Virus record (IMG/VR): IMGVR_UViG_3300049216_000090
Direction: 5' to 3' (one strand)
DNA: 64,000 nt
Source: an uncultured virus (IMG/VR IMGVR_UViG_3300049216_000090)
Lineage: Duplodnaviria; Heunggongvirae; Uroviricota; Caudoviricetes
Shown here: one piece after another, positions 1 through 64,000 of the stretch
Layout of the letters: each line of letters begins with the position of its first letter
How positions within the stretch are numbered: the stretch's first letter is position 1
Position numbers and translations under genes: made by a program
The notes under the pieces: generated by a model
What the model was told of the DNA's origin: nothing
Seen by the model: the letters and a program-made list of their open reading frames with translations, nothing else
Databases searched by the model: none

Positions 1-1
1 A

Positions 2-499
2 CAAGACAAGGCAATCGAACACGTCACCATCAGTTGGATGTCCGCATCGCCGACGCCAGATAAAAAAGGACCGTTCGGCAAGATCACCAGCTATGTTGTT
101 GACGGAACCAATCTGGATATTGCCGCAACATTGGCCTGGGCCAAAGCATCCGGCTCCGTGGTCGAACGACACGGCCCGTATTATGTCCGAGAAGACCTGT
201 ATAACAGGGCCAAGATACAACAAGAAAAACTCGGCAGCGGAAGCGTAAAATACTTCTCCGCATCCACGCCATCGAGCCGCCAGACTAACGCAACCAATGG
301 CGTCCACGCCATCAGCGACATCCTCTGCAACGGCGACCAGTTCGATAAGTTCCTTCTGACCGGCAACAACAAGGGCCGTGACGCTTCGGCGATTCTGAAG
401 GTTTACTTCGAGAAGGAGGGCTACCTGGAAGCCCGCTACCGCAACGAAACGGAACTCCTGAAAGAGTTTGACCTTCAAAGCGTCAGACGCCTGGATTAA
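2..499 (+). CDS. hypothetical protein, probably 5'-truncated by the window edge
   Basis: Frame is open from position 2 through ATG 38 to TAA 499; followed by a terminator. Confidence 0.7.
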   Translation, partial: QDKAIEHVTISWMSASPTPDKKGPFGKITSYVVDGTNLDIAATLAWAKASGSVVERHGPYYVREDLYNRAKIQQEKLGSGSVKYFSASTPSSRQTNATNGVHAISDILCNGDQFDKFLLTGNNKGRDASAILKVYFEKEGYLEARYRNETELLKEFDLQSVRRLD

Positions 500-509
500 A
501 ACCCTCACC

Positions 510-534
510 AGAGGCAGCTTCGGCTGCCTCTTTT
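510..534 (+). terminator. intrinsic terminator
   Basis: AGAGGCAGC-TTCG-GCTGCCTCT followed by TTT. Confidence 0.8.
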
Positions 535-536
535 GC

Positions 537-565
537 TTTACAGTCACTTCAAAGCGTGGTATCAT
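537..565 (+). promoter_or_regulatory. sigma70-type promoter (TTTACA family)
   Basis: TTTACA-N17-TATCAT with extended TG; GGAGG RBS and ATG 582 downstream. Confidence 0.75.
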
Positions 566-581
566 ACCGACTGGAGGCAAC

Positions 582-1061
582 ATGCCGGTCACGTTCACCA
601 AAGTTAAGCTGCCGAACGGCTGGTTGGGCAACATGGCCGCTTTCCCCCTCACTTACGAGGGCGTAGAGTGGCGCACCCCCGAAGCACTGTTCCAGGCACT
701 CCGGTTCTCCGACCCGTCTATCCGTGAAGAGATTCGCCTTGAGCGTTCTCCGATGGGTGCAAAGATGGCGGCGAAGCGGCACGCAACGAAGATGACCGTT
801 GTTCCGACTTCCCAGGCCGACCTTGACCTGATGGAAAACGTCCTCCGGTTGAAGTTGGATCAGCACCCGCAACTGAAAGAAGACTTGTTGGCGACCGGCG
901 ACGAAACCATCATCGAAGATGTGAGCGGTCGTCCGAGCGGTGGGCGGCACGTTTTCTGGGGCATGTCGAAAGCTACCGGAGAATGGGTCGGTCAGAACGC
1001 TCTGGGCACGATATGGATGAAACTCCGAGAGGAACTGAAACATGGGCGGTCTTCGTTGTAG
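582..1061 (+). CDS. NADAR (YbiA-like) family ADP-ribose hydrolase
   Basis: Motifs WLGNM, WRTPEALFQALRF, KLDQHPQLKEDLLATGD..IIED, FWG, GQNALG..WMKLREEL. Confidence 0.85.
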   Translation: MPVTFTKVKLPNGWLGNMAAFPLTYEGVEWRTPEALFQALRFSDPSIREEIRLERSPMGAKMAAKRHATKMTVVPTSQADLDLMENVLRLKLDQHPQLKEDLLATGDETIIEDVSGRPSGGRHVFWGMSKATGEWVGQNALGTIWMKLREELKHGRSSL

Positions 1062-1776
1062 CTCCCAACACCACGGCAAAATCATCGCCACGACCCCGCC
1101 CCAGGTGCGGACGTTGTTCTGGCACGGTGCGCCGAAGGGTGAGCAATTCATCTTCCCGCACACGCTGTTCGTGGCGTACTACACCCGACAGGAGGGGGCC
1201 AAATACTGGCTCAACCGCCTGCACGTTTCCTTCAGTTTGACCCCCATCGACCTGAAGAACCAGGAACAGCCAATCTACGGGCTGCCGCTGGCGAATACCG
1301 ATGTCGGAAACGCCATCTGCTTCTACGAGTGGCCGACGAGCGAACACCCCGAAGAGTTCATGAAGAAGGTGATCGCACAGTTCTGGGCATCGCCCTTCCA
1401 GGACTACGGCGACGGCTTCTCCCACTGGCTCGTCAGCTACGGCCAACACCGTGGCAGTGGAACCTGCAAGTTCCGCCAAGACTGGCAAGCGGCAACGGCC
1501 CGGCGGGACTGGAAGTGGCTGTGGGACCAGACGCTCCTCCAGGCTCCCTACGTCGTCAACCTGCGCAAACTGATCGCCTCCAACAAGACGATCAGCGAGG
1601 AAACCGACTGGTTCCCCAACATCGGCACGAAGATCACCAAAGAGATGATCGAGAAGCTGGCCGAACAAAAGTGGCGGGACTTCGGCTGCCCCGACGAGAA
1701 AGAGTACGAAGAACTCTTCATGGAAGAGGCTGAAGCCGAACTCAAGAAGGAAATGAGTTTCGTCCCGGTTTCTTGA
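1042..1776 (+). CDS. prokaryotic E2 family D-like protein with DUF2934-like C-terminal helix
   Basis: FPHTLF, LPLANT..GNAICF, FWASPF; paralog at 38522. Confidence 0.5.
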   Translation: MGGLRCSSQHHGKIIATTPPQVRTLFWHGAPKGEQFIFPHTLFVAYYTRQEGAKYWLNRLHVSFSLTPIDLKNQEQPIYGLPLANTDVGNAICFYEWPTSEHPEEFMKKVIAQFWASPFQDYGDGFSHWLVSYGQHRGSGTCKFRQDWQAATARRDWKWLWDQTLLQAPYVVNLRKLIASNKTISEETDWFPNIGTKITKEMIEKLAEQKWRDFGCPDEKEYEELFMEEAEAELKKEMSFVPVS

Positions 1777-1782
1777 AACTTC

Positions 1783-1812
1783 GTGAACTAGAACCGGGAT
1801 TCGTGGTCTACC
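1783..1812 (+). promoter_or_regulatory. degenerate motif A
   Basis: GTGAAC-N17-GTCTACC directly after a stop codon, upstream of ATG 1845. Confidence 0.6.
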
Positions 1813-1844
1813 TCCACGAATCCCGGTTTCGTTTGGAGAGAAAC

Positions 1845-3323
1845 ATGGCCGACGAACTCAGCAGCTACATGGTGTTCCACGACCTACAACAAAAGGTCAT
1901 GTGCGGGGACATCCCCGTTGACTTCGGCGGTCACTTCCAGGGCAAACTCGACAAGAGCGCCTTCGACCGCATCCACGTCCGCATGGCGCTGGGTGACGAC
2001 CTGGACGAAGCCCCGACGCCGAAACAACAGGTCGCCGCACTGAGGGCCATTCTCGACAACCCGGAACTCCCGGCGTTGGAAAAGCCCATCGACTTCCGGG
2101 GCACGCCGTTCCTCGAATGCTCCGAGTGTGCCGAAGACGTTCTCCTCAGCACCGACGGCAAGAAGCTGTACTGTCGCAACCCCTGCACCTGTCCCGACGG
2201 CATCGGGGCGTTCGTGTTCGAGTTGAACATCCCCAGCGGGCGCATGGCCGTCGCCAACGACCTTCGTAACCTGTTCCCCATCGTCGGCGACTACAACATC
2301 AACAGCCGCAAGGGTATGTTGCAAACCTCGATGAAGTACGCCGAGGCGGGCATGGCCCACGGCTTCGTCGGCAACACCTGCCCCGGCGTCTACCGCACCA
2401 AGAAGGACGCCACCAAGTTCATCATCGGTTGTTCTTCCTACGACGAAGACGGTTCCGACGAGTCCCGCAAGGAACCGGGCGGGCGTAGCGCCGTCCGTGT
2501 CGGTGGCGTCTGCACCGACCTGTGGTGGTACAGCGTGGTGGACGGCGACGAACTGGAGCGGCGACTTGCCAAGTACGGCGACAACCCCCGCCGTGGCGGT
2601 CCCGATGTCGATTACATCGAGTGCAAGCCGGGCGTGTACCGATTCACGCACGTCTACCACATGATCGACCGTGACGACTTCAGCAAGCCCCAGGTGTACT
2701 GCACCATCGAGCGTGTTCGGAAACCCGACCCGATGAAGGATTACGAGGCCGAATACAAGAGCCTCGACCTGAAGGCCGGGCAGGTGATCCTACAACAGAT
2801 TCGTGACTGGCCCAGCCTGTACAACAAGGGCGGCGAGCGCACCGTCGATTCCATCCAGCGTGCCGCCGACCAGTTGATGATCGTGGGCGGCAGCGGCGAT
2901 GAGATTCACCCCAACGGCTGGCGGGGCAGCAACCCCGACCTGACCAACGACCACGAGGACATGGAGATTCCTCTATTCGACAAAGCCTTTCACTGGTATC
3001 CTCTGAGCGACAGCACGTTCCTGGTGAACGCAGCGGGCCAGGGCAGGAACCTGTGGGGCGGTCCACTGCCGGAAAACTACCTCAACGAAAGTTTCACGGC
3101 GTTGGGTTTCAACATCGCCTACTCCATCGTCGTCCACGGTTGTGAGGAAGGGAACCAACGGCACGACGCACCGACCAACTACAAGTACGCCTGTCTCATC
3201 ATGCTGGGGCTGGCCGACCGTTACCCCGACCGGGTTCCCGAATACGCCAAGGAAGTCATCGAAGACTTGAGGCGTAACCACATCCGCGGTTACGTCGCCC
3301 AGACGCCCGTGACCAAGAAGTAA
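1845..3323 (+). CDS. hypothetical protein (Cys-containing)
   Basis: Long ORF; GGAGAG RBS before ATG 1845. Confidence 0.8.
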   Translation: MADELSSYMVFHDLQQKVMCGDIPVDFGGHFQGKLDKSAFDRIHVRMALGDDLDEAPTPKQQVAALRAILDNPELPALEKPIDFRGTPFLECSECAEDVLLSTDGKKLYCRNPCTCPDGIGAFVFELNIPSGRMAVANDLRNLFPIVGDYNINSRKGMLQTSMKYAEAGMAHGFVGNTCPGVYRTKKDATKFIIGCSSYDEDGSDESRKEPGGRSAVRVGGVCTDLWWYSVVDGDELERRLAKYGDNPRRGGPDVDYIECKPGVYRFTHVYHMIDRDDFSKPQVYCTIERVRKPDPMKDYEAEYKSLDLKAGQVILQQIRDWPSLYNKGGERTVDSIQRAADQLMIVGGSGDEIHPNGWRGSNPDLTNDHEDMEIPLFDKAFHWYPLSDSTFLVNAAGQGRNLWGGPLPENYLNESFTALGFNIAYSIVVHGCEEGNQRHDAPTNYKYACLIMLGLADRYPDRVPEYAKEVIEDLRRNHIRGYVAQTPVTKK

Positions 3324-3359
3324 CAACTTAGTCCCGTCCGGCGGGACGCCCTGCGGAGA

Positions 3360-4049
3360 GTGGCTATGTGGAAGTGGATCAAGAACAAATTCGCTCGCAC
3401 CATGAACCGCCGTGAACTGTCGGAATACGACGCCTTGGTGATTCACGACATCATCATGGCGAGCGGCGAGACGGAGTTCATCGACAAGTTGAAGGACCGG
3501 ATGAAGGTTCACGCCGAGTCCAGCATGGGCATGTACGCCATCGCTGCGGCGTGGTACGGACAGCCCGTGCCCGACAGCATCCGCTACGAGTTGAAGAAGC
3601 GGTTCAACTTCGACAGCGACCTTCAGGCTCGGAACCTTACGTCGTGGGACGGCAGGGCGATGGAGTTGGGCGTGCTGGCGAGCGCCCTGCCCCACGAGAT
3701 GACGATGAAATACTTCCATTTCGACATGGAAGCGAAGGCCGCAGAGCAGGGCGTCAGCCTCGAAGACGTGCGGGCGTTCCTGAACAAATACGTCAAGGAA
3801 ATCAAGATCGGCAAGTGGGGTGACGAAGAGATTCACTTCTACAAGTCGATGCGGGCGAGTATCGACGGCGAGCAGCCCGAAGAAGAGTTGTGGAAGTACG
3901 CCACGGTCCTGGGCCTGGGCGGTGTCGGCGACCAGGGTGAAGACTCGCTGGTGGCCCACGGCAAACTGGCGGTCACGAACGTGAAGAAGCTGATGGAAGC
4001 TGATGCGGTGTTCATGGACAAATTCGACTTCCTCAAAAACATCAAGTGA
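3360..4049 (+). CDS. hypothetical protein
   Basis: ORF with GGAG RBS. Confidence 0.75.
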   Translation: MAMWKWIKNKFARTMNRRELSEYDALVIHDIIMASGETEFIDKLKDRMKVHAESSMGMYAIAAAWYGQPVPDSIRYELKKRFNFDSDLQARNLTSWDGRAMELGVLASALPHEMTMKYFHFDMEAKAAEQGVSLEDVRAFLNKYVKEIKIGKWGDEEIHFYKSMRASIDGEQPEEELWKYATVLGLGGVGDQGEDSLVAHGKLAVTNVKKLMEADAVFMDKFDFLKNIK

Positions 4050-4052
4050 GTC

Positions 4053-4361
4053 ATGGAACATCCCAGCAACATCCGCCCGGTGTGTGAGCATCACGCTGCC
4101 AAGCCGGACCCGCAATACTTCGAGAAGCCGTTCGACTGGTTCTTCGGCAAGTTCTGCAAGCTGAGGTTCCCCACCGGGCGAATGGATTCCCCAATGTACG
4201 AATCCATGTGGGTGAAGGTGGAGCGGGTGCAGGACCACGATGGTAAGCCCATGTTATTGGGCGAACTCAACAACGACCCGATGTACGTCGCCGAATACAA
4301 GTGCGGCGATGGCGTATTGTTCGACCGCAACGAAGTCTGTGACGTTCTGGAGGCAAAATGA
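4053..4361 (+). CDS. DUF2314/YegJ-like protein
   Basis: ESMWVKV...LLGELNNDP motif. Confidence 0.55.
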   Translation: MEHPSNIRPVCEHHAAKPDPQYFEKPFDWFFGKFCKLRFPTGRMDSPMYESMWVKVERVQDHDGKPMLLGELNNDPMYVAEYKCGDGVLFDRNEVCDVLEAK

Positions 4362-5023
4362 AAGCCTGGGTTCTTCCCGACATTGACGTGAGCTACCTGG
4401 ACGAAATAATCCTCAACAAAGAAGGACTCGTTCAGCCGCTCCCGTACTCCGTGTACCAAGACCTTGACTTGACGCACCTTCAAGTCTGGTGCAACAAGAA
4501 GGGCGTTTACACGCTGCCCACTAACGAACTCATAGCCTGGATCAAGAACAGAATCGGCGGTCGCAAGGCCATCGAAATCTGTGCCGGGACCGGCGGCATC
4601 GCTCGTGCCCTGGGCATCATCGCCACGGATTCGTACATCCAGACCATGCCGGAAATGGTGGCGTACTACAAAGCCATCGGCACGCAACCCATTGACCCGC
4701 CTTCCGACGTGTACCAGTTCGAGGCCAACGAAGCCGTCGATACACTGAAGCCGAAGGTCGTCGTGGGTTGCTACGCCACCCAGAAGTTCCAAGAGGGCGA
4801 CCAGAACGAGCCGAAGGTGGGTTCGTCGGTTTACGGCGTGGACGAGATGTTGATGCTGCCCAAGATCGAAACCTACATCTGTGTGGGCAACGATCACTCG
4901 CACCACGACAAGCGGATCATCAAGCTGCTACCGCATGAGACGCACCGATTCCCGTGGATCGTGACTCGTACAATGAAGCAGGAAGAGAACTTCATTAAGG
5001 TGTGGGACAACCAGGGCCAATGA
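4358..5023 (+). CDS. putative SAM-dependent methyltransferase-like protein
   Basis: AIEICAGTGGIARAL glycine-rich motif I; ATGA overlaps at both ends. Confidence 0.55.
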   Translation: MKAWVLPDIDVSYLDEIILNKEGLVQPLPYSVYQDLDLTHLQVWCNKKGVYTLPTNELIAWIKNRIGGRKAIEICAGTGGIARALGIIATDSYIQTMPEMVAYYKAIGTQPIDPPSDVYQFEANEAVDTLKPKVVVGCYATQKFQEGDQNEPKVGSSVYGVDEMLMLPKIETYICVGNDHSHHDKRIIKLLPHETHRFPWIVTRTMKQEENFIKVWDNQGQ

Positions 5024-5463
5024 TCGAATACACGAAGGGCGACATCCTCACGAGTGACTGTGAGGCCGTCGTCAATACGGTGAACTGTTACGGCAAGATG
5101 GGCCGGGGGCTGGCGCTCGCATTCAAGCGTCAGTTCCCGGCCATGTTCCTTGCGTACAAGCGTGACTGCGATGACGGCAAGGTGAAGACTGGCAGTATGC
5201 ACGTTTGGAAGAATCCCAACGGCGGCTGGGTCATCAACTTTCCTACAAAGGATCACTGGCGAACTCCGTCCTTGATGGAATGGATCGTCGCCGGGCTGGA
5301 CGATTTGGTCCAAGTCGTTAAACAGAAAGAAATCAAGTCAATCGCAATACCGCCTCTGGGTTGTGGTCTAGGTGGACTACAATGGTATCAGGTGCGGGCC
5401 GAGATTAAGCGTGTTCACGATCAGCACTGGAAAGACATTAGATTGGTGGTGTACGAACAATGA
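5020..5463 (+). CDS. macrodomain protein (DarG/TARG1-like ADP-ribosylhydrolase)
   Basis: GDIL, VNTVNCYGKMGRGLA, INFPTKDHWR, SIAIPPLGCGLGGL. Confidence 0.9.
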   Translation: MIEYTKGDILTSDCEAVVNTVNCYGKMGRGLALAFKRQFPAMFLAYKRDCDDGKVKTGSMHVWKNPNGGWVINFPTKDHWRTPSLMEWIVAGLDDLVQVVKQKEIKSIAIPPLGCGLGGLQWYQVRAEIKRVHDQHWKDIRLVVYEQ

Positions 5464-5577
5464 AATACAATGTTGGATTGACCGAGAACGTGTGGTATAT
5501 CCTCGACGAGTACGGTTATCTGATAGCATACGGGACCAAGCGATACGTCGAAGACTTCCTCGATTGGGCAGAGAACC

Positions 5578-5961
5578 ATGATCGGACAAAGCGACAACGG
5601 GCGGTTGCTCGATGAGTATTACCCGCCGGGTTATCGACATATCGAAGACCACGAGATCGCCGTAGCGGGCGAGTCGATGTGCTGTCACAACGCTTCGGTT
5701 GCTGATCCTAAACAGTGGACTCAGATCACACAATCTAGTGCGCTGGGCATCAACGGCTATTCTCTGCGGCAGAAGTGGCCCGCTTATACATTTGCGATCA
5801 AAGACACCACCAAGCCCATTTTCAACGAACGCATCCTGTCAAAGAAAACCATCGAAGGTTTTTTAGAAGGTGAGCGTGTTCCCGCTCTGGACTCTGACGA
5901 ACAGTTGCTTTTGCTGTCTTTGATGGCGAAGTTCGGGCTGATCGAATTCGAGTATTACTGA
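5578..5961 (+). CDS. hypothetical protein
   Basis: ORF in operon. Confidence 0.6.
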   Translation: MIGQSDNGRLLDEYYPPGYRHIEDHEIAVAGESMCCHNASVADPKQWTQITQSSALGINGYSLRQKWPAYTFAIKDTTKPIFNERILSKKTIEGFLEGERVPALDSDEQLLLLSLMAKFGLIEFEYY

Positions 5962-5964
5962 GGC

Positions 5965-5993
5965 TTTACAACCCCTCAGTTTCGTGGTACTAT
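5965..5993 (+). promoter_or_regulatory. sigma70-type promoter (TTTACA family)
   Basis: TTTACA-N17-TACTAT with extended TG. Confidence 0.75.
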
Positions 5994-6035
5994 CTCATAA
6001 CCTGCGTCTCATCTCCGATCTTCATTCAGAGGCAC

Positions 6036-6317
6036 ATGATGTCCTTCACCACGCTTTACCGATGCAAAGGCATTTGCGATGACGCCAAGACTCTCAGTGA
6101 GATGGCCGAGAACCTTGAGTCTGCGGCCAAGGAACTGAGGGAGATGGAGGCCGCTGGCGTCTCGCTCGACGGCCCGGTCAACGACGACTACGCCGAGTTC
6201 GTCACCGAAGATCAAGAAACCGCAACCAAGTACGGGCTGACCGCCCTCGAAGACGATCTCGACGAGGACGAAGAAGACAAGGCGTTCGGCGAAGGCTTGG
6301 AGGAAGAGGGGTCGTAA
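6036..6317 (+). CDS. acidic hypothetical protein
   Basis: GAGG RBS; D/E-rich. Confidence 0.7.
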   Translation: MMSFTTLYRCKGICDDAKTLSEMAENLESAAKELREMEAAGVSLDGPVNDDYAEFVTEDQETATKYGLTALEDDLDEDEEDKAFGEGLEEEGS

Positions 6318-6562
6318 TGACCACAAGAGAAGACATCCGTGGGTGGTTCGAGCGGGGCGTGGAAGAGGGTGCAACGCACATGATTGTCGTGTGTGACACC
6401 TTCGACCACGAAGACTATCCGGTCTACGTCCGGCCCGACCAAATCTCCCAGGTGGTGTACGAAGAGTACGAAGGCAAGAACATGCAGCGGGTCATGGAAG
6501 TCTACGACCTGTCTGACGACATGGAATCACAGTTGTCGCAAAAGAGATCGTGGTCCGTATGA
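6317..6562 (+). CDS. small phage hypothetical protein (GATHMIVVCDTFD motif)
   Basis: TAATG coupling. Confidence 0.75.
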   Translation: MTTREDIRGWFERGVEEGATHMIVVCDTFDHEDYPVYVRPDQISQVVYEEYEGKNMQRVMEVYDLSDDMESQLSQKRSWSV

Positions 6563-6759
6563 TCTACTGGCGCATCGGTGTCTTCAGTAAGCAGAAGGGC
6601 GGCTTCAACTGCTACTTCAAAACTCAACGCCGATACATCCCGGCGATGGTGGTTGAACTGGCGGTTCGGCAGGGTGAATTGCTGGACACCTTTGCCGAGT
6701 ATGCGGACGAAGTTGTTGAAATTACCAAAGACGAATACTTCACCCATATGTGGGAGTGA
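6559..6759 (+). CDS. hypothetical protein
   Basis: ATGA coupling. Confidence 0.6.
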   Translation: MIYWRIGVFSKQKGGFNCYFKTQRRYIPAMVVELAVRQGELLDTFAEYADEVVEITKDEYFTHMWE

Positions 6760-6762
6760 CCG

Positions 6763-6960
6763 ATGGCCTGTAACATTCCGGGATGCGCCTGTGGCGGCAA
6801 GAAGTCCATCAGCAACCTGCTGGACCGCCTCGAATCCAAGCGGGTGAACAAGCACACCCCGCCCGAAGCTGGGATGGTGAAAACCGACACCCCGAAGGGC
6901 GAATATCCCCAGGCCGCACCGCCGCAGGAGCCGCCGAAGGAGCAGTCAAACAATGGCTGA
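6763..6960 (+). CDS. hypothetical protein
   Basis: GGAG RBS. Confidence 0.55.
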   Translation: MACNIPGCACGGKKSISNLLDRLESKRVNKHTPPEAGMVKTDTPKGEYPQAAPPQEPPKEQSNNG

Positions 6961-7192
6961 ACCAGAAGAGTTCTGGCCGAAGGACCGCTGGCCGAACACC
7001 CTGATCCCGCATCCGGGGTGGTTTCGGCGTCAGTGGTGCGCACTCTTCGGCCACGACTTCAAAAAGTTTCTCTGGGGCGGCATCGACCACCCATTCGATT
7101 GTGATTGTTGCACCCACTGCCACAAGATGCGTGGGCCGCTCCCACTCGACCGTGACACGGAAACCTACCCGTGTCGCATGAAGGAATACTGA
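6953..7192 (+). CDS. hypothetical protein (Cys/His-rich)
   Basis: AGGAG RBS, coupled to neighbours. Confidence 0.6.
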   Translation: MAEPEEFWPKDRWPNTLIPHPGWFRRQWCALFGHDFKKFLWGGIDHPFDCDCCTHCHKMRGPLPLDRDTETYPCRMKEY

Positions 7193-7611
7193 TGAAGAAG
7201 TTGAAGAACGAATACCAGCAGACCCACATCGACCGGCTGCGGTTGGGAAGTTTCAACAGCATGGACGGCGACATTGTTGCCGACGCCCTCATCGACAACG
7301 AGAAGCTGTGGGATTCGTTCATGTTCGGTCGGTTCGGCAACTACGGCGGCAAACTGATCGAACTCCGTGACCTGAAGAGTGAGTGCATCAACGCCGATAC
7401 ATTGATGATCCTCACCACCCTCGACCGCTGGCCCGCACTCAAAGCGGTGTTGGACCAGAAAGACATGGAAGTGAACGAGATCGGCTACACCTGCATGGAC
7501 GGCACGACCTGGGGCACGGCTCCCTTCAAGAATGCCGAAGAACTCTGTCGGGAGTTGGGCGGCGGGACCGACGACGAGAACGGCATCGTCGTCCGAGTTT
7601 GGTGGGATTGA
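7192..7611 (+). CDS. hypothetical protein
   Basis: TGATG coupling, AAGGA RBS. Confidence 0.7.
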   Translation: MKKLKNEYQQTHIDRLRLGSFNSMDGDIVADALIDNEKLWDSFMFGRFGNYGGKLIELRDLKSECINADTLMILTTLDRWPALKAVLDQKDMEVNEIGYTCMDGTTWGTAPFKNAEELCRELGGGTDDENGIVVRVWWD

Positions 7612-7631
7612 GGAAAAACTTGCCGTAGACC

Positions 7632-7669
7632 GTGAACTAGACCGGAACGGGCCGGTCTACCCTGCGAGA
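7632..7669 (+). promoter_or_regulatory. motif A (outlying copy)
   Basis: GTGAACTAGACCGG-AACGGG-CCGGTCTACCCTGCGAGA. Confidence 0.85.
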
Positions 7670-7702
7670 AATAGGGTCACGAAGCTACAAGAGGGCAAGA
7701 AC

Positions 7703-9973
7703 ATGGCGATCTCGAACCGCTTCCCCGGCAAGTGCAACAACCCGATCTGCTCCCTGAAGAAGAACGTCTACAACGGCGTGGCTGCGGGCGAAGGTTTCGC
7801 CACCAAGATCAACGACAAGTGGGTGACGTGGTGCAAGGAGTGCGTCCCCACCCAGAAGGTGGCGGTCGAAGCCGTGCGCCGTGTCCTGACCGCCGACGGC
7901 AAAATCTACCTCCCCGGCTACGAACCGGCCAGCCTACCCCTCCTCAAGTCCCTCAAGGGGCCGGGCGGCGTTTTCGGGCCGAAGTTCGACGGTTCCGACA
8001 AGTCCTGGTCCGTCTCCCTGGACCCCGCCGACCGCCAGCGCCTCCTCGAAGTGGCCGACCGCCTCAAGCTGGAGGTCGCCCCGTCCCTCCGCATCGCCAT
8101 CGTCACCGAACAGGCCCAGAACGCCCTGCACGCCGGTCTGTACCCGTTCCAGGTGCAGGGCGTCAACTGGATGAGCAAGCGGAAGAAGGCTCTCCTGGGC
8201 GACGACATGGGGCTTGGCAAGACGGTCCAGGCGTTGGTGTCCATCCCGGCCAACGGGAAGGCGCTGATCGTCGCCCCGGCTGGCCTCAAGTACAACTGGC
8301 AGCAGGAAGCGTCGGTGTGGCGTCCCGACCTGAAGGTTATCGTCCTGAAGGGCGGCACGTCCTTCAGGTTCCCGACGGACGGCGAACTCGTCGTCACCAA
8401 CTACGACATCCTCGCCGACTACCTGGACCCGACGCCGAAGGCGAAGGGTGCGAAGAAGGCTCCGAAGATGCCGTGGGCCGAACTGAAGGTTTGGCGTGAG
8501 AAGCTGAAGGCGGCTCACCCGGAAGCCGAAGGCGTCGTCGTGATCTTCGACGAAGCCCACAAGGGCAAGAACTACAAGACGGAACGCTCCCGCAAGATGC
8601 GGGAACTGTCCCGCCTCTGCTCGAAGGTGTGGGCGCTCACCGGCACGCCGCTCGACAACAAGCCGGAAGACCTGTTCGGGGTTCTCGACAGCATCGACAT
8701 GGCGTTCGACGTGTTCTCGCCCAGCAAGGGCCAGTCCCCGTTCGACAAGTTCCAACAACTGTTCGGGGCCGTTCGTGGCAAGTACGCCACCCACTACGGC
8801 ACGCCCGCCCCGGAAGTGCCCGAACTGCTTCGCCGGGTGATGCTCCGTCGCACCCGCCCGGAAGTGCTGCCCGACCTGCCCCGCAAGACGTACACCAACC
8901 ACGTCGTCGGGGAGATGAACCCGGACCTTCGCCGCCAACTCGACGAGATTTGGGACGAAGATGGGATGTCGCTCGAACTGGAAGGGATGCTTCCCCCGTT
9001 CGAGAAGATGTCGGAAATCCGGGCCGCTCTCGCCAAGAGCAACATCCCGGCGATGTTGGAGTACATCGAGAACGCCGAGGAGCAGGAAGTCCCGCTCGTC
9101 GTGTTCTCCAGCCACCTTGCCCCGCTGGACGAACTCCTGGGCCGTCCGGGTTGGGCCGTCATCAACGGCTCCACCAGCCCGGAGAAGCGTCAGGAAATCG
9201 TCAACGCCTTCCAAGCGGGCCGCTTGAAGGGTGTCGGCCTCACCATCCGGGCCGGTGGCGTCGGGCTGACCCTGACCCACGCTTGGAAGGCGCTGTTCGT
9301 GGACCTGGATTGGGTTCCGGGTTGGAACAGTCAGGCCGAGGACCGGATTTGCCGCATCGGGCAAACCAGCAACAAAGTCGAGATCGTCCGCATGGTGAAC
9401 GACCACCCGCTCACCATGCACATCCTCAACACCCTCGTCGAGAAGACGAAGATGATCGAGGCGGCTGTCGAGCGGAAGATGGAAGTGGTGGTGAACGCCC
9501 CGGTGAAGACCAACACCGAGACGGAAACGCAGGAAGAGTTCGACGCTCGCATGGCCCGCATCGAAGCGGCCCAGAAGGAGATCGAGGCGAAGAAGGCGAC
9601 GGAATCCGCCGAGCAAGCCAAGAGCCGGGCGAAGGGCAAGGTGGACCTGATCCACGGGCGTGAGAAGGCCCGCAACAGCCGCCCCATCCTCCCCCTGACG
9701 GAGAAGCGGGTCGCCGCCGTCCGGGAAAGTTTCAAGTTCATGCTGTCCGTCTGTGACGGGGCGCACAGCAAGGACGGCCAGGGGTTCAACAAGCCGGACG
9801 CCGTTGTCGCCCACTGGCTGCTGACGGCGGGGCTGGAAACCCCCAAGGAAGTCGAGGCCGGGTACTACATGCTGGTTCGCTACCACCGGCAGTTGAGCGG
9901 AACCTACCCGGTTCTGTTCAACGGGACGCCGGAAGACCGTGCCGCCATCATCGCCCAGGCCAACGAGCAGTAA
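7703..9973 (+). CDS. SNF2-family (HARP/SMARCAL1-like) DEAH helicase/translocase
   Basis: GDDMGLGKT, FDEAH, LTGTP, GGVGLTL, QAEDRICRIGQ; start at ATG 7703 after motif A and GAGGG. Confidence 0.9.
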   Translation: MAISNRFPGKCNNPICSLKKNVYNGVAAGEGFATKINDKWVTWCKECVPTQKVAVEAVRRVLTADGKIYLPGYEPASLPLLKSLKGPGGVFGPKFDGSDKSWSVSLDPADRQRLLEVADRLKLEVAPSLRIAIVTEQAQNALHAGLYPFQVQGVNWMSKRKKALLGDDMGLGKTVQALVSIPANGKALIVAPAGLKYNWQQEASVWRPDLKVIVLKGGTSFRFPTDGELVVTNYDILADYLDPTPKAKGAKKAPKMPWAELKVWREKLKAAHPEAEGVVVIFDEAHKGKNYKTERSRKMRELSRLCSKVWALTGTPLDNKPEDLFGVLDSIDMAFDVFSPSKGQSPFDKFQQLFGAVRGKYATHYGTPAPEVPELLRRVMLRRTRPEVLPDLPRKTYTNHVVGEMNPDLRRQLDEIWDEDGMSLELEGMLPPFEKMSEIRAALAKSNIPAMLEYIENAEEQEVPLVVFSSHLAPLDELLGRPGWAVINGSTSPEKRQEIVNAFQAGRLKGVGLTIRAGGVGLTLTHAWKALFVDLDWVPGWNSQAEDRICRIGQTSNKVEIVRMVNDHPLTMHILNTLVEKTKMIEAAVERKMEVVVNAPVKTNTETETQEEFDARMARIEAAQKEIEAKKATESAEQAKSRAKGKVDLIHGREKARNSRPILPLTEKRVAAVRESFKFMLSVCDGAHSKDGQGFNKPDAVVAHWLLTAGLETPKEVEAGYYMLVRYHRQLSGTYPVLFNGTPEDRAAIIAQANEQ

Positions 9974-9982
9974 CCCGAAACG

Positions 9983-10012
9983 AACCCCACCCGACACAAC
10001 GGGTGGGGTTTT
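9983..10012 (+). terminator. intrinsic terminator
   Basis: AACCCCACCC...GGGTGGGGTT followed by TT. Confidence 0.75.
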
Positions 10013-10040
10013 CCAACTTCACACTTGCTTCGAGAAAGTC

Positions 10041-10325
10041 ATGACCCTGGGCCAACTGCTTACCTCCAACATCAAGGTCACGAAACATTACCCGTACCGC
10101 ACGGCGATGGTGACGCACGACAAGTCGCTCGTCTTGAACGGTCCTTACAACCACAACGACGGCGTTGACCGCCTTCACCACCACGTCGCCCATCAGGTGA
10201 GGGAGAGTGGTCGCCCCGACAACCACGAGTGTTACCAAATCACCATCCAGGACAAAACCTATTACTTGATGTTTTCGGACTGGAGCTACAAACTCAGCAC
10301 CGCCATTCAAGTGAGGAACTGGTAA
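10041..10325 (+). CDS. hypothetical protein
   Basis: ORF after terminator. Confidence 0.55.
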   Translation: MTLGQLLTSNIKVTKHYPYRTAMVTHDKSLVLNGPYNHNDGVDRLHHHVAHQVRESGRPDNHECYQITIQDKTYYLMFSDWSYKLSTAIQVRNW

Positions 10326-10768
10326 TGAGCGAACGACTCAGCCGCAAAGTGTTCCTTGATGTCTGAAGGGATGGCACTATTTGTCTTCGGTCTGAAGACA
10401 ACATCAAGGAAATCGACGCCGCCCTGCCCGTGTTCACCACGGACACCAGGGAAGAGGCGGAACACCTACAGACGTTGTTCTCGTCCCTCGCCCACAGCGG
10501 CGAGCTAAAAGGACGGCACATCGTACAAAACATCAATCGGGCGGCTACCGACACTCAAGCGTTGCAGGAGATGGACAGGTTGGCCGAGCGGATGGAAACC
10601 GTCTACCAGCAGATGAAGCTACGCAACGCCGACCGGAAGCACAGGTGCAGCGAACTGCCCGCCGGGTGGGAGATCGTCTACCAGGACGGTTGGAGACTCT
10701 TCCGAGGGGCGCACTCGGAATCCGCAAACTTCTGTCCCTTCTGTGGGGTCGATCTGAGGACGCTATGA
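10325..10768 (+). pseudogene. hypothetical gene interrupted by an in-frame TGA at 10364-10366
   Basis: TAATG-coupled ATG 10325 is in frame with ORF 10430-10768; a single TGA at codon 14. Confidence 0.5.
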
Positions 10769-11211
10769 AACTTTCAGAAACCACGTTCTTCGTGAGGGTC
10801 AATAAAACCTTCATGGAGAAACTTCAGATGAAGCCCACGCAGCTTGCATGGTTCGTCATGCAAGCCGCCAAGTCCCTCGACGAGTCGCTGTGGGACCAGA
10901 ACGAGAAGGTGAAGGATACTGCCAACTTCGACTGTTGGCTTCACGACCTACTGTTCGTGAAGACCGACAAGCGCACCAACAAGACCACCCAGGTCAAGAT
11001 GACCATCGAAGCCATTCCCTTCCCGAAGGGCGTGCTGATGTTGGGCATCCAGGGCTACCAAGATACCTATCCGTATCCGCCACGTCCCGGCGACGACGTG
11101 GCCGACATCCTCTATCCCAACACCTTCCAAGAACTCTTGGACAAGTCGGAAGAAGAGTTGGACATCGAGCGGGCAACCCTGGAAGACGGCCAGAACAAAT
11201 TCTCTGTGTGA
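10765..11211 (+). CDS. hypothetical protein
   Basis: GAGG RBS, ATGA coupling. Confidence 0.7.
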   Translation: MKLSETTFFVRVNKTFMEKLQMKPTQLAWFVMQAAKSLDESLWDQNEKVKDTANFDCWLHDLLFVKTDKRTNKTTQVKMTIEAIPFPKGVLMLGIQGYQDTYPYPPRPGDDVADILYPNTFQELLDKSEEELDIERATLEDGQNKFSV

Positions 11212-11213
11212 GC

Positions 11214-11252
11214 GTGAACTAGACCGGGCCAGCCCGGTCTACACTGCGGAGA
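11214..11252 (+). promoter_or_regulatory. motif A (outlying copy)
   Basis: GTGAACTAGACCGGG-CCAG-CCCGGTCTACACTGCG. Confidence 0.85.
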
Positions 11253-11294
11253 TAGTCTCCACTGCGAAATTTCTCGCAGCAGGAGTACCAAGTT

Positions 11295-11606
11295 GTGTTC
11301 GACAAGTTGATCGCCGACGCCAAGACCGCCTTCGCAACCGGAAAGCTGAAGCCCGGACGCAAGGTTTATTTCAGCAACTCAGTCGCCTGTGTCATCGGTG
11401 CGGCCTGGGCACTGCATCACGAGTACCGCCCGCCGCAGGGTGAACGTATCGGGCATTGGGCGATGGAATACTACAAGTTGCCACGCCCGCAGATTCAGGG
11501 CTTCGTCCACGGGTGGGACGGTAGCGGCAAAGAGGACGAATCCGAGGGCTATCTGGAAGGGTACGCCGCCGGTGAGAAAGCCGCCCTCGACATCCTGGGG
11601 GCGTGA
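11295..11606 (+). CDS. hypothetical protein
   Basis: AGGAG RBS, GTG start. Confidence 0.7.
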   Translation: MFDKLIADAKTAFATGKLKPGRKVYFSNSVACVIGAAWALHHEYRPPQGERIGHWAMEYYKLPRPQIQGFVHGWDGSGKEDESEGYLEGYAAGEKAALDILGA

Positions 11607-11962
11607 TGGACGAACTCAACAACCTGCTCAACGCCTACCGAGCATCCGAGTACGTTGTCGATCCCGACGGAATCATCGGGTTCCGGGACAAAACCGACGA
11701 CACCGCCGTCTGGTTCCGACTGATCCGTGGACGGTATTACTTCAGTGGGCGATTGCCTCTGGCGAGTCTCGACAACAACCTGAAGGTGAAGCGTGACCAA
11801 AAAGAAAGACCCGTCCGAACTGAAGAAGACGGGGCCGAAGGGCAAAGAACACTACAGCTACGCCGAGGCGAAGGCGAAGGTCCAATCGCTCAAGATCACG
11901 GGCTTCACGGCGTACCGGGCGTACTGCCAGTCGCCCTACTACGACCAGAAGATGCCGACTGA
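11603..11962 (+). CDS. hypothetical protein (3' end overlaps next gene)
   Basis: Coupled start; long overlap makes the C-terminus uncertain. Confidence 0.45.
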   Translation: MMDELNNLLNAYRASEYVVDPDGIIGFRDKTDDTAVWFRLIRGRYYFSGRLPLASLDNNLKVKRDQKERPVRTEEDGAEGQRTLQLRRGEGEGPIAQDHGLHGVPGVLPVALLRPEDAD

Positions 11963-12227
11963 CCCGCTCCGCACCTACGGCAGCGAGTTCGAGGGCTGGC
12001 CCGGCTTCTGTGGCAAGACGGAGTTCGTCGGCCTCAAGGCCGAGAAGTACGCCACGTTCGCCCAAGCCAGCGAAGCCGCCCAAAAGCTGGGCATCACGAC
12101 GAAGGAAGACTACCGAGTCCGTCACCACCTGGACCCTAAGCTGCCCGCCGTGCCGTCCCGGTTCTACGCCGACTGGCCCGAAAAGAAGCCGTGGTACATC
12201 TTCCTGGGGAAGAAGGTGAACGCATGA
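11793..12227 (+). CDS. integrase-repeat (INT_rpt-like) protein with two repeats and no catalytic domain
   Basis: Two units resembling Y.TF.EA..AA..LGI....DY......DP.LP..P...Y..W....FLG. Confidence 0.65.
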   Translation: MTKKKDPSELKKTGPKGKEHYSYAEAKAKVQSLKITGFTAYRAYCQSPYYDQKMPTDPLRTYGSEFEGWPGFCGKTEFVGLKAEKYATFAQASEAAQKLGITTKEDYRVRHHLDPKLPAVPSRFYADWPEKKPWYIFLGKKVNA

Positions 12228-12499
12228 TACTCGTAACTTTCAACGGCATGAGGCTCTGCAAAGACAACGCATGGCGGGTGTTCGCCAACTACGGCACATA
12301 CCGCTCGTGTGTCAAAATCTACAAGAGCGAAGCCGCCGCCCGTCACCGGGCCAAGCGTAACGGCGGGACAGTGGTACGCATCCCCGACGGGATGGAGATC
12401 GACGCCGCCGGTCAGATCATCGAAACCATCGACGGCAAGACCAAAATCCGTCGCCTCGAAGAGTTCACCATCTACGACCCCAAGAAGGAACAAGCATGA
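12224..12499 (+). CDS. hypothetical protein
   Basis: ATGA coupling. Confidence 0.7.
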   Translation: MILVTFNGMRLCKDNAWRVFANYGTYRSCVKIYKSEAAARHRAKRNGGTVVRIPDGMEIDAAGQIIETIDGKTKIRRLEEFTIYDPKKEQA

Positions 12500-13407
12500 A
12501 GACCCGTGAAGCCAAGCGTATTGCCCGATCCGTCGAGAACGGGGACGCCATCTACCCAGGGCACGTTCTCCGCAAGGTGGCCCTCCAGTTGGGCCGACCA
12601 CTGAACATCAGCGTCCCGAACGCCGACCTGTTCTATTACCCAAAGGGCGTGCAAGGCGAGTTCGCCGTGGCGACGAAGTACCGCCCGCTGATCGAGAAGA
12701 TCGTGAAGGTGAAGGATGCCAACCCGAAGGATTACGACTACTTCCGTGAACTGGAAGTGAAGCCGGGTCAACTGGTCATGAACCCCCACGCCGGGAGCGA
12801 CGTGGAGTGGGCGTGCAAGAAGTCGTGCCGACTCGCACGCACCATCGGGATGGTCATCACCTTCGACTTCAACGACGAGCCGATGACGGCCCGCCCGCAC
12901 AGCCAGCCGGACGCCCTGTACGCCCGCTGGCATCAAGAGAAGGACCGGAAGTACCGGGAATACCTCGCTTCCGACGAGTACAAGGAATTCCTCGCCGAAC
13001 AGGAAGCGGAGCGTGTCGAAGCCCAGGGCAAGATCGACGCCCTGTTAGAACGGCTGCACACCGTAACCCGTGGCCCGGAGTTCCGGGACGACGACCAGGA
13101 CGCCCTGTTGGATTGGATGTACGAATTCAGCAAGGTGGCCGATCTCAACACGGTGGTCTGGGACATTCCGGTTGTCGCCGACCGTCTTACGAGCGCCGGG
13201 TGGACCGCCAACGCCCACGTCCTGCCCGACGGTCTGACGAAGGAACAGGAAGAAAATTTCAGGGCCACCATCCGCAGTGACAAGCGGATCGACGCCGAAT
13301 ACATCATCGGCCAGTGTGTCACCTGCATGTTGGGCGGGATGCCGCCGCACCCGGTCGTCACCAAGTTCATCGACGAGTACCGCAACATCGTGGAGAAAGC
13401 GGCCTAA
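12496..13407 (+). CDS. hypothetical protein
   Basis: AAGGA RBS, ATGA coupling. Confidence 0.8.
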   Translation: MKTREAKRIARSVENGDAIYPGHVLRKVALQLGRPLNISVPNADLFYYPKGVQGEFAVATKYRPLIEKIVKVKDANPKDYDYFRELEVKPGQLVMNPHAGSDVEWACKKSCRLARTIGMVITFDFNDEPMTARPHSQPDALYARWHQEKDRKYREYLASDEYKEFLAEQEAERVEAQGKIDALLERLHTVTRGPEFRDDDQDALLDWMYEFSKVADLNTVVWDIPVVADRLTSAGWTANAHVLPDGLTKEQEENFRATIRSDKRIDAEYIIGQCVTCMLGGMPPHPVVTKFIDEYRNIVEKAA

Positions 13408-13730
13408 TGGCTGAAGCCAAAAGTATCAACCTGACCATCGCCTCCGAAGTGTACCGTGACCTCCGCAACATAGCGGCGATCCGATACATGACGGGGGCGA
13501 CGGACAGTATGGTCGATGAATTCATCATCAAACTGGTGCGTGCCATCGACGCCGGGGCCGAGTGCTTCGAGTTGAAGTACAAAGACCCCAACTACGACGC
13601 TTCCGAACCGACGGGGAATGGCATCGCCGTAAAGGTCAAACATGCAAATCGACAAGCTGACAGCGCCGCCGGTGGTGGGGCAGACGTACATTGTGCCGGT
13701 GGTCCTGTACCGCCACATCATCAACAGTAG
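13407..13730 (+). CDS. hypothetical protein
   Basis: TAATG coupling. Confidence 0.55.
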   Translation: MAEAKSINLTIASEVYRDLRNIAAIRYMTGATDSMVDEFIIKLVRAIDAGAECFELKYKDPNYDASEPTGNGIAVKVKHANRQADSAAGGGADVHCAGGPVPPHHQQ

Positions 13731-14199
13731 TGGCGCACCTGCCGCCGACCCGGAACTGAGGAAGTTGGGCTACCGGGACATCGTGTACAAGTACGAATTC
13801 TTCAAGATTCCCGTACTCGACAATCGCCCGCACACCGACCCGCCCAGCTTCCCGATGCACTACCATATTGATTTGAGATTTTACGAGACGACCGACCTGG
13901 GCCGGGGTATCGTAACTCAAGACACCGTGGTCGATCTGACGCACGAGCCGATGGTTTGCATCCGGGAAATGCCCGAATACAACTACGTCGCCCTGCCACT
14001 CGCTACGATGTTGGAAACCCTCTACGGGGACAAAAAACTGTCTTCGTGCAACCGCTGTCCTCACAAGAATCAGTACGTCGGCAATTGCAGCACGAGGGAC
14101 AACATCATCGAGTGTCCGGCACACGGGTTGATGTTCGACGCAACCACCAGGAAGGCAACGAATCGACGGAGGACGCCCATTGAAACCAAGAACGCCTGA
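13642..14199 (+). CDS. Rieske [2Fe-2S] domain-containing protein
   Basis: C-terminal NRCPH...IECPAHGLMFD (CxH...CxxH). Confidence 0.75.
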   Translation: MQIDKLTAPPVVGQTYIVPVVLYRHIINSSGAPAADPELRKLGYRDIVYKYEFFKIPVLDNRPHTDPPSFPMHYHIDLRFYETTDLGRGIVTQDTVVDLTHEPMVCIREMPEYNYVALPLATMLETLYGDKKLSSCNRCPHKNQYVGNCSTRDNIIECPAHGLMFDATTRKATNRRRTPIETKNA

Positions 14200-14461
14200 C
14201 GACATAGTTCGAGTTTTCACCATGAAGAAGAAACACGACAACCGGCCCGAAATCATCAAGTTCCTCGACAACTTGGTGCGGGCGGCTGCGCAGTCTGAAG
14301 CCGACATCCCCAACGTCTACCGAGACGTTTGTATCGAACTTCTCTGCTCCCTGGGGCCGGAAGTCATGAAGAAGAAGCTGGGCGAGATCGCCGAGGGCTA
14401 CGGCCAGAAAGCCCCGAACATCGTGATGCCGACCTGGGAAGGGAACGACATTCCGTTTTAG
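14180..14461 (+). CDS. hypothetical protein
   Basis: GGAGG RBS before TTG. Confidence 0.6.
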   Translation: MKPRTPDDIVRVFTMKKKHDNRPEIIKFLDNLVRAAAQSEADIPNVYRDVCIELLCSLGPEVMKKKLGEIAEGYGQKAPNIVMPTWEGNDIPF

Positions 14462-14462
14462 G

Positions 14463-14491
14463 TTTACAACCCAACCAAACCGTGGTATTAT
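14463..14491 (+). promoter_or_regulatory. sigma70-type promoter (TTTACA family)
   Basis: TTTACA-N17-TATTAT with extended TG. Confidence 0.75.
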
Positions 14492-14494
14492 CCC

Positions 14495-14626
14495 ATGCCC
14501 CACGACGAAGAGTACGACCGACTGATAAAGCAACTGCTGCTGATGGCCTACATTTTCGCAGCCGTCTCGCTGGTAATCGGGGCGGTCTTTTTCGTTTCCG
14601 GGCTTTACGAGATCATCAATGACTGA
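14495..14626 (+). CDS. small membrane protein (43 aa)
   Basis: MPHDEEYDRLIKQLLLMAYIFAAVSLVIGAVFFVSGLYEIIND, one hydrophobic helix; below the ORF-track cutoff. Confidence 0.5.
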   Translation: MPHDEEYDRLIKQLLLMAYIFAAVSLVIGAVFFVSGLYEIIND

Positions 14627-14960
14627 CCTACAGACGCTCGCCGATGAGATGAAGGCCACTGCGGATCAAAATAGGATCAGCAAACAGCGGATCATGGAAG
14701 GATACGTCTTCCCCGACATCCTGCGACAACGCATCGAGTTGGGGGAAGTGCGATACATCCTCCAGTTCAGTTACGACGAACTTTCCGACCAAAAAGAGAT
14801 GGGCCACCTGTCGTTCTCCCGACTCGACATGCAAGAGCCGAGCGACCTGGAAGTCCTCACCTTCCAAGAAGCCTTCTTCGGCCACGAGAAGGTCGTTCAG
14901 TTCCCCGGCGTTATCGGGCGGCACGTTATCCATCTAGGAAAAATTACGGCAAAGACATGA
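14619..14960 (+). CDS. hypothetical protein
   Basis: Coupled ORF. Confidence 0.65.
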   Translation: MTDLQTLADEMKATADQNRISKQRIMEGYVFPDILRQRIELGEVRYILQFSYDELSDQKEMGHLSFSRLDMQEPSDLEVLTFQEAFFGHEKVVQFPGVIGRHVIHLGKITAKT

Positions 14961-15577
14961 ACAACAAATTGTTCACCAACACGCCCGATACGGCTGCCCT
15001 CGACGCCGAGTACAAGAAGTACATCGACAACGCCGCCCACGATTTGATGAAGGCCGAACACGAAAGCGACGTGAACCTGGAAGCGAAGGCCCAGGAAGAA
15101 GCCCGTTGGGGCAGTTGGGTGGTGTCGGCCTCCCGACGCTCGTTCGCATTCCATCAGGCTTGCTTCGCCGTCAATCCTTTGCACACGATGGGCGGGGTAC
15201 GGCCAACCATCGAGACAGCGGCCATTGCGGTGGGGAAGCACATCATGCTTCGCTACCAGGAAATCACCAAGAAAGTACGCCCGGCTTTCTTCAAGTTGCT
15301 GTGGGTCAAAACCAACATCGTGCTGGCGGTGAGCGACATCACGCCTACAGTCGAAGTTGACACCAACTTTCAGACTGACGAGCGTATCGTGGCACGTCGG
15401 GCCGCACGCAGCTACTACGATTCGTACACGAAGGTGGGAATCGACCCGCCCCTCATCAAGCTGGTGGGTTTCGACAACGACGGCACGGTAATCGAAGAAA
15501 TTCCGCTCGGCATCCATGAACTAGACCCCGCCGAGCCGGTCTTGGTACAGGTGGACATTCGCTCCGAGTCGCACTAA
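14957..15577 (+). CDS. hypothetical protein
   Basis: ATGA coupling. Confidence 0.7.
   Translation: MNNKLFTNTPDTAALDAEYKKYIDNAAHDLMKAEHESDVNLEAKAQEEARWGSWVVSASRRSFAFHQACFAVNPLHTMGGVRPTIETAAIAVGKHIMLRYQEITKKVRPAFFKLLWVKTNIVLAVSDITPTVEVDTNFQTDERIVARRAARSYYDSYTKVGIDPPLIKLVGFDNDGTVIEEIPLGIHELDPAEPVLVQVDIRSESH
15516..15544 (+). promoter_or_regulatory. degenerate motif A embedded in coding sequence
   Basis: ATGAAC-TAGACCCCGCCGAGCCG(17 nt)-GTCTT, about 60 nt before ATG 15603. Confidence 0.4.
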
Positions 15578-15602
15578 GCGACATCCTCGAAGGCGGTAGA
15601 TC

Positions 15603-16967
15603 ATGGCGAAGAAGAGCAAGGCGTTGGACGACTTGAAGAAGGCGTTGAAGGACGCCATCGACGAAGGTGCTGCCAAGAACAGCAACGCCGTCAATCCCAA
15701 GCTGAAGCGACAACTCGAAAAGGTCGTCACGACCAAGCCCGCCGACAACGGCAACGCCGGTGGCCTGTTCACCATCGTCGCTCTGCTGGCCGTCCTGGGC
15801 TACCTCGTACACCGGGTCGGCGGGTTCGACCTGATGTGGGCCGACATGCCCGTGTTCTTCAGCGGCCAAGCCCTGCAACTCTGGGGCAAGCACAACGACA
15901 TCTTCGCCACCAGTGTGACCGTGATCCTGGTCGAAGTGTTGCTCTCCTTCGCCATCCTGATCCTGATGGGCGTCACCGGACAGACGAAGACCGAGGGCGA
16001 ACACGCCGTCGCCAACATGATGCACAACATGCAGGTGAGTCACCACTTCCTGGGCATGTTGTTCATGGTCATCGTCGAAGAGGCGTTCGCCCGCTGGTTC
16101 TTCCTGGGCGTGCTACGCCACATCCCCGGCCTGGGCGGTCCAATCGCCTTCTGGGGCTTGCTGCTCCTGGGCAACGGCCTGTGGGCGCTGATCCACCTGC
16201 CCAACTTCAAGAACGAAGAGGACCGCAAACTCATCAAGGTGCTGCCGCAGTTCGTCAGCGGGTTGCTGTTCAGCTACATCTACGTCAAGTACGGCTTCCT
16301 GATGGCGGTGATCGTCCACATGGGCTGTAACTCGGTACTGTTCACGCTCCACAAGGTCGAAGTGTTCGGTTGGGTCGATGCCATCGGGTTCCTGTACATG
16401 GCTGCCGTCGCCGCCATCGCCTACGAGAACATCGGCTTCCCGCTTTCCGACATGCTGGCCTGGGTCAACTCCCCCGAAGCTGGCGGTCGCCCGGTGGCGT
16501 TGGAGGGCTGGGGCTTCTGGAACTACTTCGCAGCGAGTCTCGCCCTCTCCTACGGCGTCAACGGCATCGCCGGGCTGATGTTGTTCGACGGCAACGGCAA
16601 GAAGAAGGAAGAGAAGAAGACTTCCACAAATGACGCCCCCTTCGCCGTCTACATCGGAGTCGCCGCCCTGCTGCTCGCCGCCTTCCTGGGGGCGATCTAC
16701 CTGGAATACTGGTTCATGGGTTTGTTCTTCGACGAGTTCTACCTTCGGGCCGTCGCTGTGGCGCTGACCCTGGCGTGCTTACACACGGGCCGCAGCGGTA
16801 GTTCCATCGCCCGAACCTTCTGGGTGCTTGTGCCGCTCACCTACGTCAGCGTGTGCATCATCGTGGTGTTGGGCTTCTGGCAGGCGGCGGCTTCCATCAG
16901 TCTCGCCATGTTGATCGGCTTGCCCGTGGTTCTCATCAACCACGTCAAGTACCAGCTTCAGGACTAA
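15603..16967 (+). CDS. CPBP (CAAX/Abi) family intramembrane metalloprotease
   Basis: VEEAFARW (EExxxR), WALIH, IVHMGCN (HxxxN); many transmembrane helices. Confidence 0.8.
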   Translation: MAKKSKALDDLKKALKDAIDEGAAKNSNAVNPKLKRQLEKVVTTKPADNGNAGGLFTIVALLAVLGYLVHRVGGFDLMWADMPVFFSGQALQLWGKHNDIFATSVTVILVEVLLSFAILILMGVTGQTKTEGEHAVANMMHNMQVSHHFLGMLFMVIVEEAFARWFFLGVLRHIPGLGGPIAFWGLLLLGNGLWALIHLPNFKNEEDRKLIKVLPQFVSGLLFSYIYVKYGFLMAVIVHMGCNSVLFTLHKVEVFGWVDAIGFLYMAAVAAIAYENIGFPLSDMLAWVNSPEAGGRPVALEGWGFWNYFAASLALSYGVNGIAGLMLFDGNGKKKEEKKTSTNDAPFAVYIGVAALLLAAFLGAIYLEYWFMGLFFDEFYLRAVAVALTLACLHTGRSGSSIARTFWVLVPLTYVSVCIIVVLGFWQAAASISLAMLIGLPVVLINHVKYQLQD

Positions 16968-17005
16968 CCCAACGGGCGGCGTAACCCGCCCATTGCGAGG
17001 ACAAA

Positions 17006-17512
17006 ATGACAAACGCAGAACCGATCAACCCCGTCACCATCCGGGGTTACAACGGCGAAGGAAACGACCAACGAGCCGTCGCCCTGGGGCGGCTCTGGAT
17101 CGGCAGCAACACGCTGGCCGACGGTCCCCACAAGTTCGACTCCAAGAACATGGTGGGCGATCTCGACAAGGTGATGCAGTTCATCATCTTCGAGGAAATC
17201 ACCAAGTTAGACGTGTTGACCTTCATGGTGGGTGATGAGAACGATTTCGTCAAGGGCATGAAGGAACTCCGTCAGCCGGGCCAGCGGCACTTCGCCATGT
17301 CGGGCAACCCGGCCAGGGGCGATGTCGAGAAGCGGGAGATGACGTTCACCAAGATTCAGCGCCAGGGCGATTGGTGGATCGTCGTGGAAGGCTTCAAGGG
17401 CGAGCGCAGCACCGCCGAATCGGTGAAGATGATGACGCCCTGGAAGAAGTTCGACAAGGGGATGGATCACTTGTTCCCGAAGGGGGAATTGTTGACCCCG
17501 GAGAACAACTGA
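17006..17512 (+). CDS. hypothetical protein
   Basis: GAGG RBS. Confidence 0.75.
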   Translation: MTNAEPINPVTIRGYNGEGNDQRAVALGRLWIGSNTLADGPHKFDSKNMVGDLDKVMQFIIFEEITKLDVLTFMVGDENDFVKGMKELRQPGQRHFAMSGNPARGDVEKREMTFTKIQRQGDWWIVVEGFKGERSTAESVKMMTPWKKFDKGMDHLFPKGELLTPENN

Positions 17513-17964
17513 TGAAGTTCCAGGTCCGTGACATCGTGAAGGCGAGTATCGAGTTCGGTTTTCGCCTGTTCGCCGTTGTTCGGATTCAAGACGGCAAGTA
17601 TTACGCTGTCGATATGAAGAACAAGAAGCGATACTGGTTGGAAGAATCCCAACTGGACAACAAAACCGGCACTATTCCCGAAAGCAGTCCCCTGTTGCTG
17701 CTGGACGAGGCGTATGACGCCAGTGCCGGGTCGAAATACGCTGAAGAACGGGCCATGATCTCCACCGGCAACGAGCAAAAGCGGTGGATGATATTGGCGA
17801 TGCTGAAGCCGGGCGACAACATCGAAGTGGTTGTCAATAACACCATCCACACCGCCGTATTCGTGCAGCTAAATCTGACCAAACCTGTTAGGGTACTCAG
17901 AGCAAAAGTGCAGGGAAGGCTCTTGGACCTTCCGCTGGAAGTGGTCTACGCCGAGCAGGTTTGA
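17512..17964 (+). CDS. hypothetical protein
   Basis: TGATG coupling, GGAG RBS. Confidence 0.7.
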   Translation: MKFQVRDIVKASIEFGFRLFAVVRIQDGKYYAVDMKNKKRYWLEESQLDNKTGTIPESSPLLLLDEAYDASAGSKYAEERAMISTGNEQKRWMILAMLKPGDNIEVVVNNTIHTAVFVQLNLTKPVRVLRAKVQGRLLDLPLEVVYAEQV

Positions 17965-17965
17965 G

Positions 17966-17994
17966 TTTACAACCTCGCAAAAACGGGGTATCAT
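17966..17994 (+). promoter_or_regulatory. sigma70-type promoter (TTTACA family)
   Basis: TTTACA-N17-TATCAT. Confidence 0.7.
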
Positions 17995-18017
17995 TGGGGG
18001 AGCAACAAGGAGCAATC

Positions 18018-18428
18018 ATGCCTATTCAGTTTGAAGACGGTGGCATTCTGGACGGCGGCGACTGGACCCAAATCCTCCGGTTGCTCGCCGAGAAGGGGCA
18101 GGCTGCGGCTGCCGCCGGGGTAGAGCCGCCCAAAGTGAAAGAGATTCGCTCCAAGGATGGCGTGACCATCAAGGTCGGCAACCTGGAGTTGAGGAAGAAG
18201 CCGAAGATGCCGCTGTCGAACCCCGACGCCCTGGAAGGGACGTACAAGGGGTTCACCATTCGGGTGTGGCGACAGACCCGTGAGGAAATCTACGGCTGCA
18301 ACTACTGGCGTCCCGGCTCCGAGGACATTCGGTATTTCGAGTACCGGGTCATCGACGTTCGGGACGAGAACGAAATGTTCCGGGTCGCCAAACAGTGCAT
18401 CGACCAAGTGATCTCCGCAGGACAATAA
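18018..18428 (+). CDS. hypothetical protein
   Basis: AAGGAG RBS. Confidence 0.7.
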   Translation: MPIQFEDGGILDGGDWTQILRLLAEKGQAAAAAGVEPPKVKEIRSKDGVTIKVGNLELRKKPKMPLSNPDALEGTYKGFTIRVWRQTREEIYGCNYWRPGSEDIRYFEYRVIDVRDENEMFRVAKQCIDQVISAGQ

Positions 18429-18429
18429 C

Positions 18430-18735
18430 ATGAGCGTCGTATACCACGACAAGAAGCCGTCCTTCGGCGTACTCGAAGAACCCCGCACTTGGCCGGACGA
18501 CTACGACGTGGCCGGGGAAGTCGATACCGACAACCTGGACGAAGTGTACGAACTGACCAACACCATCACCGGCCCGTGGTGGGAGAACGCAGGCGTCAAG
18601 AACGCCAAGCCCACCCGCTCCACGTCGGTGGGTGACATTGTGGTGACATCCAAAGATGTCGTTTTCCTCGTGCTGCCGGTCGGGTGGCAGGAAATCGGCA
18701 AAGCCGACCAGAAGATCGTGCTGCCTCTGGTCTGA
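18430..18735 (+). CDS. YodL-like protein
   Basis: LDEVYELTN...RSTSVGDIVV motif. Confidence 0.55.
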   Translation: MSVVYHDKKPSFGVLEEPRTWPDDYDVAGEVDTDNLDEVYELTNTITGPWWENAGVKNAKPTRSTSVGDIVVTSKDVVFLVLPVGWQEIGKADQKIVLPLV

Positions 18736-18745
18736 GGGAAACAAG

Positions 18746-19285
18746 ATGCCGGTCATCGAGAAGAAACCGAAGTGGGCAGACAAGTTCGCCTCACTTGTTG
18801 ATTCGTGTTGGGAACACCACGGTCCCTGTGCCCACATTCACTTCAAGTGGGCGTGGGACACCGACAACAAGTGCTGGTACATTCTCGCCGCCCCGGTGTG
18901 GCAAGAAGTGCTGGGCGGCGAAGACGACGGCAAGAAGGTCTGGACCGGCTTCGTGTTCCATTCCGACGCCTTCGCCCAGGCCAACGGCATCTTCATCGAG
19001 AAGAACGCCATTTCCAGCACATGCAACTCGTGCAGCATTTCGCCACGAGCGCTCTTCGCTGGGAAGTTCCGAACACACGCCATCAGCTTCCAGGTCTACC
19101 TGGAACCGCTGCAAGACCAGCCGGTGGTCGAAATCATCGACACCATCAACAACACCATTACGGAAAAGGAAGACGACGATGACCATGATGGAGAACCTTC
19201 GGCTGAGGATCACGAAGGCAATGAAGGAGCGGAACCCGGAGAGAGACATTCTCCGGGTCTACCTGGGGAAACTCCAGGAGATTGA
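18746..19285 (+). CDS. hypothetical protein
   Basis: GAGGG RBS. Confidence 0.65.
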   Translation: MPVIEKKPKWADKFASLVDSCWEHHGPCAHIHFKWAWDTDNKCWYILAAPVWQEVLGGEDDGKKVWTGFVFHSDAFAQANGIFIEKNAISSTCNSCSISPRALFAGKFRTHAISFQVYLEPLQDQPVVEIIDTINNTITEKEDDDDHDGEPSAEDHEGNEGAEPGERHSPGLPGETPGD

Positions 19286-19649
19286 GTCCAGAGAGGGCGG
19301 CGACAAGCTGACCGACGACCGCTGTATCGCCGTCGCCCGCAACATCATCAACGGGAACAACGACGCCATCCAGTCGGTCATCACCGAGGGCAAGACGCCG
19401 CCCGCCGAGTGGAAGGAAAAGTTGGACGCCGAGAACGCCGTGATGCAGACGTTCTTGCCCAATTACATCACCGCCGACGAGATCAAGGCGGCGTTCGACA
19501 CCGCCACCGTCGAAGCCATCAAGAAGGCGCAGAACGACAAGGCCGCAATGGGCGTGGCGATGAAGTTTCTGAAGTCGAAGCCCGAACTCAAGGTCGAAGG
19601 GAATACCGTCAAGGATGTCGTTGCCGCCATCTGGCACGAGGGTCGCTAA
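19179..19649 (+). CDS. GatB/YqeY domain protein
   Basis: ITKAMKER...ILR, E.AV...FLP...T.DEI, MGVAMK.LK, VEG..VK.VV. Confidence 0.75.
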   Translation: MTMMENLRLRITKAMKERNPERDILRVYLGKLQEIESREGGDKLTDDRCIAVARNIINGNNDAIQSVITEGKTPPAEWKEKLDAENAVMQTFLPNYITADEIKAAFDTATVEAIKKAQNDKAAMGVAMKFLKSKPELKVEGNTVKDVVAAIWHEGR

Positions 19650-19650
19650 C

Positions 19651-20265
19651 ATGGCCGGTATCACGGCGAGTATGAAATACAAAGTGAGTGATCCCAAGAA
19701 GGTCCACTTCGTAATTCAAACCGACAGGCTCGGCTCCAGCTTGTTTCCCGTCAAGCTGGAGTACGAACACTACCGCCCCCGCAGCGGGCGTAACAAGCTG
19801 CTCGACTTCGACGTGATGAAATGGCCCTACGTCGGCGATCAACCCATGCTGATGTGGTTCGTCGTCAGCATCCCGAAAGAAGAGTACGATCTGGCCGCAC
19901 AAGTCGCCAAAGAGTGCGGCTTGGAAATCGTCACCGACACGACGGTGGTGTTCCACGAAGGCAAAGCCGAAGAGTTCCCGCTGAAGGGCGATAACGTCTA
20001 CACGCTGAAGAACAGCAGCACCAGCATTCAGTACAACAACGACGGCGACACCATCGAGAAGCAGAAAGCCGCCGAGAAGAGGATGTGTGAGGAAATCATC
20101 AACGCCGATGAAATCCGCATGAGGCACGACTACCGACAGGGCGGCTACACCGACGAGCAAATCGACAGGATGTTGGCTCACTGGAAGAGTGGCGACGGCG
20201 ACTACCACGAACTGCCCGCTCAGATGACGGACGGCTCGCACCGCATCGTAAAAGGCAACCAATGA
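19651..20265 (+). CDS. hypothetical protein
   Basis: GAGGG RBS. Confidence 0.7.
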   Translation: MAGITASMKYKVSDPKKVHFVIQTDRLGSSLFPVKLEYEHYRPRSGRNKLLDFDVMKWPYVGDQPMLMWFVVSIPKEEYDLAAQVAKECGLEIVTDTTVVFHEGKAEEFPLKGDNVYTLKNSSTSIQYNNDGDTIEKQKAAEKRMCEEIINADEIRMRHDYRQGGYTDEQIDRMLAHWKSGDGDYHELPAQMTDGSHRIVKGNQ

Positions 20266-20561
20266 ACGACGACTTCGACACCCCCGACCCGGAACCCGAA
20301 CAGATGGTTCCGCCGCCTCGAAGTTGGATTCATCCTACCGACGCCGCACGATACCATCATGCGGCTCGGATGCTTGACGACGACCACGAAGGGGCTTACT
20401 TCACCACCCGGCAGAAGTACGGCCCCGACGTGGCGGCGGCGGTCCTCATCGCCATCCTGCGGGCGAAGATGAACAAGAGTCCCAACCAGTGGCCCCCGCC
20501 CCAAGACCTGGAGGAGAAAGTCAACGACTATCTCCGGGACAAAGGGCTGATGGAGCATTAA
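20262..20561 (+). CDS. hypothetical protein
   Basis: ATGA coupling. Confidence 0.7.
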   Translation: MNDDFDTPDPEPEQMVPPPRSWIHPTDAARYHHAARMLDDDHEGAYFTTRQKYGPDVAAAVLIAILRAKMNKSPNQWPPPQDLEEKVNDYLRDKGLMEH

Positions 20562-20562
20562 G

Positions 20563-20904
20563 ATGAGCGAACGCAAAGAGATGACCGAGGCCGATGTCGT
20601 CGCCCTGATGAAGACCAGCCGGGACGCCAAAGAGTGGGACGCCAACATCGAAATCGTCAAAGAAGCCTTCTGGGGCGGCTACCCGTCGTTCTGGTGGACC
20701 GCAATGATGATGTCGGGTGTGGCCCACAACATCCAACAGTCGTGGATGTCGGAAGCGGCGAGCGGCCTGCTGCCCAAGACATCCCCCGGCGAAGCCACGG
20801 TCATCCACCTGAAGCCGCCCACGCCCGACGAGATCGCCGAAATCACGGCCCGCAAGCCCCTGAGCAACTTGATCGACAGGCTCGACGATAAGGGAAAGAA
20901 ATGA
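20563..20904 (+). CDS. hypothetical protein
   Basis: GGAG RBS. Confidence 0.7.
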   Translation: MSERKEMTEADVVALMKTSRDAKEWDANIEIVKEAFWGGYPSFWWTAMMMSGVAHNIQQSWMSEAASGLLPKTSPGEATVIHLKPPTPDEIAEITARKPLSNLIDRLDDKGKK

Positions 20905-21344
20905 GCATATTCGGCAACGACACCGAGAAGACGGACTACGAGAAGATCGGCGTCCAGGTCGTCAAACCCTACCACCATCAAGGCAAGTGGGTGTTCGACA
21001 AGGACGGTCAGCGCTGGCCTATGGCTCCCGCTGGCATCACCGACGCTACTCTGTCCCCCATCGTGGTCGGGGCCGACCGGCTCATCAATCTGGCCTGCCA
21101 GATGAAGAAGATCGAGAACCCCGAAGCTGGATTTACTCTCTTGTTTTCAGAGGAGTATTTCCCCGGCTGTGACGTAAAATTCACATACCGGGAACCGAAA
21201 TACGACGGCTCGGTCTACAACGTGGAAGGCGTCAACCTGAAAGGCATCGTCCCGGATCAACAAGCCTGGGTGTGCCCGTACTTGACGTTCTACTACCAAA
21301 AGCCGCCGCAAGTCCTCTATCTCAAGGTAGAAGCGAATCAATAA
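20901..21344 (+). CDS. DUF6717-like protein
   Basis: PY..QGKWVFD, GFTLLFS...FPG, W.CP.L..YY..PP..LY; paralog at 26284. Confidence 0.6.
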   Translation: MSIFGNDTEKTDYEKIGVQVVKPYHHQGKWVFDKDGQRWPMAPAGITDATLSPIVVGADRLINLACQMKKIENPEAGFTLLFSEEYFPGCDVKFTYREPKYDGSVYNVEGVNLKGIVPDQQAWVCPYLTFYYQKPPQVLYLKVEANQ

Positions 21345-21353
21345 GGGGGCGAG

Positions 21354-21803
21354 ATGAGAGCAGTAGTACATTACGACATGGTGTTGGAACCCAAGTTCTT
21401 TGACAATTTGGATCAAGCCATCACCTTCGTCGAAAAGAGGATGAAGGCCGAAGAAGACGAGGGTGACGAAAAACTCGTCCTCCAGTGGCGGCGGGACGAG
21501 TTGTACCCCAACAGTTATTCCAACTACACCAGGGAACAACTGCTGGAAGAGTACACCAAGACGGGGGAAATCATCCTCCAACTCACGAGCGCCGAGGGAC
21601 TGGCCTACGACCGAGTGGCCGGGGAAATCGCCAACATCATGACGGAAGAAAAGCACAACAAAGAGAACCAAGAAGCCCAGGTCGCCCTCGACAAGATCGG
21701 TCAAGAACTGGCCGACGGTTACAACACGACGATCAGCATCGGCATGGAAGGCAAAACCTTCAAACCCGCCAAGAAGCGGTCCAAAAAGAGCAAGAAAACA
21801 TGA
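21354..21803 (+). CDS. hypothetical protein
   Basis: ORF in operon. Confidence 0.7.
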   Translation: MRAVVHYDMVLEPKFFDNLDQAITFVEKRMKAEEDEGDEKLVLQWRRDELYPNSYSNYTREQLLEEYTKTGEIILQLTSAEGLAYDRVAGEIANIMTEEKHNKENQEAQVALDKIGQELADGYNTTISIGMEGKTFKPAKKRSKKSKKT

Positions 21804-22171
21804 ACGAAGAAAACGAGCGGATGCGCATAGCCAACGAAGCCCTCGAACAAGCACAGGTGCTTGCCGGTCAGAAGGAGATGAGTGACGAGAAGTTTCTCGA
21901 AACCATGTCACGCTCCGACCGGCTCGCCGACCACCCGGACGCCTGGACCGAGGCCGGAACCTGCGGCTGCTGCGGCATGAACATCTGCATGGCGGAAACC
22001 GCCCGACAGATGATCGCAGCGGGCGACACCGGCCCCGGAGCCATCAGCCGGTGGGCCGACCTGAACCGCAAGAATTGGGAAGCTGGCAAATACTTCCAGC
22101 TTTACCAGTCCGAACAACAAGCGGGCCGTGACCCTCACCAAGCCTTCACCGACCGTGGATGGGAGATGTAA
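21800..22171 (+). CDS. hypothetical protein
   Basis: ATGA coupling. Confidence 0.65.
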   Translation: MNEENERMRIANEALEQAQVLAGQKEMSDEKFLETMSRSDRLADHPDAWTEAGTCGCCGMNICMAETARQMIAAGDTGPGAISRWADLNRKNWEAGKYFQLYQSEQQAGRDPHQAFTDRGWEM

Positions 22172-22464
22172 TGACCGACGCCGAAATGTACACGAAGATC
22201 GAGAAGAAGGTCCGGGAGTGGGTCGAAGAGATCGGGGAGAAGGCCGACAAGCCCATTTTCGGGCACGGCCATCAAGACCCGAACGATCCCAGCGTCACCT
22301 GTAAGATGTACACCGCCCGTGACATCCTGCGTGAGATCGAACAGCACACCAAGTTCGGTGAAAATTACGTTCACAGCCTGTTCGATATGGCTCTGGACCA
22401 TATCATCAACGCCCCAACGAAGAAGGAAGACGGCAATGGCGAAAGTAACCATCACGATCAGTGA
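22171..22464 (+). CDS. hypothetical protein
   Basis: TAATG coupling. Confidence 0.65.
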   Translation: MTDAEMYTKIEKKVREWVEEIGEKADKPIFGHGHQDPNDPSVTCKMYTARDILREIEQHTKFGENYVHSLFDMALDHIINAPTKKEDGNGESNHHDQ

Positions 22465-22666
22465 CGAAGGCGAAGAGGCCGACGGAAAGAACACCGTCAC
22501 CATCAAGCTGGAGTCCGACCCCGCCTTCCCCGGCCCCGCAGCGGAAGACCAGACCATCACGTCGGCCCAAAACCTGGGCTTGAACGCATGGCAGGCCATC
22601 GCTGAAATGGCTGCCGGTAAGAAAGGCAACGTCGAACTCGAAAGCGGCGACGACGATGAAAAGTGA
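22436..22666 (+). CDS. hypothetical protein
   Basis: AAGGA RBS. Confidence 0.65.
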   Translation: MAKVTITISDEGEEADGKNTVTIKLESDPAFPGPAAEDQTITSAQNLGLNAWQAIAEMAAGKKGNVELESGDDDEK

Positions 22667-23030
22667 TGACACCGTTGGCGACGTGTTCCGGGCACTCCGA
22701 CAGTTTCGCCAACAGAACGGGCAACAACGCCGCATCCAAGCGACCCTGGACTACGAACAGGCGAGCGGTGCGGCGGCTCAGTTCAATATGCAGTTGATCC
22801 GACACACGGATACGCATTACTCCCTGCGTCACAGCAAAGGGTGGATCATCAACCTGTATCCGGGCAACCAAAGGATATTCAGGGACCAGAACAACAAGAT
22901 ACACAGCCCGTATTTGAAACTTCCCAACAACTGGACCCTGCTCGATGTGGTCGAAGCCTGTGCCGTCATCGAAGAGAAAGAACGCCTGAAGACCGCCGAA
23001 GTCGTCCGGGAAGAACTGCAAGGGGAATGA
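22656..23030 (+). CDS. hypothetical protein
   Basis: Overlapping start. Confidence 0.65.
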   Translation: MKSDDTVGDVFRALRQFRQQNGQQRRIQATLDYEQASGAAAQFNMQLIRHTDTHYSLRHSKGWIINLYPGNQRIFRDQNNKIHSPYLKLPNNWTLLDVVEACAVIEEKERLKTAEVVREELQGE

Positions 23031-23031
23031 A

Positions 23032-23574
23032 ATGAACCTGACATTCTGCTCGCTCAGTGCCGACATGAGCGACGACGAACTCAAAGAGTGCATCCACAAG
23101 GTTCAGCCCCGGTGCGTCAGCACGGGACGTGGTTGCCTCATCACCGTGAACGGCTACGACCGTGACCCACGGGAACTGTGGCAGATTCCCGAAGTCAAAG
23201 CCTTCTTCAACCGCCTCATCGACTTCGGCTTTCTTTCCGTCATGGAACTCATGGCCCAACAAGCCATGCCCGGCACGCCCGGCTTCGGGGCCGTCGAAGT
23301 GTGGATGGTGGCGACCGACAAAATCACCAAGTATGCCAAGTACGAAGTCGGGAAGGAAGAACTCGACGCCGTGGTGAAGATCGTCAAGGAGTCCAACGTC
23401 AAGTGCGAAGCGATACTCGCCGCAACCTGCCCCAGCACCGGGATCAAAGTACACGAACAACAAATACGGAACAACACGCTCTGCGAGATCGGACGCAGCA
23501 TCCACACGAAAGCCGCTCAAACGACGGTATCCGACGGCCCAATGCGTCACGGCACATACTGGAGCAAGAAATGA
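23032..23574 (+). CDS. hypothetical protein (CRR6-like GYDxDPRELWQIPEV motif)
   Basis: GYDRDPRELWQIPEVKAF. Confidence 0.6.
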   Translation: MNLTFCSLSADMSDDELKECIHKVQPRCVSTGRGCLITVNGYDRDPRELWQIPEVKAFFNRLIDFGFLSVMELMAQQAMPGTPGFGAVEVWMVATDKITKYAKYEVGKEELDAVVKIVKESNVKCEAILAATCPSTGIKVHEQQIRNNTLCEIGRSIHTKAAQTTVSDGPMRHGTYWSKK

Positions 23575-23948
23575 AGTGGAAAGGCAAGACCCTCAAGACC
23601 ATCGACGACCTGATGCGTCTCGGTATCGACAAGTGCGATAACGAGGAAGAGGCGCAGCAGTTCATCATGGAATACGTCATGGACAACCCGCACGCCAGGG
23701 ACAACATCGGCTACCTCGCCGGGTACTACAGCCACGCCGACAAGCACCGCATCTTCAAGTGGTTCGACGTGGTTCATCCCATCTTCGGCACGAAGGACTT
23801 GCCCAACGACGAACTCATGCGCATCGGCATTGAGATGGGCAAACGTATGGCAAAGAAGAACAAGAACGATACAGAACCGCTCGATGTCGGCGACTTCATC
23901 AGGGCCAACATCACCATCGCCGGTACGAACATGAAGGACAAGAAATGA
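23571..23948 (+). CDS. hypothetical protein
   Basis: ATGA coupling, GGAG RBS. Confidence 0.7.
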   Translation: MKWKGKTLKTIDDLMRLGIDKCDNEEEAQQFIMEYVMDNPHARDNIGYLAGYYSHADKHRIFKWFDVVHPIFGTKDLPNDELMRIGIEMGKRMAKKNKNDTEPLDVGDFIRANITIAGTNMKDKK

Positions 23949-24253
23949 AGATGACGCCACTATTGTTCGTCAAGCTGTGGCTCAAGCTGTCGTTCTCCAG
24001 CGCCATGTGGTGTAGCTGGTTCTTCGTGCTGTTCTACGTCCTGATCCTGCTGTCCAACATCCAGGATGAAAACTTCACCATCGACAAGCTGGTGAAACAA
24101 GTGCTGGTGATGGTGGTTCTCGCCTTGTTCATGGGGCTGTTCGGCTCCATCTACGGGCTGAACCACTACTACAAATGCCAACGAGTCGAACGAGAAACGA
24201 AGGAGCGCATGAACCGATGCAGACAAGACCCGCCGACATCACCGGAAAGTTGA
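23945..24253 (+). CDS. membrane protein (two helices)
   Basis: Two hydrophobic segments. Confidence 0.65.
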   Translation: MKMTPLLFVKLWLKLSFSSAMWCSWFFVLFYVLILLSNIQDENFTIDKLVKQVLVMVVLALFMGLFGSIYGLNHYYKCQRVERETKERMNRCRQDPPTSPES

Positions 24254-24534
24254 GTCCGTTCCGCCCCTCCGGGCGTATTGGCATACCCGACCAGCCGGTG
24301 TACATCACGCTGCCGAACACCGATTCACTCTGGTGCGTCGTGTTCTCGGACGCCGACAGCCTCCGGGCGTCAATGAAATTCATCGGCATCGAACAGTACA
24401 AGATCAAAGAGATACAGGACGGCCAAGAGTTCAGTGAATCACTGCTCTCGACCGGGCAGGTACGCTTGATGCTCGACCCCAGAGTTGATACAGTGGAAGG
24501 CAAGACCAAATGGACAGAAATCGTCCTTGGGTAA
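24217..24534 (+). CDS. hypothetical protein
   Basis: ORF in operon. Confidence 0.6.
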   Translation: MQTRPADITGKLSPFRPSGRIGIPDQPVYITLPNTDSLWCVVFSDADSLRASMKFIGIEQYKIKEIQDGQEFSESLLSTGQVRLMLDPRVDTVEGKTKWTEIVLG

Positions 24535-24547
24535 CATAAGGGCAAAG

Positions 24548-24775
24548 ATGTCAACCAAACTATTCACTTACGAGGTCGCCATCACCGGCCTCGACGTGCC
24601 CCTGCGAACCACCAGGGCCGGGGCTAAGGCACTCATCAAGGCGTTCGACAAAGGTGATGATGCGTCGGAAATACTGGTGCGGGCCATGAACAACGGGATT
24701 TCATTCAAGAACAAGAACATCGCCATCAGCATGGCAGCGAAGCCCAAGAAAGCTACCAAGAAGAAGAAAACATGA
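24548..24775 (+). CDS. basic hypothetical protein
   Basis: AAGGG RBS. Confidence 0.6.
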   Translation: MSTKLFTYEVAITGLDVPLRTTRAGAKALIKAFDKGDDASEILVRAMNNGISFKNKNIAISMAAKPKKATKKKKT

Positions 24776-25032
24776 TCCGAGACGGCCAACACCAGCATAG
24801 CACCGAGCGACAAGGTGTTGAAGTGTCCAAAGAAGCACTCACGCTTCTCAGTAGACACCTGAACCGAGGGCACTGTCCAAAAACCAAGACGCCACTCGAT
24901 CCGACAAGCTACATCCCCATCCAGTTCATCACGAAGGACGGGGAATCGCAGGCGACAATCATCTGCGGGGCTTGTCAACAAGAGTTGGGCACAGCGGAAA
25001 TCAAAGTATGTTCAAGTCCACCGGGCGGCTAA
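24772..25032 (+). CDS. hypothetical protein (possible Zn ribbon)
   Basis: CPKT...CGAC. Confidence 0.55.
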   Translation: MIRDGQHQHSTERQGVEVSKEALTLLSRHLNRGHCPKTKTPLDPTSYIPIQFITKDGESQATIICGACQQELGTAEIKVCSSPPGG

Positions 25033-25436
25033 GATACAGTCCGAAACTCAACAACGGCAGCATGGAACGCCGTGACGGAGGCTCTACGAAGTGGTGGCTG
25101 GTCATCGACGTGTCCCCCGGCATCGGCAGGTACTACCGTGACCTGTTCGCTATGCACAGGCACAACGTCGAAATACTCCAGCGCCCGCTCTGGGAAGCAC
25201 ACATCTCAGTTGTTCGGGACGAAGAACCGAAGGCCGAATTCAAGGCTCTCTGGAACAAATACAACGGGCAAGCCATCGAATTCCTCTACGACGGGTTTGA
25301 CGCCAAAGGGAACTCGACCTATGTTTGGCTACCAGTGCAATGCACCAGGGCACTCGAAATCAGACAAGAACTCGGCCTCCCCAGGATGCCGTACTTCGAC
25401 CTGCACCTGACCATCGGAAACTTGAAGGAACAGTAA
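25008..25436 (+). CDS. 2H phosphoesterase family protein
   Basis: Two Hx[S/T] motifs: AHISVV and LHLTIG. Confidence 0.7.
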   Translation: MFKSTGRLRYSPKLNNGSMERRDGGSTKWWLVIDVSPGIGRYYRDLFAMHRHNVEILQRPLWEAHISVVRDEEPKAEFKALWNKYNGQAIEFLYDGFDAKGNSTYVWLPVQCTRALEIRQELGLPRMPYFDLHLTIGNLKEQ

Positions 25437-25841
25437 ATGCTATCCCGCAAATACTGCCCCAATCCTAAATGCAACCGACAGATTCAAAGATACGACAAGC
25501 TGTGCTGTAAGAAGTGTTGGCGTCTGCTGCCCCGGCAATGGCGATGCGCCATTCCGCACAAGTCCAACGTCATCAAAAACAACGGACTGCCAGGACTCAA
25601 ACACCGCCTGCAATGGGAAATGAGGGTGCAAAGACTCTTCATGCTGCTCGACCACCCCACGCATGAAGAGTTTCGATCCCACGCCCGACGCATGATCGAG
25701 GAAATGTACAAGGAACTCGAACAGAACGAAGACCAAGACGAAGCCGTCAACAACGCACAATACATCAAAGCATGTCACCTTGAAGCGTTCGTGATGGAAG
25801 CTGCGGAAGTCGTCAAGAACGAACTCACTCTCCGAGGATAG
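25437..25841 (+). CDS. hypothetical protein with N-terminal Cys cluster
   Basis: CPNPKC...CCKKCWRLLP. Confidence 0.65.
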   Translation: MLSRKYCPNPKCNRQIQRYDKLCCKKCWRLLPRQWRCAIPHKSNVIKNNGLPGLKHRLQWEMRVQRLFMLLDHPTHEEFRSHARRMIEEMYKELEQNEDQDEAVNNAQYIKACHLEAFVMEAAEVVKNELTLRG

Positions 25842-25845
25842 TCCC

Positions 25846-26244
25846 ATGAAGTCGCTCGTCGGCCACATCAAGCTGAAAGACCACCCCACCAACCCCGATC
25901 TCCAGATCGGAACCATCAACGGCCATCAAGTCGTCGTCGGTCGCCACTACGACGACAACATCCTGGGGTTCTTCATCCCCGAAGGGGCCATCATCCCCGA
26001 CAAGCTGGCCGACGAAATGTGGCTCAAAGGCCGACTCGCTGGCAAGGCCAAGAACCGGGTCAAAGCCCGTGAAATGCACGGCGTCAAGTCCGAAGGATTG
26101 TTCTACGGTTCCTACTACTGGATCAAGAAGGAAGGCGAACAACACCAAGTCGAAGTCACCAGCCCGTCCTGGAACCCCGACTGGAAGGAAGGCGACGACG
26201 TAAGCCAGGAAGTCGGCATCACTTACGTCGATCCCAACCAGTAA
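25846..26244 (+). CDS. OB-fold tRNA-binding-like domain (resembles N-terminus of DRB0094-type RNA ligases)
   Basis: HPTNPDLQIG, FFIPEGAIIP, RVKAREMHGVKSEGL, EGDDVSQEVGIT. Confidence 0.65.
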   Translation: MKSLVGHIKLKDHPTNPDLQIGTINGHQVVVGRHYDDNILGFFIPEGAIIPDKLADEMWLKGRLAGKAKNRVKAREMHGVKSEGLFYGSYYWIKKEGEQHQVEVTSPSWNPDWKEGDDVSQEVGITYVDPNQ

Positions 26245-26247
26245 GAC

Positions 26248-26276
26248 TTTACAACCTCGTCAAATGGTAGTAGGAT
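26248..26276 (+). promoter_or_regulatory. sigma70-type promoter (TTTACA family)
   Basis: TTTACA-N17-TAGGAT; ATG 26284 lies 7 nt downstream. Confidence 0.7.
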
Positions 26277-26283
26277 GTGGGCT

Positions 26284-26961
26284 ATGAAAACCATCGAAAC
26301 TGTCTACACCTGGAAATCCTTCACCGACAAACTCCCCAGCAGCGATTCCCCGCTGCTGGTGGCAACTTACCAACCCGACCTGGGTGACGAGTTCGCCGTT
26401 CACCGCACGCTCTACCGATTCCACCCGGCTACAAAGCAACTGGTGGATGAATTCGGCGGGCGGGAGTATCCGAACTTCATTCGTGAGAGCGGCAAGCCTA
26501 ACGAGAAGCTGTATTGGGCCTACGTCGTTGACTTTGAAGTGAAGAAGCAACTGCCGACCGGCAACAGCATCATGGTCATCAAGCCCTACATCTACGAAGG
26601 GCAGTGGGTGTTCGACGACCCCAACAAGGGACTCGACAAGGAGGCGTTGGTCGCTGGCGTGCCCCAGATCATCGCCGCCATGCTGCTCGCCAAAGGCATC
26701 GCCATGACGGACGCCGAACAGGGCTTCACGCTCACCTTCTCGGCTGGCCCGTTCCCCGGCTTCCAGCTTCACGCCAAGCACGAACCGGAGATGAGCGAGA
26801 CGGAAGACTTCGGCAACTGGTACACCGCCGACTACCTCCGCACCGTCGAAGGCAACATGCTGCCCCTGAACATGAAGGGTTGGCTGTGCCCGGCTCTGTT
26901 CAAGTATTTCGACAACCCGCCCGCCGACATCTACGCATCAGCGGCGAAAATCGGTAGTTGA
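26284..26961 (+). CDS. two-domain protein with C-terminal DUF6717-like domain
   Basis: KPYIYEGQWVFDD...GWLCPALFKYFD.PP..IY. Confidence 0.7.
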   Translation: MKTIETVYTWKSFTDKLPSSDSPLLVATYQPDLGDEFAVHRTLYRFHPATKQLVDEFGGREYPNFIRESGKPNEKLYWAYVVDFEVKKQLPTGNSIMVIKPYIYEGQWVFDDPNKGLDKEALVAGVPQIIAAMLLAKGIAMTDAEQGFTLTFSAGPFPGFQLHAKHEPEMSETEDFGNWYTADYLRTVEGNMLPLNMKGWLCPALFKYFDNPPADIYASAAKIGS

Positions 26962-27004
26962 TGGGTAAATATGATGAAGCGTAAACTCTACACATGGAGG
27001 GATC

Positions 27005-27176
27005 ATGTTTACAAACTTCATCAACTGGTTCAAGCGGGTGTTTCTGGGCTACAAGGTCGAAGAGCAACACATGAACCTGGGCAGCGGCCCTCGTGACAAG
27101 ACCAAGAAGACCCACAACGGCCCGCAGAACAAGCACTACGGCCACGGTCAAACCAACAACGACAAAGTTCGCTAAC
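27005..27176 (+). CDS. small hypothetical protein
   Basis: GGAGG RBS, MFTNFINWFKR...; followed by a hairpin; end coordinate approximate. Confidence 0.5.
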
Positions 27177-27181
27177 TCAAG

Positions 27182-27209
27182 ACAACCCGCAATAATATGC
27201 GGGTTGTTC
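27182..27209 (+). terminator. hairpin, probable terminator
   Basis: ACAACCCGCA...TGCGGGTTGT. Confidence 0.6.
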
Positions 27210-27222
27210 TCGTTTATACTGT

Positions 27223-27444
27223 ATGTTCGATAACCACAAGTATAGAGTCTGGGACAGCAAACGATTCCGCTTCCAAGACGGCACGTTCTACCGGGACCGC
27301 TTCCAAGACCGACCCGCCACCGTCGTCAAGATCGGCCCGTTGTTGGTACATTTTCAAGTCGATGGAGATAAAACTGTTTACTCCATGCCGCTCCAGAACT
27401 TAGACCAAAAGATGGGCGTCGTCACTCTGGTGCAAGACCAATAA
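27223..27444 (+). CDS. hypothetical protein
   Basis: ORF after TATACT. Confidence 0.6.
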   Translation: MFDNHKYRVWDSKRFRFQDGTFYRDRFQDRPATVVKIGPLLVHFQVDGDKTVYSMPLQNLDQKMGVVTLVQDQ

Positions 27445-27451
27445 GGACAAC

Positions 27452-28150
27452 ATGAATTTCAAATCTTGGTTCAATGAACTTTTCGACATCGAGAACGGGA
27501 AGCCAGCCGACGGCAAGTGGTCCGAAGAGCCGCACGAAGGAATGGGAGACGCCGCCTTCTTCTTCAACTTGCAATCCGACCCGTCGAAATGCAACGGCCC
27601 CTGTTATCACGTCGTAATTGGCAAGAACGGCAGCATATCCTTCGGACACGTCGATACCGGCACTGGCGACCGATTCACCCAGAACCAATCAACAGGTACG
27701 TCAGGGCAAGAAATGCTCAATGCCGTCCTATGGGCCGTTAAAGATTATGTCACGAAAGCCAACCCGCCAGCCCTCACCTGGAGCGCAGTCGGGAAAAGTC
27801 GCTTCGGGGCCAAGAACACGATGGCCCGTGAAAAAATATACAACAAACTCGCCGCCCGCTTTTTGACTCAGAACTACACCCAACAAGATAAGTATTGGGT
27901 CAGAAATGATATGGTCGGTAGGTGGCAACCGCCAGAACAACCCGCCCCCATCTCCACCCCTCAAAACGCCGACGAGTTCCAATTCCCGCAAGGCATGTGG
28001 GTCGGCAACGACGACGAAAGCATAGTCGGCCAAGTAGTCGGCCAAGATCAACGAGGCGTACACCTTCGGCTCAGGAACGGACAACAAACCATTGCACGGC
28101 CCGACACACTCAGTTTTATGTCGCCCCAGCAGGCACTCGCACCCCGGTAA
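27452..28150 (+). CDS. hypothetical protein with N-terminal FKxW motif (possible virion-internal protein)
   Basis: MNFKSWFNE start. Confidence 0.7.
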   Translation: MNFKSWFNELFDIENGKPADGKWSEEPHEGMGDAAFFFNLQSDPSKCNGPCYHVVIGKNGSISFGHVDTGTGDRFTQNQSTGTSGQEMLNAVLWAVKDYVTKANPPALTWSAVGKSRFGAKNTMAREKIYNKLAARFLTQNYTQQDKYWVRNDMVGRWQPPEQPAPISTPQNADEFQFPQGMWVGNDDESIVGQVVGQDQRGVHLRLRNGQQTIARPDTLSFMSPQQALAPR

Positions 28151-28157
28151 ATCCTGA

Positions 28158-28186
28158 TTTACAAAAAGGTGATTTCGTGGTATAAT
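28158..28186 (+). promoter_or_regulatory. sigma70-type promoter (TTTACA family)
   Basis: TTTACA-N17-TATAAT with extended TG; ATG 28193. Confidence 0.85.
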
Positions 28187-28192
28187 CCCCCA

Positions 28193-28402
28193 ATGAAGTA
28201 CGTCATCACCGTCGAGATCACCAAAGACGATAAGCCCATCACGCCCAAAGACCTGAAAGGGCAGATGGTCGCCAAATTCCCCAGGACAGCACCCAAGCTG
28301 TTCCGTAAATCAATCCAGATGCTCTGCTGGCCGTTCGGGGCCAACGTCAAAGTCGAATTCGTGGAAGACGAGCCGAAACCCAAAAAGAAAAAGAAAAAGT
28401 GA
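28193..28402 (+). CDS. basic hypothetical protein (probably leaderless)
   Basis: ATG 6 nt after the -10 box. Confidence 0.65.
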   Translation: MKYVITVEITKDDKPITPKDLKGQMVAKFPRTAPKLFRKSIQMLCWPFGANVKVEFVEDEPKPKKKKKK

Positions 28403-28596
28403 AAACCGTCTGCGACTACTGCGACAAGACGTTCCTCGACAAACTCGAACAGTGCCCCCACTGCTTCGCCCCGCAGATGGACCTGATCGAACACGCCCTG
28501 CTCATCGTCGAAGAACTCAAAGATAAACAGCGACGAGACAACCACAGCGTCTTTAACGAAGACTTCACCTTCCTCACGAAACCGACCGATGAGTGA
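28399..28596 (+). CDS. small zinc-ribbon protein
   Basis: CDYC...CPHC. Confidence 0.6.
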   Translation: MKTVCDYCDKTFLDKLEQCPHCFAPQMDLIEHALLIVEELKDKQRRDNHSVFNEDFTFLTKPTDE

Positions 28597-29029
28597 ACCA
28601 AGCAACCCCCCGGACCCAATGGCAGGCGTCAGGGAACAAGCGAACCAGATGGAAATGCCGGAAATCCCCAAGCGGTGGGACAAATGGACGGTGTTCTTCA
28701 TCTTCTTTCATTCGTTCTTCTGCGCATTCAGCCTCCTGTGGCCCACCAGCGACGGACAACCCAACTGGCTCGGCTTCGGTATCAACTTCCTGTTCGTCGC
28801 CCTCAACGTGTTCAAGTTCTACATGAAGTGGAAGGCGTCACTGTACATCGAACGACTCGTCAAACACGCCGAAGCACTCAAGCGGGCAATCAACACCCCG
28901 ATCTACGTCCACGACAAAGACAACCAGAACATCACCATCACCTTCATCCAGGTGATGTCGCCCGATCAGGCGGATGAACTCAAAAGGAAGATCAAACATG
29001 CCAGAAGTCAACGATCCCGACGGATATGA
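28589..29029 (+). CDS. membrane protein
   Basis: Two hydrophobic helices. Confidence 0.7.
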   Translation: MSEPSNPPDPMAGVREQANQMEMPEIPKRWDKWTVFFIFFHSFFCAFSLLWPTSDGQPNWLGFGINFLFVALNVFKFYMKWKASLYIERLVKHAEALKRAINTPIYVHDKDNQNITITFIQVMSPDQADELKRKIKHARSQRSRRI

Positions 29030-29603
29030 AGAGTTCGGACGGCCCATCACCGACTTCATGGACGATGAAGGCAAAGCCGACTTCGCCGAACTGATGCGGG
29101 CCTACGAGGAGAGCGGCAACGACAGCAACCGGGTGTTCACCGCCGCATTCGTCGGCAACGAACACGGTCCCCACGGCATCCACACCCTCAGCGTCCAACG
29201 GGGCAAACCAGAAGGAACCATCTGGCCCGGCGGTCAAAGCTGCGGCGACAGCCTCGAAGAACAGTACAACAGCCTGCGGGAGTTCATGCTGAAACCTGAC
29301 CAGTTCAGCAACCACCAGCCCGAAGACATCGGGCCAATCGAACAGGCGTGGTTCGTGCTGTGCGACGACTGCACCGCCCTCGACCCGCCCATGCAGTACA
29401 CCACCCCGGAAGAAGCCTGGAAGGGCGAACTCACCGACGAGTGGAACGCCCTGATGAACAAGAGCCACGATCCCCACTTCTACGCCCCCATCTGGGCGAG
29501 AAGGAAGATCACCTTCCAACAACTCGTTGAGAAGGTCAAGAACATGGTCGTCGCCCCGCCCAATCCAAACGCCAAATACCACTGGTACGACCGGACGGAC
29601 TGA
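28998..29603 (+). CDS. hypothetical protein
   Basis: AGGA RBS. Confidence 0.7.
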   Translation: MPEVNDPDGYEEFGRPITDFMDDEGKADFAELMRAYEESGNDSNRVFTAAFVGNEHGPHGIHTLSVQRGKPEGTIWPGGQSCGDSLEEQYNSLREFMLKPDQFSNHQPEDIGPIEQAWFVLCDDCTALDPPMQYTTPEEAWKGELTDEWNALMNKSHDPHFYAPIWARRKITFQQLVEKVKNMVVAPPNPNAKYHWYDRTD

Positions 29604-29947
29604 TGGCAAAGAAGAAAGCCAAAGAAAGACGCAAGGAACGGCGGCAACAACAAGCAATCGACCTGACCGAATCCTTCAAGCCGTTCCGACAAGAGTACAA
29701 CGAGATTTTAGAGGGATTTCGACAGGGGATCAAATACTCCCTCTACGGCGGCGACCCGCTGCCCGACGGAATGGAACGAGAAAGCCCCAGCGAATACGTC
29801 GCAAAAGCCTTCAAGCTAGGCCGCAAGATGAAAAAGGCCGGTTGGCCCAATCACCGAGTCTTCATCCCGTTCTACCTCCACAATGCCTGGAACGACGGGT
29901 GGGAAAGTCTCAAACGGAAACCATACAGGACAATAGATGATCCCTGA
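29603..29947 (+). CDS. hypothetical protein
   Basis: TGATG coupling. Confidence 0.65.
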   Translation: MAKKKAKERRKERRQQQAIDLTESFKPFRQEYNEILEGFRQGIKYSLYGGDPLPDGMERESPSEYVAKAFKLGRKMKKAGWPNHRVFIPFYLHNAWNDGWESLKRKPYRTIDDP

Positions 29948-30143
29948 CCTCTCCCCGTGGCTCAACAACGACCCAGCCGCACAAGAAGACAAAGGATGGG
30001 AAGACGGCTACCGAGACGGACTCAAAGGCGGCGGCAGAGACGGAGACGCCGACACGCCCTACATGCGGGGCTACCGACAGGGATACCACGTCGGCGAACT
30101 GGAACGCCAAGAGACTTTACAACGCCCCAAAAACGGGGTATGA
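29937..30143 (+). CDS. hypothetical protein (GYxxG repeats)
   Basis: GWEDGYRDG, YMRGYRQGY. Confidence 0.55.
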   Translation: MIPDLSPWLNNDPAAQEDKGWEDGYRDGLKGGGRDGDADTPYMRGYRQGYHVGELERQETLQRPKNGV

Positions 30144-30144
30144 T
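30116..30144 (+). promoter_or_regulatory. sigma70-type promoter (TTTACA family)
   Basis: TTTACA-N17-TATGAT; spacer resembles that at 17966. Confidence 0.7.
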
Positions 30145-30168
30145 CTGCCTACCAAACAGGAGATCGTC

Positions 30169-30375
30169 GTGAACGAAGAACAGATCAAGGCGCTCGTCGA
30201 ACTCTGCAACAAGCCCGACCCCAGCAAGTTCACCATGATGGGACTCGTCGGCCCCATCATGGAACACCTACAAGGCGACGGCGACGTGCCCGACGGCATC
30301 CTCGACCTGTTCCCCCCAGACGCCCGCCGCACCATGCTCATGCTGTTCTGTGCCATGATGCTCAACCCGGAGTGA
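30169..30375 (+). CDS. hypothetical protein
   Basis: AGGAG RBS, GTG start. Confidence 0.65.
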   Translation: MNEEQIKALVELCNKPDPSKFTMMGLVGPIMEHLQGDGDVPDGILDLFPPDARRTMLMLFCAMMLNPE

Positions 30376-30379
30376 GTCA

Positions 30380-30751
30380 GTGAGAGAACTCAGCTTCCAA
30401 ATGCTCGAAGCCGATGGCTACACCATCGGCTTCAGCGAAGGCATTTTCAAGATGGTCAGCCTCCTCGACAAGCCCATCCACCACGACCCGCACGAGGCCA
30501 TCAAAGCCATCGTCAAGAAGGGCCGCAAAGACTTCGACCTGAAGTTCGTGCCGTCGGAAAATCCTTTCGTCGAAGCCATCCAACACAACAACATCTTCAA
30601 AGTCACCATCGGCAACGTCAACATCGTGTTCACCGCCGCACACTACCAGGAGAAAGACACCGTGTTCGTCTTCCTCTGGGAAGAACTCGACGCCCAAATC
30701 CCAGACGGACAGAACAAACTCAAAACGAAATGGTACAACTTGCCCCGGTAA
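30380..30751 (+). CDS. hypothetical protein
   Basis: GGAG RBS. Confidence 0.65.
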   Translation: MRELSFQMLEADGYTIGFSEGIFKMVSLLDKPIHHDPHEAIKAIVKKGRKDFDLKFVPSENPFVEAIQHNNIFKVTIGNVNIVFTAAHYQEKDTVFVFLWEELDAQIPDGQNKLKTKWYNLPR

Positions 30752-31451
30752 ACAACAACGGACGGCGAATCGCCCACCACGACCCGACACGCATCGCCCC
30801 AGGGAAGCAATCGAACATCTCAGCCGATGCCGAACCAACAAGTAACACCCCGCCCGGCCTCAATACCCAATACCACGAAAGGGCAAAGGCCGGGACCACC
30901 ACCAAATCCATACTCTCGTCCGCTATCCTGTCCCCGAACCGATAAACGCCCCCACGAAGACCCATTCGCCGAAACGTCTCCAGTAGATCGAAGTATTTGC
31001 CCTTCTCGGCCACGCAATAGATACGCCATCCACGCTCCGACAACCACCCCGCCGTGTTCAAATCGGAAACCACCGCATCACCCGATCCCGACAACGAGCC
31101 GAAGTCGCAATACCCTTTGTAAGAAATACGATACGATTCACCCGGCAAATGATATTCGGGCTTTCTGTACACCCAAAACGGCCCCAGCTTTTCTACATTA
31201 GGTAGAGATTCGCACGGCACAGGCATTGCAAGAAAACCACCCGGAGCTACACGAGCCTGCCAGTCTACAACGTCCCGCTCGGCGTAGGCGAAGAACAAAG
31301 ACTCGACCGGAAACAACGAGAACGGGTAATCGCCAACAATACAGGTGATCTTTCGGTCGTCTGGCAGCGAAACAGAAGAAATGTACTTGCCCGAAGGCTC
31401 GAAGAAGACGCTTTCGTGCGGAGCTAGGTCTACAATAGAAGAAAGGATCAT
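30720..31451 (-). CDS. degenerate methyltransferase-like protein
   Basis: Two class I MTase-like end motifs (RVAPGGFLA, VLRPGGVLLV). Confidence 0.45.
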   Translation of the reverse strand: MILSSIVDLAPHESVFFEPSGKYISSVSLPDDRKITCIVGDYPFSLFPVESLFFAYAERDVVDWQARVAPGGFLAMPVPCESLPNVEKLGPFWVYRKPEYHLPGESYRISYKGYCDFGSLSGSGDAVVSDLNTAGWLSERGWRIYCVAEKGKYFDLLETFRRMGLRGGVYRFGDRIADESMDLVVVPAFALSWYWVLRPGGVLLVGSASAEMFDCFPGAMRVGSWWAIRRPLLFTGASCTISF

Positions 31452-31454
31452 GTT

Positions 31455-32417
31455 ATGCCTAAGTTAAATCTCGATTCGCCAACCTCCGTCACGTCCGGGC
31501 CGGATACCAACACCTACGACTACATCAACCAGACCAAAGACAGCATCGCCGTGCGCATCTCGGCCACCGGCAACGGCTGGACCTGGGCCGACCCCGACGA
31601 AAACAACGGCGTCCGCATCGTCATCAGCCGCCGAAACGTCTACAGCCAGATCATCGAAGAAGGTTTGTATTGGGACCAGTCCAACCAAGGCGCAGGACAA
31701 TACTTCACCATCGAACCCGACGAACAACTCGTCATGCAAATCCTGCCCGACGAGAAACAACCACAAACCGGACAAGTCGGAGTCTACAACAGCCAAGCCA
31801 CCCGCAAAAGCAGCCAAAAACAACAAGTACAAGCACTCGGCGCAGGTGGGGCGACCAGAACCATCAAAACCGAAACCATACCCGGCGGGGGCGGCGAACC
31901 ACACTTCGTCGGATTCGACAACGTGTTCTTCTCCTACCACGGCAACCCCGGCGAATGGTATCTACTCTGGGACGGCATGAACCTCCGCATCGAAGCCCTG
32001 TTCGACATCGAAGCCGCCGCCGAGAAATACCCCAGCTTCAAAGGCACAACATTCATCACCAAACTCTACATCAAACAAGACGGCAACGAACACCACTTCG
32101 ACGCCTACGACCCGGATTGGAACAACCACCAACTCCCCAACCTCGAAACACAAGGACTCGTCCGGGGACTGCCCCCACAACTCCAACTCATCGAAGGTGA
32201 GGTTCACGGCGTCAAAACTGTACCCTTCCAGGGCCGGGAAATCGTCGTCACACAGATGAACTACAAGAACGAATTCTCCTTCCTCAACCTCGCCTTCAGC
32301 AAGAAGGAAGAAGCACCGCCCATTGACCTGATGAACGCCACCGGCATCCTGGGCCAAACCACCAAGCCGAAAAAACTCAGGCTGCCCAACGATCACTTCT
32401 TCCTGAAGAAGAAGTAA
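31455..32417 (+). CDS. protein with VWD/root-cap-like C-terminal domain
   Basis: GGEPHFVGFD..FSYHG (GDPH-like) and ATGILGQT. Confidence 0.55.
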   Translation: MPKLNLDSPTSVTSGPDTNTYDYINQTKDSIAVRISATGNGWTWADPDENNGVRIVISRRNVYSQIIEEGLYWDQSNQGAGQYFTIEPDEQLVMQILPDEKQPQTGQVGVYNSQATRKSSQKQQVQALGAGGATRTIKTETIPGGGGEPHFVGFDNVFFSYHGNPGEWYLLWDGMNLRIEALFDIEAAAEKYPSFKGTTFITKLYIKQDGNEHHFDAYDPDWNNHQLPNLETQGLVRGLPPQLQLIEGEVHGVKTVPFQGREIVVTQMNYKNEFSFLNLAFSKKEEAPPIDLMNATGILGQTTKPKKLRLPNDHFFLKKK

Positions 32418-33186
32418 CCTGCAAGTAAACTTCGTCCAGCCAATCCTCATGCCCCAAAACCGAACGGAACTGTGTCCGAATGTGTTCCGTCGGTCGCCCC
32501 AACGAGTGCTGGCCGATCAAGTAGTTTTTGTACATCTGCACCACCGTCGAATGATAACCACCTGCACCACCCGACAACGTGAACCGATGAACGTACCGCC
32601 AGAAAGGTAAACTCACCAGATTTCGACCACGGGAATGGTACAAAGCCGCCACATACGACTCCTCCACGCCGAAACCCTGAAACAACGGGTGGAAACCCAG
32701 CCAGGAGTCTCGGCGGGAAACGAACGCCGCCAAACCCATCAGAGGTATCCGCACCGGCTCCGAAGACGGGTAGGCAGAATACACCCCGTACTGCAAACCC
32801 ATCCACTCAGGCGTCCAGTGCGTGCAAACCCGATCCCCCAACAACAACGCCCCGAAATACAAGTCCGAACCCATCGAAGGCAAATACGACAACAAATCCG
32901 AAAGACCGAACATCATCACATGCGAATCCACACACATCACATACTCGGTGGACGCAACCGCAAACACATGGTCCCGTGGCCTCGACGTGCCACGCAAATC
33001 CAACCGGCGGTGATACTCAACCCCCTCATCGGAACAATACTTCTCCGTCTGCTCGCAACCGTAAGAGTCGATCACCACTATCGGACCCGTAAACCCGTTG
33101 TGCCGACGCAACGACTCCACCGTCATGAACACCCCGGAGTAGTCGTTCCACGTCCCCATCCCCACCGTCAACGGCTCAGAACTCAT
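32377..33186 (-). CDS. glycosyltransferase family 2-like protein
   Basis: LTVGMGTWND, IVVIDS, YVMCVDSH, GFGVEE. Confidence 0.7.
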   Translation of the reverse strand: MSSEPLTVGMGTWNDYSGVFMTVESLRRHNGFTGPIVVIDSYGCEQTEKYCSDEGVEYHRRLDLRGTSRPRDHVFAVASTEYVMCVDSHVMMFGLSDLLSYLPSMGSDLYFGALLLGDRVCTHWTPEWMGLQYGVYSAYPSSEPVRIPLMGLAAFVSRRDSWLGFHPLFQGFGVEESYVAALYHSRGRNLVSLPFWRYVHRFTLSGGAGGYHSTVVQMYKNYLIGQHSLGRPTEHIRTQFRSVLGHEDWLDEVYLQVTSSSGRSDRWAA

Positions 33187-33778
33187 ACCCGTACTCCTTT
33201 AATTCCGCCCCGAACATCTGAGACACACGCTCCCGACTCTTCGCCGAATAGTAGTCCCGGTAGTCCGGCCTGCGCCACGAATCGTTCAACACCGGCAACT
33301 TCAACCCCTCAACACCCAGCCGAGAACACACCACCCCGAAATCCGACTCAAGACGCTCGAACCGCCCCACGAAGTCACAGTCCACCGAATACACCAACTG
33401 CCCCAACATCTCAGGAAATATCTCCACAGCCTTCGAGTAGTTCGCCACGAAGTAATCGAACAACGGGAAATGAACACGAAACTCCGAAGAACTCATCAAC
33501 CAGGAGTAATACGACACCATCCGGTCATACGGGTTCCGCACGAAACAAAACTTGAACGCACCGTGGGCAAACTTCCGAGTGCAGTACCGCCGCTCGATCA
33601 TCTCGTGAAGAGTACAGTGCTGTGTGAACACACCGTCGTGCCACCCGTACACCAAATTCGCATCCCACTCCCCGCCCGAAAAGTCGTACCCCAGCCCACT
33701 AGACAACGCCGACTCCATCGACGTGCCGCCCGTCTTCTGAACGTGCAAAAAGATCGCATTGTGATTCCGAAAGATCAT
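33176..33778 (-). CDS. sulfotransferase family 2 protein
   Basis: IFLHVQKTGGTS (5'-PSB), FVRNPYDRMVSYY (3'-PB), DFVGRFERL. Confidence 0.85.
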   Translation of the reverse strand: MIFRNHNAIFLHVQKTGGTSMESALSSGLGYDFSGGEWDANLVYGWHDGVFTQHCTLHEMIERRYCTRKFAHGAFKFCFVRNPYDRMVSYYSWLMSSSEFRVHFPLFDYFVANYSKAVEIFPEMLGQLVYSVDCDFVGRFERLESDFGVVCSRLGVEGLKLPVLNDSWRRPDYRDYYSAKSRERVSQMFGAELKEYGYEF

Positions 33779-33780
33779 GC

Positions 33781-34551
33781 TCAGTCCTTACAGTGAACGT
33801 AACGGCCAACGTATTCGTCCGTCATGTAAGCAAGATAGTTACACAACACACCCTTCGTCGGCCAACCAAAGAAATGACGAACCACCACCCGCTCCGCACC
33901 CAAATAACAAGGCGTCAAGTACGGATGACCACGGTGCAACACCGCCTCCTCACGCAACACACAACACTCCAAATCACCAAACTCATGCACCACAACACCC
34001 AACTCGTAACACGCCGAACCAATCAGCCCACGACCGTAACCCGGTAACTCACCCAAATGATCCACACACCACCGCCCAACATCCCCACAACCCAAACCCA
34101 ACATCATCCCGTCCGATAACACCGGCAACGACCGAACACCCTCACCCAACAACACCGGCCAGTTCCACTCCCACGCCCCAATCATCCCACCAGGAAACAC
34201 CCGACCGTCCAACGGATACATCCCCATCATCCGACCCGACGACAAAAAACGATCCACAACACCATCCAAGGAACCCATCACCACCGTGTCACAGTCCAAA
34301 TACAACAACAAGGAATCCCCAACGTCACGCAACATCTCACACCGAGTCCTCAACAACGCCCGCTCACCACCCGGTATGCGCACCACCACACAACCCGCAG
34401 GCAACGCCGCCAAGAAGTTCTGCGAACAACCCAAGACATACACCCGCAAATCCCACCCAACATTATACCGCAAAAAAGAATACATCGACACCAAACACGA
34501 ACACTGGTGCAACATCGAATGGTCCACCACCCAACACACAACTTTCTTCAT
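33781..34551 (-). CDS. glycosyltransferase family 8-like protein
   Basis: VSMYSFLRYN, LYLDCDTVV (DxD), VRHFFG. Confidence 0.6.
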   Translation of the reverse strand: MKKVVCWVVDHSMLHQCSCLVSMYSFLRYNVGWDLRVYVLGCSQNFLAALPAGCVVVRIPGGERALLRTRCEMLRDVGDSLLLYLDCDTVVMGSLDGVVDRFLSSGRMMGMYPLDGRVFPGGMIGAWEWNWPVLLGEGVRSLPVLSDGMMLGLGCGDVGRWCVDHLGELPGYGRGLIGSACYELGVVVHEFGDLECCVLREEAVLHRGHPYLTPCYLGAERVVVRHFFGWPTKGVLCNYLAYMTDEYVGRYVHCKD

Positions 34552-34584
34552 GCTTTCCCCCATAATCTCACCATATATACCCCC

Positions 34585-35115
34585 ATGAGAAAACAAATAC
34601 TAGCCCTCGCCACCCTGGTCGTCCTCACCGGCTGTAATCACAACCAGCCCCAGCCGCACTACACCCCCATCGACTGGAACAACCCAGCCGACCCGCCACC
34701 CAACAAACAACAACCAGTAACACCAGCCCCAACCCCAGCAGCACCACAAGAAAACTCCGTAAACCAACAACTCCTCAGCCTCCACAACCACGAAAGAGAA
34801 CTGAAAGGACGACCCGGCCTCGAAATCGACCAGAAACTCAACCAGTACGCACAAGAACACGCCAACTGGATGGCACAACACAACAACCTGCAACACTCCG
34901 ACATCAACAACATCTTCAAACTCGACATCCCGGTCATGACAGCCGGTGAAAATATCGCATGGAACCAACAGGACGCCGCCGAAGTCGTCAACGCCTGGAT
35001 GCACAGTACCGGGCACAGGGACAACATCCTCAACCGCAAGTTCACCAAAGTCGGCTTCGGCGTGGCGTACAATGCCAAAGGAGAGCCGTACTGGTGTACC
35101 TGCTTCGGCGGCTGA
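34585..35115 (+). CDS. CAP/SCP domain lipoprotein
   Basis: Lipobox LTGC; HNHER, AQEHANWMA, AGENIAW, WMHSTGHRDNILN. Confidence 0.9.
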   Translation: MRKQILALATLVVLTGCNHNQPQPHYTPIDWNNPADPPPNKQQPVTPAPTPAAPQENSVNQQLLSLHNHERELKGRPGLEIDQKLNQYAQEHANWMAQHNNLQHSDINNIFKLDIPVMTAGENIAWNQQDAAEVVNAWMHSTGHRDNILNRKFTKVGFGVAYNAKGEPYWCTCFGG

Positions 35116-35121
35116 ATTCCC

Positions 35122-35150
35122 TTTACAACCACACGAAAACGGAGTAAAAT
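35122..35150 (+). promoter_or_regulatory. sigma70-type promoter (TTTACA family)
   Basis: TTTACA-N17-TAAAAT; ATG 35158. Confidence 0.75.
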
Positions 35151-35157
35151 CCCCGCT

Positions 35158-35976
35158 ATGCTCACCGAACTGACCCTAGCCCTGGAAATGCTGCCCGATC
35201 TCCTCGATAAGAGGGAAATCTGGGACAGCCTGATCGTCAACCGCCGCAAACCCACCACCTACCGGGTGTTCACCAAACTCGATAACGGGCTGAGAATCTG
35301 CCTCCACAAGTTCGACCCGTGCCACACCCACGAGGCGTTCAAACACCCGCACCCGTGGCCCGGTGCGTTCGCCATCCTCAAAGGCTCCTACCAGATGTGG
35401 CTCGGTAGCAGCAACCCCGGCGACCCCGAAGCCAAACCCACCGATGTCTCCACCCTCACCCTCACCGAAGGGGCCAAGTACGAAATCGTGATGCCCGGAA
35501 CGTGGCACAACGTCGTCCCCCTGGAACCCACCTACACCGTCATGGTCAACGGGGAACCCTGGGAGAAAGACTTCGTACACCCCAAAGCCCCCACCACGAA
35601 GGGCAAAGACCTCGACAAGATGCCCGAAGCGGAACTCGTTCTGCACCTGAAGAAGTTCAAAGAACTCGTCAAGATCAACAACAACAAACACAAAGAACTC
35701 ACCCGACAGAACAAACACCGGGGCTTCGGCGCAACAGGATACATCAGCCACTACGAAGGACAAGAAACCGAAGGACACTCCTTCCCCTGCTACTTCCCAA
35801 TCGACGATATGTACGACCTGGAAAGTATGCAAGTCCTCAACGATACCTCAAACATCACCGTCTACAGCGACGACGGCGACCCGCTCCTCATCGGGACCGC
35901 AGACGAAAACATCCTCCTCCAGTTCGGGTTCAAAAACCTTCCAATGAAATGGAACAACCCCGATGCTACACCCTAA
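35158..35976 (+). CDS. cupin-fold protein
   Basis: LHKF...HPHPWP...GTWHNV metal-binding pattern. Confidence 0.6.
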   Translation: MLTELTLALEMLPDLLDKREIWDSLIVNRRKPTTYRVFTKLDNGLRICLHKFDPCHTHEAFKHPHPWPGAFAILKGSYQMWLGSSNPGDPEAKPTDVSTLTLTEGAKYEIVMPGTWHNVVPLEPTYTVMVNGEPWEKDFVHPKAPTTKGKDLDKMPEAELVLHLKKFKELVKINNNKHKELTRQNKHRGFGATGYISHYEGQETEGHSFPCYFPIDDMYDLESMQVLNDTSNITVYSDDGDPLLIGTADENILLQFGFKNLPMKWNNPDATP

Positions 35977-36262
35977 CGAAGCACGAGTCCCCGTCTCCAG
36001 CACCGACTTCGCCCACGCCCGACAGAAAATCTTCACCAAAGGCGACAAAGTAACCATCAACTGGCCCGACCGACAAGGTGAAGGCGAAGTCGTCGGGGAA
36101 CCCATAGAGTGGGTAAATCCCAACGGGAAGAAAGTCCGACTCGTTCCCGTACACCAGGACCGACAATTCTGGTCCGGGAACATCAACATCGAAGTCATCC
36201 TCGTCATGGATGTCTTCGTCAATCTGAAGGAAGAAGGCAATGGCACGCAAGAAGGCCAGTGA
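35963..36262 (+). CDS. hypothetical protein
   Basis: ORF in operon. Confidence 0.6.
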   Translation: MLHPNEARVPVSSTDFAHARQKIFTKGDKVTINWPDRQGEGEVVGEPIEWVNPNGKKVRLVPVHQDRQFWSGNINIEVILVMDVFVNLKEEGNGTQEGQ

Positions 36263-36806
36263 ACCCGTCCTCATCGGCAAAGGACACCTGACCTGGAACG
36301 CCGACGAACGACGCACCGACCGCTACGGCTCCGTCCGACTCGCCAACGAAGAAGACAAAGAGCCGCACGACATCCTCATCGACGAACAACACCACGCCCT
36401 CGAAGGCGTCTACGGCAGACTCTTCGCCAAAGTCACCAAGCCCGTGGACTCCCCGCACATGGGCGATATGTTCCGGGGACTGCGACCCACCACCCCCGAC
36501 CTGAACGAAGAAGTCACCTTCGGCGAAGGCTACTTCTTCATCGAACGCAAAGGCGAAGCACCGCCCGAACCCGCCAAACACCAGATGATCGACAAAGAGT
36601 TGATGAAGAACGTCGAGCAAACCTTCAAGAAGGCGGGCGTCAAAGTCACACACGACCCCAAACCCGAACAAGAGCCGATCTACGACATCATCGGCCTCAA
36701 ACCCCACGACGGACGGGAAACCGACTGGCTCGACCCCAAAGCGTTCTACAGGACACACCTGAGCGAAGTCGAACTGTACTTCGTTCCCACCAAAGAACCT
36801 AAATGA
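36240..36806 (+). CDS. hypothetical protein
   Basis: AGGA/AAGG RBS. Confidence 0.7.
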   Translation: MARKKASEPVLIGKGHLTWNADERRTDRYGSVRLANEEDKEPHDILIDEQHHALEGVYGRLFAKVTKPVDSPHMGDMFRGLRPTTPDLNEEVTFGEGYFFIERKGEAPPEPAKHQMIDKELMKNVEQTFKKAGVKVTHDPKPEQEPIYDIIGLKPHDGRETDWLDPKAFYRTHLSEVELYFVPTKEPK

Positions 36807-37039
36807 ACAAGAAACCGTACTGCCCACAAAGCGGATGCGGCAGACCCAACGGGGCCGCACCCGCTTGCCCCGTTACCTGCAAAAGCTGTAACTACGGCAA
36901 ACAACAAGAAAAACCCTACGAACTCACGAACTTCAACAAGTATTGCCCGAAGTGCAACCACTGCCTGTCCTGCGGCAGACTCACCAAGAAGGTCTACCAT
37001 GTCCAACAAGACGCCGCCGACGCCCTACGAACAGCCTAA
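36803..37039 (+). CDS. Cys-rich zinc-finger protein
   Basis: Several CxxC pairs. Confidence 0.6.
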   Translation: MNKKPYCPQSGCGRPNGAAPACPVTCKSCNYGKQQEKPYELTNFNKYCPKCNHCLSCGRLTKKVYHVQQDAADALRTA

Positions 37040-37622
37040 AGCCACCAGAGCGGGCAAACCCGTCGTCAACGGACAAGTCGCCAAAGAAACTACCCCCGAA
37101 ACGCCCTTCCAAGCCCTCCAGTGGCTCACCGGCTGGCCCAAACCCCCAATGGAATGGACCAAGATCACCGACCGCATCCACCGCCTCAAAATCGGCTCCA
37201 TCCGCCTCGAAGTCTTCGCACAAAACACCGAACACTCCACCAAACAAGCGTGGGGCTTCGGACTCTACGGACTCTACGGCGACCTCCACATCGAACCCGC
37301 CGTCAGCTTCGATATGAGAGACGCACAAGAAGCCGCCCTCAAGTGCATCGACTGGATCAATAACAACAAACAAGGCGAACCGCCCTACACCTGCGCCATC
37401 CCCAAACAACCCAAAGAAGAACCCCGACCCAGGCCACGACGACCCGGCATCAACCCGCCAGCACGACCAGGACTCCCACACCTGCGGCTCGGCCCGCCAA
37501 TCGTCGTCGAACTCAACGATGACGAAGACGACGAAATGGAAGACCTCATCGAACAAGAGTTCTACGAGGAATACGAAGATGATGAGTACGAAGATGACGA
37601 AGATGATGAGGAAATCGACTAG
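36999..37622 (+). CDS. hypothetical protein with acidic tail
   Basis: AAGG RBS; D/E-rich C-terminus. Confidence 0.7.
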   Translation: MSNKTPPTPYEQPKATRAGKPVVNGQVAKETTPETPFQALQWLTGWPKPPMEWTKITDRIHRLKIGSIRLEVFAQNTEHSTKQAWGFGLYGLYGDLHIEPAVSFDMRDAQEAALKCIDWINNNKQGEPPYTCAIPKQPKEEPRPRPRRPGINPPARPGLPHLRLGPPIVVELNDDEDDEMEDLIEQEFYEEYEDDEYEDDEDDEEID

Positions 37623-37630
37623 ATAAAGCC

Positions 37631-38518
37631 ATGAAGTTCAAGTCATGGCTCAGTCTCAACGAGGTTGCCGACCTCCCCGAAACACAAAAACTGTCACTCG
37701 TTGACATGGTGGCGTCGTACTTCCGGTCCCACACACTCGGCAAAGGACCGGAACAACTACTCGCCAACGCCGTACACAGCCTCATCACCAAAGATCACGG
37801 CATCGACAAGAAAACTCTGTACCAAGACCCGGCATTCCAACAACAACGGAACCTCTACAGACAAACCCTCGCCGCCGCCGACCAGTACGCCATGAAATAC
37901 GGCTGGTTCCACGCCGACCACAAAATGGGCAACCCGGACGAATACCTCAAAGGCGCTGACTGGCATCAGTGGTACAGAGGAGATAAAAAGAAAGGAACTA
38001 AACAAGACGGCAAAACCTTCAAACGATACATCACAGTACCACCGAACGACATGATTAAGGCGGTTTCCGCCTTCCCCAACCTGCTCCGACACCTGACCCA
38101 AGTTCAGGCCAGCAGCAGCGACCAGGACATGATCGGCGTGAAGATACTCGGCGACCTACTCTCCCAAGCCAACGAGAGAGATAACATCGTCATCCACTTC
38201 TACGACCCGAACATGAAACAAGGCATCGAAGCCGCCATTCAACAGTGGTATCGTGACTCGAAAGTACAAAACATCGACCGGACGCAGTTCCAACGACCCA
38301 ATTGGGGCGTCGATCAGGAAAACGGGGCCGACCGTAATTCCGACTCAATCATGGTCGGGAAACAGTTCATCCGTACCGTCATGGCGAACCAACCGTACAT
38401 CCAACAACAAATAACCGCAGCCGCCACCAACCCCGCAGTCAAAAAACAACTGGCCGACCAACTAACACACATACTCGGACAGATCGCCGCCAACGCATCT
38501 CACCGACAAGGATTCTAA
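37631..38518 (+). CDS. FKxWL-start protein, possible HopA1-like domain
   Basis: MKFKSWLSLNE; KRYITV...VKI...ERDNIVIHF. Confidence 0.65.
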   Translation: MKFKSWLSLNEVADLPETQKLSLVDMVASYFRSHTLGKGPEQLLANAVHSLITKDHGIDKKTLYQDPAFQQQRNLYRQTLAAADQYAMKYGWFHADHKMGNPDEYLKGADWHQWYRGDKKKGTKQDGKTFKRYITVPPNDMIKAVSAFPNLLRHLTQVQASSSDQDMIGVKILGDLLSQANERDNIVIHFYDPNMKQGIEAAIQQWYRDSKVQNIDRTQFQRPNWGVDQENGADRNSDSIMVGKQFIRTVMANQPYIQQQITAAATNPAVKKQLADQLTHILGQIAANASHRQGF

Positions 38519-38521
38519 CCC

Positions 38522-39175
38522 ATGCTCCGCTTGCTCCACGACGGCCTGTACGCCATGATCGTCGAACAAACACCCAGCACCCGCACCGTCATCGTCAACA
38601 AGAAGAAATACAACCTCCCGTTCCCCTACATGGTCTTCGCCCTCAGCACCCAAAAGAACAAAGAAAACGACACGGGCTGCCACTTCTACGCACTCGGCTC
38701 CACCAAACCCGTCAAGAGCCGAGACGACCATGTGTTCTGCCTCCCACTCCCCAATACCTACAACACCGGCGTCATCTGCCTCAACCACGTCATCACCACC
38801 CCCGAATTCACCAACGCAGACGAGTGCGAATGGCATCTGCGCAAATACATCAACCTGTTCTGGAACTCCCCCTACGAAACCGGCGGCGTCTCCACCGGCG
38901 ACAAACGATGGGAATCCACCAAACACTACTGGATCAGCAAAGACTTCAACCCGCACAACATCAAACACTGGAACCTCGGCGGCGGCATCAACCCCGCACC
39001 ACTCAGCGAGTTCTTCCACAAAGCACAACTCCAAGAACCACTCGACCCCAGGTTCACCGACGAAACCATCGGCGACCTCGCCGCCAAAGTCAAAGACCTA
39101 CAATACTGGCGATCCGACGAAGAATGCTGGCTCCTCGCCGAACAAGGCATCGCACGCAACCTTAGCTGCCACTAA
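38522..39175 (+). CDS. prokaryotic E2 family D-like protein (paralog of 1042-1776)
   Basis: LPFPYMVF, LPLPNTYNTGVICL, FWNSPY. Confidence 0.5.
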   Translation: MLRLLHDGLYAMIVEQTPSTRTVIVNKKKYNLPFPYMVFALSTQKNKENDTGCHFYALGSTKPVKSRDDHVFCLPLPNTYNTGVICLNHVITTPEFTNADECEWHLRKYINLFWNSPYETGGVSTGDKRWESTKHYWISKDFNPHNIKHWNLGGGINPAPLSEFFHKAQLQEPLDPRFTDETIGDLAAKVKDLQYWRSDEECWLLAEQGIARNLSCH

Positions 39176-39180
39176 AGCCA

Positions 39181-39260
39181 CGAGCTATAGTCGCAAGCAA
39201 CACACGAGCTATATCCACACGAGCTATATCCTCAAGGATAATGCTCCAGGATATAGCTCC
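39181..39260. repeat. GAGCTATAT direct and inverted repeats
   Basis: CACACGAGCTATATC twice in tandem (39201, 39216), CGAGCTATAG at 39181, inverted GATATAGCTC at 39250. Confidence 0.75.
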
Positions 39261-39349
39261 GAGCAGTAGTAGCAAGCAAACCTACACCAAACCAACACTA
39301 CTAACAGGCTCCTAACAGCCTACACACCCAGCCCCGTGTGCAGCACCCG

Positions 39350-39407
39350 CTTGTGAAGCACCCCCTTTCAGTCTTGTGAAGCCCCTCAGCAACATCTTGT
39401 GAAGCCC
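39350..39407 (+). repeat. three iteron-like direct repeats, 23-bp period
   Basis: CTTGTGAAGC at 39350, 39373, 39396. Confidence 0.8.
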
Positions 39408-39469
39408 GTCTTAAACTCGCCCCCACTCATAACTTCATAATTCCACACCCCACCCCACTAACTACAACC

Positions 39470-39775
39470 ATGAGAGGATTCAAAGACTGGCTCGCCGAAC
39501 AAAACAACAACGTCAAATTCGCCGCCTGGAACTCCCACGGCGAAATCACCGTCTACCTCCGGGGCATCCGCTACCGCTTCCTCACCGACACCATGTACCA
39601 CGACCGCTGGAAAGCACAAGCACGACGCAACCCCGCACTCGTCATGTCACAAATCAATCAACAAGTGCGCACCGGCAAAGCCACACAACTCGAACCCACA
39701 CCCATCAACCCCACCAACAAACCCAACCCGCACCAACACGACCAACAACCCAAACTCTTCGACAAACACGACTGA
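39470..39775 (+). CDS. FKxWL-start hypothetical protein
   Basis: MRGFKDWLAEQ; TAACTA-N5-ATG upstream. Confidence 0.7.
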   Translation: MRGFKDWLAEQNNNVKFAAWNSHGEITVYLRGIRYRFLTDTMYHDRWKAQARRNPALVMSQINQQVRTGKATQLEPTPINPTNKPNPHQHDQQPKLFDKHD

Positions 39776-40470
39776 CCAATCACCCCGCAACCAACACCCC
39801 GCCATTCCTCCATAAACGCCCCAGGATCGACACAAACACTTCAACCGTCTCCCAGGGCTACTAACAGGTCAGAATCCCTCCTAACTCATCCTGGAGCGAC
39901 GTATTAACCCATCAAGATCATCTCCCGATCCCACTCCGATCATCACCACATCCCAGGCCACACCACCCCCTCAAACCCATCTGTGTCATCCGGTGATCCC
40001 ATCCAGGCCGTTTCGCCACACTCTCACCATCCCACCTGAAGCCGAAATGACCAGTTCAACCCGAAATGGCCCAAAAACCGTGCAGCGCCAAACTGCTGAA
40101 GAGACAAAGACTTAAAGACGAGTTTGGGGAGTGTGTTAAAGTCGAATCGAGGTAAGTGCCTAGCCCGTCTTCATTTGCGGCTGCTGCCAACCAACTGGTG
40201 GGAAAATCTCAAAGAATGTCACCGAACGGCTATAGATTGGATCAAAAATGGCAAGTGGAAAAGTATCCAGGTGGTAGAAAGTAGAAACTAAGTGATTGTG
40301 CAGCCCCGTGGTGATCTCGGCTGTTGATCGCTGTGGGCGGGCGGCGTGTGGTGAAGAGTGTTTGAGGGGTTTGGGGAGTTACTTTTGATTTGATTTCTGG
40401 GAGGTTCTGGTGTGACTTGATGTTGGATTTTGTGAAGGGTCCGATAATTCCGCTTATGTTTCGTTGGCGA
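39776..40470. other. non-coding skew-switch region (candidate replication origin or genome end)
   Basis: C/A-rich before about 40100 and G/T-rich after; no credible ORF. Confidence 0.55.
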
Positions 40471-40475
40471 GGGGT

Positions 40476-40638
40476 AAAAGAAAGAACCCCCACGACATCC
40501 GAAGACATCGTGGGGGTTCTGCTGCCCGAACCTGCCTGGGAAGGGGGTGGCAGGGTTCGACAGACTTAGTTTCAATAAAGCCCCCAACCGCCGTCGCCCA
40601 TTCAGCGGCGGGGGCTGCTCGACCTTACGGCCCAGCTA
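40476..40638 (-). ncRNA. candidate small structured RNA (about 160 nt)
   Basis: Minus-strand promoter upstream, three hairpins, terminal C(UUCG)G stem with U tract. Confidence 0.6.
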
Positions 40639-40643
40639 CCATG

Positions 40644-40672
40644 ATAATACCACGATCCCGACGGGTTGTAAA
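40644..40672 (-). promoter_or_regulatory. sigma70-type promoter (TTTACA family), minus strand
   Basis: Minus strand reads TTTACA-N17-TATTAT with extended TG. Confidence 0.8.
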
Positions 40673-40719
40673 GCAAACGAAACGAGAAATCAGAAAGCAA
40701 CTCACCACGGTTCATCCTT

Positions 40720-40747
40720 ACACCTGTAAACTCTTACAGGTGTTTTT
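40720..40747 (+). terminator. hairpin terminator
   Basis: ACACCTGTAA-ACTC-TTACAGGTGT-TTTT. Confidence 0.65.
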
Positions 40748-40973
40748 GTGAAGGCGTTTGTAGGGTACAAATGTCTGGTGCGGGACTTCAGGCAATTGTA
40801 CCCCAGGGAATTTTTTTTTCGTCGGGCTGGTGGCGATTGGCACGGGTTGGGGGCGGGTGGGTAATCCTCAACTATGTCTGACCACGCCTGACCTTTGGTG
40901 AGATTGCTGGGGTTGGCTGGCTTTAGGGATTTGTACCCTACGGTTCTCACGAACCCGTTGGGGAGGGCTGACG

Positions 40974-41174
40974 ATGGACCCGGAAGCGTTGGTGCGGCGT
41001 GCGGAGGGTGAGCAAGACCCGGAGGAGCAGGCTTGGGCTTGCACGGACTATTGGGAGTGGAAGGCGAAGGGCGGTTTCACCCGTCCCGACCTGGACGCCC
41101 GGATAGACGCAATCGAGCAGCGGGGCGGCTACGGGAAATACTCCGAATCGTTCGGGGTAATTTTCCGGGAGTGA
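40974..41174 (+). CDS. hypothetical protein
   Basis: GGAGG RBS after a motif B half site. Confidence 0.7.
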   Translation: MDPEALVRRAEGEQDPEEQAWACTDYWEWKAKGGFTRPDLDARIDAIEQRGGYGKYSESFGVIFRE

Positions 41175-41235
41175 CCGTGAACTAGACCGGGTTGGCCCGG
41201 TCTACCTTGCGAGACGGAACCATAAGGAGCGAAAG

Positions 41236-42324
41236 ATGCCGCAAGAGTTCAAGGTTTTCTTCGGGCCGAAAGACCCGTGGGCTGCGGAGCCGCCGACGAT
41301 TGACGAGCGGCGGGCGGCGGTGGAAGCGGGGTTCTGCCGCTTCATCGGGAACGCAAAGGCGTTGAAGAAGTTGAAGGCGTCGGCGTTCGATGCGCTGGGC
41401 AAGCACGACCACCTGTGTCGTGAACTGGCGTTCAGCGTCTTCGGCCCGGCGAGCAGTGGCAAGACGACGTTGGCCCGGATGTACGCCAAGACGGTAGACC
41501 TTCCGTTCGTCGAGATCAGCCCGAAGGCGGTCAAGACGATGGACGACGTTTACCGTGAGATCGAGCGGGTTCTCCAGGCCGAAGGGGTTCCGCTGGTGGA
41601 AGTCCGCACCCGGAACACGTTCATCCTGCCGCCGTGTGTGATCTTCATCGACGAAGTTCATGCCGTGGCGAAGCCGGTCGAACAGGGGTTGCTGAAGGCG
41701 ACTGAGTTCAACGATGCCATTCTCGTGACGGAGAGCGGCAAGACGGTGAACTGCATGAACGTCTGTTGGATGATCGCAACGACGGACGAGGGGAAGCTGT
41801 TCGATGCTTTCCGCACCCGGTTCAGCCCGGTGAATCTGAAGTACCTGAGCAAGCCGGAAATCGCCACCATCGTGAAGCTGGCGAACCCGGAGTTCACCGA
41901 CGAAACGGCTTCGCTGGTGTCGCACTACAACAGCCGCATCCCCCGCAAGGCGTTGGAGTTCGCCCGGTACATGAAGTTGGTGAAGGGGATGGAACCGGAG
42001 CGCCCGTGGGAGGAAATCGCAAAGGAAGTCGCCGCCGATGAGGGCATCGACGAACACGGCATGAGCGAGCAGCACCTACGGATTCTGAAGGCGCTGGGGC
42101 AGGGGCCGATTGCTTCCAACCGCATCACGAACGCAGCGGGGGCGAAGAAAGAGGAAGTCGAGCGGTTCATCATGCCGTGGCTGATGACGACGACGGACGA
42201 CGCTCCCGCCCTGGTGACGATGACGAACCGGGGTTACACCATCACGGAAGCCGGGTTGCAGGAGTTGGAAAAGCGGGGCATCGCCCACAAGGGGGCTTTC
42301 GCCCTGCCGAGCTACCGCCCGTAA
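41236..42324 (+). CDS. ruvB: Holliday junction branch migration ATPase RuvB-like protein
   Basis: FIGN, FGPASSGKTTLA, IFIDEVH, IATTDEGKLFDAFRTRF, IPRKA, GIDEHG, winged-helix tail TNRGYTIT. Confidence 0.85.
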   Translation: MPQEFKVFFGPKDPWAAEPPTIDERRAAVEAGFCRFIGNAKALKKLKASAFDALGKHDHLCRELAFSVFGPASSGKTTLARMYAKTVDLPFVEISPKAVKTMDDVYREIERVLQAEGVPLVEVRTRNTFILPPCVIFIDEVHAVAKPVEQGLLKATEFNDAILVTESGKTVNCMNVCWMIATTDEGKLFDAFRTRFSPVNLKYLSKPEIATIVKLANPEFTDETASLVSHYNSRIPRKALEFARYMKLVKGMEPERPWEEIAKEVAADEGIDEHGMSEQHLRILKALGQGPIASNRITNAAGAKKEEVERFIMPWLMTTTDDAPALVTMTNRGYTITEAGLQELEKRGIAHKGAFALPSYRP

Positions 42325-42350
42325 CCAATGGGAAGCGGGTCAGGTAGCGG

Positions 42351-42380
42351 GGCGTGGTCCACCGGGGCCACGCCTTTTTT
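42351..42380 (+). terminator. intrinsic terminator
   Basis: GGCGTGGTCC-ACCG-GGGCCACGCC-TTTTTT. Confidence 0.85.
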
Positions 42381-42458
42381 GCGCATCGAACATTGGGTAC
42401 AAATGCCGGAAGTGGGTTTTAGGCGTTTGTACCCTACGGGTCAACAAGGGGGTGCGAG

Positions 42459-42632
42459 ATGGCGAAGGTGAAGAAGTGGATCATTCAGGATTGGGCGGGG
42501 AACTTCCCATACGGCCAACGGACGTTCGACACGTTCGAGGACGGTTGGGAGTTGATCCGAACCGACCACCCGGACGAAGAGGATTGGCAGGAGTTCTACG
42601 TCGTGCCGAAAGATTCTCCCGAATCCGAGTGA
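42459..42632 (+). CDS. small acidic hypothetical protein (57 aa)
   Basis: MAKVKKWIIQDWAGNFPYGQRTFDTFEDGWELIR...; between motif B and motif A. Confidence 0.7.
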   Translation: MAKVKKWIIQDWAGNFPYGQRTFDTFEDGWELIRTDHPDEEDWQEFYVVPKDSPESE

Positions 42633-42703
42633 CGACCGTGAACTAGACCGGGTTGGCCCGGTCTACCATGCGAGACGAGACGGAACCCATAAGGAGCATC
42701 AAG

Positions 42704-43198
42704 ATGGCGATTGACAAGAACGACAACATCATCGACAGCCGTGACGTGATCGCCCGGCTGAAGGAGTTGAACGACGAGCGGGAGGGGCTGGCTGACACGC
42801 TCCAGGAGGCCCGTGATGCGTTGGCGGAACACGAAGGGCCGGACGACGAAGACCTGGACGACGAAGAGACGGAGGGCGGCAAGCTGAACGCCGCCATCAC
42901 GAAGGCGGAAGGCGAGTTGTCCGATTGGGACGACGAGAACGGGGACGAGCGGAAGGAGTTGGAAGCCTTCGACGAAGAGGGGCGGGACAACTGTTCGGAG
43001 TGGGACGACGGGGCGACGTTGATCGCCAAAGACCACTTCACGGAGTACGCCGAGGAGATGACGAAGGACATCGGCGACATGCCGCAGAACATCCCCAGCT
43101 ACATCGTGATTGATTGGGAGGCGACCGCCGAGAACTTGAAGGCGGATTACACGACGGTGGATTGGGGCGACAGCGAATTCTACGTCCGGTCGTGTTGA
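42704..43198 (+). CDS. ArdA-like acidic antirestriction / DNA-mimic protein
   Basis: Very D/E-rich; C-terminal YAEEM..DIGD.P..IPSYIVIDWEATAENL..DY resembles the ArdA C-terminal domain. Confidence 0.6.
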   Translation: MAIDKNDNIIDSRDVIARLKELNDEREGLADTLQEARDALAEHEGPDDEDLDDEETEGGKLNAAITKAEGELSDWDDENGDERKELEAFDEEGRDNCSEWDDGATLIAKDHFTEYAEEMTKDIGDMPQNIPSYIVIDWEATAENLKADYTTVDWGDSEFYVRSC

Positions 43199-43272
43199 GT
43201 GTGAACTAGACCGGGCTGGCCCGGTCTACCTTGCGAGTCTGGTAAATCCCCAACCTGTACGGAGTCGAGAAC

Positions 43273-43470
43273 ATGGCGAAGGAAATGACGGTCAAGGTGG
43301 AAGGTGACGAACTGGTGATCCGGGTTCCGCTCCAGAAGCCGGAACCGAGCAAGACGGGCAAGACGCTGGTGGTGGCGTCGAGCAAGGGCAACAAGACGAC
43401 CGAGGCCGAGGTCGAGACGCACCCCGGCAAGAAGATCGTGGTGGGGGTGAACGCCTACATCAAGCCGTGA
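43273..43470 (+). CDS. small hypothetical protein (SKTGKTLVVASSKGN motif)
   Basis: GGAG RBS after motif A. Confidence 0.75.
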   Translation: MAKEMTVKVEGDELVIRVPLQKPEPSKTGKTLVVASSKGNKTTEAEVETHPGKKIVVGVNAYIKP

Positions 43471-43491
43471 ACGCTGGTTGGGGTGGACGGG

Positions 43492-43529
43492 CCGGACGGG
43501 GGAGCAGCCGCCCCCTGTCCGGTTTTCTT
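43492..43529 (+). terminator. intrinsic terminator
   Basis: CCGGACGGGGG...CCCCCTGTCCGG-TTTT. Confidence 0.75.
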
Positions 43530-43630
43530 CTGCGGTGGCGGTAGGGTACAAATGTCGGAAGTGCGCTTTAGGCGTTTGTACCCTGGTGGTCGGTCTACCT
43601 TGTGAGACGGAAACCCATACGGAGCTAACG

Positions 43631-45229
43631 ATGCCTGCCTTCCTGATGATTCAGAACCCCGGCGTTGCGGACCCGACGGCCTTCACCCTCCTGGGTGCGT
43701 CCACCAGCCGCAACAGCGGCAGCAATCAGACCATCGGCAAGTTCGGCAGCGGGAACAAGCACGGTGTCGCCGTGTGCCTCCGCAACGCCCTCCCGCCGGT
43801 GGTGTTCGCCGGGAACCTCCGGTTGACGTTCGGCACGACGCCCATCGGCGTGAACAACGGCATCACCACGACGGAGTTCGCCCGTGTCCAGGTGAAGTAC
43901 GGCGGGAAGGACCGTGAGGGCGTGAGCCGTTCCAGCACGGAAGACCTGGGCTTCGTGTTGGAGTACGGGGCGGCGGATTGGGGCACGACCGATCTGGCGC
44001 TCCGGGAGTTCGTGAGCAACGCCATCGACCGGGCGATTGCCGAAGGCGAGTACGAGTTCCTGTTCCGGTACATCGAGGGCAAGGGGGCGGCGTTCGGCGA
44101 ACTGGCGAAGGTGGAAGGGTCGGACGAGCGTGAGGAGATGGGTGTGGCGTTGGAGGAGTACCGGAAGACGGCCCGTGACTTCAAGAACGTGAAGGTGGAA
44201 GTCGTCAACGAGAATCAGGTTCGGGCGAAGGACGGGGTGACACGGGTGTTCATCCCGATGAACGAAGACGTTCTCCGGTTCTACAACAACCTGGGCAAGT
44301 GGTTCCTTCACTTCAGCGAACCGGAGTTGCTGAACGTGACGATTCTCCCGAAGGGGAATCGCAACCTGACGCAACGGCAGGCGGCGGTGATCTACCGGCG
44401 GGGCGTCCGGGTTCGGGAATTCGAGTCGTCGGACGTGGCTTCGCTGTTCGACTACAACCTGCCCGATCTGGAGATGGACGAGAGCCGCAAGGTGGACGAT
44501 TGGAAGGTTCGGTACGCCGCCGGTATCGCCCTCCAGGACGCCAGCAAGGAAGAGTTGGCTACGCTGTTCCAGTCCTTCACCGGGACGACGAAGTTCTGGG
44601 AGTGGGGTTTCGATTCCTACGGGCTGGAATACACCCGCTACGGGGAGAAGTCGGAAGCGACGGCGGCACGTCAAACCCGGTGGCAGGAAGCGTTCACGGC
44701 GGTGCAGGGGGCGGATGCCGTCATCAGCACCCCGGACGGCGGGGAGTTCGCCGAACGCAAGGGCTACAAGGTGCTGAAGGCTCCCGAAGCCTACGTCAAG
44801 GCGGCGGGCAAGATGGGCGTCCGCACCCCGGACAAAGTTCTCACCCAGGACGACAAGGACGGTCGTGAGATCGTCGAAGCCACGCCGGATGCCGAGTCTG
44901 CCGTAGACTTCGTGTGGTCGGTGGTGACGGCGCACGGGATGACGGCGAACAAGAGCCGTCCGAAGGTGAAGTGTTTCCGCAAGATCATGTCGGGCGGTTC
45001 GCAAACGCTCGGCTTCTACCGTGACGGTGTGGTGTACTTCAACACCGACATCGCAGGGTACGGGAGTGTGGAAGGCGGGCAACACGTCCTGTCGCAACAA
45101 CTCCTGACGACGGCGCTGGAGGAAGTGGCGCACTACGTCACCGGGGCGGCTGACAACAGCCGGGACTTCCAGGACTACGTTCTCAACCTCGCCGTCAAGC
45201 TGGCGAAGGGGGCGGCGGGAATCCTGTAA
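43631..45229 (+). CDS. GHKL-type ATPase (permuted motif order) with C-terminal zincin-like domain
   Basis: IQNPG, IGKFGSG, then ALREFVSNAID; C-terminal ALEEVAHYVTG..DNSRDFQ. Confidence 0.65.
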   Translation: MPAFLMIQNPGVADPTAFTLLGASTSRNSGSNQTIGKFGSGNKHGVAVCLRNALPPVVFAGNLRLTFGTTPIGVNNGITTTEFARVQVKYGGKDREGVSRSSTEDLGFVLEYGAADWGTTDLALREFVSNAIDRAIAEGEYEFLFRYIEGKGAAFGELAKVEGSDEREEMGVALEEYRKTARDFKNVKVEVVNENQVRAKDGVTRVFIPMNEDVLRFYNNLGKWFLHFSEPELLNVTILPKGNRNLTQRQAAVIYRRGVRVREFESSDVASLFDYNLPDLEMDESRKVDDWKVRYAAGIALQDASKEELATLFQSFTGTTKFWEWGFDSYGLEYTRYGEKSEATAARQTRWQEAFTAVQGADAVISTPDGGEFAERKGYKVLKAPEAYVKAAGKMGVRTPDKVLTQDDKDGREIVEATPDAESAVDFVWSVVTAHGMTANKSRPKVKCFRKIMSGGSQTLGFYRDGVVYFNTDIAGYGSVEGGQHVLSQQLLTTALEEVAHYVTGAADNSRDFQDYVLNLAVKLAKGAAGIL

Positions 45230-45299
45230 CTAAGTGTGAACTAGACCGCCTCCGGGCGGTCTACCTTGCGAGACGAAACCAACAACGAAGGGGAAGACG

Positions 45300-45611
45300 A
45301 TGAAGGCGAAGCTGGGCGGGCTGGTGCTGCTGGGGGTGTCGCTGTTCGGGGTGTTCCTGGGCGTGTACGTCGGGCTGTGGTGTTGCTACGTCGGGTCGGT
45401 GGTGGAGTTCATCGACGTGTGCAAGGCTCCCACGACCGACGGCGGGGCGGTGGCGTGGTGTCTGTTGAAGTTCTTCATCGGGGGTTCGCTCTCGGTGGTC
45501 GCCGGGTGGGACGGCCCGCTGACCCAGAAGCAAGCCGAGCGGATTGCGAAGGAAATCCGCAAGGACACCGGCGTGGCGACGAAGGTGTTGCCGGTCGGAA
45601 CGGAGCCTTGA
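45300..45611 (+). CDS. membrane protein
   Basis: After motif A; hydrophobic segments. Confidence 0.7.
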   Translation: MKAKLGGLVLLGVSLFGVFLGVYVGLWCCYVGSVVEFIDVCKAPTTDGGAVAWCLLKFFIGGSLSVVAGWDGPLTQKQAERIAKEIRKDTGVATKVLPVGTEP

Positions 45612-45687
45612 AATTTCCAACTAAGTGTGAACTAGACCGGGCTGGCCCGGTCTACCTTGCGAGAACGAACCCCATAAGGAAACGAAC

Positions 45688-46032
45688 ATGGCCCGTCCGA
45701 AGCTGGTCGCCCTGGTCCCGGTCACGGTCGAACTGGTCAAGAAGCAGGTGCAGAGCGTCACGGCCCCGCACACCGAGGACGCTCAGGCGGCGTTGGAGCG
45801 GTTCCAACACTTCAAGGACGAACTCGACTTGCAACTGACGAGCATCCACCAGTCGGCGGGGGTGTTGAAGAGTGACGAAGTGGTGGACGACGGGGCGTGT
45901 GACGCCATCGTGACGTGCCTCCAGAAGATCGCCACCGCCTGGAACGACTACATCACGGCCAGCGGGATGAGCGGCTTCGACAAGTTGGAGCCGGTGGCCG
46001 ACCTGGAGCCGTCGCCGTACCAGGAAGATTAG
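45688..46032 (+). CDS. hypothetical protein
   Basis: After motif A and TAAGGA. Confidence 0.75.
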   Translation: MARPKLVALVPVTVELVKKQVQSVTAPHTEDAQAALERFQHFKDELDLQLTSIHQSAGVLKSDEVVDDGACDAIVTCLQKIATAWNDYITASGMSGFDKLEPVADLEPSPYQED

Positions 46033-46090
46033 TGTGAACTAGACCGGGTTGGCCCGGTCTACCATGCGAGAACCCCATACGGAGAAGCTG

Positions 46091-46378
46091 ATGCAAATCG
46101 CAACCCAGAAGCGGCTGGCAATCGAAAGTCTGGTGGTAGACGGGGAGAAGGACGGCACGATGCAGGGCTACACGCCGGGCGAGCGTGGGTTCAAGCCCCC
46201 GTTCGCCATCTTCTCGCCCGACCTCCAGCACAACGTCGGCGGGCCGTATGCGTCGGCCAAAGACGCCCTGAAAGCCATCACCCTGATGCGGGGCGGGGCG
46301 ATGGTTCCGTACACCGACGACGCCACGGTGGTGTGGACGGTGAACGGCAGGCCGAGCGAGTGGTACGAAAAAGATTGA
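46091..46378 (+). CDS. hypothetical protein
   Basis: After motif A and GGAG. Confidence 0.75.
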   Translation: MQIATQKRLAIESLVVDGEKDGTMQGYTPGERGFKPPFAIFSPDLQHNVGGPYASAKDALKAITLMRGGAMVPYTDDATVVWTVNGRPSEWYEKD

Positions 46379-46444
46379 AGACCGTGAACTAGACCGGGTT
46401 GGCCCGGTCTACCATGCGAGACGGAAACCATAAGGAACCAAATC

Positions 46445-46702
46445 ATGCCGGAAACAGTGAAGGCCGTGTTTCGTCGGGACCGGGGCGGCATCGTGTTCGC
46501 CATGTTCCCTTACGACATTGCGACCCACGAAGGCCACTGCACCTGTTACGAACACGTCGGCCAGCACAGCGCCGCCGACTACACCGCCTGCATCGCCACG
46601 AGCCGCCCGGCCAAGCCCGACGAGTACGCCCCGCTGTTGCGGGAACTCGAAACCCGTGGCTACAACGTCCAGGTCATCAAACGCCGCAATAGGGGGAACT
46701 GA
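46445..46702 (+). CDS. phage hypothetical protein (CYEHVGQHS motif)
   Basis: After motif A and TAAGGA. Confidence 0.8.
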   Translation: MPETVKAVFRRDRGGIVFAMFPYDIATHEGHCTCYEHVGQHSAADYTACIATSRPAKPDEYAPLLRELETRGYNVQVIKRRNRGN

Positions 46703-46704
46703 GC

Positions 46705-46881
46705 ATGTTCAGCGGAAACCTTCACGACATCGGTGTGGCGGTGAGCGAAGCGAAGACGAACATCCGGGCGGCGCTCGCCATCCTGCACCACCTGAAGCAC
46801 GGGACGGAGCAACTGACCCCGGCCCAGGTGAAGGAGATGGTGGAAGAGGCCGAACACCACCTGAAGAAAATCGGCGACTGA
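46705..46881 (+). CDS. small hypothetical protein (58 aa)
   Basis: MFSGNLHDIGVAVSEAKTNIR...; stop abuts the next motif A. Confidence 0.65.
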   Translation: MFSGNLHDIGVAVSEAKTNIRAALAILHHLKHGTEQLTPAQVKEMVEEAEHHLKKIGD

Positions 46882-46943
46882 GTGTGAACTAGACCGGGTT
46901 GGCCCGGTCTACCATGCGAGACGGAAACCATAAGGAACAAAGA

Positions 46944-47243
46944 ATGAAGCAGCCGACGACTCTCGCCCCGTTCGCCTGTCCGAAATGCGGCAACACGACG
47001 GCCCAGAAGGGCATCAGTCACGCCTGGATCGAGTGGCGGGTGGCGGGCGTGTTGGGTTCGCACGACGGAAAGCCGGTGGTGAACTTCCAGGACAACGAGG
47101 GCGAGAGCATCGGGCCGGGCGAGCGGTTCACCCGTGAGAACGTCCCCAACGACGTGCCCGACCTGTCGCACTTCCACTGCAACGCCTGTAGCTGGAACTG
47201 GTTCCTGGCCGACACGGTGGATTCCTTCGATCTTCGGAAATGA
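46944..47243 (+). CDS. zinc-ribbon protein
   Basis: CPKC...CNAC; after motif A. Confidence 0.75.
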   Translation: MKQPTTLAPFACPKCGNTTAQKGISHAWIEWRVAGVLGSHDGKPVVNFQDNEGESIGPGERFTRENVPNDVPDLSHFHCNACSWNWFLADTVDSFDLRK

Positions 47244-47283
47244 CCGTGAACTAGACCGGGTTGGCCCGGTCTACCATGCGAGA

Positions 47284-47580
47284 AAAGGGAACGGGCAAGC
47301 CGGGTGGATGAGCCGAAGAGCCTGCCACCGATTGTACGAGAGACGTAAGCAATGCACTGGCCGTAGACCGGGGCGGCGGGAGGCCGCATGAGTTATCGGG
47401 GCAGACCGGGCGAAGTTGTCCCACTATCCATGAAACGCCAGACCCCAACGGTAGGAAAGCACCGTGAAATATCCCACCGGATTTACCTAGCTCGCTGCGG
47501 CGAGAGGCCGCATGATCGCCCGGCGTGAAGCCGGGAACTTTACCGGGGCGGGAAGTTCTCCCGCCCTACTTGCGAACACT
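47284..47580 (+). ncRNA. candidate structured RNA / long leader
   Basis: About 300 nt without a credible ORF after motif A; duplicated GCGGC-GRGAG-GCCGC-ATGA hairpin and further stems. Confidence 0.5.
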
Positions 47581-47595
47581 TCACAAGGGCACGAC

Positions 47596-47901
47596 ATGAA
47601 GACGAAGAAGCCGTTCCAGAGCAAGAGCCGGATGCGCAAGGCGTTGGAACTGTTGAACGCCGCCGACGACCAGTTGCACGCCATCCGTGACCACTTCGAC
47701 ATGGAGTGGGGCGAGAACTCCCACAGCGAACTCGACACCAACCTGCTCCACGCCATCGGGAAGATCATCGACGCCAAGCGTGCCGTGGAAGACACCCTGG
47801 CGAAGTACAAGGGCAAGAGCGTCACCCCGCACTTCCCCACGAAGCGGAAGGCGAAGCCCGCCGTGACCGTGGGCCAGTTGCAGAAAGCGCTGGTTTGTTG
47901 A
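47596..47901 (+). CDS. hypothetical protein
   Basis: AAGGG RBS. Confidence 0.7.
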   Translation: MKTKKPFQSKSRMRKALELLNAADDQLHAIRDHFDMEWGENSHSELDTNLLHAIGKIIDAKRAVEDTLAKYKGKSVTPHFPTKRKAKPAVTVGQLQKALVC

Positions 47902-47975
47902 AAGTGACCGTGAACTAGACCGGGTTGGCCCGGTCTACCATGCGAGACGGAAACCGCAACCATAAGGAACCGAAC

Positions 47976-48212
47976 ATGCAGTACGTCACTCTGGTCCCCG
48001 CCTACGGTCGTGATTACAAGTCGGCGAAGGACGTGAAGGCGGCGTGGGCCGAGGGCAAGGACTTCCAGATCAACGACATGAGCCACCCGAACGACGGGAG
48101 CTATGTCAACATCAACGACGACACCACCGGACTCACCTTCAACATCCGGTACAAGAACCTCACCGGCGTGGCGGTCATCAAGGGCGGAAAGCCGAAGACG
48201 GCCACGAAGTAA
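47976..48212 (+). CDS. phage hypothetical protein (PAYGRDYKS motif)
   Basis: After motif A and TAAGGA. Confidence 0.8.
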   Translation: MQYVTLVPAYGRDYKSAKDVKAAWAEGKDFQINDMSHPNDGSYVNINDDTTGLTFNIRYKNLTGVAVIKGGKPKTATK

Positions 48213-48222
48213 CCGGGAAGTC

Positions 48223-48344
48223 GAAGATATAGCTCCGGGGGGGGCGTCCGACCGGGCGACCCACCGCCGACCGGCTCACAGGTGTACGAACGGCAGACAC
48301 CGTTCAATGCCCGGAGCTATATCTTCATGCGAGCTATATCTTCA
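48223..48344. repeat. 17-bp inverted repeat element with an extra GAGCTATATCTTCA copy
   Basis: GAAGATATAGCTCCGGG (48223) and CCCGGAGCTATATCTTC (48310). Confidence 0.75.
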
Positions 48345-48364
48345 AGCACACATAAGGGCAACAC

Positions 48365-48790
48365 ATGGCCGACGAACTCACACCGGGTTTCTACTACCTC
48401 ACCAAACTGGTCACGAACCCCAAGCCCGACCGCCGCAGCAAGCGGTACGATTCGGCGGTCGCCTGGGCGGAAGGCGAGCGGGTTTTTGTGAAGCCGCCCC
48501 GTGACGGGATGGTGGGGCAAGTCGAGTGGCGGGACGGCAGCGTCAGCTACTACGGGCGGGTGGACGCCGATCCCATCTACGGGGCGGCGAACGAGGTCGT
48601 GAAGAACCTTCGCCCGGCAGAGCCGACGGTGGGCCAGTTTGTGAAGAAGGCCAACAGCACGGCGGCGCAACTGCTGGCCTACTTCATCGGCACGAACGAA
48701 ATCAGCTTCAACGACCTGAAGCGGGCCGACGCCGACATGAGCCGGGACGAGTTCGACCTGAACGCCTTCGAGAAGAAACACGAAATCTAA
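48365..48790 (+). CDS. hypothetical protein
   Basis: TAAGGG RBS. Confidence 0.75.
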   Translation: MADELTPGFYYLTKLVTNPKPDRRSKRYDSAVAWAEGERVFVKPPRDGMVGQVEWRDGSVSYYGRVDADPIYGAANEVVKNLRPAEPTVGQFVKKANSTAAQLLAYFIGTNEISFNDLKRADADMSRDEFDLNAFEKKHEI

Positions 48791-48853
48791 CCGTGAACTA
48801 GACCGGGTTGGCCCGGTCTACCATGCGAGACGGAAACCATAAGGAAAAGAATC

Positions 48854-49183
48854 ATGACCATCGACGGCATCGTGAACGGGGTAGACGGGCTGAACACCCA
48901 GGCTGCGGCCCTGGTGGGGGCGATCAAGACGATTCAGGCTGCGGCCCGTGAGTTGGCCCAGGCCGAGCGGGTGCGGGCTTCCGACAACCGGAACCGCAAC
49001 CAGTACATCATCTGGCAGAAGCACCGGCACAGCCAGATCAGCGACTACAGCGAGGTCGCCGGGTTGTTCTACGGCACTTACGAGGAGGCCGATGCCATCC
49101 TGGAGAAGCTGGGGAGCGACTTCTACCGGACGGAACCGACGGTGATGACGGCGGCGAACGTCCACGAGTGGACCGATCAGTGA
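48854..49183 (+). CDS. hypothetical protein
   Basis: After motif A. Confidence 0.75.
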   Translation: MTIDGIVNGVDGLNTQAAALVGAIKTIQAAARELAQAERVRASDNRNRNQYIIWQKHRHSQISDYSEVAGLFYGTYEEADAILEKLGSDFYRTEPTVMTAANVHEWTDQ

Positions 49184-49284
49184 GTGTGAACTAGACCGGG
49201 TTCGCCCGGTCTACCTTGCGAGTAGGGTTCAGAGTCGGGCGGGGGCTTTCGCTCCCGCCCGTGGTCCACATACTGGAGCAGCCG

Positions 49285-49590
49285 ATGTTTCCGCAGCCGA
49301 CCGACCGCCGTGGTGTTCATGGTGCAGCCCGCCCCGCCTTCACGGTACACCGCTTCAAGCGGACGATCACGATCAACGTGAACGAGGAGATGGCGGAAGA
49401 GTTGGGCCGTGTCCTGGACGCCAACGAGAGCCGCCAGGACCGGGTTCCGCCCTTCATGCACGAGTTCTTGACCCAGGTGTACGAGGCGCTGGACCAGCGG
49501 CCCCCGGCCCAAGGCGAGAAGCCCGCCACGCTCGCCCCCGGTCGCCCCCGCCCCGAAGGTCGTGCCCGTCCGGTTGTGAAGGCCGTGTAG
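49285..49590 (+). CDS. hypothetical protein
   Basis: GGAG RBS; after motif A and a hairpin. Confidence 0.65.
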   Translation: MFPQPTDRRGVHGAARPAFTVHRFKRTITINVNEEMAEELGRVLDANESRQDRVPPFMHEFLTQVYEALDQRPPAQGEKPATLAPGRPRPEGRARPVVKAV

Positions 49591-49656
49591 TGAACCGTGA
49601 ACTGGGCGCTGGTGGCCCGGTCTATGCGTGAAGAGTTCACTATATGGAAACGAGTC

Positions 49657-49827
49657 ATGAAAACAACCACCAAGTTCATTATCCTGAAGGTCGAAGTCCT
49701 GCACGAAGACAAGGCCGATGTCGTCGAAGTTTGTGAAGAGATCGTTGTTGTGAACAACGAACACGAGCAGGGCGAAATCGCAAAATCCCAAGTCGTCGGG
49801 GTGCTGGACAAGATGCCGACGTGGTAG
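49657..49827 (+). CDS. small hypothetical protein
   Basis: After degenerate motif A. Confidence 0.6.
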   Translation: MKTTTKFIILKVEVLHEDKADVVEVCEEIVVVNNEHEQGEIAKSQVVGVLDKMPTW

Positions 49828-49946
49828 GGGGAAGCCCTACGGCTGAGGGAGAGTAGACTTTAGACGATTGTACCTACGTTAGTTGGCTACGAGGATGACA
49901 GGTCTGACCGAGGCCGGATGCTGAGGCAGGCCATCCTATTTCTCCC

Positions 49947-49989
49947 ACGACCCCAGCCGGGGCTGAAGACGGCTGGGGTCGTTTCGTTT
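49947..49989 (+). terminator. intrinsic terminator
   Basis: ACGACCCCAGCCG...CGGCTGGGGTCGT-TTCGTTT. Confidence 0.75.
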
Positions 49990-50082
49990 GAACACCTTTC
50001 GGGTACAAATTTTGAAAGTTTCCTTTAGGCATTTGTACCCTACGGGGTGCGACGAGGAAACAAAAAGAAAAGGAAGTGCGAC

Positions 50083-50283
50083 ATGAAGCTGACTGGCACG
50101 CAAATGCTGGGGATCGTGGCCGAGGCTTGCGAGAAGGTGACGAACAACCTCCGCAGCACCGACGAGAACGCCCACACGCTCCGGTGCGTGACGACGGAAA
50201 CGACCTACTTCACCTTCACGAGTACGGTCGTGGTGGACGGGGTGACGGTCGAAGTCCAGGTGAGCCGCCCGGTTCCGAAGTAA
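50083..50283 (+). CDS. hypothetical protein
   Basis: AAGGA RBS after motif B. Confidence 0.7.
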   Translation: MKLTGTQMLGIVAEACEKVTNNLRSTDENAHTLRCVTTETTYFTFTSTVVVDGVTVEVQVSRPVPK

Positions 50284-50376
50284 AAACTTTCTGGAAGACC
50301 GTGAACTAGACCGGGTTGGCCTGGTCTACCTTGCGAGAAGAGTTGAAACCATCATCACCACAGTAGGGAAAACGAG

Positions 50377-50643
50377 ATGAAGACCTCCACGAAGAACGCC
50401 GCCATCGCCGCCGTCCGCATGGGTCGCCCGCCGGTGTACACGGGGCTGACGCTGAAGAACATCCTCCGGGTGGTCGCCCTGCACGGCCTGATGCGGGGCC
50501 AGCGGTTGCTCGCCACGGTCGGCATCCAGCGGAAGGCGGGGCAGCCGAAGGAGAAGGTGAACATCAGCCTGCCGACGCTGGCGAAGTTCGCCGCCGCCGC
50601 CAAGATCAAGCTGAAGCGGGGTCGCCCGGCCATCGAAAGCTAA
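50377..50643 (+). CDS. basic protein with two AT-hook-like GRP motifs
   Basis: RMGRPP and KRGRP; K/R/A-rich. Confidence 0.65.
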   Translation: MKTSTKNAAIAAVRMGRPPVYTGLTLKNILRVVALHGLMRGQRLLATVGIQRKAGQPKEKVNISLPTLAKFAAAAKIKLKRGRPAIES

Positions 50644-50725
50644 AACTTTCTACTAGACCGTGAACTAGCCGCCCGGTTCACGGTCTACCTTGCGAGAACG
50701 AATCACCCCAATAAGGAATGCGAAC

Positions 50726-51241
50726 ATGAAGGCCACCGGAAACGACATCGCCAAGCTGATCGAAGACCGCATGGAATCGGTGACGGTTCCCAACATCATC
50801 GCCGAGTACCTGGGCACGAAGGCCGGGAAGATGCTCACGGTGCGGCACGAGAAGGAACTGAAGGACATCACCGGCGACAGCGAGTTGCGCATCCGCAAGC
50901 AGTACGGCATGACGAACATCGTGTGGGGCGGGTACGACCGCACGGGGGGCAACGGGGGCGGTTCGCTGCTGCTGGCCCACACGGAAACCAGCGTCATCAT
51001 CCCGACCGCCGAAGTGGTCCGGGAGAAGAACCCGGCGTACTTCTCGGCGGCTCTGGCCCGCAACGAGAAGCGGGTGAAGGCTCTGGCCGACCGTGCCACG
51101 CTGGATGAGGTCGCCACGCTCGCCGACACCATCCTGAAGGCACAAGCCCGGTTGAAAGAACTGTTCGCCTACGGCACGCCGTTGGACCCCGACCACTACG
51201 GTATCGAGGAACTTGTCGGTTTGTCGGAAAAGCGCCGGTAA
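50726..51241 (+). CDS. hypothetical protein
   Basis: After motif A variant and TAAGGA. Confidence 0.75.
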   Translation: MKATGNDIAKLIEDRMESVTVPNIIAEYLGTKAGKMLTVRHEKELKDITGDSELRIRKQYGMTNIVWGGYDRTGGNGGGSLLLAHTETSVIIPTAEVVREKNPAYFSAALARNEKRVKALADRATLDEVATLADTILKAQARLKELFAYGTPLDPDHYGIEELVGLSEKRR

Positions 51242-51307
51242 GTCGTGAACTAGACCGGGTTCGCCCGGTCTACCTTGCGAGACGAGAACCCCATACGGAG
51301 AACGAGA

Positions 51308-51775
51308 ATGCACAAGTGCGTTTCCCCCGGCTGTGTCCTCCCCGGCGTCATCAAGCTGGAGGTCGAAGGCCCGCCGGACTGGACGAAGGAACACAAGTGG
51401 TGTTGCGTGGAACACGTCACCACGGAAGAGAAGCGGGCGGAAGAACTCCAGGGCTGGAGCAAGTGGGTCGAAGTCGTCCCGGTCGTGGGGATGGGGGCGA
51501 CGGCGGGGTATGGGAGCGACAGCTACCCGTATACCATCATCGCCGTGAGCGCCAACGGGAAGACCATCACCGTACAGGCCGACGACCACCACCCCGCCCC
51601 CGGCTGTGACCACTTCACGAACCAAGTGTACACCTACACGCCGAACCCGAACGGCTCCACGAAGGTCTACACGCTCCGCAGTAACGGGCGCTGGGTGTTG
51701 AAGGGCGACACCATGAAGGGCGGGCAGGCCATCGGCATCGGGGCACGACGCTACTACCAAGACCCAAGTTTCTGA
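51308..51775 (+). CDS. phage hypothetical protein (VGMGAT...SDSYPYTI...YQDPSF motif)
   Basis: After motif A and GGAG. Confidence 0.75.
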   Translation: MHKCVSPGCVLPGVIKLEVEGPPDWTKEHKWCCVEHVTTEEKRAEELQGWSKWVEVVPVVGMGATAGYGSDSYPYTIIAVSANGKTITVQADDHHPAPGCDHFTNQVYTYTPNPNGSTKVYTLRSNGRWVLKGDTMKGGQAIGIGARRYYQDPSF

Positions 51776-51781
51776 CCGACG

Positions 51782-51813
51782 AACCCAGCCCCGCCCGGCT
51801 GGGTTTTCTTTTT
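51782..51813 (+). terminator. intrinsic terminator
   Basis: AACCCAGCC...GGCTGGGTT-TTCTTTTT. Confidence 0.8.
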
Positions 51814-51993
51814 GGGATACCGACAGGGTACAAATGTTGAAGGTTCGATTTTAGGCGTTTGTACCCTACGGGGGGCAAGGGCCGAGACGAACCGGACGAC
51901 GAAAAGAAAAAAGAAACGAAGTGTGAACTAGGACGGTTCGGCCCGGTCTACCTTGCGAGTCGGAAACCACCACAACCTGTAGGGATCGAAACG

Positions 51994-52242
51994 ATGAACG
52001 TCCTCACCGCCGCCAAGACCGCCATGCTGACCCTGAACGACACGCTCTCCACCATCGCCCGCAAGAACGGCCAGACGGTGAAGGCCGTGACCGTGGACGT
52101 GGAGAAGACCAACCTGGACGCCGGGAAGATCGTCGGCACGGTGACGGTCAACAACCGCAGCCGCCGCCCCTTCACCGTGAACGTGACCGGCTCCGGGGTC
52201 GTGGTCAAGTTCTACGGGGAAGAGGCGAAAATCGCCGCCTAA
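51994..52242 (+). CDS. hypothetical protein
   Basis: After motifs B and A. Confidence 0.7.
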   Translation: MNVLTAAKTAMLTLNDTLSTIARKNGQTVKAVTVDVEKTNLDAGKIVGTVTVNNRSRRPFTVNVTGSGVVVKFYGEEAKIAA

Positions 52243-52327
52243 GTCGGCCTAGACCGTGAACTAGACGGCTAGTTCACGGTCTACCTTGCGAGAACGACAT
52301 ACGGAAACCCCTTCAAGGAACTACGGA

Positions 52328-52588
52328 ATGAAGAAGAAGAACCCGACGCTCGCCAAGACGGTTTCGTGGCTCGTGGTGTCCGGCATCCTCATCACCTGCA
52401 CCGGCTGGTTCGAGTCCGGTAGCTTCATGGTGGGGTTCATGACTGCGGTGTGGGCCAGCATCATCAAAACCCCCATCTACAGCCTGCACGAAGCGCTGTG
52501 GGGGCGGGTGATCTTCAAGGAGAAGCCCGCCCCGACGCCCGACATCAAGCTGTTCGGGACGGTCGAACAACTCGAAAAAGTGTCGTGA
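52328..52588 (+). CDS. DUF2061-like membrane protein
   Basis: TLAKTVSW...KTPIYSLHEALW. Confidence 0.65.
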   Translation: MKKKNPTLAKTVSWLVVSGILITCTGWFESGSFMVGFMTAVWASIIKTPIYSLHEALWGRVIFKEKPAPTPDIKLFGTVEQLEKVS

Positions 52589-52653
52589 AGAGTGTGAACT
52601 AGACCGGGTTCGCCCGGTCTACCTTGCGAGAACGAAACCCACGGGGAAACGCA

Positions 52654-52899
52654 ATGCGAGTCGAACGAATCGTCTTCCTGCAAGGTGAGGAAGCCCGCCC
52701 GGTGTTGGAACTGCTGGACGAACAGGGGCAGGGGGCGGCGGTCGAACACCTGCAACAGTGGTTCAACCCCGGCGAGCATGAGGTTTCCCACTGCCTAGCA
52801 GCGGGAACGCACGACCGGACGTTCCACGACGGCAAGGGGTTCACGCTCACCTGGAACGACGGGTTGGAGTACATCGGGCTGGAATTCGCCCACAAGTAG
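52654..52899 (+). CDS. hypothetical protein
   Basis: After motif A. Confidence 0.75.
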   Translation: MRVERIVFLQGEEARPVLELLDEQGQGAAVEHLQQWFNPGEHEVSHCLAAGTHDRTFHDGKGFTLTWNDGLEYIGLEFAHK

Positions 52900-53054
52900 A
52901 ACACTTGGAGCGTGGCACGGGCTGGGGAGTGGGTAGGACGTTCAGAATGTTCAGGGTTCCTACCCCTGAACGAATTGAATGCCGCTCTCCAGCACCGGCC
53001 CATTGCGAATTAGACAGTTGTACCCTACGGGTCATAACCCTACAGGAGTCTGCG

Positions 53055-53225
53055 ATGCAAGTCGGAACCAACATCAAACTGTTCACCGCCCGCATGTTCG
53101 GGGTCGTGGTCACGGCCCACGTCCTCAAGGTCAGCAAGGACGGGCAGCGGGCGAAGGTGCGTTGCTCCGGGGGCGGGGCGACGTGGGAAGAGAAAATCCA
53201 CATCAACCAACTGGTGACGGAATGA
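53055..53225 (+). CDS. small hypothetical protein
   Basis: AGGAG RBS after motif B half site. Confidence 0.65.
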   Translation: MQVGTNIKLFTARMFGVVVTAHVLKVSKDGQRAKVRCSGGGATWEEKIHINQLVTE

Positions 53226-53488
53226 AACGAGAATACCGCCGCACCAACAAGCGGCTTCGGAACTTGCGAAACATGACCTTCCAGTTCCGGGAGGTCAACC
53301 AAGCGGGCGACGTGTTCCGTGACCACTACCGACACGACAAGGCGCAAATAACGCTCGTGCGGCACACCCACCAGTACGACAACGGCGACGTGTTCGTGAA
53401 CTGGCATTGTGTCGAGTTGGGCGGGGGGAACGCCGGTATCGGCTACTGGTTGAAATTGGCCGAACGCCGCATGAGGCCGGTGAAGTAA
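53222..53488 (+). CDS. hypothetical protein
   Basis: ATGA coupling. Confidence 0.65.
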   Translation: MKREYRRTNKRLRNLRNMTFQFREVNQAGDVFRDHYRHDKAQITLVRHTHQYDNGDVFVNWHCVELGGGNAGIGYWLKLAERRMRPVK

Positions 53489-53490
53489 TC

Positions 53491-53519
53491 AGCCGGGGCT
53501 ATAGCCCCGGTTTTTTCTT
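53491..53519 (+). terminator. terminator (palindrome CCGGGGCTATAGCCCCGG)
   Basis: Same palindrome recurs at 57088; T tract follows. Confidence 0.75.
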
Positions 53520-53573
53520 GGGCTATAGCTTTAAGCAATTGTACCCTAGTGGTCAACAAGGGAGGATCGAACG

Positions 53574-53756
53574 ATGGAAAAGACTGCGAACGAACTGGCT
53601 ACGCTGCTCCGGGAACTCGCCGACGCCTGCGAAGCCGCAGCGAAGGGCGACAAGGCGGCCCGCAAGCTGCTCGCCGACCACACCGACAGCCGGTGGTTCG
53701 GGCTGGTGGTCGGGGCGGGCAAGGTGCAGGAACTCCAGGGCGACGAAGAAAACTGA
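53574..53756 (+). CDS. small hypothetical protein
   Basis: GGAGG RBS after motif B half site. Confidence 0.7.
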   Translation: MEKTANELATLLRELADACEAAAKGDKAARKLLADHTDSRWFGLVVGAGKVQELQGDEEN

Positions 53757-53826
53757 AAGTAACCGTGAACTAGACCGGGCGAACCCGGTCTACCTTCCGA
53801 CAACAACACCCCAACGGGATGCGAAC

Positions 53827-54000
53827 ATGAAGCAGATGAAGACGGTGACGATGAAGACGGAAAAGCCCATGCGGGGCAAGGCCAAGAAGGTCGGCAAGGG
53901 TCACTCGTTCGGCTCGGCGGGGGCGGGGCGCAACACCCTGTTCATCTCCCGCAAGAGTCGGGGCAACGACAAGGTGCGAATCCAACAGGGGGAATTCTAA
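53827..54000 (+). CDS. small basic protein
   Basis: After motif A; K/R/G-rich. Confidence 0.65.
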   Translation: MKQMKTVTMKTEKPMRGKAKKVGKGHSFGSAGAGRNTLFISRKSRGNDKVRIQQGEF

Positions 54001-54491
54001 TGGACCGTGCGTTACTCGAAACACTCTTCGGGGTGTTCGGCATCAAGCGCCCCGTGGTCGGGGTGGACCTGCCCACCGGGGCTATCGTCGTCGGGCCGTT
54101 CACCCTCTCCCGCAACGAAGTGACGGTGAAGGGGTTACGGGGCGACCGGCAAGCGTCGAGCTATACCCTTGACGTGGATACCGGCGGGGGTGACGTTCTC
54201 GACCTGTTCACGGATACCGACTTCCGCAAGGTGGCGGTGCGGATGGTCGGGGAATACGCTCAGTGGCGGGCTACTGTCACGCTGGATATGCTCGCCGATA
54301 CTGCTCAGGCGGAAGCGTGGCAGAAGGATCAAGAGGAGTTGAAGGCGGCACGGGCGGAAGGGAAAGCCTACTGGCTGGCGACAGCGCCAGGGGCACGCAC
54401 GAAGGACGCCAACCCCTACCCCTACGGCATCGCCCACTATCAACAGTGGGGGGCGGGGTACGACGAAGCGGACGCCGAAGCGGTGTTCTGA
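54000..54491 (+). CDS. hypothetical protein
   Basis: TAATG coupling. Confidence 0.7.
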   Translation: MDRALLETLFGVFGIKRPVVGVDLPTGAIVVGPFTLSRNEVTVKGLRGDRQASSYTLDVDTGGGDVLDLFTDTDFRKVAVRMVGEYAQWRATVTLDMLADTAQAEAWQKDQEELKAARAEGKAYWLATAPGARTKDANPYPYGIAHYQQWGAGYDEADAEAVF

Positions 54492-54573
54492 GAAATCTTG
54501 TGAAGGTCGTGAACTAGACCGGGTTCGCCCGGTCTACCTTGCGAGACGGAAACCCAACCTGAAAGGTGATGCG

Positions 54574-55188
54574 ATGAACACGACAACCGCCCCCGGCATC
54601 TTCGGCAGCATCGACACCCGCACCCGTGTCCGCAACGGACGCAACCGGGAGAACCAGATTGCGAAGGCTCTGAAGGAGCAACACGGTCTGCCGCTGGTCG
54701 AACCGACGGAGGCCGAAGACAAGTACCGCAAGATCGACCGCTGGCTCGTCCAGGGCGACAGCCGGACGGCGGTGCAAATCAAGTACCGGGAGAGCGGCGA
54801 CGATTTGCTGGTCGAAGTGTGGGACAAGTGGTTCGGCTGGGGTCACGAGTTCAACAAGCTGGGGCGGGATGTGCAGGGCGACAGCAAGCTGTACGCCGTG
54901 CTTCGCCTGGACCGCACCACGGTGGTGCTGACCAGTGCTGACGTGCTGAAGGCGATTGTGCAGGAGATGGTTGACCACTGCATCGCCGGGGGCTGGACGC
55001 ACGACAACGGCCCGGACTCGAAAACCTTCCACTTCGCCAAAGCGGGCGGGCGGTGTGTCCTGAAGGTTCAGCGTGACCCGCACGACGGGCGGGCGAAGAT
55101 GGTGGCCTACATCCCGGCGAACGTCGTCATCGCCGAGCATCAGGCGAAGACGTACCGGGTGAACCTGCCTGCCAACTGGCAGGAGTGA
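54574..55188 (+). CDS. PD-(D/E)XK superfamily nuclease-like protein
   Basis: E(NQIA)...EDKYRKIDRW...VQIKYR...LVE pattern. Confidence 0.55.
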   Translation: MNTTTAPGIFGSIDTRTRVRNGRNRENQIAKALKEQHGLPLVEPTEAEDKYRKIDRWLVQGDSRTAVQIKYRESGDDLLVEVWDKWFGWGHEFNKLGRDVQGDSKLYAVLRLDRTTVVLTSADVLKAIVQEMVDHCIAGGWTHDNGPDSKTFHFAKAGGRCVLKVQRDPHDGRAKMVAYIPANVVIAEHQAKTYRVNLPANWQE

Positions 55189-55200
55189 GCCGGGCTAGTA

Positions 55201-55243
55201 CGGGGAACATCCGCAGGAGTTAGCTACTCCTGCGGACTCCCCG
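55201..55243 (+). terminator. long hairpin (probable terminator)
   Basis: CGGGGA..TCCGCAGGAGT-TAGCT-ACTCCTGCGGA.TCCCCG. Confidence 0.6.
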
Positions 55244-55306
55244 GAACGCAGGCTTTAGGCGATTGTACCCTAGTGAGTGCCCAACCAACACCATACGGAG
55301 AACGAC

Positions 55307-55906
55307 ATGCGGAACATCATCCTGAGCATCGAACACGACCACGACGCCGAGATGCCGGACAGCGCTTGCGACGGCTGGAAACTGGTGTCCTTCAGCCGCC
55401 GTCACATCAACAGCGGCGACCCGTTCGACTACTTCACCGAAAACCGCAAGGTGTCCGGCAAGTACACCAGCAAGGCACGGGCGGGGCTGTTCTACGTCCT
55501 CAGCTACTACGAACACGGCGGGTGTGAGTGGAGCATGAAGGGCGAAGGGGTGCAATGCCAGTGGGATAGCGTGGGCGTGGCGGGTGTGCTGGTGTGGACC
55601 GGGAAGCCCACCGACTTGCCGAAGGACAAGCGCAACGAGTCGGCCCGCTCCTTCCTGAAGGAATACAACGAGTGGGCGAACGGTAACTGCTACTACTACA
55701 GCCTCACGACGGACGAAGGCGAAGACGTGGGCGGGTGTGGGGGCATCATCGGCAGCGACTACCTTGCCGAAATCATCGGCGAAGACTTGGAACCCGGCGA
55801 CCGTGTGAAGATCGAAGGGGAGATGCACTTTCTGGGGGACTACCTGAAGTTCCCGGCGGGTGTCGAGAAGGTGGACGACTTCGACGACGAAGAAGAGGCC
55901 GCTTGA
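55307..55906 (+). CDS. acidic phage hypothetical protein
   Basis: GGAG RBS after motif B half site. Confidence 0.75.
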   Translation: MRNIILSIEHDHDAEMPDSACDGWKLVSFSRRHINSGDPFDYFTENRKVSGKYTSKARAGLFYVLSYYEHGGCEWSMKGEGVQCQWDSVGVAGVLVWTGKPTDLPKDKRNESARSFLKEYNEWANGNCYYYSLTTDEGEDVGGCGGIIGSDYLAEIIGEDLEPGDRVKIEGEMHFLGDYLKFPAGVEKVDDFDDEEEAA

Positions 55907-55912
55907 ACGACG

Positions 55913-55943
55913 AAGACCCAGGCTGGCCCGGCCTGGGTTTTTC
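55913..55943 (+). terminator. intrinsic terminator
   Basis: ACCCAGGC...GCCTGGGT-TTTTC. Confidence 0.8.
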
Positions 55944-56000
55944 TGTTGGACCACCGTAAGGTACAAATGTTGAAGGTTCGCTTCAGACAATTGTACCCCA

Positions 56001-56315
56001 CTGGACGTTGAGAAGTTACCAACACCCCTGACGGGGTGAACGCCGAGAGTCAAGAGGGAAGCATCGAAAGTGCCCCGCAAGGGGCCGACCCGATCTAAGC
56101 GTTGTGGTTCACTGTACTGGCTAACTCCCCTGAGCGTGTCACCTGGACATTGCGAAGGGAACTGACTGCGGGATGTAGCTAACCCCGCACGTTGCCGAGT
56201 ACGACGCAAACGACGAGTAAGGGCAATGCTGAAGCCTTGAACGGGCGATGTGAGTCACCTGCGGAAGCTAGGTGCGACAAAGGACCGGGGGGACGCCCCT
56301 GGTCCTTTGCTTTTT
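56001..56315 (+). ncRNA. candidate structured non-coding RNA (about 310 nt)
   Basis: Bounded by motif B (55960-56000) and a terminator (56278-56315); several stable hairpins; no RBS/ATG ORF. Confidence 0.6.
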
Positions 56316-56368
56316 GCCCGACACTTCAAACAATTGTACCCTACGGGACTCACCCCGGAGGCATTGCG

Positions 56369-56590
56369 ATGTTCTGGTCCACCATGACGACTTACCCGAC
56401 CGCCGAGTTCGCCCAACTGGTGGCGGGCGCTGCCAACCACGGGCAGGAGAACCCACGGGCGAAGGCCGAGGGCACGGCGGTTCTCGTCTCCCACAAGCGG
56501 AAGACGATGCCGAACTACGAAGCGGAATACTGGCTCGCCCAACTGAAGGGCGTGGAGCGGGCCATCCTGTTCATGCAAAAGAAAAACTAA
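56369..56590 (+). CDS. hypothetical protein
   Basis: GGAGG RBS after motif B half site. Confidence 0.7.
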   Translation: MFWSTMTTYPTAEFAQLVAGAANHGQENPRAKAEGTAVLVSHKRKTMPNYEAEYWLAQLKGVERAILFMQKKN

Positions 56591-56664
56591 GTCACCGTGA
56601 ACTAGACCGGGTTCGCCCGGTCTACCTTGTGAAGTCGCCCGACACCACCATAAGGAATGCGAAC

Positions 56665-57078
56665 ATGGCGAAGTCCAAGACCGTCACCACCCCCCGCAAG
56701 CTGGTCAGCACCATCATCGACGCCACCCCCGGCGTCGTCCGTGCGGTCCACGTCTTCACCCCGGCGTTGCAACACCGGCTCGCCACGGCGGGCAGCGAAC
56801 TGCCGGTGATGGCGCTGCGGAGCAGCCTGCACGAGTACAACCTGTTCAAGCTGTACCAGCGCATCGAACTGCTGGGGCCGTCCAGCATGGACCCGCTTTT
56901 CGACAAGCCCCTGAGCGGCACGGGCGGGCGGGGCGTGGCGATTCTCTTCACGGAGTTCGCCCTACGGGTGTGGCACTTCGACGACGAAACGCCCGCCGTC
57001 ATCGACAGCAAGGACGGGCGGAACCCGCAGGACGTGCTAAAGGACGTTCTCGCCGCCTACGTCCGCAACAAGTTCTGA
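56665..57078 (+). CDS. hypothetical protein
   Basis: After motif A and TAAGGA. Confidence 0.75.
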   Translation: MAKSKTVTTPRKLVSTIIDATPGVVRAVHVFTPALQHRLATAGSELPVMALRSSLHEYNLFKLYQRIELLGPSSMDPLFDKPLSGTGGRGVAILFTEFALRVWHFDDETPAVIDSKDGRNPQDVLKDVLAAYVRNKF

Positions 57079-57087
57079 CGGTAAGGG

Positions 57088-57114
57088 GCCGGGGCTATAG
57101 CCCCGGCTTCTCTT
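57088..57114 (+). terminator. terminator (palindrome GCCGGGGCTATAGCCCCGGC)
   Basis: 20-bp perfect palindrome plus TTCTCTT. Confidence 0.7.
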
Positions 57115-57190
57115 GGGGATATAGCTGCGGTACAAATGTTGAAAATATAGCTTCAGGCAATTGTACCCTACGGGGCAGGAGGACCGAAAC

Positions 57191-57418
57191 ATGAAAGTGC
57201 GAGTCGGATCGAAGTACGTTTTCAACCGTGCGGGCTGGGACATCGCCGACCCGAAGGTGAAAATCGACAACGGAACCGTGGTCAAGGTCGGCAACATGCG
57301 GGGCTGCCCGCCTGCGAACACGATGGGCCACTGCTACGTTTTCACCCTGTCGGGTGAGTTCCTGGGCATGGTGTCAACCGCCAGCCTGAGCAAGCCGGAA
57401 AAGAAAAAGAAAAAGTAA
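57191..57418 (+). CDS. hypothetical protein (GCPPANTMGHCYV motif)
   Basis: AGGAGG RBS after motif B. Confidence 0.75.
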   Translation: MKVRVGSKYVFNRAGWDIADPKVKIDNGTVVKVGNMRGCPPANTMGHCYVFTLSGEFLGMVSTASLSKPEKKKKK

Positions 57419-57488
57419 GTGAACCGTGAACTAGACCGGGTTCGCCCGGTCTACCTTGCGAGACGGAAACCCCCAACGGAGAACGAAA

Positions 57489-57869
57489 ATGCTGACCTTC
57501 TCGAAGTGCGAAGAACTGACCCGCCGCCGTGACCGCAAGAAGCTCGGAAACAACACCTACGTCGAACGGATCGACGCCGACACGTTCGGGGTGATGTACC
57601 ACAGCACCTACGTCGTGCGGGTTCACCGGAACGGGACGTGGACGCTGAAAACGGGCGGGTGGCAGACGGTCACGACGAAAGAGCGGATGAACGACAACAG
57701 CCCCGCCCGCATCTTCCAGCGCAAACACGTCTGGTATCTGGCGGAAGGCGTCGTGTTCACCGACGGCGTGACCATCGGGGCGAACGGGCTGCCGGTGGAC
57801 AGCGTGCCCGCCACGCCCGCCCCGGTTCGCCACACGGCCCCGGCTGCTGACCTGTTCGCCGTGGTGTGA
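57489..57869 (+). CDS. phage hypothetical protein (GGWQTVTTKERMN motif)
   Basis: After motif A and GGAG. Confidence 0.75.
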   Translation: MLTFSKCEELTRRRDRKKLGNNTYVERIDADTFGVMYHSTYVVRVHRNGTWTLKTGGWQTVTTKERMNDNSPARIFQRKHVWYLAEGVVFTDGVTIGANGLPVDSVPATPAPVRHTAPAADLFAVV

Positions 57870-57871
57870 AG

Positions 57872-57902
57872 GAAGGGGGCACGCCCAGCCCCCTTTTCTT
57901 TT
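57872..57902 (+). terminator. intrinsic terminator
   Basis: AAGGGGGC...GCCCCCTT-TTCTTTT. Confidence 0.8.
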
Positions 57903-57970
57903 CGCCCGATGCTTTAGGCGATTGTACCCTGATGGTTGTCGGAAACCTAACCTTCTGCGGAGTGCGAATC

Positions 57971-58339
57971 ATGGGCGTGCGACTCTACCCGATCACCCGG
58001 AACGTGGCGAACCTGGAAAAGCTGTGCGGTGTGCCCGAAGGCACTCACGCCCGCCTGGAAGCCCTGAAGGTCAAGCACGGGACGGAAACCCCCGGCCTCA
58101 CCTTCTGGGAGCGTGAGGGGCGATACGAAGCCCTCTGGAACGAAGTCAACGCCGACCCCCACACGGCCACCCTGGACCACTTCATTACCTTCGGGTGGGG
58201 CAAGTTCGGCGACATGCACGACATCACGGGCGGGACGTGCGGCGGGTCGGAAACCGACCCCGTGCGGGCGACGATGCTGCTCCGCAGCAACGGCCTTCAC
58301 CCCGACCTAGCCCTTTGTGAAGGGGTTTGCTGGGGTTGA
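57971..58339 (+). CDS. hypothetical protein
   Basis: GGAG RBS after motif B half site. Confidence 0.75.
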   Translation: MGVRLYPITRNVANLEKLCGVPEGTHARLEALKVKHGTETPGLTFWEREGRYEALWNEVNADPHTATLDHFITFGWGKFGDMHDITGGTCGGSETDPVRATMLLRSNGLHPDLALCEGVCWG

Positions 58340-58344
58340 CCGGG

Positions 58345-58370
58345 AGCGGGCTTCGGCCCGCTTTTCTTTT
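58345..58370 (+). terminator. intrinsic terminator
   Basis: AGCGGGC-TTCG-GCCCGCT-TTTCTTTT. Confidence 0.85.
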
Positions 58371-58433
58371 CGGCTTTTTCTTTAGGCAATTGTACCCTAC
58401 GGGTTGTGAAGATCACCCCTGCGGAGAACGAAG

Positions 58434-58790
58434 ATGGAAGCGATGCTGAAAGCCTACATGGTGGCGGCGCTGTGGTCCACCAACGACGAAAGCGACGACC
58501 GGGGCGGCGAACCGCTCGACAGCAACTATGACACCGACGACATCCACCCCGACACCGTGGCGAAGATGCGGGCCGACGTGGAAAAGTTCCTCGCCGACAA
58601 CGCCGCCGACATCGGCGACCGGGAAGAACAGGCCGGGCATGACCTGTGGATGACCCGCAACGGGCACGGCGTCGGGTTCTGGGAAACCCCCGACTGGCCC
58701 GCCGAGCCGGGCGAACGCCTCACCAGAGCGGCGAAGGCGATGGGCGAAGCCTACCTGTACGTCGGTGACGACGGTATGATCCACGCTTGA
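58434..58790 (+). CDS. acidic phage hypothetical protein (GHDLWMTRNGHGVGFW motif)
   Basis: GGAG RBS after motif B half site. Confidence 0.8.
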   Translation: MEAMLKAYMVAALWSTNDESDDRGGEPLDSNYDTDDIHPDTVAKMRADVEKFLADNAADIGDREEQAGHDLWMTRNGHGVGFWETPDWPAEPGERLTRAAKAMGEAYLYVGDDGMIHA

Positions 58791-58802
58791 TCGTGGTGAC
58801 GG

Positions 58803-58827
58803 AAGCGGGGTCTAACTGACCCCGCTT
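58803..58827 (+). terminator. hairpin (probable terminator)
   Basis: AAGCGGGGTC-TAACT-GACCCCGCTT. Confidence 0.65.
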
Positions 58828-58895
58828 GTCGGAAAGAAATCTTTAGACGTTTGTACCTTGTAGGTTGTCGCCCGACGAACTCAAGGAGATGCGAG

Positions 58896-59408
58896 ATGAC
58901 GACGACGACGAACGAACTCGTGATCGGTGGCGCTCACGACCTGGACACGAAGCCCGCCCCGAAGCGCAAGAGCCGTGCGAAGCCCAAGCCCGCCCCGGTC
59001 GAAGCCCCGAAGGTCGAAGCGAAGCCCGCCCCGAAGGGCGACAAGTTGGCGACCTACATCGCCATCACCGCCGCCGCCACGACCGTGGTGTTCTCGATGA
59101 TCCTGAACGTCGGGGCGTTCACGGCGACGACGGGCGGGGTGTTCGGGGTGGCGCTGGGCATCGCCCTCCCGCTGTGGGTGCTGGCCGCTACCTACATCGG
59201 GAACCACATGCACGACCGGAGCAAGGGCATTGCGGTGTTCGCCTACACGCTCGCCGGGTTCATGCTGCTGGTGTCCATGCCCCACCTAGCTAGTGGGTAC
59301 ACCGCACTCGGCCTGACGTGGTGGGAAGGATGGGCGCTCGCCATCGTCACCGATCTAACGCAGGTCGTAATGAAGATGGCTATCATCAAGATGTGGCACA
59401 AGAGCTAG
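58896..59408 (+). CDS. membrane protein (four helices) with K/P/A-rich N-terminus
   Basis: AAGGAG RBS; hydrophobic segments. Confidence 0.75.
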   Translation: MTTTTNELVIGGAHDLDTKPAPKRKSRAKPKPAPVEAPKVEAKPAPKGDKLATYIAITAAATTVVFSMILNVGAFTATTGGVFGVALGIALPLWVLAATYIGNHMHDRSKGIAVFAYTLAGFMLLVSMPHLASGYTALGLTWWEGWALAIVTDLTQVVMKMAIIKMWHKS

Positions 59409-59419
59409 GTCATACGAAC

Positions 59420-59447
59420 AAGCGCCCATCGTTATGATGGGCGCTTT
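59420..59447. terminator. terminator closing the array
   Basis: AAGCGCCCATC-GTTAT-GATGGGCGCTT-T. Confidence 0.75.
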
Positions 59448-59620
59448 AGACAAGCGAGGTTGCAAAGATAAAAATCAAACAATTCGACAGCAAAAAGTTA
59501 GACGATAGTAGTCCAGGGGGTGGCCCCTACACGCAATGACTGCCCATGTCTTCTTTCTTTGTTGCAAAGATTTTCGGCCCCAGGGTCCAGACTGTTCGCC
59601 CAGGGGCTAAAAAACTCGGT

Positions 59621-60064
59621 TTAAGCGACTTTCAAAAATACGCCTGCCAAAAATTTCACGTCCCCCTCCAGGGGTTGCGACTGCTTCAAGTACCGCTCGA
59701 TCCGGGACTCCTCCGACGGGACGTACTCCTTCACTTGGGAAATCCCCATGTCGTAATCGCACGGGCCGTAGGGGAGTTCGATGTCGGGAATGTCCTGGCC
59801 TTCCGGCTGGACCATCTCGTGCATGAACGCCAACGCAGGCGGCAGGCCGAACACTTCCTGGGCTTGGTCGGCGTACCAGGGAATCTTCTTCCCCACTTCA
59901 AAGTTGCCGCCGACGAAATGTTTCAACTCGTCCTTGCTGCCGTTGATGGCGTCCCGCTTCGGCCCGTAGTGGTGGTTCTCCCGCAGCTTGTCGATGTGGC
60001 GGTTCGGCAGGAGGGCCATCTGTTCGGGCTGGTTCAGCCAATCCTCATACTCTTCCCAAGTCAT
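59621..60064 (-). CDS. FMHE-motif paralog 4
   Basis: EEYEDWLNQPEQ, LPPALAFMHEMV, RIERYLKQS; AAGGA RBS and ATGA coupling. Confidence 0.7.
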   Translation of the reverse strand: MTWEEYEDWLNQPEQMALLPNRHIDKLRENHHYGPKRDAINGSKDELKHFVGGNFEVGKKIPWYADQAQEVFGLPPALAFMHEMVQPEGQDIPDIELPYGPCDYDMGISQVKEYVPSEESRIERYLKQSQPLEGDVKFLAGVFLKVA

Positions 60065-60339
60065 TCTTCCTTCCTTTCGGGGGCGAAGAAGTAGTCCCCG
60101 TTCGGGTGATACTTCTTCTTGACCCACAAGTCGTTCCGCTGGGCGAACAGGTCGTCTTCTACAACTCGTTCGTCGGCCCCGAACACCGCCTCGTGCATGA
60201 ACATCATCTCCGGGGGCAGTTCGCACACGTCCGAGTTGTAGGGAAAGGGTCGGCCCAGGACGGGCACGCCCTCCAGGTAGCGTTGCAGTCTCTTCTCGGT
60301 GGACGGCAGGTAGTCTTCAAACTCTTCAATAGGAAGCAT
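60061..60339 (-). CDS. FMHE-motif paralog 3
   Basis: RLQRYLEG, VCELPPEMMFMHEAVFG. Confidence 0.7.
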   Translation of the reverse strand: MLPIEEFEDYLPSTEKRLQRYLEGVPVLGRPFPYNSDVCELPPEMMFMHEAVFGADERVVEDDLFAQRNDLWVKKKYHPNGDYFFAPERKEE

Positions 60340-60793
60340 ACTCGATCCTTTCAGATTCGTCGAGATACTGTTGCGCACGCTTCGTGTGGCTGCCCCGGCT
60401 GCTGATCGTCCGGTCGGCCTCGATCTCGTCCCAGATGTTGCTCCGGTCTTCCGGGAAATTCAAACTAATGTCATCAACTTTGTCGTCTTCGCCGAACACG
60501 GCGTCGTGCATGAACATCATTTCCGGGGGGAGGTCGCAAACTTCGGGGTGGTAGTTGAGTGGGGCGGCGGCACGTTTGGGTTGTTCGTTGGGAACGCCCG
60601 GCCCGGTCTGTACGTTATCCGACGGGTTGTAGGTGCATTGCTCCCAGAGTTTCTTTTGTTCGGGTTCGTTGAGCCACTTAGCGTAGTCCTCGTCGGAGAT
60701 GATGCCGAGCCAGTGCCCGAACTGAGCGATCAGCTTCTTGGGGATGGAGGCGGTGACGACGGAGTTGTAAGTACCTTTGCTACAGAATGCCAT
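60326..60793 (-). CDS. FMHE-motif paralog 2
   Basis: EDYAKWLNEPEQ, VCDLPPEMMFMHDAVFG, RAQQYLDES. Confidence 0.7.
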   Translation of the reverse strand: MAFCSKGTYNSVVTASIPKKLIAQFGHWLGIISDEDYAKWLNEPEQKKLWEQCTYNPSDNVQTGPGVPNEQPKRAAAPLNYHPEVCDLPPEMMFMHDAVFGEDDKVDDISLNFPEDRSNIWDEIEADRTISSRGSHTKRAQQYLDESERIEYASY

Positions 60794-60803
60794 AGTGAGC
60801 CTT

Positions 60804-61586
60804 TCACATATAATGTCGGAACATAATCTTGAAGTTATGGTAGTAAACAACCTGATCGACTGAGTAAGAAGAATCCAATTCGTAGTATTCTTGTCGGAAC
60901 TCGATGTCGGGTGGTCGTCCGAAGTGTCCGTGGGCGTGGGTGGTCATGGAAAGGGGTTTGAAAGTTTTCGGCCCGGCCATGCGATGCCAAGCGTGCCAGA
61001 ACTGGAACTGGCAGCGGGAGCGGTGGTCGCAGTTGTTGTAGAACTCCGTGCAGTCCTGTTCGTAGGACTCTTGGATGCGGCGGAACAACCCGGCCCGTCC
61101 GACCAGTAGGCCGCAGTTCCAGACGGGGATTTTCTCGAAGTCGGTGGGGTGGTATGTGCCGAGGAAGCCGAACTTAATGCTGATGCGGCGGGCCTCTTGG
61201 TAGAGGTTGTCGAATTCGAGGCGGTGGTCGTTCGGCCCGGCACTGATGGTGTTCTGGTCGAATTTCTCGAACAGGTGCTTCTCGTCGGCGGAAAAGTCCC
61301 GCTGGACGATGATGTCGGCGTCGGAGAGGACGATCAGGTCGTTTGGTTGTAGGAACGGGAGGGCGTCGAGGAACCGTCCGTGTTGGATCATGCCGCAGCT
61401 TTCGGTGGGGCAGCGGTCCATCGTGTGCCACTCGATGTGGCTGTGGTAGTCGGTGAGTTCTTTGGCGGGGGTGAACCCGTTGCAGACGCCCAGGATGCGG
61501 GCGCTCTTGACGGCCCGGAGAGACTTGAAGAAGTGGCTCGCCCGGTCCAGGTAGTTGTCGGTAACGGCGAAGACGAGGTTAATCAT
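60804..61586 (-). CDS. glycosyltransferase (GT-A, DxD) like protein
   Basis: VFAVTDNY, VLSDADIIVQ, VWNCGLLVG. Confidence 0.65.
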   Translation of the reverse strand: MINLVFAVTDNYLDRASHFFKSLRAVKSARILGVCNGFTPAKELTDYHSHIEWHTMDRCPTESCGMIQHGRFLDALPFLQPNDLIVLSDADIIVQRDFSADEKHLFEKFDQNTISAGPNDHRLEFDNLYQEARRISIKFGFLGTYHPTDFEKIPVWNCGLLVGRAGLFRRIQESYEQDCTEFYNNCDHRSRCQFQFWHAWHRMAGPKTFKPLSMTTHAHGHFGRPPDIEFRQEYYELDSSYSVDQVVYYHNFKIMFRHYM

Positions 61587-61966
61587 TCACTATCGTAGTG
61601 TTCCTTGCTCTCTTTCAGGTAGCGTCTGATCTTGCAGTCCGGGTCTTGCACGTTGGCTTCGGCGAGGGCTTCTTCGTCCTCCCACCATTGCAGCTTCCGG
61701 GCATTCTGTTCGGGCGGGACCAGGGCGTTCTCGTTGTGCCCTTCCTCGAACACGCTTTCGTGCATGAACAGCGTGCCCGGAGCGAAGGATAGCAGGTTGC
61801 AACTAAGATTGAGTTGCAACTGTCGTTTCATTTCCTTCACATATTCGTGCGTGTCCAGCCGTCGCTGTTCTGTCGTGATCGTGGTGAACTTCCCCGGCCT
61901 CCCCTCCAACTTGTAGGGTAGGGGCTGGGGTTTCTCCTCGTTGATCTGTTCGATCTTCTGGTCCAT
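61583..61966 (-). CDS. FMHE-motif paralog 1
   Basis: PGTLFMHESVF, KIRRYLKES; GGAG RBS. Confidence 0.65.
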   Translation of the reverse strand: MDQKIEQINEEKPQPLPYKLEGRPGKFTTITTEQRRLDTHEYVKEMKRQLQLNLSCNLLSFAPGTLFMHESVFEEGHNENALVPPEQNARKLQWWEDEEALAEANVQDPDCKIRRYLKESKEHYDSE

Positions 61967-62585
61967 CGTCTACTCCCGAAAGCATTACGCCAATCTCTTT
62001 GGCCGAAAGCATTGTAACAATGGTTGCGATTTCGTTCAAGTTGAGTGGCTGGCCGTCGAGGGAGTCGCCGAACGCACGGTGGGCGGCACAGGCGGCGTAC
62101 AGGGTGGGGTTGTCGAGGGCGACGGCAGCGACGGCGGCGTGTCCGGCGGCGACCTGGGCGACGAGCATCAGTTCCAGGAGGATGTCGGACATCTTGGCGG
62201 CGGCTTCCTTGGAGCGGTCCTTGCCCTTCAGCCAGTTGAACCCCCACTGTTGGAAGAGGGCGTGTTCGACGGTGTTGAGTGCGCAGACGATCCCGAAGGT
62301 GATCCGCTGTTCGATGGTGAGCGTGGGGGTTTCGACCTCCCGGAGAGTTTTCATTCCCGTGGAAATCTCTCGGTAGTCGTAGTTGGTGATGTCCCCGAAC
62401 GGTTCGGCCACCCACAGGCGGTGGTTCTTGTACTCGTCGTTGGCGGCGACCATCAGGGCGGCGACGGTGGGGCTTTGGTAACAGGTGAAGTAGTAGTTGT
62501 CGTTCGTCTCGGTGTGCGAAACGTCTTCGCCCCACTGACGGCCCTGCCAATCCTTACCTTCTCTGTCGGTTATGAAGTAGTACAT
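61803..62585 (-). CDS. hypothetical protein (C-terminus overlaps next gene)
   Basis: ATG 5 nt after a minus-strand TATAAT (62591-62596). Confidence 0.65.
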   Translation of the reverse strand: MYYFITDREGKDWQGRQWGEDVSHTETNDNYYFTCYQSPTVAALMVAANDEYKNHRLWVAEPFGDITNYDYREISTGMKTLREVETPTLTIEQRITFGIVCALNTVEHALFQQWGFNWLKGKDRSKEAAAKMSDILLELMLVAQVAAGHAAVAAVALDNPTLYAACAAHRAFGDSLDGQPLNLNEIATIVTMLSAKEIGVMLSGVDDGPEDRTDQRGETPAPTLQVGGEAGEVHHDHDRTATAGHARICEGNETTVATQS

Positions 62586-62662
62586 ACCACATTATAGCGA
62601 TATTGGGTGATATATCTAAAGCGGTTTTTTCGCTAACCCACCGACGGCCACTATATACAGGC

Positions 62663-63541
62663 ATGAGGAAAGAATGGATTCTTATCCTGGTTCTTGCATT
62701 GGCCCTTGTCTTTGCGTACCAAAAGAAGGCGTCGAAGGGAGTCGTACCAGTTACGCCTTCCGACAACTCGTTCGTCTTGCCGCCAGTCCCGCAACCGGAT
62801 AACCGACAACCTCAACCCGTGCCGCCCCCTCAGAGGCCACAGGTTGTTGTAGACATCATCAATTGGCCTGCGGTACGACAGGTCAGCCCGACCGACATTG
62901 GTGAAGTGTTGGCCGACATCGACAGCCACATGCCTGCGGGCCACCACTACAGGTTCCCGGAGAAGATCACCTGGGCGCACGAGACGACCCACGGCATCAA
63001 CGCCAACATCCGCAACAAATACTACACGCAGAGTCGTGTCGTAAACGCCTTCTACGTTCTTCAGAACCGTGGCATCGTGGTCGAAGAGCCGAAGACGACT
63101 ATCGCTGCCGTCGCCGGGAACATCCCGCAAAGCTGGCGGGGGACGTGTTACCAGCTTTACTTGGTGCAGCAGCGGCGGGACTGGAACGACAGGCCGTTGT
63201 ACCTGTGCGACGAGTGGGTTGCCTACACGAACGGTGCGGCTTGTCGGAAAGACTTGAAGATGGAGGATCAGGCGAGCGAGATGGAGTTCACCTGCGAGTT
63301 CACCGGGTATGTGTTGAGTCTGGCCTACACGGTGAAGCAGAAGTGTCCGGCGTATGACGACAAGCAATTCAAGGCGTTCGTCATGTGGAACATCGAGCGG
63401 ACTATGAAGATTTACAACAACGAGGCGGGGGCTAATACCCGGCTCCAGGCGATTCGTACATCCCCGGACGGCGAACCCATCAGGCAGTTCGCCCGGTCCT
63501 ACTTCGGTGCGGAGTGGTGCATGGAGATATTGGGTTTTTAA
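62663..63541 (+). CDS. secreted or membrane-anchored HEXXH metallopeptidase-like protein
   Basis: N-terminal hydrophobic helix, P/Q linker, WAHETTHG and downstream DEW. Confidence 0.65.
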   Translation: MRKEWILILVLALALVFAYQKKASKGVVPVTPSDNSFVLPPVPQPDNRQPQPVPPPQRPQVVVDIINWPAVRQVSPTDIGEVLADIDSHMPAGHHYRFPEKITWAHETTHGINANIRNKYYTQSRVVNAFYVLQNRGIVVEEPKTTIAAVAGNIPQSWRGTCYQLYLVQQRRDWNDRPLYLCDEWVAYTNGAACRKDLKMEDQASEMEFTCEFTGYVLSLAYTVKQKCPAYDDKQFKAFVMWNIERTMKIYNNEAGANTRLQAIRTSPDGEPIRQFARSYFGAEWCMEILGF

Positions 63542-63562
63542 TATGCGGGGTTATGCACCACG

Positions 63563-63601
63563 AACGAACAAACGCCTCCTTATGGGAGGCGTTATTCGTT
63601 T
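63563..63601. terminator. bidirectional terminator between convergent genes
   Basis: AACGCCTCC-TTATG-GGAGGCGTT with flanking AACGAA/TTCGTT. Confidence 0.7.
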
Positions 63602-63860
63602 AGGAGAGGGGTTGGAACTCGACGGCGACGACTTTCCCTTTGTTGTGAGAGATGTTGAAGCGGTAGTCGAGAGTACCGTTCTCCATAAACAGCTTCAGGT
63701 CGTCGGAATGGGACTTGAAGTATCTGAGAACTTCTCTCCTCATTTCGGCGACCAGCGAATCCAGGGGGTCGGCGTTATACCCAACGAACCGTTTGAGAAC
63801 GATGTTGAGTTGATTGACGACTCGGCGGCGACCCTTTCTTTTTAACCATACGTTCTGCAT
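63600..63860 (-). CDS. hypothetical protein
   Basis: ACTAGATA-N5-ATG start at 63860. Confidence 0.65.
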   Translation of the reverse strand: MQNVWLKRKGRRRVVNQLNIVLKRFVGYNADPLDSLVAEMRREVLRYFKSHSDDLKLFMENGTLDYRFNISHNKGKVVAVEFQPLS

Positions 63861-63868
63861 GAACGTAT

Positions 63869-64000
63869 CTAGTCTTTGATCCCCAGCTTCTTCCGGCCTT
63901 CGTAGAATTCCAACACGCCCCGGTGTTTCAGGTCCAACATCTTCATGTCGAGCCATGCGAAGTAGAAAGCGGAGAGTTGAACGGCCCCGCCGACTAAGAC
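63869..64000 (-). CDS. 3' end of a gene starting beyond the window
   Basis: Open frame ...AFYFAWLDMKMLDLKHRGVLEFYEGRKKLGIKD* ending at TAG 63869. Confidence 0.5.
   Translation of the reverse strand, partial: VLVGGAVQLSAFYFAWLDMKMLDLKHRGVLEFYEGRKKLGIKD

Follow-up and report, generated by a model that had tools for sequence, protein, structure and literature searches.

What does a short palindromic element do when it recurs, always in one orientation, between small genes of a phage genome? The question is raised by a 64-kb stretch of DNA (hereafter the window) from a giant T4-like phage of a moss metagenome, in which an array of small genes is punctuated by an element that we call motif A. Comparison with related phages makes it, on balance, probable to us that motif A is a composite element, consisting of an ECF-type two-box promoter and an optional hairpin.

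Motif A in the window

Searching the window for GTGAAC-N16-GGTCTA with at most one mismatch over the 12 fixed bases, we recovered 23 copies in the interval 41177-57462, every one of them on the + strand like the genes, where 0 were expected. The initial annotation had likewise counted 23 + strand copies (41177-57463), but this range was too narrow, as the same scan detected copies beyond the array at 1783, 7632 and 11214; a further match at 21190 is probably due to chance. The stricter consensus of the initial annotation, GTGAACTAGACCGGG-N4-CCCGGTCTACCWTGCGAG, with up to three mismatches, gave 20 matches, all on the + strand and 15 of them exact (0.00 expected from 100 shuffles), of which 19 lie in 41177-57462 and one at 7632. 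Reverse-strand matches to motif A were confined to 50660 and 52256, whose long perfect palindromes read alike on both strands.

In 22 of 27 copies, 1-20 nt separate the motif from the end of the nearest called upstream ORF, in line with the earlier observation that copies usually start within about 20 nt of a stop codon. Downstream, a called start codon follows 29-59 nt past GGTCTA in 22 of 27 copies, mostly at 29-48 nt; the copies thus stand ahead of a ribosome site and an ATG. The leader behind the motif is conserved both within and between genomes (ACCATAAGGA vs ACCATAGGGAG). Copies 46384, 46884 and 48793, previously described as identical over about 50 bp, share 54-57 nt, and motif subtypes cluster along the array, identical neighbours making up 8 of 22 adjacent pairs against 3.8 expected (p ~0.017). 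The motif itself contains stop codons in two frames (TGA and TAG).

No array ORF product matched another at E <= 1e-4, so that the cargo genes are unrelated, as had been noted before, and the ORF-less stretch behind copy 47246 agrees with the earlier idea that some units may hold an RNA. One ArdA-like ORF (42704-43198), with a sub-threshold Pfam match (24.2 bits, cut-off 27), was the only basis found for the host-takeover or anti-defence cargo proposed in the initial annotation. The phage origin was borne out by PHROG matches spread across the window and by synteny with a contig that encodes a gp23-type capsid protein together with a gp55-like sigma (see below). Two components that structure the array, a second motif (motif B) and true terminators, had been overlooked (Table 1).

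Table 1. Features of the window (G001, related phage contig)
Feature	Coordinates	Strand	Details
Array	40923..59408	+	~45 small + strand ORFs; 23 motif A, 13 motif B, intrinsic terminators
AAA+ ATPase gene	41236..42324	+	RuvB-like N and C domains (Pfam scan)
Intrinsic terminator	42351..42380	+	canonical, GC hairpin and T6; 3' of AAA+ gene
Terminator-like hairpin	43492..43530	+	followed by TTTTCTT
Intrinsic terminator	51781..51815	+	canonical
Intrinsic terminator	53491..53520	+	canonical
Intrinsic terminator	56278..56317	+	canonical
Motif A	1783..1819	+	outside array; weak hairpin, -5.1 kcal/mol
Motif A	7632..7668	+	8-bp stem; precedes SNF2 helicase gene 7703-9973; G001 orthologue's copy 174403 hairpin-less
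Motif A	11214..11250	+	outside array; 9-bp stem, loop CCAG
Motif A, degenerate	15516..15552	+	ATGAAC...GGTCTT, 2 mismatches; no clear hairpin; within 3' end of ORF 15245-15577, ahead of ORF 15603-16967
Motif A	41177..41213	+	precedes AAA+/RuvB-like gene; G001 orthologue's copy 213521 hairpin-less
Motif A	42638..42674	+	precedes ArdA-like ORF; G001 orthologue's copy 215599
Motif A	43201..43237	+	loop CTGG
Motif A, right half only	43592..43606	+	GGTCTACCTTGTGAG; fused behind motif B copy; precedes 532-aa ORF; G001 counterpart a full copy, 216724
Motif A	45236..45272	+	two compensatory stem changes (TAGACCGCC-TCCG-GGCGGTCTA)
Motif A	45627..45663	+	
Motif A	46034..46070	+	
Motif A	46384..46420	+	same as 48793 over 57 nt
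Motif A	46884..46920	+	same as 46384 over 55 nt
Motif A	47246..47282	+	then ~315 nt without called ORF (47283-47596)
Motif A	47910..47946	+	G001 orthologue's copy 221592
Motif A	48793..48829	+	
Motif A	49186..49222	+	loop TTCG
Motif A boxes, other spacer	49597..49633	+	alternative 7-bp stem, marginal vs shuffles
Motif A	50301..50337	+	one G-T (G-U) stem pair; G001 orthologue's copy 224074
Motif A variant	50654..50696	+	boxes and N16 kept; 12-bp palindrome taking in GTGAAC; -20.6 kcal/mol
Motif A	51245..51281	+	G001 orthologue's copy 225100; bridged by RNA-library contig
Motif A	51923..51959	+	broken hairpin, -7.8 kcal/mol; only array copy behind terminator and motif B
Motif A variant	52250..52292	+	15-bp perfect palindrome spanning both boxes; -24.9 kcal/mol
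Motif A	52594..52630	+	
Motif A	53765..53801	+	loop CGAA; G001 orthologous unit's copy 226567
Motif A	54509..54545	+	G001 orthologue's copy 227395 hairpin-less
Motif A	56597..56633	+	
Motif A	57426..57462	+	
Motif B	40923..40947	+	TTAGGnnTTTGTACCCTACGG, family D8
Motif B	42419..42443	+	behind terminator
Motif B	43568..43592	+	behind terminator; fused to motif A right half
Motif B	50025..50049	+	
Motif B	51851..51875	+	behind terminator
Motif B	53010..53034	+	
Motif B	53531..53555	+	behind terminator
Motif B	55255..55279	+	
Motif B	56326..56350	+	behind terminator
Motif B	57153..57177	+	next gene's G001 orthologue elsewhere (155217), behind motif A copy
Motif B	57914..57938	+	behind terminator
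Motif B	58382..58406	+	behind terminator
Motif B	58843..58867	+	

Conservation in related phages

Relatives were searched for with the AAA+/RuvB-like gene as marker. A T4-like phage contig of 532,729 bp (G001) is syntenic with the window: 55 of 96 ORF products match at 31-82% protein identity, 50 of these 55 are collinear, and matches are found for 17 of 38 products of the array against 38 of 58 outside it. The contig carries a gp23-type capsid gene (E 9.9e-87) and two sigma-70-family genes, one for an RpoD/RpoS-like protein of 322 aa and the other for a gp55-like protein of 179 aa that has region 2 only and adjoins tail-tube-like genes.

G001 has its own version of the motif, CCGAACC-N15-GGTCTTCC, ahead of orthologous genes. 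Among the 21 copies in 120 kb (21 forward, 2 reverse), the only invariant parts were CGAAC and GTCTTC, always 16 bp apart with a free spacer; over the entire contig, CGAAC-N16-GGTCTTC matched 27 times forward and 9 times reverse, the reversed-pattern control giving 3 and 4 matches. For nine gene pairs, both genomes place the motif in front of the gene, and each genome uses its own version: the SNF2, AAA+ and ArdA-like genes, the 532-aa ORF, and the ORFs at 47976, 50377, 51308, 54000 and 54574. A third lineage (L025, GC 0.36) contains 13 copies of TTCCCCAAAC-N16-GTCATAG, all without hairpin, and 16 forward and 2 reverse matches to AAC-N16-GTC. The repeated motifs of the more distant relatives L019/L002, L029, L027 and L030 are of other kinds and depart from AAC-N16/17-GTC.

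The hairpin

The initial annotation described the element as palindromic; the copies in the window and in its relatives indicate instead that it is optional. In the window, 24 of 28 motif A sites fold at <= -13 kcal/mol, shuffle means ranging from -5 to -12.5, and in G001 the hairpin is present in 13 of 21 copies and absent from 8. In the flanks inspected, all 13 G001 copies with a hairpin have TGA or TAA 5-9 nt upstream, and 6 of the 8 without hairpin lack such a stop codon. The hairpin is an optional addition, found where the putative promoter abuts the preceding gene; accordingly, the stem is broken in window copy 51923, the sole array copy behind a true terminator. G001 copy 155170 (stop codon 5 nt upstream, yet no hairpin) and window copy 1783 (stop codon 6 nt upstream, yet a weak hairpin) deviate from this pattern.

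The stems of G001 are of three types, forming a series from U-A to U-G to C-G. In the window, stems are replaced by two compensatory pairs at 45236 and by alternative palindromes of 12 and 15 bp at 50660 and 52256, so that stems of differing sequence lead to a similar hairpin. Formal covariation tests supported the hairpin weakly. In G001, 78.1% of cells were paired (shuffles, 70.6%), a value equalled by 2 of 500 shuffles, and its covariation score was reached in 28 of 500; the same tests gave nothing significant in the window (75 of 500 and 209 of 500). The ACC/GGT complementarity is partly inherent in the boxes themselves.

The motif A hairpin has no T run and is not a canonical terminator; true hairpin-plus-T-run terminators are present in the same array. 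Its probable role is to end or protect the RNA of the preceding gene.

A putative ECF-type promoter

We read motif A as a two-box promoter (GAAC-N17-GTCT) because relatives keep only the boxes and their spacing, the hairpin being dispensable. The obligatory part would be a -35 box GTGAAC, a 16-bp spacer and a -10 box GGTCTACC, the arrangement known from promoters of ECF-type alternative sigmas and not of the main sigma of the host. Transcripts would start a few bases past the -10 box, inside CCWTGCGAG, and have a leader of 20-35 nt (GAGACGGAAACCATAAGGA...) bearing the next small gene's ribosome site. To this would be added, optionally, a 9-bp GC-rich hairpin within the spacer, its 3' arm being the -10 box; upon read-through from upstream, it would form at the 3' end of the preceding gene's RNA and either attenuate transcription or block decay from the 3' side, so that adjacent units are insulated. 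The earlier proposal that the element expresses each gene is favored, on comparative grounds, by the two boxes at fixed spacing around a free spacer, always before a ribosome site and ATG and kept at orthologues.

The consensus agrees with published ECF promoters: passages of PMC2893595 give GGAACTT (-35) and TCAAA (-10) for Escherichia coli sigma-E and TCTAA for the meningococcal -10 box, the GGAACTT -35 box appears likewise in PMC3326320, and an excerpt of PMC3616915 gives GAAT-N18-GTCT for the RpoE1 promoter of S. meliloti. Motif A appears to be a promoter class apart from the sigma-70 type, for which six near-identical sites (TTTACA-N17-TATnAT) are located at 0.5-30 kb with GG (five) or GT (one) just 5' of the second hexamer; sigma-70-type sites show no excess in the array (4 against 3.1 expected).

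We found no beta-prime gene in G001, and with its two sigma-70-family genes this phage would therefore retarget the host polymerase. The Pfam scan of the 96 window ORF products detected no sigma domain, and no ECF sigma was found, the two sigma-family proteins of G001 failing the ECF-superfamily cut-off (41.8 against 42.9 bits); the sigma reading motif A may thus be a host factor.

T4-type phages carry PeSL cassettes, made of a promoter and a stem-loop. They are the closest known system, as the initial annotation aptly suggested, and their stem-loop does the job proposed here for the motif A hairpin. What appears to be new relative to these cassettes is the promoter class and the nesting of the hairpin inside the spacer.

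Motif B and the possibility of an RNA element

Of motif B, some 10 of 13 copies stand directly behind a terminator-like hairpin and lead into a ribosome site and ATG; it is thus a second motif that marks unit starts behind true terminators. Since motif B opens the units and motif A lies inside them, after stop codons, motif A could also have an operon-internal, non-promoter role. It would then be an intercistronic RNA element in operons running from motif B to the true terminators, its hairpin and conserved flanks being cut, bound or 3'-stabilizing and joined to a conserved translation leader, which would uncouple the expression of adjacent cistrons. The conserved leader would suit such an element, the G-U stem intermediates suggest pairing at the RNA level, and an RNA-library contig (51139-51289) crosses copy 51245, so that some nucleic acid, possibly carried-over DNA, is continuous there. 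We nevertheless regard this explanation as rather unlikely. In 8 of 21 G001 copies and 13 of 13 L025 copies the hairpin is missing, yet the boxes remain 16 bp apart, and a distance held constant across a freely varying, unpaired spacer is more readily explained by recognition of double-stranded DNA than by a site in RNA. Moreover, hairpin-less copies occur far from motif B, which is limited to 213.3-233.2 kb in G001 while motif A spans 5 to 262 kb, and the boxes agree with a known promoter class.

Possible recombination between units

Motif A, read as a promoter, may also have consequences for gene content. Its copies, near-identical over 37-57 bp, offer homology for recombination, by which units could be added, deleted or swapped, and such shuffling fits the data. 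Between collinear shared genes, the gene content of the window and G001 differs, as the gain, loss and reordering foreseen in the initial annotation would have it, and gene 57191-57418 lies elsewhere in G001, where a motif of another class precedes it. However, no breakpoint can be placed at 31-82% protein identity, and any whole-gene indel looks unit-wise because nearly every gene has a motif.

It seems quite improbable to us that motif A serves mainly in recombination or mobility, whether as an attC-like cassette boundary or as a selfish palindromic repeat dispersed over intergenic DNA, with regulation secondary. Besides these differences in gene content, the near-identity of copies, the clustering of subtypes by position and the stop codons in two frames would suit such a site, as would a low-depth DNA contig from run X3 that joins 52593 to 51245 via 38 shared motif bases, the junction expected from a circle or a tandem duplication of the unit. 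However, this junction (depth 3.55) belongs to a de Bruijn-graph contig over a repeat exceeding the word size and may be an assembly artefact, and in the deeper run X1 contigs simply break at the motifs. The strictly fixed orientation and start-codon distance, and the conservation in relatives of the boxes and not of the palindrome, also argue against it. Among the 96 window ORF products, the Pfam scan detected neither a recombinase nor a transposase domain; the sole recombinase-flavored match was to the "integrase repeat unit" (PF14882, 39 residues, E 1.5e-10), in ORF 11793-12224, ~29 kb upstream of the array. The earlier comparison with integron attC sites thus fails, all the more as each motif A cassette has its own putative promoter and ribosome site.

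Early promoters of phage N4 are extruded hairpins recognized by the polymerase itself. A similar action of the palindrome as DNA, or as a promoter-overlapping operator bound by a dimeric phage regulator, would suit the perfect 9-bp inverted repeat that, in the majority of array copies, extends over the -10 box, and the two long variants with both boxes within a 12-15 bp palindrome, but is highly improbable: the hairpin is not needed for recognition because hairpin-less copies keep the boxes, and unrelated stems interchange (45236, 49597, 50660, 52256 and the three G001 types), which argues against sequence-specific protein contacts. A search of G001 for a T7/N4-type polymerase domain also gave no match, but its control was silent, so that this negative carries little weight.

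Copies and Placement of Motif A

The initial annotation described a 38-bp palindromic element, motif A, repeated 23 times on the + strand, usually starting near stop codons, with several copies identical over about 50 bp and unrelated small ORFs in between. Its consensus, searched with up to three mismatches, gave 20 matches, all on the + strand and 15 of them exact, and none appeared in 100 dinucleotide-preserving shuffles. With a relaxed core pattern (GTGAAC, 16 bases and GGTCTA, with at most one mismatch among the 12 fixed bases), we recovered exactly 23 copies between 41177 and 57462, which confirmed the element, its strand and its copy number. Outside the array (40923-59408, + strand), the relaxed core was present at 1783, 7632 and 11214, and a match at 21190 is a probable chance hit. 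The only reverse-strand matches, at 50660 and 52256, came from long perfect palindromes that are identical on both strands.

The nearest called ORF upstream ended 1-20 nt before motif A in 22 of 27 copies, bearing out the proximity to stop codons, and a called start codon was found 29-59 nt (mostly 29-48 nt) past GGTCTA, also in 22 of 27, with AAGGA, ACGGAG or TAGGGA as ribosome site. The identity of the copies at 46384, 46884 and 48793 extended across 54-57 nt. All credible ORFs in 41-59.4 kb were on the + strand, with GC3 near 0.85, and no two array products matched each other at E <= 1e-4, so that the ORFs indeed looked unrelated. The copies were spaced by 333-2917 bp, the intervals being ORFs with ribosome sites; a CRISPR array, with its regular repeats ~25-70 bp apart and its non-coding spacers, was ruled out by both features. 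When the 27 window copies were aligned, the invariant positions were TGAACT.G and GGTCT.

Features located in the window, with the gene pairs that carry the motif in both genomes
Feature	Position	Strand	Source
Motif A, copy with two mismatches	15516		
Motif A, right half alone	43592		
Sigma-70-type promoters	537-565, 14463-14491, 17966-17994, 26248-26276, 28158-28186, 30116-30144	+	
Terminators (hairpin and T run) in the array	42351, 43492, 51781, 53491, 55925, 56278		
NADAR protein			Pfam/PHROGs
T4 gp30.3-like protein			Pfam/PHROGs
Kyanoviridae Gp96-like ORF			Pfam/PHROGs
SNF2 helicase	7703-9973		Pfam/PHROGs
AAA+/RuvB-like ATPase	41236-42324		Pfam/PHROGs
ArdA-like ORF, sub-threshold	42704-43198		Pfam/PHROGs
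Gene pairs with the motif in both the window and G001	SNF2, AAA+, ArdA-like, 532-aa ORF, ORFs 47976, 50377, 51308, 54000, 54574		

Gene Content and Relatives of the Window

Pfam and PHROGs named few of the window products, several others being PHROGs of unknown function, and most array ORFs were left without a Pfam or PHROG function. The tRNA search of the window found no gene and no Rfam family reached its gathering score there. A protein atlas look-up with a conserved 204-aa array protein returned only unnamed viral clusters. The AAA+ protein matched three viral contigs, the best of which (78% identity) was an IMG/VR record of 532,729 bp, hereafter G001. In total, 55 of the 96 window ORF products matched G001 (165-241 kb) at 31-82% identity, and 50 of these 55 matches were collinear.

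G001 encodes a gp23-type major capsid gene (E 9.9e-87), a 179-aa gp55-like sigma that has region 2 only and adjoins tail-tube-like genes, and a 322-aa RpoD/RpoS-like sigma. We found no beta-prime gene in G001, and no match to a T7-type polymerase (PF00940), but the control of the latter search was silent. The capsid gene, the two sigmas and the failure to find beta-prime in this syntenic genome point to the window being part of a roughly half-megabase T4-type phage that would retarget the host RNA polymerase.

The public runs containing the stretch are labelled moss metagenome, and those that contain it best may be its source. Exact-pattern scans for the window motif gave no match in viral_contigs, metagenome_contigs or genome_contigs, and the scan for the G001 version gave 10 loci, all on one contig, G001 itself. 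A blastn search against 50,697 phage records returned only short matches of 108-144 nt, all to phages of Caulobacter and Erythrobacter and with identities of 73-76%, and the 532-aa ORF had no relatives in viral_contigs. A further 21 relatives were drawn from metagenomes.

A Two-Box Element Across Relatives

The window version of motif A is absent from G001, which has its own version, AAAGTTTCC-GAACC, 15 bases and GGTCTTCC(W)TGCG. In 120 kb of G001, the pattern GAAC-N16-[GC]GTCT occurred 21 times in the forward and twice in the reverse orientation, and for 20 of the 21 forward copies a start codon (ATG, once GTG) with its ribosome site came within the next 21-60 nt; the copy at 147740 had no clear ribosome site or start behind it. 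Over the whole of G001, CGAAC-N16-GGTCTTC with at most one mismatch gave 27 forward and 9 reverse matches, against 3 and 4 for the reversed pattern used as control, and the 26 exact matches (24 forward) were all located at 5-262 kb. In an ungapped alignment, the 21 copies were invariant only at CGAAC and GTCTTC, and seven positions of the 16-base spacer had no majority base. The motif preceded both orthologues in nine gene pairs shared by the window and G001, each time in the version of its own genome.

In L025, a contig of a third lineage (GC 0.36), the element took the form TTCCCCAAAC-N16-GTCATAG, in 13 copies, and AAC-N16-GTC was found 16 times forward and twice in reverse. More distant relatives (contigs L019/L002, L029, L027 and L030) had other repeated motifs, so that each lineage has box sequences of its own. 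Judging from these alignments, the conserved unit is a two-box element whose palindrome is dispensable in relatives.

Probable Promoter Class and Possible Reader

A pair of conserved boxes with constant separation and a free spacer, present on one strand and always equally far from the ribosome site, has the signature of a promoter, and the promoter reading, considered by itself, is quite probable. GAAC-N17-GTCT was invariant in the 27 aligned window copies and the 21 G001 copies. The features of ECF-type promoters, a -35 box (G)GAAC, a spacer of 16-18 bp and a -10 box GTC or CGTC, are present in motif A. In the parts of the published descriptions available to us, the E. coli sigma-E promoter has GGAACTT at -35 (PMC3326320), the -10 box is TCAAA for sigma-E and TCTAA in the meningococcal case (PMC2893595), and the S. 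meliloti RpoE1 promoter reads GAAT-N18-GTCT (PMC3616915). Motif A resembles ECF (group 4) promoters by its -35 with AAC, its -10 with GTC/TCT and the fixed 16-18 bp between them. Its copies are, in contrast, far more uniform than those of a bacterial ECF regulon, and, unlike sigma-E spacers, little conserved according to the same partial source (PMC3326320), its spacer is a predicted hairpin.

Other sigma classes fitted poorly: inspection ruled against sigma-54 (GG-N10-GC), since the spacing is 13 and the loop is variable, and the sigma-32 and sigma-70 readings were rejected because their best hexamers are 19-20 bp apart. Six near-identical sigma-70-type promoters (TTTACA-N17-TATnAT) do exist in the window, each of them on the + strand and outside the array, the two bases directly before TATnAT being GG in five and GT in one. 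They suggest a separate expression class, presumably driven by a host sigma, for the 0-31 kb region. Sigma-70-type sites showed no excess in the array (4 for 3.1 expected), and motif A is, by its boxes, outside the host housekeeping promoter class.

No sigma domain was detected by Pfam among the 96 window ORF products, and neither of the two sigma-70-family proteins of G001 passed the ECF-superfamily cut-off. Motif A may be read either by an ECF sigma of the host or by a divergent factor of the phage. We lean slightly towards a factor specified by the phage, because the box variants are lineage-specific in phages of very different GC. The 322-aa sigma gene of G001 lies behind a near-perfect sigma-70 promoter, TTGAGT-N17-TATAAT (1010-1068 of L005, a part of G001, at ~90.2 kb of the genome), which fits an early phage sigma that could turn on a later class.

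A Predicted Hairpin in the Spacer

At 24 of 28 window sites the sequence folded at -13 to -24.9 kcal/mol, for shuffle means of -5 to -12.5; the fold was marginal at 49597 and weak at 1783, 15516, 21190 and 51923. In G001, a spacer hairpin was found in 13 of 21 copies and none in the other 8. The 3' arm always takes in the start of the -10 box and the partner arm differs. This partner is TAGACCGGG in most window copies, the stem at 45236 shows two compensatory pairs, and palindromes of 12 bp (50660) and 15 bp (52256) engulf GTGAAC. Three stem types are present in G001, in a U-A, U-G and C-G series. Pairing there reached 78.1% of cells for 70.6% in shuffles, a value attained by 2 of 500 shuffles, the covariation score was reached by 28 of 500, and nothing was significant in the formal pair counts of the window hairpins against shuffles. 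Formal pair counts thus rose only weakly above controls, so the case for the hairpin rests on the alternative stems and on context.

In the printed flanks, TGA or TAA was located 5-9 nt upstream of all 13 G001 hairpin copies and was missing from 6 of the 8 hairpin-less copies, and the window hairpin copies lie 1-20 nt after stop codons. The copy at 51923, the only one in the array behind a real terminator and motif B, has a broken stem. Exceptions are 1783 and the G001 copy at 155170, which follow stops without a good hairpin. We infer that the hairpin may act in the transcript of the gene before it, either as an attenuator or as a 3' barrier; it would be placed in the free promoter spacer for compactness. 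One RNA-library contig runs across the copy at 51245, which is compatible with read-through or with DNA carry-over.

An intrinsic terminator has a GC-rich hairpin directly before a T run. The motif A hairpin has no T run, CCWTGCGAG coming next after the stem, and a terminator scan that finds true terminators in the array listed none at motif A, which led us to reject this reading. N4-type promoters need their hairpin for recognition by the phage single-subunit polymerase; this model was rejected too, the boxes persisting without a hairpin in 8 of 21 G001 copies and in the L025 copies.

Motif B and the Organization of the Array

A second element, motif B (TTAGGC(G/A)(T/A)TTGTACCCTACGGG), was present in 13 copies at 40923-58867, on the + strand only. 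About 10 of the 13 lie directly behind a terminator-like hairpin, and a ribosome site and ATG come after every copy; for six of the copies, an inverted partner, GGGTACAAA, is located 21-23 nt before the motif. The motif B core occurred 18 times forward and never in reverse in G001 (1 and 0 for the control), and all these copies fell inside 213.3-233.2 kb of the 532.7 kb, the corresponding array of ~20 kb. GTACC(C)T versions of the core recur in the distant AT-rich relatives L002/L003 and L027. The array thus follows the order terminator, motif B, gene, repeated units of motif A plus gene, and terminator.

By inspection, a TTGAAr-like hexamer stands 17 bp before TACCCT in several copies, and motif B may represent either an operator or another class of promoter. 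These two possible roles are the main reason why we kept an alternative in which motif A would be an operon-internal RNA. The strand-specific boxes, with their free spacer and constant distance to the ribosome site, argue for the promoter reading of motif A, which we prefer.

Gene Turnover Between Motifs

In the array, 17 of 38 ORF products had a match in G001, compared with 38 of 58 outside it. The shared genes are collinear, and the intervening stretches differ in gene content from one genome to the other; for instance, where the window has five units (45236-47245), G001 has three to four unrelated ones (218.6-220.6 kb). The gene 57191-57418 comes after motif B, and its orthologue in G001, preceded by motif A, lies at a distance of 75 kb. 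Neighbouring copies of motif A belonged to the same subtype in 8 of 22 cases in the window (3.8 expected, p about 0.017) and in 5 of 14 in G001 (2.7 expected, p about 0.08). This positional clustering fits local spread or gene conversion.

Four public sequencing runs were seen as contigs, in which RNA starts, ends and strand are invisible, and two of them (X8 and X9), whose rows are the same, probably represent a single data set. A DNA contig of run X3 (depth 3.55) covers 52100-52593 and then, by way of 38 shared motif bases, continues past the copy at 51245. This junction is ambiguous, being either an excised circle or tandem duplication of the units 51245-52593 or a graph artefact over a repeat exceeding the word size. 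In the deeper run X1, contigs merely break at motifs; the X1 joints 41214>45628 and 45670>41162, as well as several joints with sides of 21-22 nt, were discarded, since they come from the placement of short contigs that contain repeats. As the motif is present at nearly every gene boundary, motif-mediated exchange and ordinary gene turnover are inseparable, and a role of the motif A copies in recombination is a tentative proposal, about which we are somewhat doubtful.

RNA-library contigs touched 7 of 30 bins, which says nothing about the uncovered parts. One of them, a 224-nt contig of X8/X9 (depth 3.4, with adapter letters at its end), joins 47536 directly to 48072. The 535 nt that it omits comprise an ORF and a copy of motif A, together with the beginning of the ORF after it. 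The two sides of the joint share no homology, and a chimera, a variant genome and RNA processing are all conceivable origins.

Comparison with Known Systems

The initial annotation had likened the array to the PeSL (promoter-early stem-loop) cassettes and to integrons. In the available portions of the original reports, PeSL cassettes are described in the T4-type phages RB49/phi1, T4/PST and KVP40/nt-1, with mini-circles and with a stem-loop beside the promoter that was shown to terminate (PMC2839356, PMC4122927), the promoter having a host sigma-70 consensus and an AT-rich upstream region (PMC2839356). The array shares with them a near-identical intergenic motif repeated in a variable region of a T4-type phage rich in small orphan genes, this motif combining a promoter-like sequence with a stable GC-rich stem-loop. 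A separate copy likewise goes with every small gene or pair of genes, and modular exchange could draw on the homology among the copies. The part of the comparison that did not stand is the sigma-70 consensus, the boxes being GAAC-N17-GTCT. Furthermore, unlike the PeSL stem-loop, which adjoins its promoter, the predicted one of motif A is nested between -35 and -10, uses the -10 box as its 3' arm and has no T run; the mini-circles have as counterpart one ambiguous contig junction, and the genome of ~0.5 Mb also sets this phage apart from PeSL phages. A composite reading, in which a unit of promoter and stem-loop placed before orphan genes would work like PeSL, is favoured with moderate assurance. 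Its principle is known; what differs from PeSL, as far as can be read from the DNA, is the alternative-sigma-type promoter and the hairpin nested in its spacer.

Phage promoter sets, read by T7-type polymerases or phage sigmas, consist of many near-identical strand-specific copies before one expression class and are lineage-specific. Motif A resembles them in its many near-identical copies on one strand and in having a version particular to each lineage. Unlike phage-polymerase promoters, it has two boxes rather than one block, and no phage RNA polymerase was found in G001, in a search whose control was silent for PF00940.

Integrons have an adjacent tyrosine-recombinase integrase and promoterless cassettes ending in attC sites of 57-141 nt. 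The array is similar to them as a one-strand succession of short unrelated genes parted by imperfect palindromes. The parallel did not hold beyond this: the palindrome of motif A is 22 nt long and dispensable in relatives, a promoter-like motif and a ribosome site accompany every array unit, and Pfam detected no integrase or recombinase domain on the 96 ORF products, except for a 39-residue match to PF14882 ("integrase repeat unit") in the ORF 11793-12224, ~29 kb upstream of the array.

We found no description of motif A, or of promoter-nested hairpins in megaphages, in the main texts of the papers searched, and the available part of the phage G paper contains generic promoter predictions only (PMC12484599).

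Very large phages have hundreds of small genes whose expression and exchange are largely unexplained, and the array offers a readable grammar for them, with a terminator, motif B and a gene, then repeats of motif A and a gene. The cassette principle of T4-type phages, a portable promoter with a stem-loop, appears to reach 0.5-Mb phages, and with a hairpin folded into a promoter spacer, two signals would overlap with unusual economy. Should the promoter class be true, motif A marks one expression class across the genome and its relatives and would provide a compact natural promoter-insulator part; if it is false, motif A is still a clean marker of cassette boundaries. A broader scenario, which we consider rather unlikely as a whole, is that of a ~0.5-Mb T4-like lineage with an accessory island of 18-20 kb and two private promoter classes, in which motif A would unite in 37 bp a promoter for a non-housekeeping, possibly phage-specified sigma, a hairpin closing the prior message and crossover points for gene gain, loss and movement, the boxes changing with the factor that reads them.

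Other Features In and Near the Window

Between the motif A copy at 47246 and an ORF probably starting at 47597, the ~315 nt of 47283-47596 have no called ORF. A 52-nt core of this stretch is 81% identical to the matching non-coding stretch of G001 (~220646-220997), and Rfam gave only a chance-level match (E 0.43) on 47200-47700. It is a candidate for a conserved structured RNA or a long leader.

Short tandem repeats were observed at 39201-39231 and 39332-39367, ~2 kb upstream of the AAA+/RuvB-like gene. Their cores GAGCTATATC and CTTGTGAAGC are common to G001 (7081-7144 and 7203-7270 of its part L001), in the same relative place, and tandem repeats upstream of the AAA+/RuvB-like gene are also present in the relatives L002 (5235-5323) and L024 (6554-6660). 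Such iteron-like repeats near an AAA+ initiator-like protein could correspond to a replication origin or a regulator site.

The region ~28000-40000 shows a strong + strand skew (GC skew to -0.36, AT skew to +0.41), which ends abruptly at ~40 kb, at the start of the array, and many of its long ORFs failed the GC3 filter. On the other side, a segment of 48-83 nt (...CGTGCATGAACATCAT...) is present three to four times at 59811-61785, inside adjacent minus-strand ORFs, which suggests a small paralogous gene family just past the array, where gene orientation flips. Finally, the flank upstream of the G001 copy at 224074 (~4000-4070 of its part L012, ~224.0 kb of G001) carries GGTTCGAGTCCCACC, a sequence that resembles a tRNA gene at its T-arm end.

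Follow-up and report, generated by a model that had tools for sequence, protein, structure and literature searches.

Positions 56004-56315 of the + strand very probably make up a gene of their own whose product is a structured non-coding RNA of ~310 nt, one module among the multi-promoter cassettes of a huge phage that is uncultivated. All positions refer to the window, the whole 64,000-nucleotide stretch of viral DNA that we analysed. Relatives of the unit occur in four IMG/VR records (G001, 533 kb; G002, 340 kb; G003, 42 kb; G004, 46 kb), and the comparison of the five sequences suggests a new, clade-specific family of structured RNAs, where 'new' is relative to Rfam 15 only. A sequence-only reading had proposed a stand-alone RNA of a possibly new class at this place from a repeated motif, a terminator, several hairpins and a gap free of open reading frames (ORFs), and all of these features were found where it had put them. 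The parts of the unit and its borders are as follows.

55959-55970, - strand: arm of an imperfect inverted repeat (on the - strand it reads ACATTTGTACCT), lying upstream of the promoter-like motif and facing it
55981-56002, + strand: promoter-like motif of the RNA unit, CTTCAGACAATTGTACCCCACT, a variant of the window consensus that ends in CCCCACT
56004-56315, + strand: predicted transcript of ~310 nt, its 5' end placed from the motif and its 3' end from the U-run of the terminator
56004-56007, + strand: 5' strand of helix P1, GACG, pairing with 56275-56278; 4 pairs, 2 compensatory, 95% of cells paired
56023-56038, + strand: P2 hairpin CACCCC-UGAC-GGGGUG, with C-G to U-A and A-U to C-G changes between the window and G001
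56041-56044 with 56244-56247, + strand: P3, CGCC with GGCG, a long-range helix
56050-56054 with 56236-56240, + strand: P4, UCAAG with CUUGA, U-A in the window and G001 versus C-G in G002-G004
56060-56064 with 56226-56230, + strand: P5, AGCAU with AUGCU, C-G, G-C or U-G at one pair and C-G versus U-A at another
56072-56085, + strand: P6 branch hairpin GCCCC-GCAA-GGGGC with a GNRA loop; 5 pairs, 3 compensatory, 100% paired
56089-56091 with 56221-56223, + strand: P7, CCC with GGG, an invariant helix that encloses a purine-rich conserved internal loop and the distal domain
56092-56220, + strand: distal domain, an outer stem with inner hairpins, variable between lineages and holding the GCGGG...CCCGC hairpin
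56256-56274, + strand: P8, the 3' hairpin CACCUGC-GGAA-GCUAGGUG, with a U-A to C-G change
56275-56278, + strand: 3' strand of P1, CGAC, closing the RNA body just before the terminator
56278-56315, + strand: intrinsic terminator, a 14-bp stem (56278-56309) with a 4-nt loop, then CUUUUU
56330-56341, + strand: core of the promoter-like motif of the next cassette, which precedes gene 56369-56590 and marks the end of the RNA unit

The promoter-like block is ~22 nt long with the window consensus TTTAGGCrATTGTACCCTACGG, and its core, ACAATTGTACCC, lies at 55987-55998 in the RNA unit. With up to two mismatches allowed, the core is matched 20 times in the window against 2.98 expected, a count that none of 100 shuffles reached. 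The + strand copies run from 40.8 to 58.4 kb, 20-35 nt 5' of start codons and after terminators; across the 18-kb region 40763-58397 the block stands 5' of nearly every small gene, always on the + strand. An equivalent motif lies 5' of the RNA in all four relatives. Counts of TGTACCCTA in G001, G002, G003 and G004 are 15, 51, 37 and 57 in the forward and 1, 1, 2 and 0 in the reverse direction (controls 0-3), the copies being spaced 0.2-1 kb apart in one orientation. As the motif is abundant and one-directional in all four records, the RNA is part of a clade with this promoter-like signal in common. A promoter role is predicted for the motif. ORFs with a sigma-70 region-2 domain over the Pfam cut-off are present in G001 (two, at 90692-90868 and 413540-413710) and in G002 (three, at 48055-48270, 62531-62704 and 156410-156523), and are candidate factors for reading the TGTACCC motif. 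Taken with the hairpin-plus-U terminators after each cassette, these ORFs suggest that the polymerase reading the motif would be of bacterial type and would use a sigma factor of the phage. A search for T7-like RNA polymerase (PF00940) had no match in G001-G004, but its control likewise matched nowhere, so the search is uninformative. The inverted arm upstream of the RNA unit is one of seven arm and motif pairs in the window (40763-40803, 42395-42437, 43544-43586, 50001-50040, 51826-51869, 55959-55998 and 57128-57168), laid out as GGGTACAAATG, ~19 nt, CAATTGTACCC; these could be divergent promoters, operators for a dimeric regulator or RNA stems.

At the other end of the unit, the terminator called strong by the sequence-only reading has 14 pairs at 56278-56309 followed by CTTTTT. 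It comes top for the 50-64 kb region, with the most pairs among the 14 sites listed, and a terminator stands at the matching place in all four relatives, with differing stem sequences.

The relatives were reached by two routes. A relaxed promoter pattern led to G001, with four motif copies within 3 kb of that record; its homologue of the RNA lies at 230973-231234 (blastn), where the 5' block has an E value of 2e-29 and the 3' block is 91.5% identical over 47 nt. G002-G004 were found through an alignment of a neighbouring 204-aa protein family, and in each of them nhmmer matches both conserved blocks, co-linear and 0.4-1 kb downstream of the 204-aa gene. A five-sequence nhmmer profile matches the window at 56003-56315 (E 4.5e-66). 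R2, a covariance model of the 5' domain, gives E values of 1e-21 to 1e-23 in G001-G004 with one strong copy per record, and over 32 IMG/VR records (L156 left out) it found nothing convincing outside these four (best E 0.07). A scan of IMG/VR with the two invariant blocks returned 10 hits, namely G001-G004 and six unrelated coding sequences. An 18-mer match in L149 was discarded as a chance hit, the alignment ending at the 18-mer. The window itself holds no paralogue of the RNA. CheckV rates the 533-kb record as 100% complete and the 340-kb record as 69% complete, which points to genomes of about half a megabase. A further relative, from sequencing run X5, is ~91% identical over 54562-56316. 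The DNA of the window itself is present over its full length in two runs from moss metagenomes, which are marked as possible sources.

Wider searches added no further homologue. The exact promoter pattern GCRATTGTACCCTACGGG gave no match in the viral contig collection and TTAGGCRWTTGTACCCTACGG none in metagenome contigs and none in genome contigs; these patterns are too strict, as the promoters of G001 fit neither of them. A locus search with the protein encoded at 55277-55906 alone gave no close relative. Around the family of this protein 116 loci were collected (80 metagenome, 36 viral), and the RNA was found in none of these, either by blastn and nhmmer with the window sequence or by the five-sequence profile, which was run over 166 loci (1.17 Mb). 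Another 24 proteins belong to the 204-aa family, with identities of 43-76% and mostly from Logan and ENA contigs, and genome contigs searched with this family gave no relative. The breadth of the RNA family is a lower bound, the scan with RNA-derived patterns having covered IMG/VR.

Helices P1-P8 come from RNAalifold on the five-sequence alignment, A6. P3, P4, P5 and P7 join the conserved 5' block (56041-56091) to the conserved 3' block (56221-56247) over ~200 nt, and the 5' strands of P3, P4 and P5 are set apart by the conserved purine-rich loops GAGAG and AGGGA. Across the alignments, sequence conservation is concentrated in the internal loops GAGAG, AGrGGA, GAAAG, GGAAUAAG and ACGAAGAA and in GNRA-type loops. 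Loops of the latter type cap P6 (GCAA in the window and G001, GAAA in G004), P8 (GGAA in the window) and an extra GCC-GAAA-GGC hairpin that is inserted just 5' of P8 in G001, which hints at tertiary folding; in G002 and G003 the P6 hairpin is longer. The distal domain is far more variable, with 19-47 of 100-116 columns identical between lineages, and folded alone it gives z scores of -4.0 in G002, -4.2 in G004, -1.6 in the window and +0.22 in G001. All four hairpins that the sequence-only reading had named are present in the sequence. The first, second and fourth of them (P2, P6 and P8) are kept in the relatives with compensatory changes; the third lies in the lineage-specific variable domain.

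Comparison of the homologues bears out the structural part of that reading. Each of the checks proposed there that we ran supported it. The alignment has five rows in three well-separated lineages, G003 being nearly identical to G002, and G004 ~84% identical to G002 and G003. In the core of eight helices and 36 pairs, 95.5% of 179 cells are paired, with two window cells of P2 counted as unpaired because its 3' side is misaligned by one column between the clades. Ten of the 36 core pairs change on both sides (16 cells), a figure that reflects few independent events, as there are five sequences and most of the double changes split the window and G001 from G002-G004. The covariation score, for a fold derived from the same alignment on which it is tested, is 0.306 compared with 0.168 +/- 0.028 in shuffles, and none of 500 shuffles reaches it. 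Sliding the 3' partners by 1-3 columns leaves 25.5-40.8% of cells paired, with 0-3 double-change pairs. Within the core, G-U cells outnumber A-C cells by 8 to 3. This excess favours the + strand as the one that would be folded, in agreement with the orientation of the promoter-like motif and the terminator.

Thermodynamic stability alone is unremarkable and is weak evidence for structure. The folding energy of 56001-56315 with the terminator has a z score of -3.05; without the terminator the z score is -1.27, 21 of 200 shuffles folding at least as well, and on the - strand it is -0.86. The sequence comparison also points to selection on the unit at the nucleotide level. G001 at 224-236 kb is syntenic with the window at 50-60 kb, the genes being 67-78% identical in DNA; the neighbouring proteins are just 47-70% identical to those of G001, yet blastn of the 20-kb loci of G002 and G004 against the window picks up only five segments, one of which is the RNA.

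The sequence-only reading had set the unit apart from tRNA, tmRNA, RNase P, SRP and 6S RNA, and the searches agree. None of the 4227 models of Rfam 15 matches anywhere in the window at its family gathering cut-off, and ARAGORN found no tRNA or tmRNA gene there. At E <= 10 the stretch 55850-56450 has four weak matches. Two of them lie upstream of the unit, and those that touch it are a 15-nt match to CRISPR-DR57 inside and a match to SOX2OT_exon3 across the 3' end; the homologue loci L160, L162 and L166 repeat none of these matches, and likewise gave nothing meaningful at E <= 10. As regards the generic marks of a structured non-coding RNA, the unit recurs in five genomes with compensatory changes and no conserved ORF, on a basis of few sequences and few independent events. 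The suggestion of a new class holds against Rfam 15 only; the family may have a prior, unnamed entry in one of the large phage RNA catalogues. PMC10690425 presents a large collection of structured RNA candidates drawn from IMG/VR, and the sample numbers of the four homologue records had no match in its six searchable supplementary files, the other three lying outside this search.

Two kinds of RNA with a dedicated protein partner were considered and set aside. For a non-coding RNA of the retron or DRT type, the adjacent reverse transcriptase gene was not found: RVT_1 (PF00078) has no match in G001-G004, the control being positive in 3 of 14 genomes, and no reverse transcriptase domain is present among the 31 selected window ORFs that were scanned. 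For a Y RNA, the partner of Ro60/Rsr, no TROVE (Ro60) domain exceeds the cut-off in G001-G004, the sole match being one in G002 whose 18.4 bits fall short of the cut-off of 23, and no Y RNA or YrlA model matches in 55850-56450 or in the three homologue loci.

An RNA product is consistent with metatranscriptome data, the check by RNA sequencing that the sequence-only reading had named. Libraries X8 and X9, which give identical results and are possibly one data set filed twice, contain a 212-nt contig that corresponds to 56033-56244 with no differences; strand, ends and abundance cannot be read from the contig, and DNA may have been carried over into the libraries. Over a 4.5-kb stretch the only other cover in X8 and X9 is a 43-nt partial piece with a loose end (54506-54548), the uncovered parts being uninformative on abundance.

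What might such an RNA do? We tentatively propose that it acts in trans, either as the protein-binding scaffold of a ribonucleoprotein made by the phage or as a decoy by which a host factor is sequestered in infection. The architecture is observed, and transcription is predicted to run from the unit's own copy of the promoter-like motif up to the intrinsic terminator. The fold is well supported: P1 pairs the RNA ends, P3, P4, P5 and P7 form a long-range core from which P6 branches, and the variable distal domain sits at the tip. On our proposal the RNA would work as a stable compact fold whose conserved internal loops bind protein. Paired ends next to a terminator hairpin, a long-range core of helices with purine-rich conserved loops, branches with GNRA loops and a variable periphery fit a compact trans-acting RNA that would either be recognised by a protein or act through its fold. 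A bolder version, which we regard as doubtful, is that the RNA is the founder of a new class of compact RNAs in phages of ~0.5 Mb, serving as the core of a ribonucleoprotein or as a decoy of a central host machine. Such a decoy might capture a defence protein, for instance, or RNA polymerase as 6S RNA does, and the module would have been kept as one of very few amid freely shuffled cassettes because the phage needs the RNA for cell takeover.

Several known RNAs offer points of comparison. GOLLD (RF02032) and ROOL (RF03087) are likewise stand-alone, ORF-free, multi-helix RNAs borne by phages or prophages, recognised by covariation and of unclear function at discovery. They are roughly 600-800 nt in size, whereas the present RNA is shorter (~310 nt), matches neither model at E <= 10 and, unlike them, is confined as far as searched to one huge-phage clade. 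6S RNA, a decoy of RNA polymerase, shares with it paired ends and an extended, interrupted helix in which a large conserved internal loop precedes the terminal domain. The analogy is a loose, architectural one. A 6S-like decoy would be a plausible route for a phage to redirect transcription. No 6S family is among the matches at E <= 10 in 55850-56450 or in the three homologue loci, and the present RNA differs in having the extra branches P2, P6 and P8. The pRNA of phi29 (RF00044) is likewise a structured RNA that a phage encodes as a separate unit under a promoter of its own, and it works in a protein machine; it is ~170 nt long and belongs to small phi29-like phages, its model has no match here and nothing ties the present RNA to packaging. 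Non-coding transcripts from very large phage genomes are a further parallel: two reports describe non-coding RNAs seen by RNA-seq in jumbo phages, four in PA5oct (PMC7318152) and others in 201phi2-1 (PMC11512511). The present RNA is not one of these cultured jumbo phage RNAs, as GenBank phages hold no similar DNA: blastn with the unit gave no match, an 8-kb query around it gave one ~90-nt coding match far from the unit, and nothing similar to the neighbouring 204-aa protein was found among them. Nearly everything known about huge phages comes from metagenomes, and most of what their rapidly evolving multi-promoter regions produce is uncharacterised. Here an RNA module is conserved in its nucleotides while the neighbouring proteins drifted to ~50% identity, and it survives the shuffling of cassettes. 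At ~300 nt it is a compact target that could reveal how huge phages use RNA in infection, and it adds a family supported by covariation to the short list of phage non-coding RNAs.

It is also conceivable, if rather unlikely, that the RNA regulates by base pairing, with a single-stranded stretch or the distal domain pairing to host or phage mRNAs and altering their translation or stability. Many bacterial and phage small RNAs are stand-alone units with a Rho-independent terminator as this one is, and a variable domain in a conserved scaffold could carry lineage-specific targeting. However, at ~310 nt, with long-range helices and GNRA branches, the RNA is larger and more elaborate than typical seed-type small RNAs, and the bases conserved most strongly sit in loops internal to helices rather than in open ones. 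A search for complementarity elsewhere in the window gave nothing significant, the best stretches being 16-22 nt with E values of at least 0.6. These features fit a seed-type antisense RNA less well than a compact trans-acting RNA.

We consider it quite unlikely that the fold itself is the function, as in a ribozyme or an orphan aptamer. GNRA-type loops, conserved internal loops and a multi-branch core closed by paired ends are shared with ribozymes and with large ornate RNAs, but no ribozyme or riboswitch model of Rfam 15 matches even at E <= 10. A switch would call for a conserved downstream gene, of which there is none, and a site of cleavage or ligation cannot be inferred.

The genes around the unit bear on whether it could be a cis-acting leader, an attenuator or riboswitch that governs read-through into the gene downstream. 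The terminator at its end, with the 3' strand of P1 abutting the terminator stem, is reminiscent of an expression platform. Against this, a new promoter-like motif follows the terminator in the window and in G001, G002, G003 and G004, and the downstream gene is one in the window, another in G001 and another in G002-G004. The relative from run X5 keeps the RNA unit up to the end of the terminator (56316) and then jumps to 56694, omitting the next cassette. A leader function is largely refuted by the lack of conservation of the downstream genes, and we hold it to be very unlikely. More broadly, no conserved adjacent partner gene was found in the flanks of the five loci, and the genes immediately flanking the unit differ among the window, G001 and G002-G004. 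Of the 15 window ORFs within 3.5 kb on either side, four are matched by BLASTP in the flanks of any other locus, and a Kyano_Gp96-like family is the sole one matched in all four; its gene stands 3' of the RNA in the window and 5' of it in the other four loci. The 204-aa family has BLASTP matches in G001, G002 and G004, the copy in G003 being known from the family alignment. With flanks that vary and an X5 relative that lacks the next cassette, the unit is an autonomous module and not the leader of a particular gene. The 'stand-alone' part of the sequence-only reading is upheld, a promoter-like motif and a terminator of its own accompanying the RNA in all five genomes while the immediate neighbours vary by lineage.

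The 204-aa protein (54574-55188, + strand), which is encoded near the RNA in all five genomes, has no Pfam or PHROG match. Its AlphaFold2 model has a mean pLDDT of 91.6, and Foldseek against the PDB gives weak matches to nucleases of the PD-(D/E)xK type (I-Ssp6803I, E 8.6e-3; Hjc resolvases, E ~0.08-0.2). Pfam and PHROG searches on the 31 selected ORFs of the window assigned phage-like helicase, clamp-loader-like and ArdA-like proteins and left many without assignment. The ArdA-like antirestriction match, at 42653-43198 on the + strand, stays under the Pfam cut-off (23.8 bits, cut-off 27; PHROG 25535, E 5.6e-19), and a SNF2-family helicase is encoded at 7532-9973 on the + strand.

Joints in the X5 relative at 56316, 57079, 58341, 58382 and 55250 are cassette borders, with cassettes missing or reordered, and the cassette order in G001 also differs from that in the window. 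Both orders fit a shuffling of cassettes by recombination at repeated regulatory sequences. A similar setting was reportedly described by Arbiol et al. in 2010 for the hyperplastic regions of T4-type phages, whose promoter/stem-loop ('PeSL') cassettes are said to be shuffled by recombination at repeated regulatory sequences. In both cases small units have a promoter and a terminator hairpin of their own; the signs of shuffling here are the breakpoints of X5 at the borders of cassettes and the changed order of G001. The likeness is one of setting; here one cassette carries an RNA in place of a small ORF, and the promoter motif bears no relation to that of the T4-type cassettes.

Such shuffling, with its breakpoints at the borders of a unit flanked by repeated motifs, is what would favour an element that acts as DNA, such as a replication origin or a packaging or recombination site of the cassette region. 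We judge this highly improbable, as compensatory changes keep pairs ~200 nt apart (P3-P5), the excess of G-U over A-C cells described above is found on the + strand, in five genomes the promoter-like motif and the terminator exactly bound the part that is conserved, and the unit is represented by a contig in an RNA library.

The reading of the unit as a gene for a small protein, or as a decayed gene, has practically no chance of being correct and is refuted as far as sequence goes: a 31-codon GTG ORF at 56070-56165 does have a purine-rich stretch 5' of it, but it is not conserved, a 1-nt indel falls within a conserved block and the codon-phase GC bias is absent. The longest start-to-stop ORF on the + strand inside the unit is this one of 31 codons, and the longest in the relatives are of 22 codons in G001 and 8, 8 and 8 in G002-G004, with 1-nt indels within the conserved blocks. 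GC by codon phase is flat in the unit (0.61/0.59/0.54), whereas eight neighbouring genes have a GC3 of 0.78-0.92 and a GC2 of 0.39-0.49; among 273-nt windows taken from 40 to 59 kb, the phase spread of 0.08 ranks in the bottom 4%. The remark that the unit, unlike its neighbours, has no ORF with a ribosome-binding site and ATG start is thus in keeping with the ORF lengths and the flat codon-phase GC.

A 329-codon ORF on the - strand (55220-56209) was rejected as a gene, since it is antisense to gene 55277-55906 and its phase pattern is that of a shadow frame. In all five homologues the purine-rich unit has few stops on its - strand, which we read as an effect of composition and not as a sign of a gene. 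A piece of 40-59 nt that occurs three times near the end of the window (59817-59857, 60191-60249 and 60504-60554) is 91.5% identical to G001 235792-235850. It was rejected as a small RNA element, as the copies lie inside - strand ORFs and look like a protein motif of paralogous genes. Codon-phase GC bias is also absent at 40000-40900 and 47170-47450, the first of which coincides with a switch of GC skew and gene direction; these two stretches may be regulatory DNA or further non-coding RNAs.
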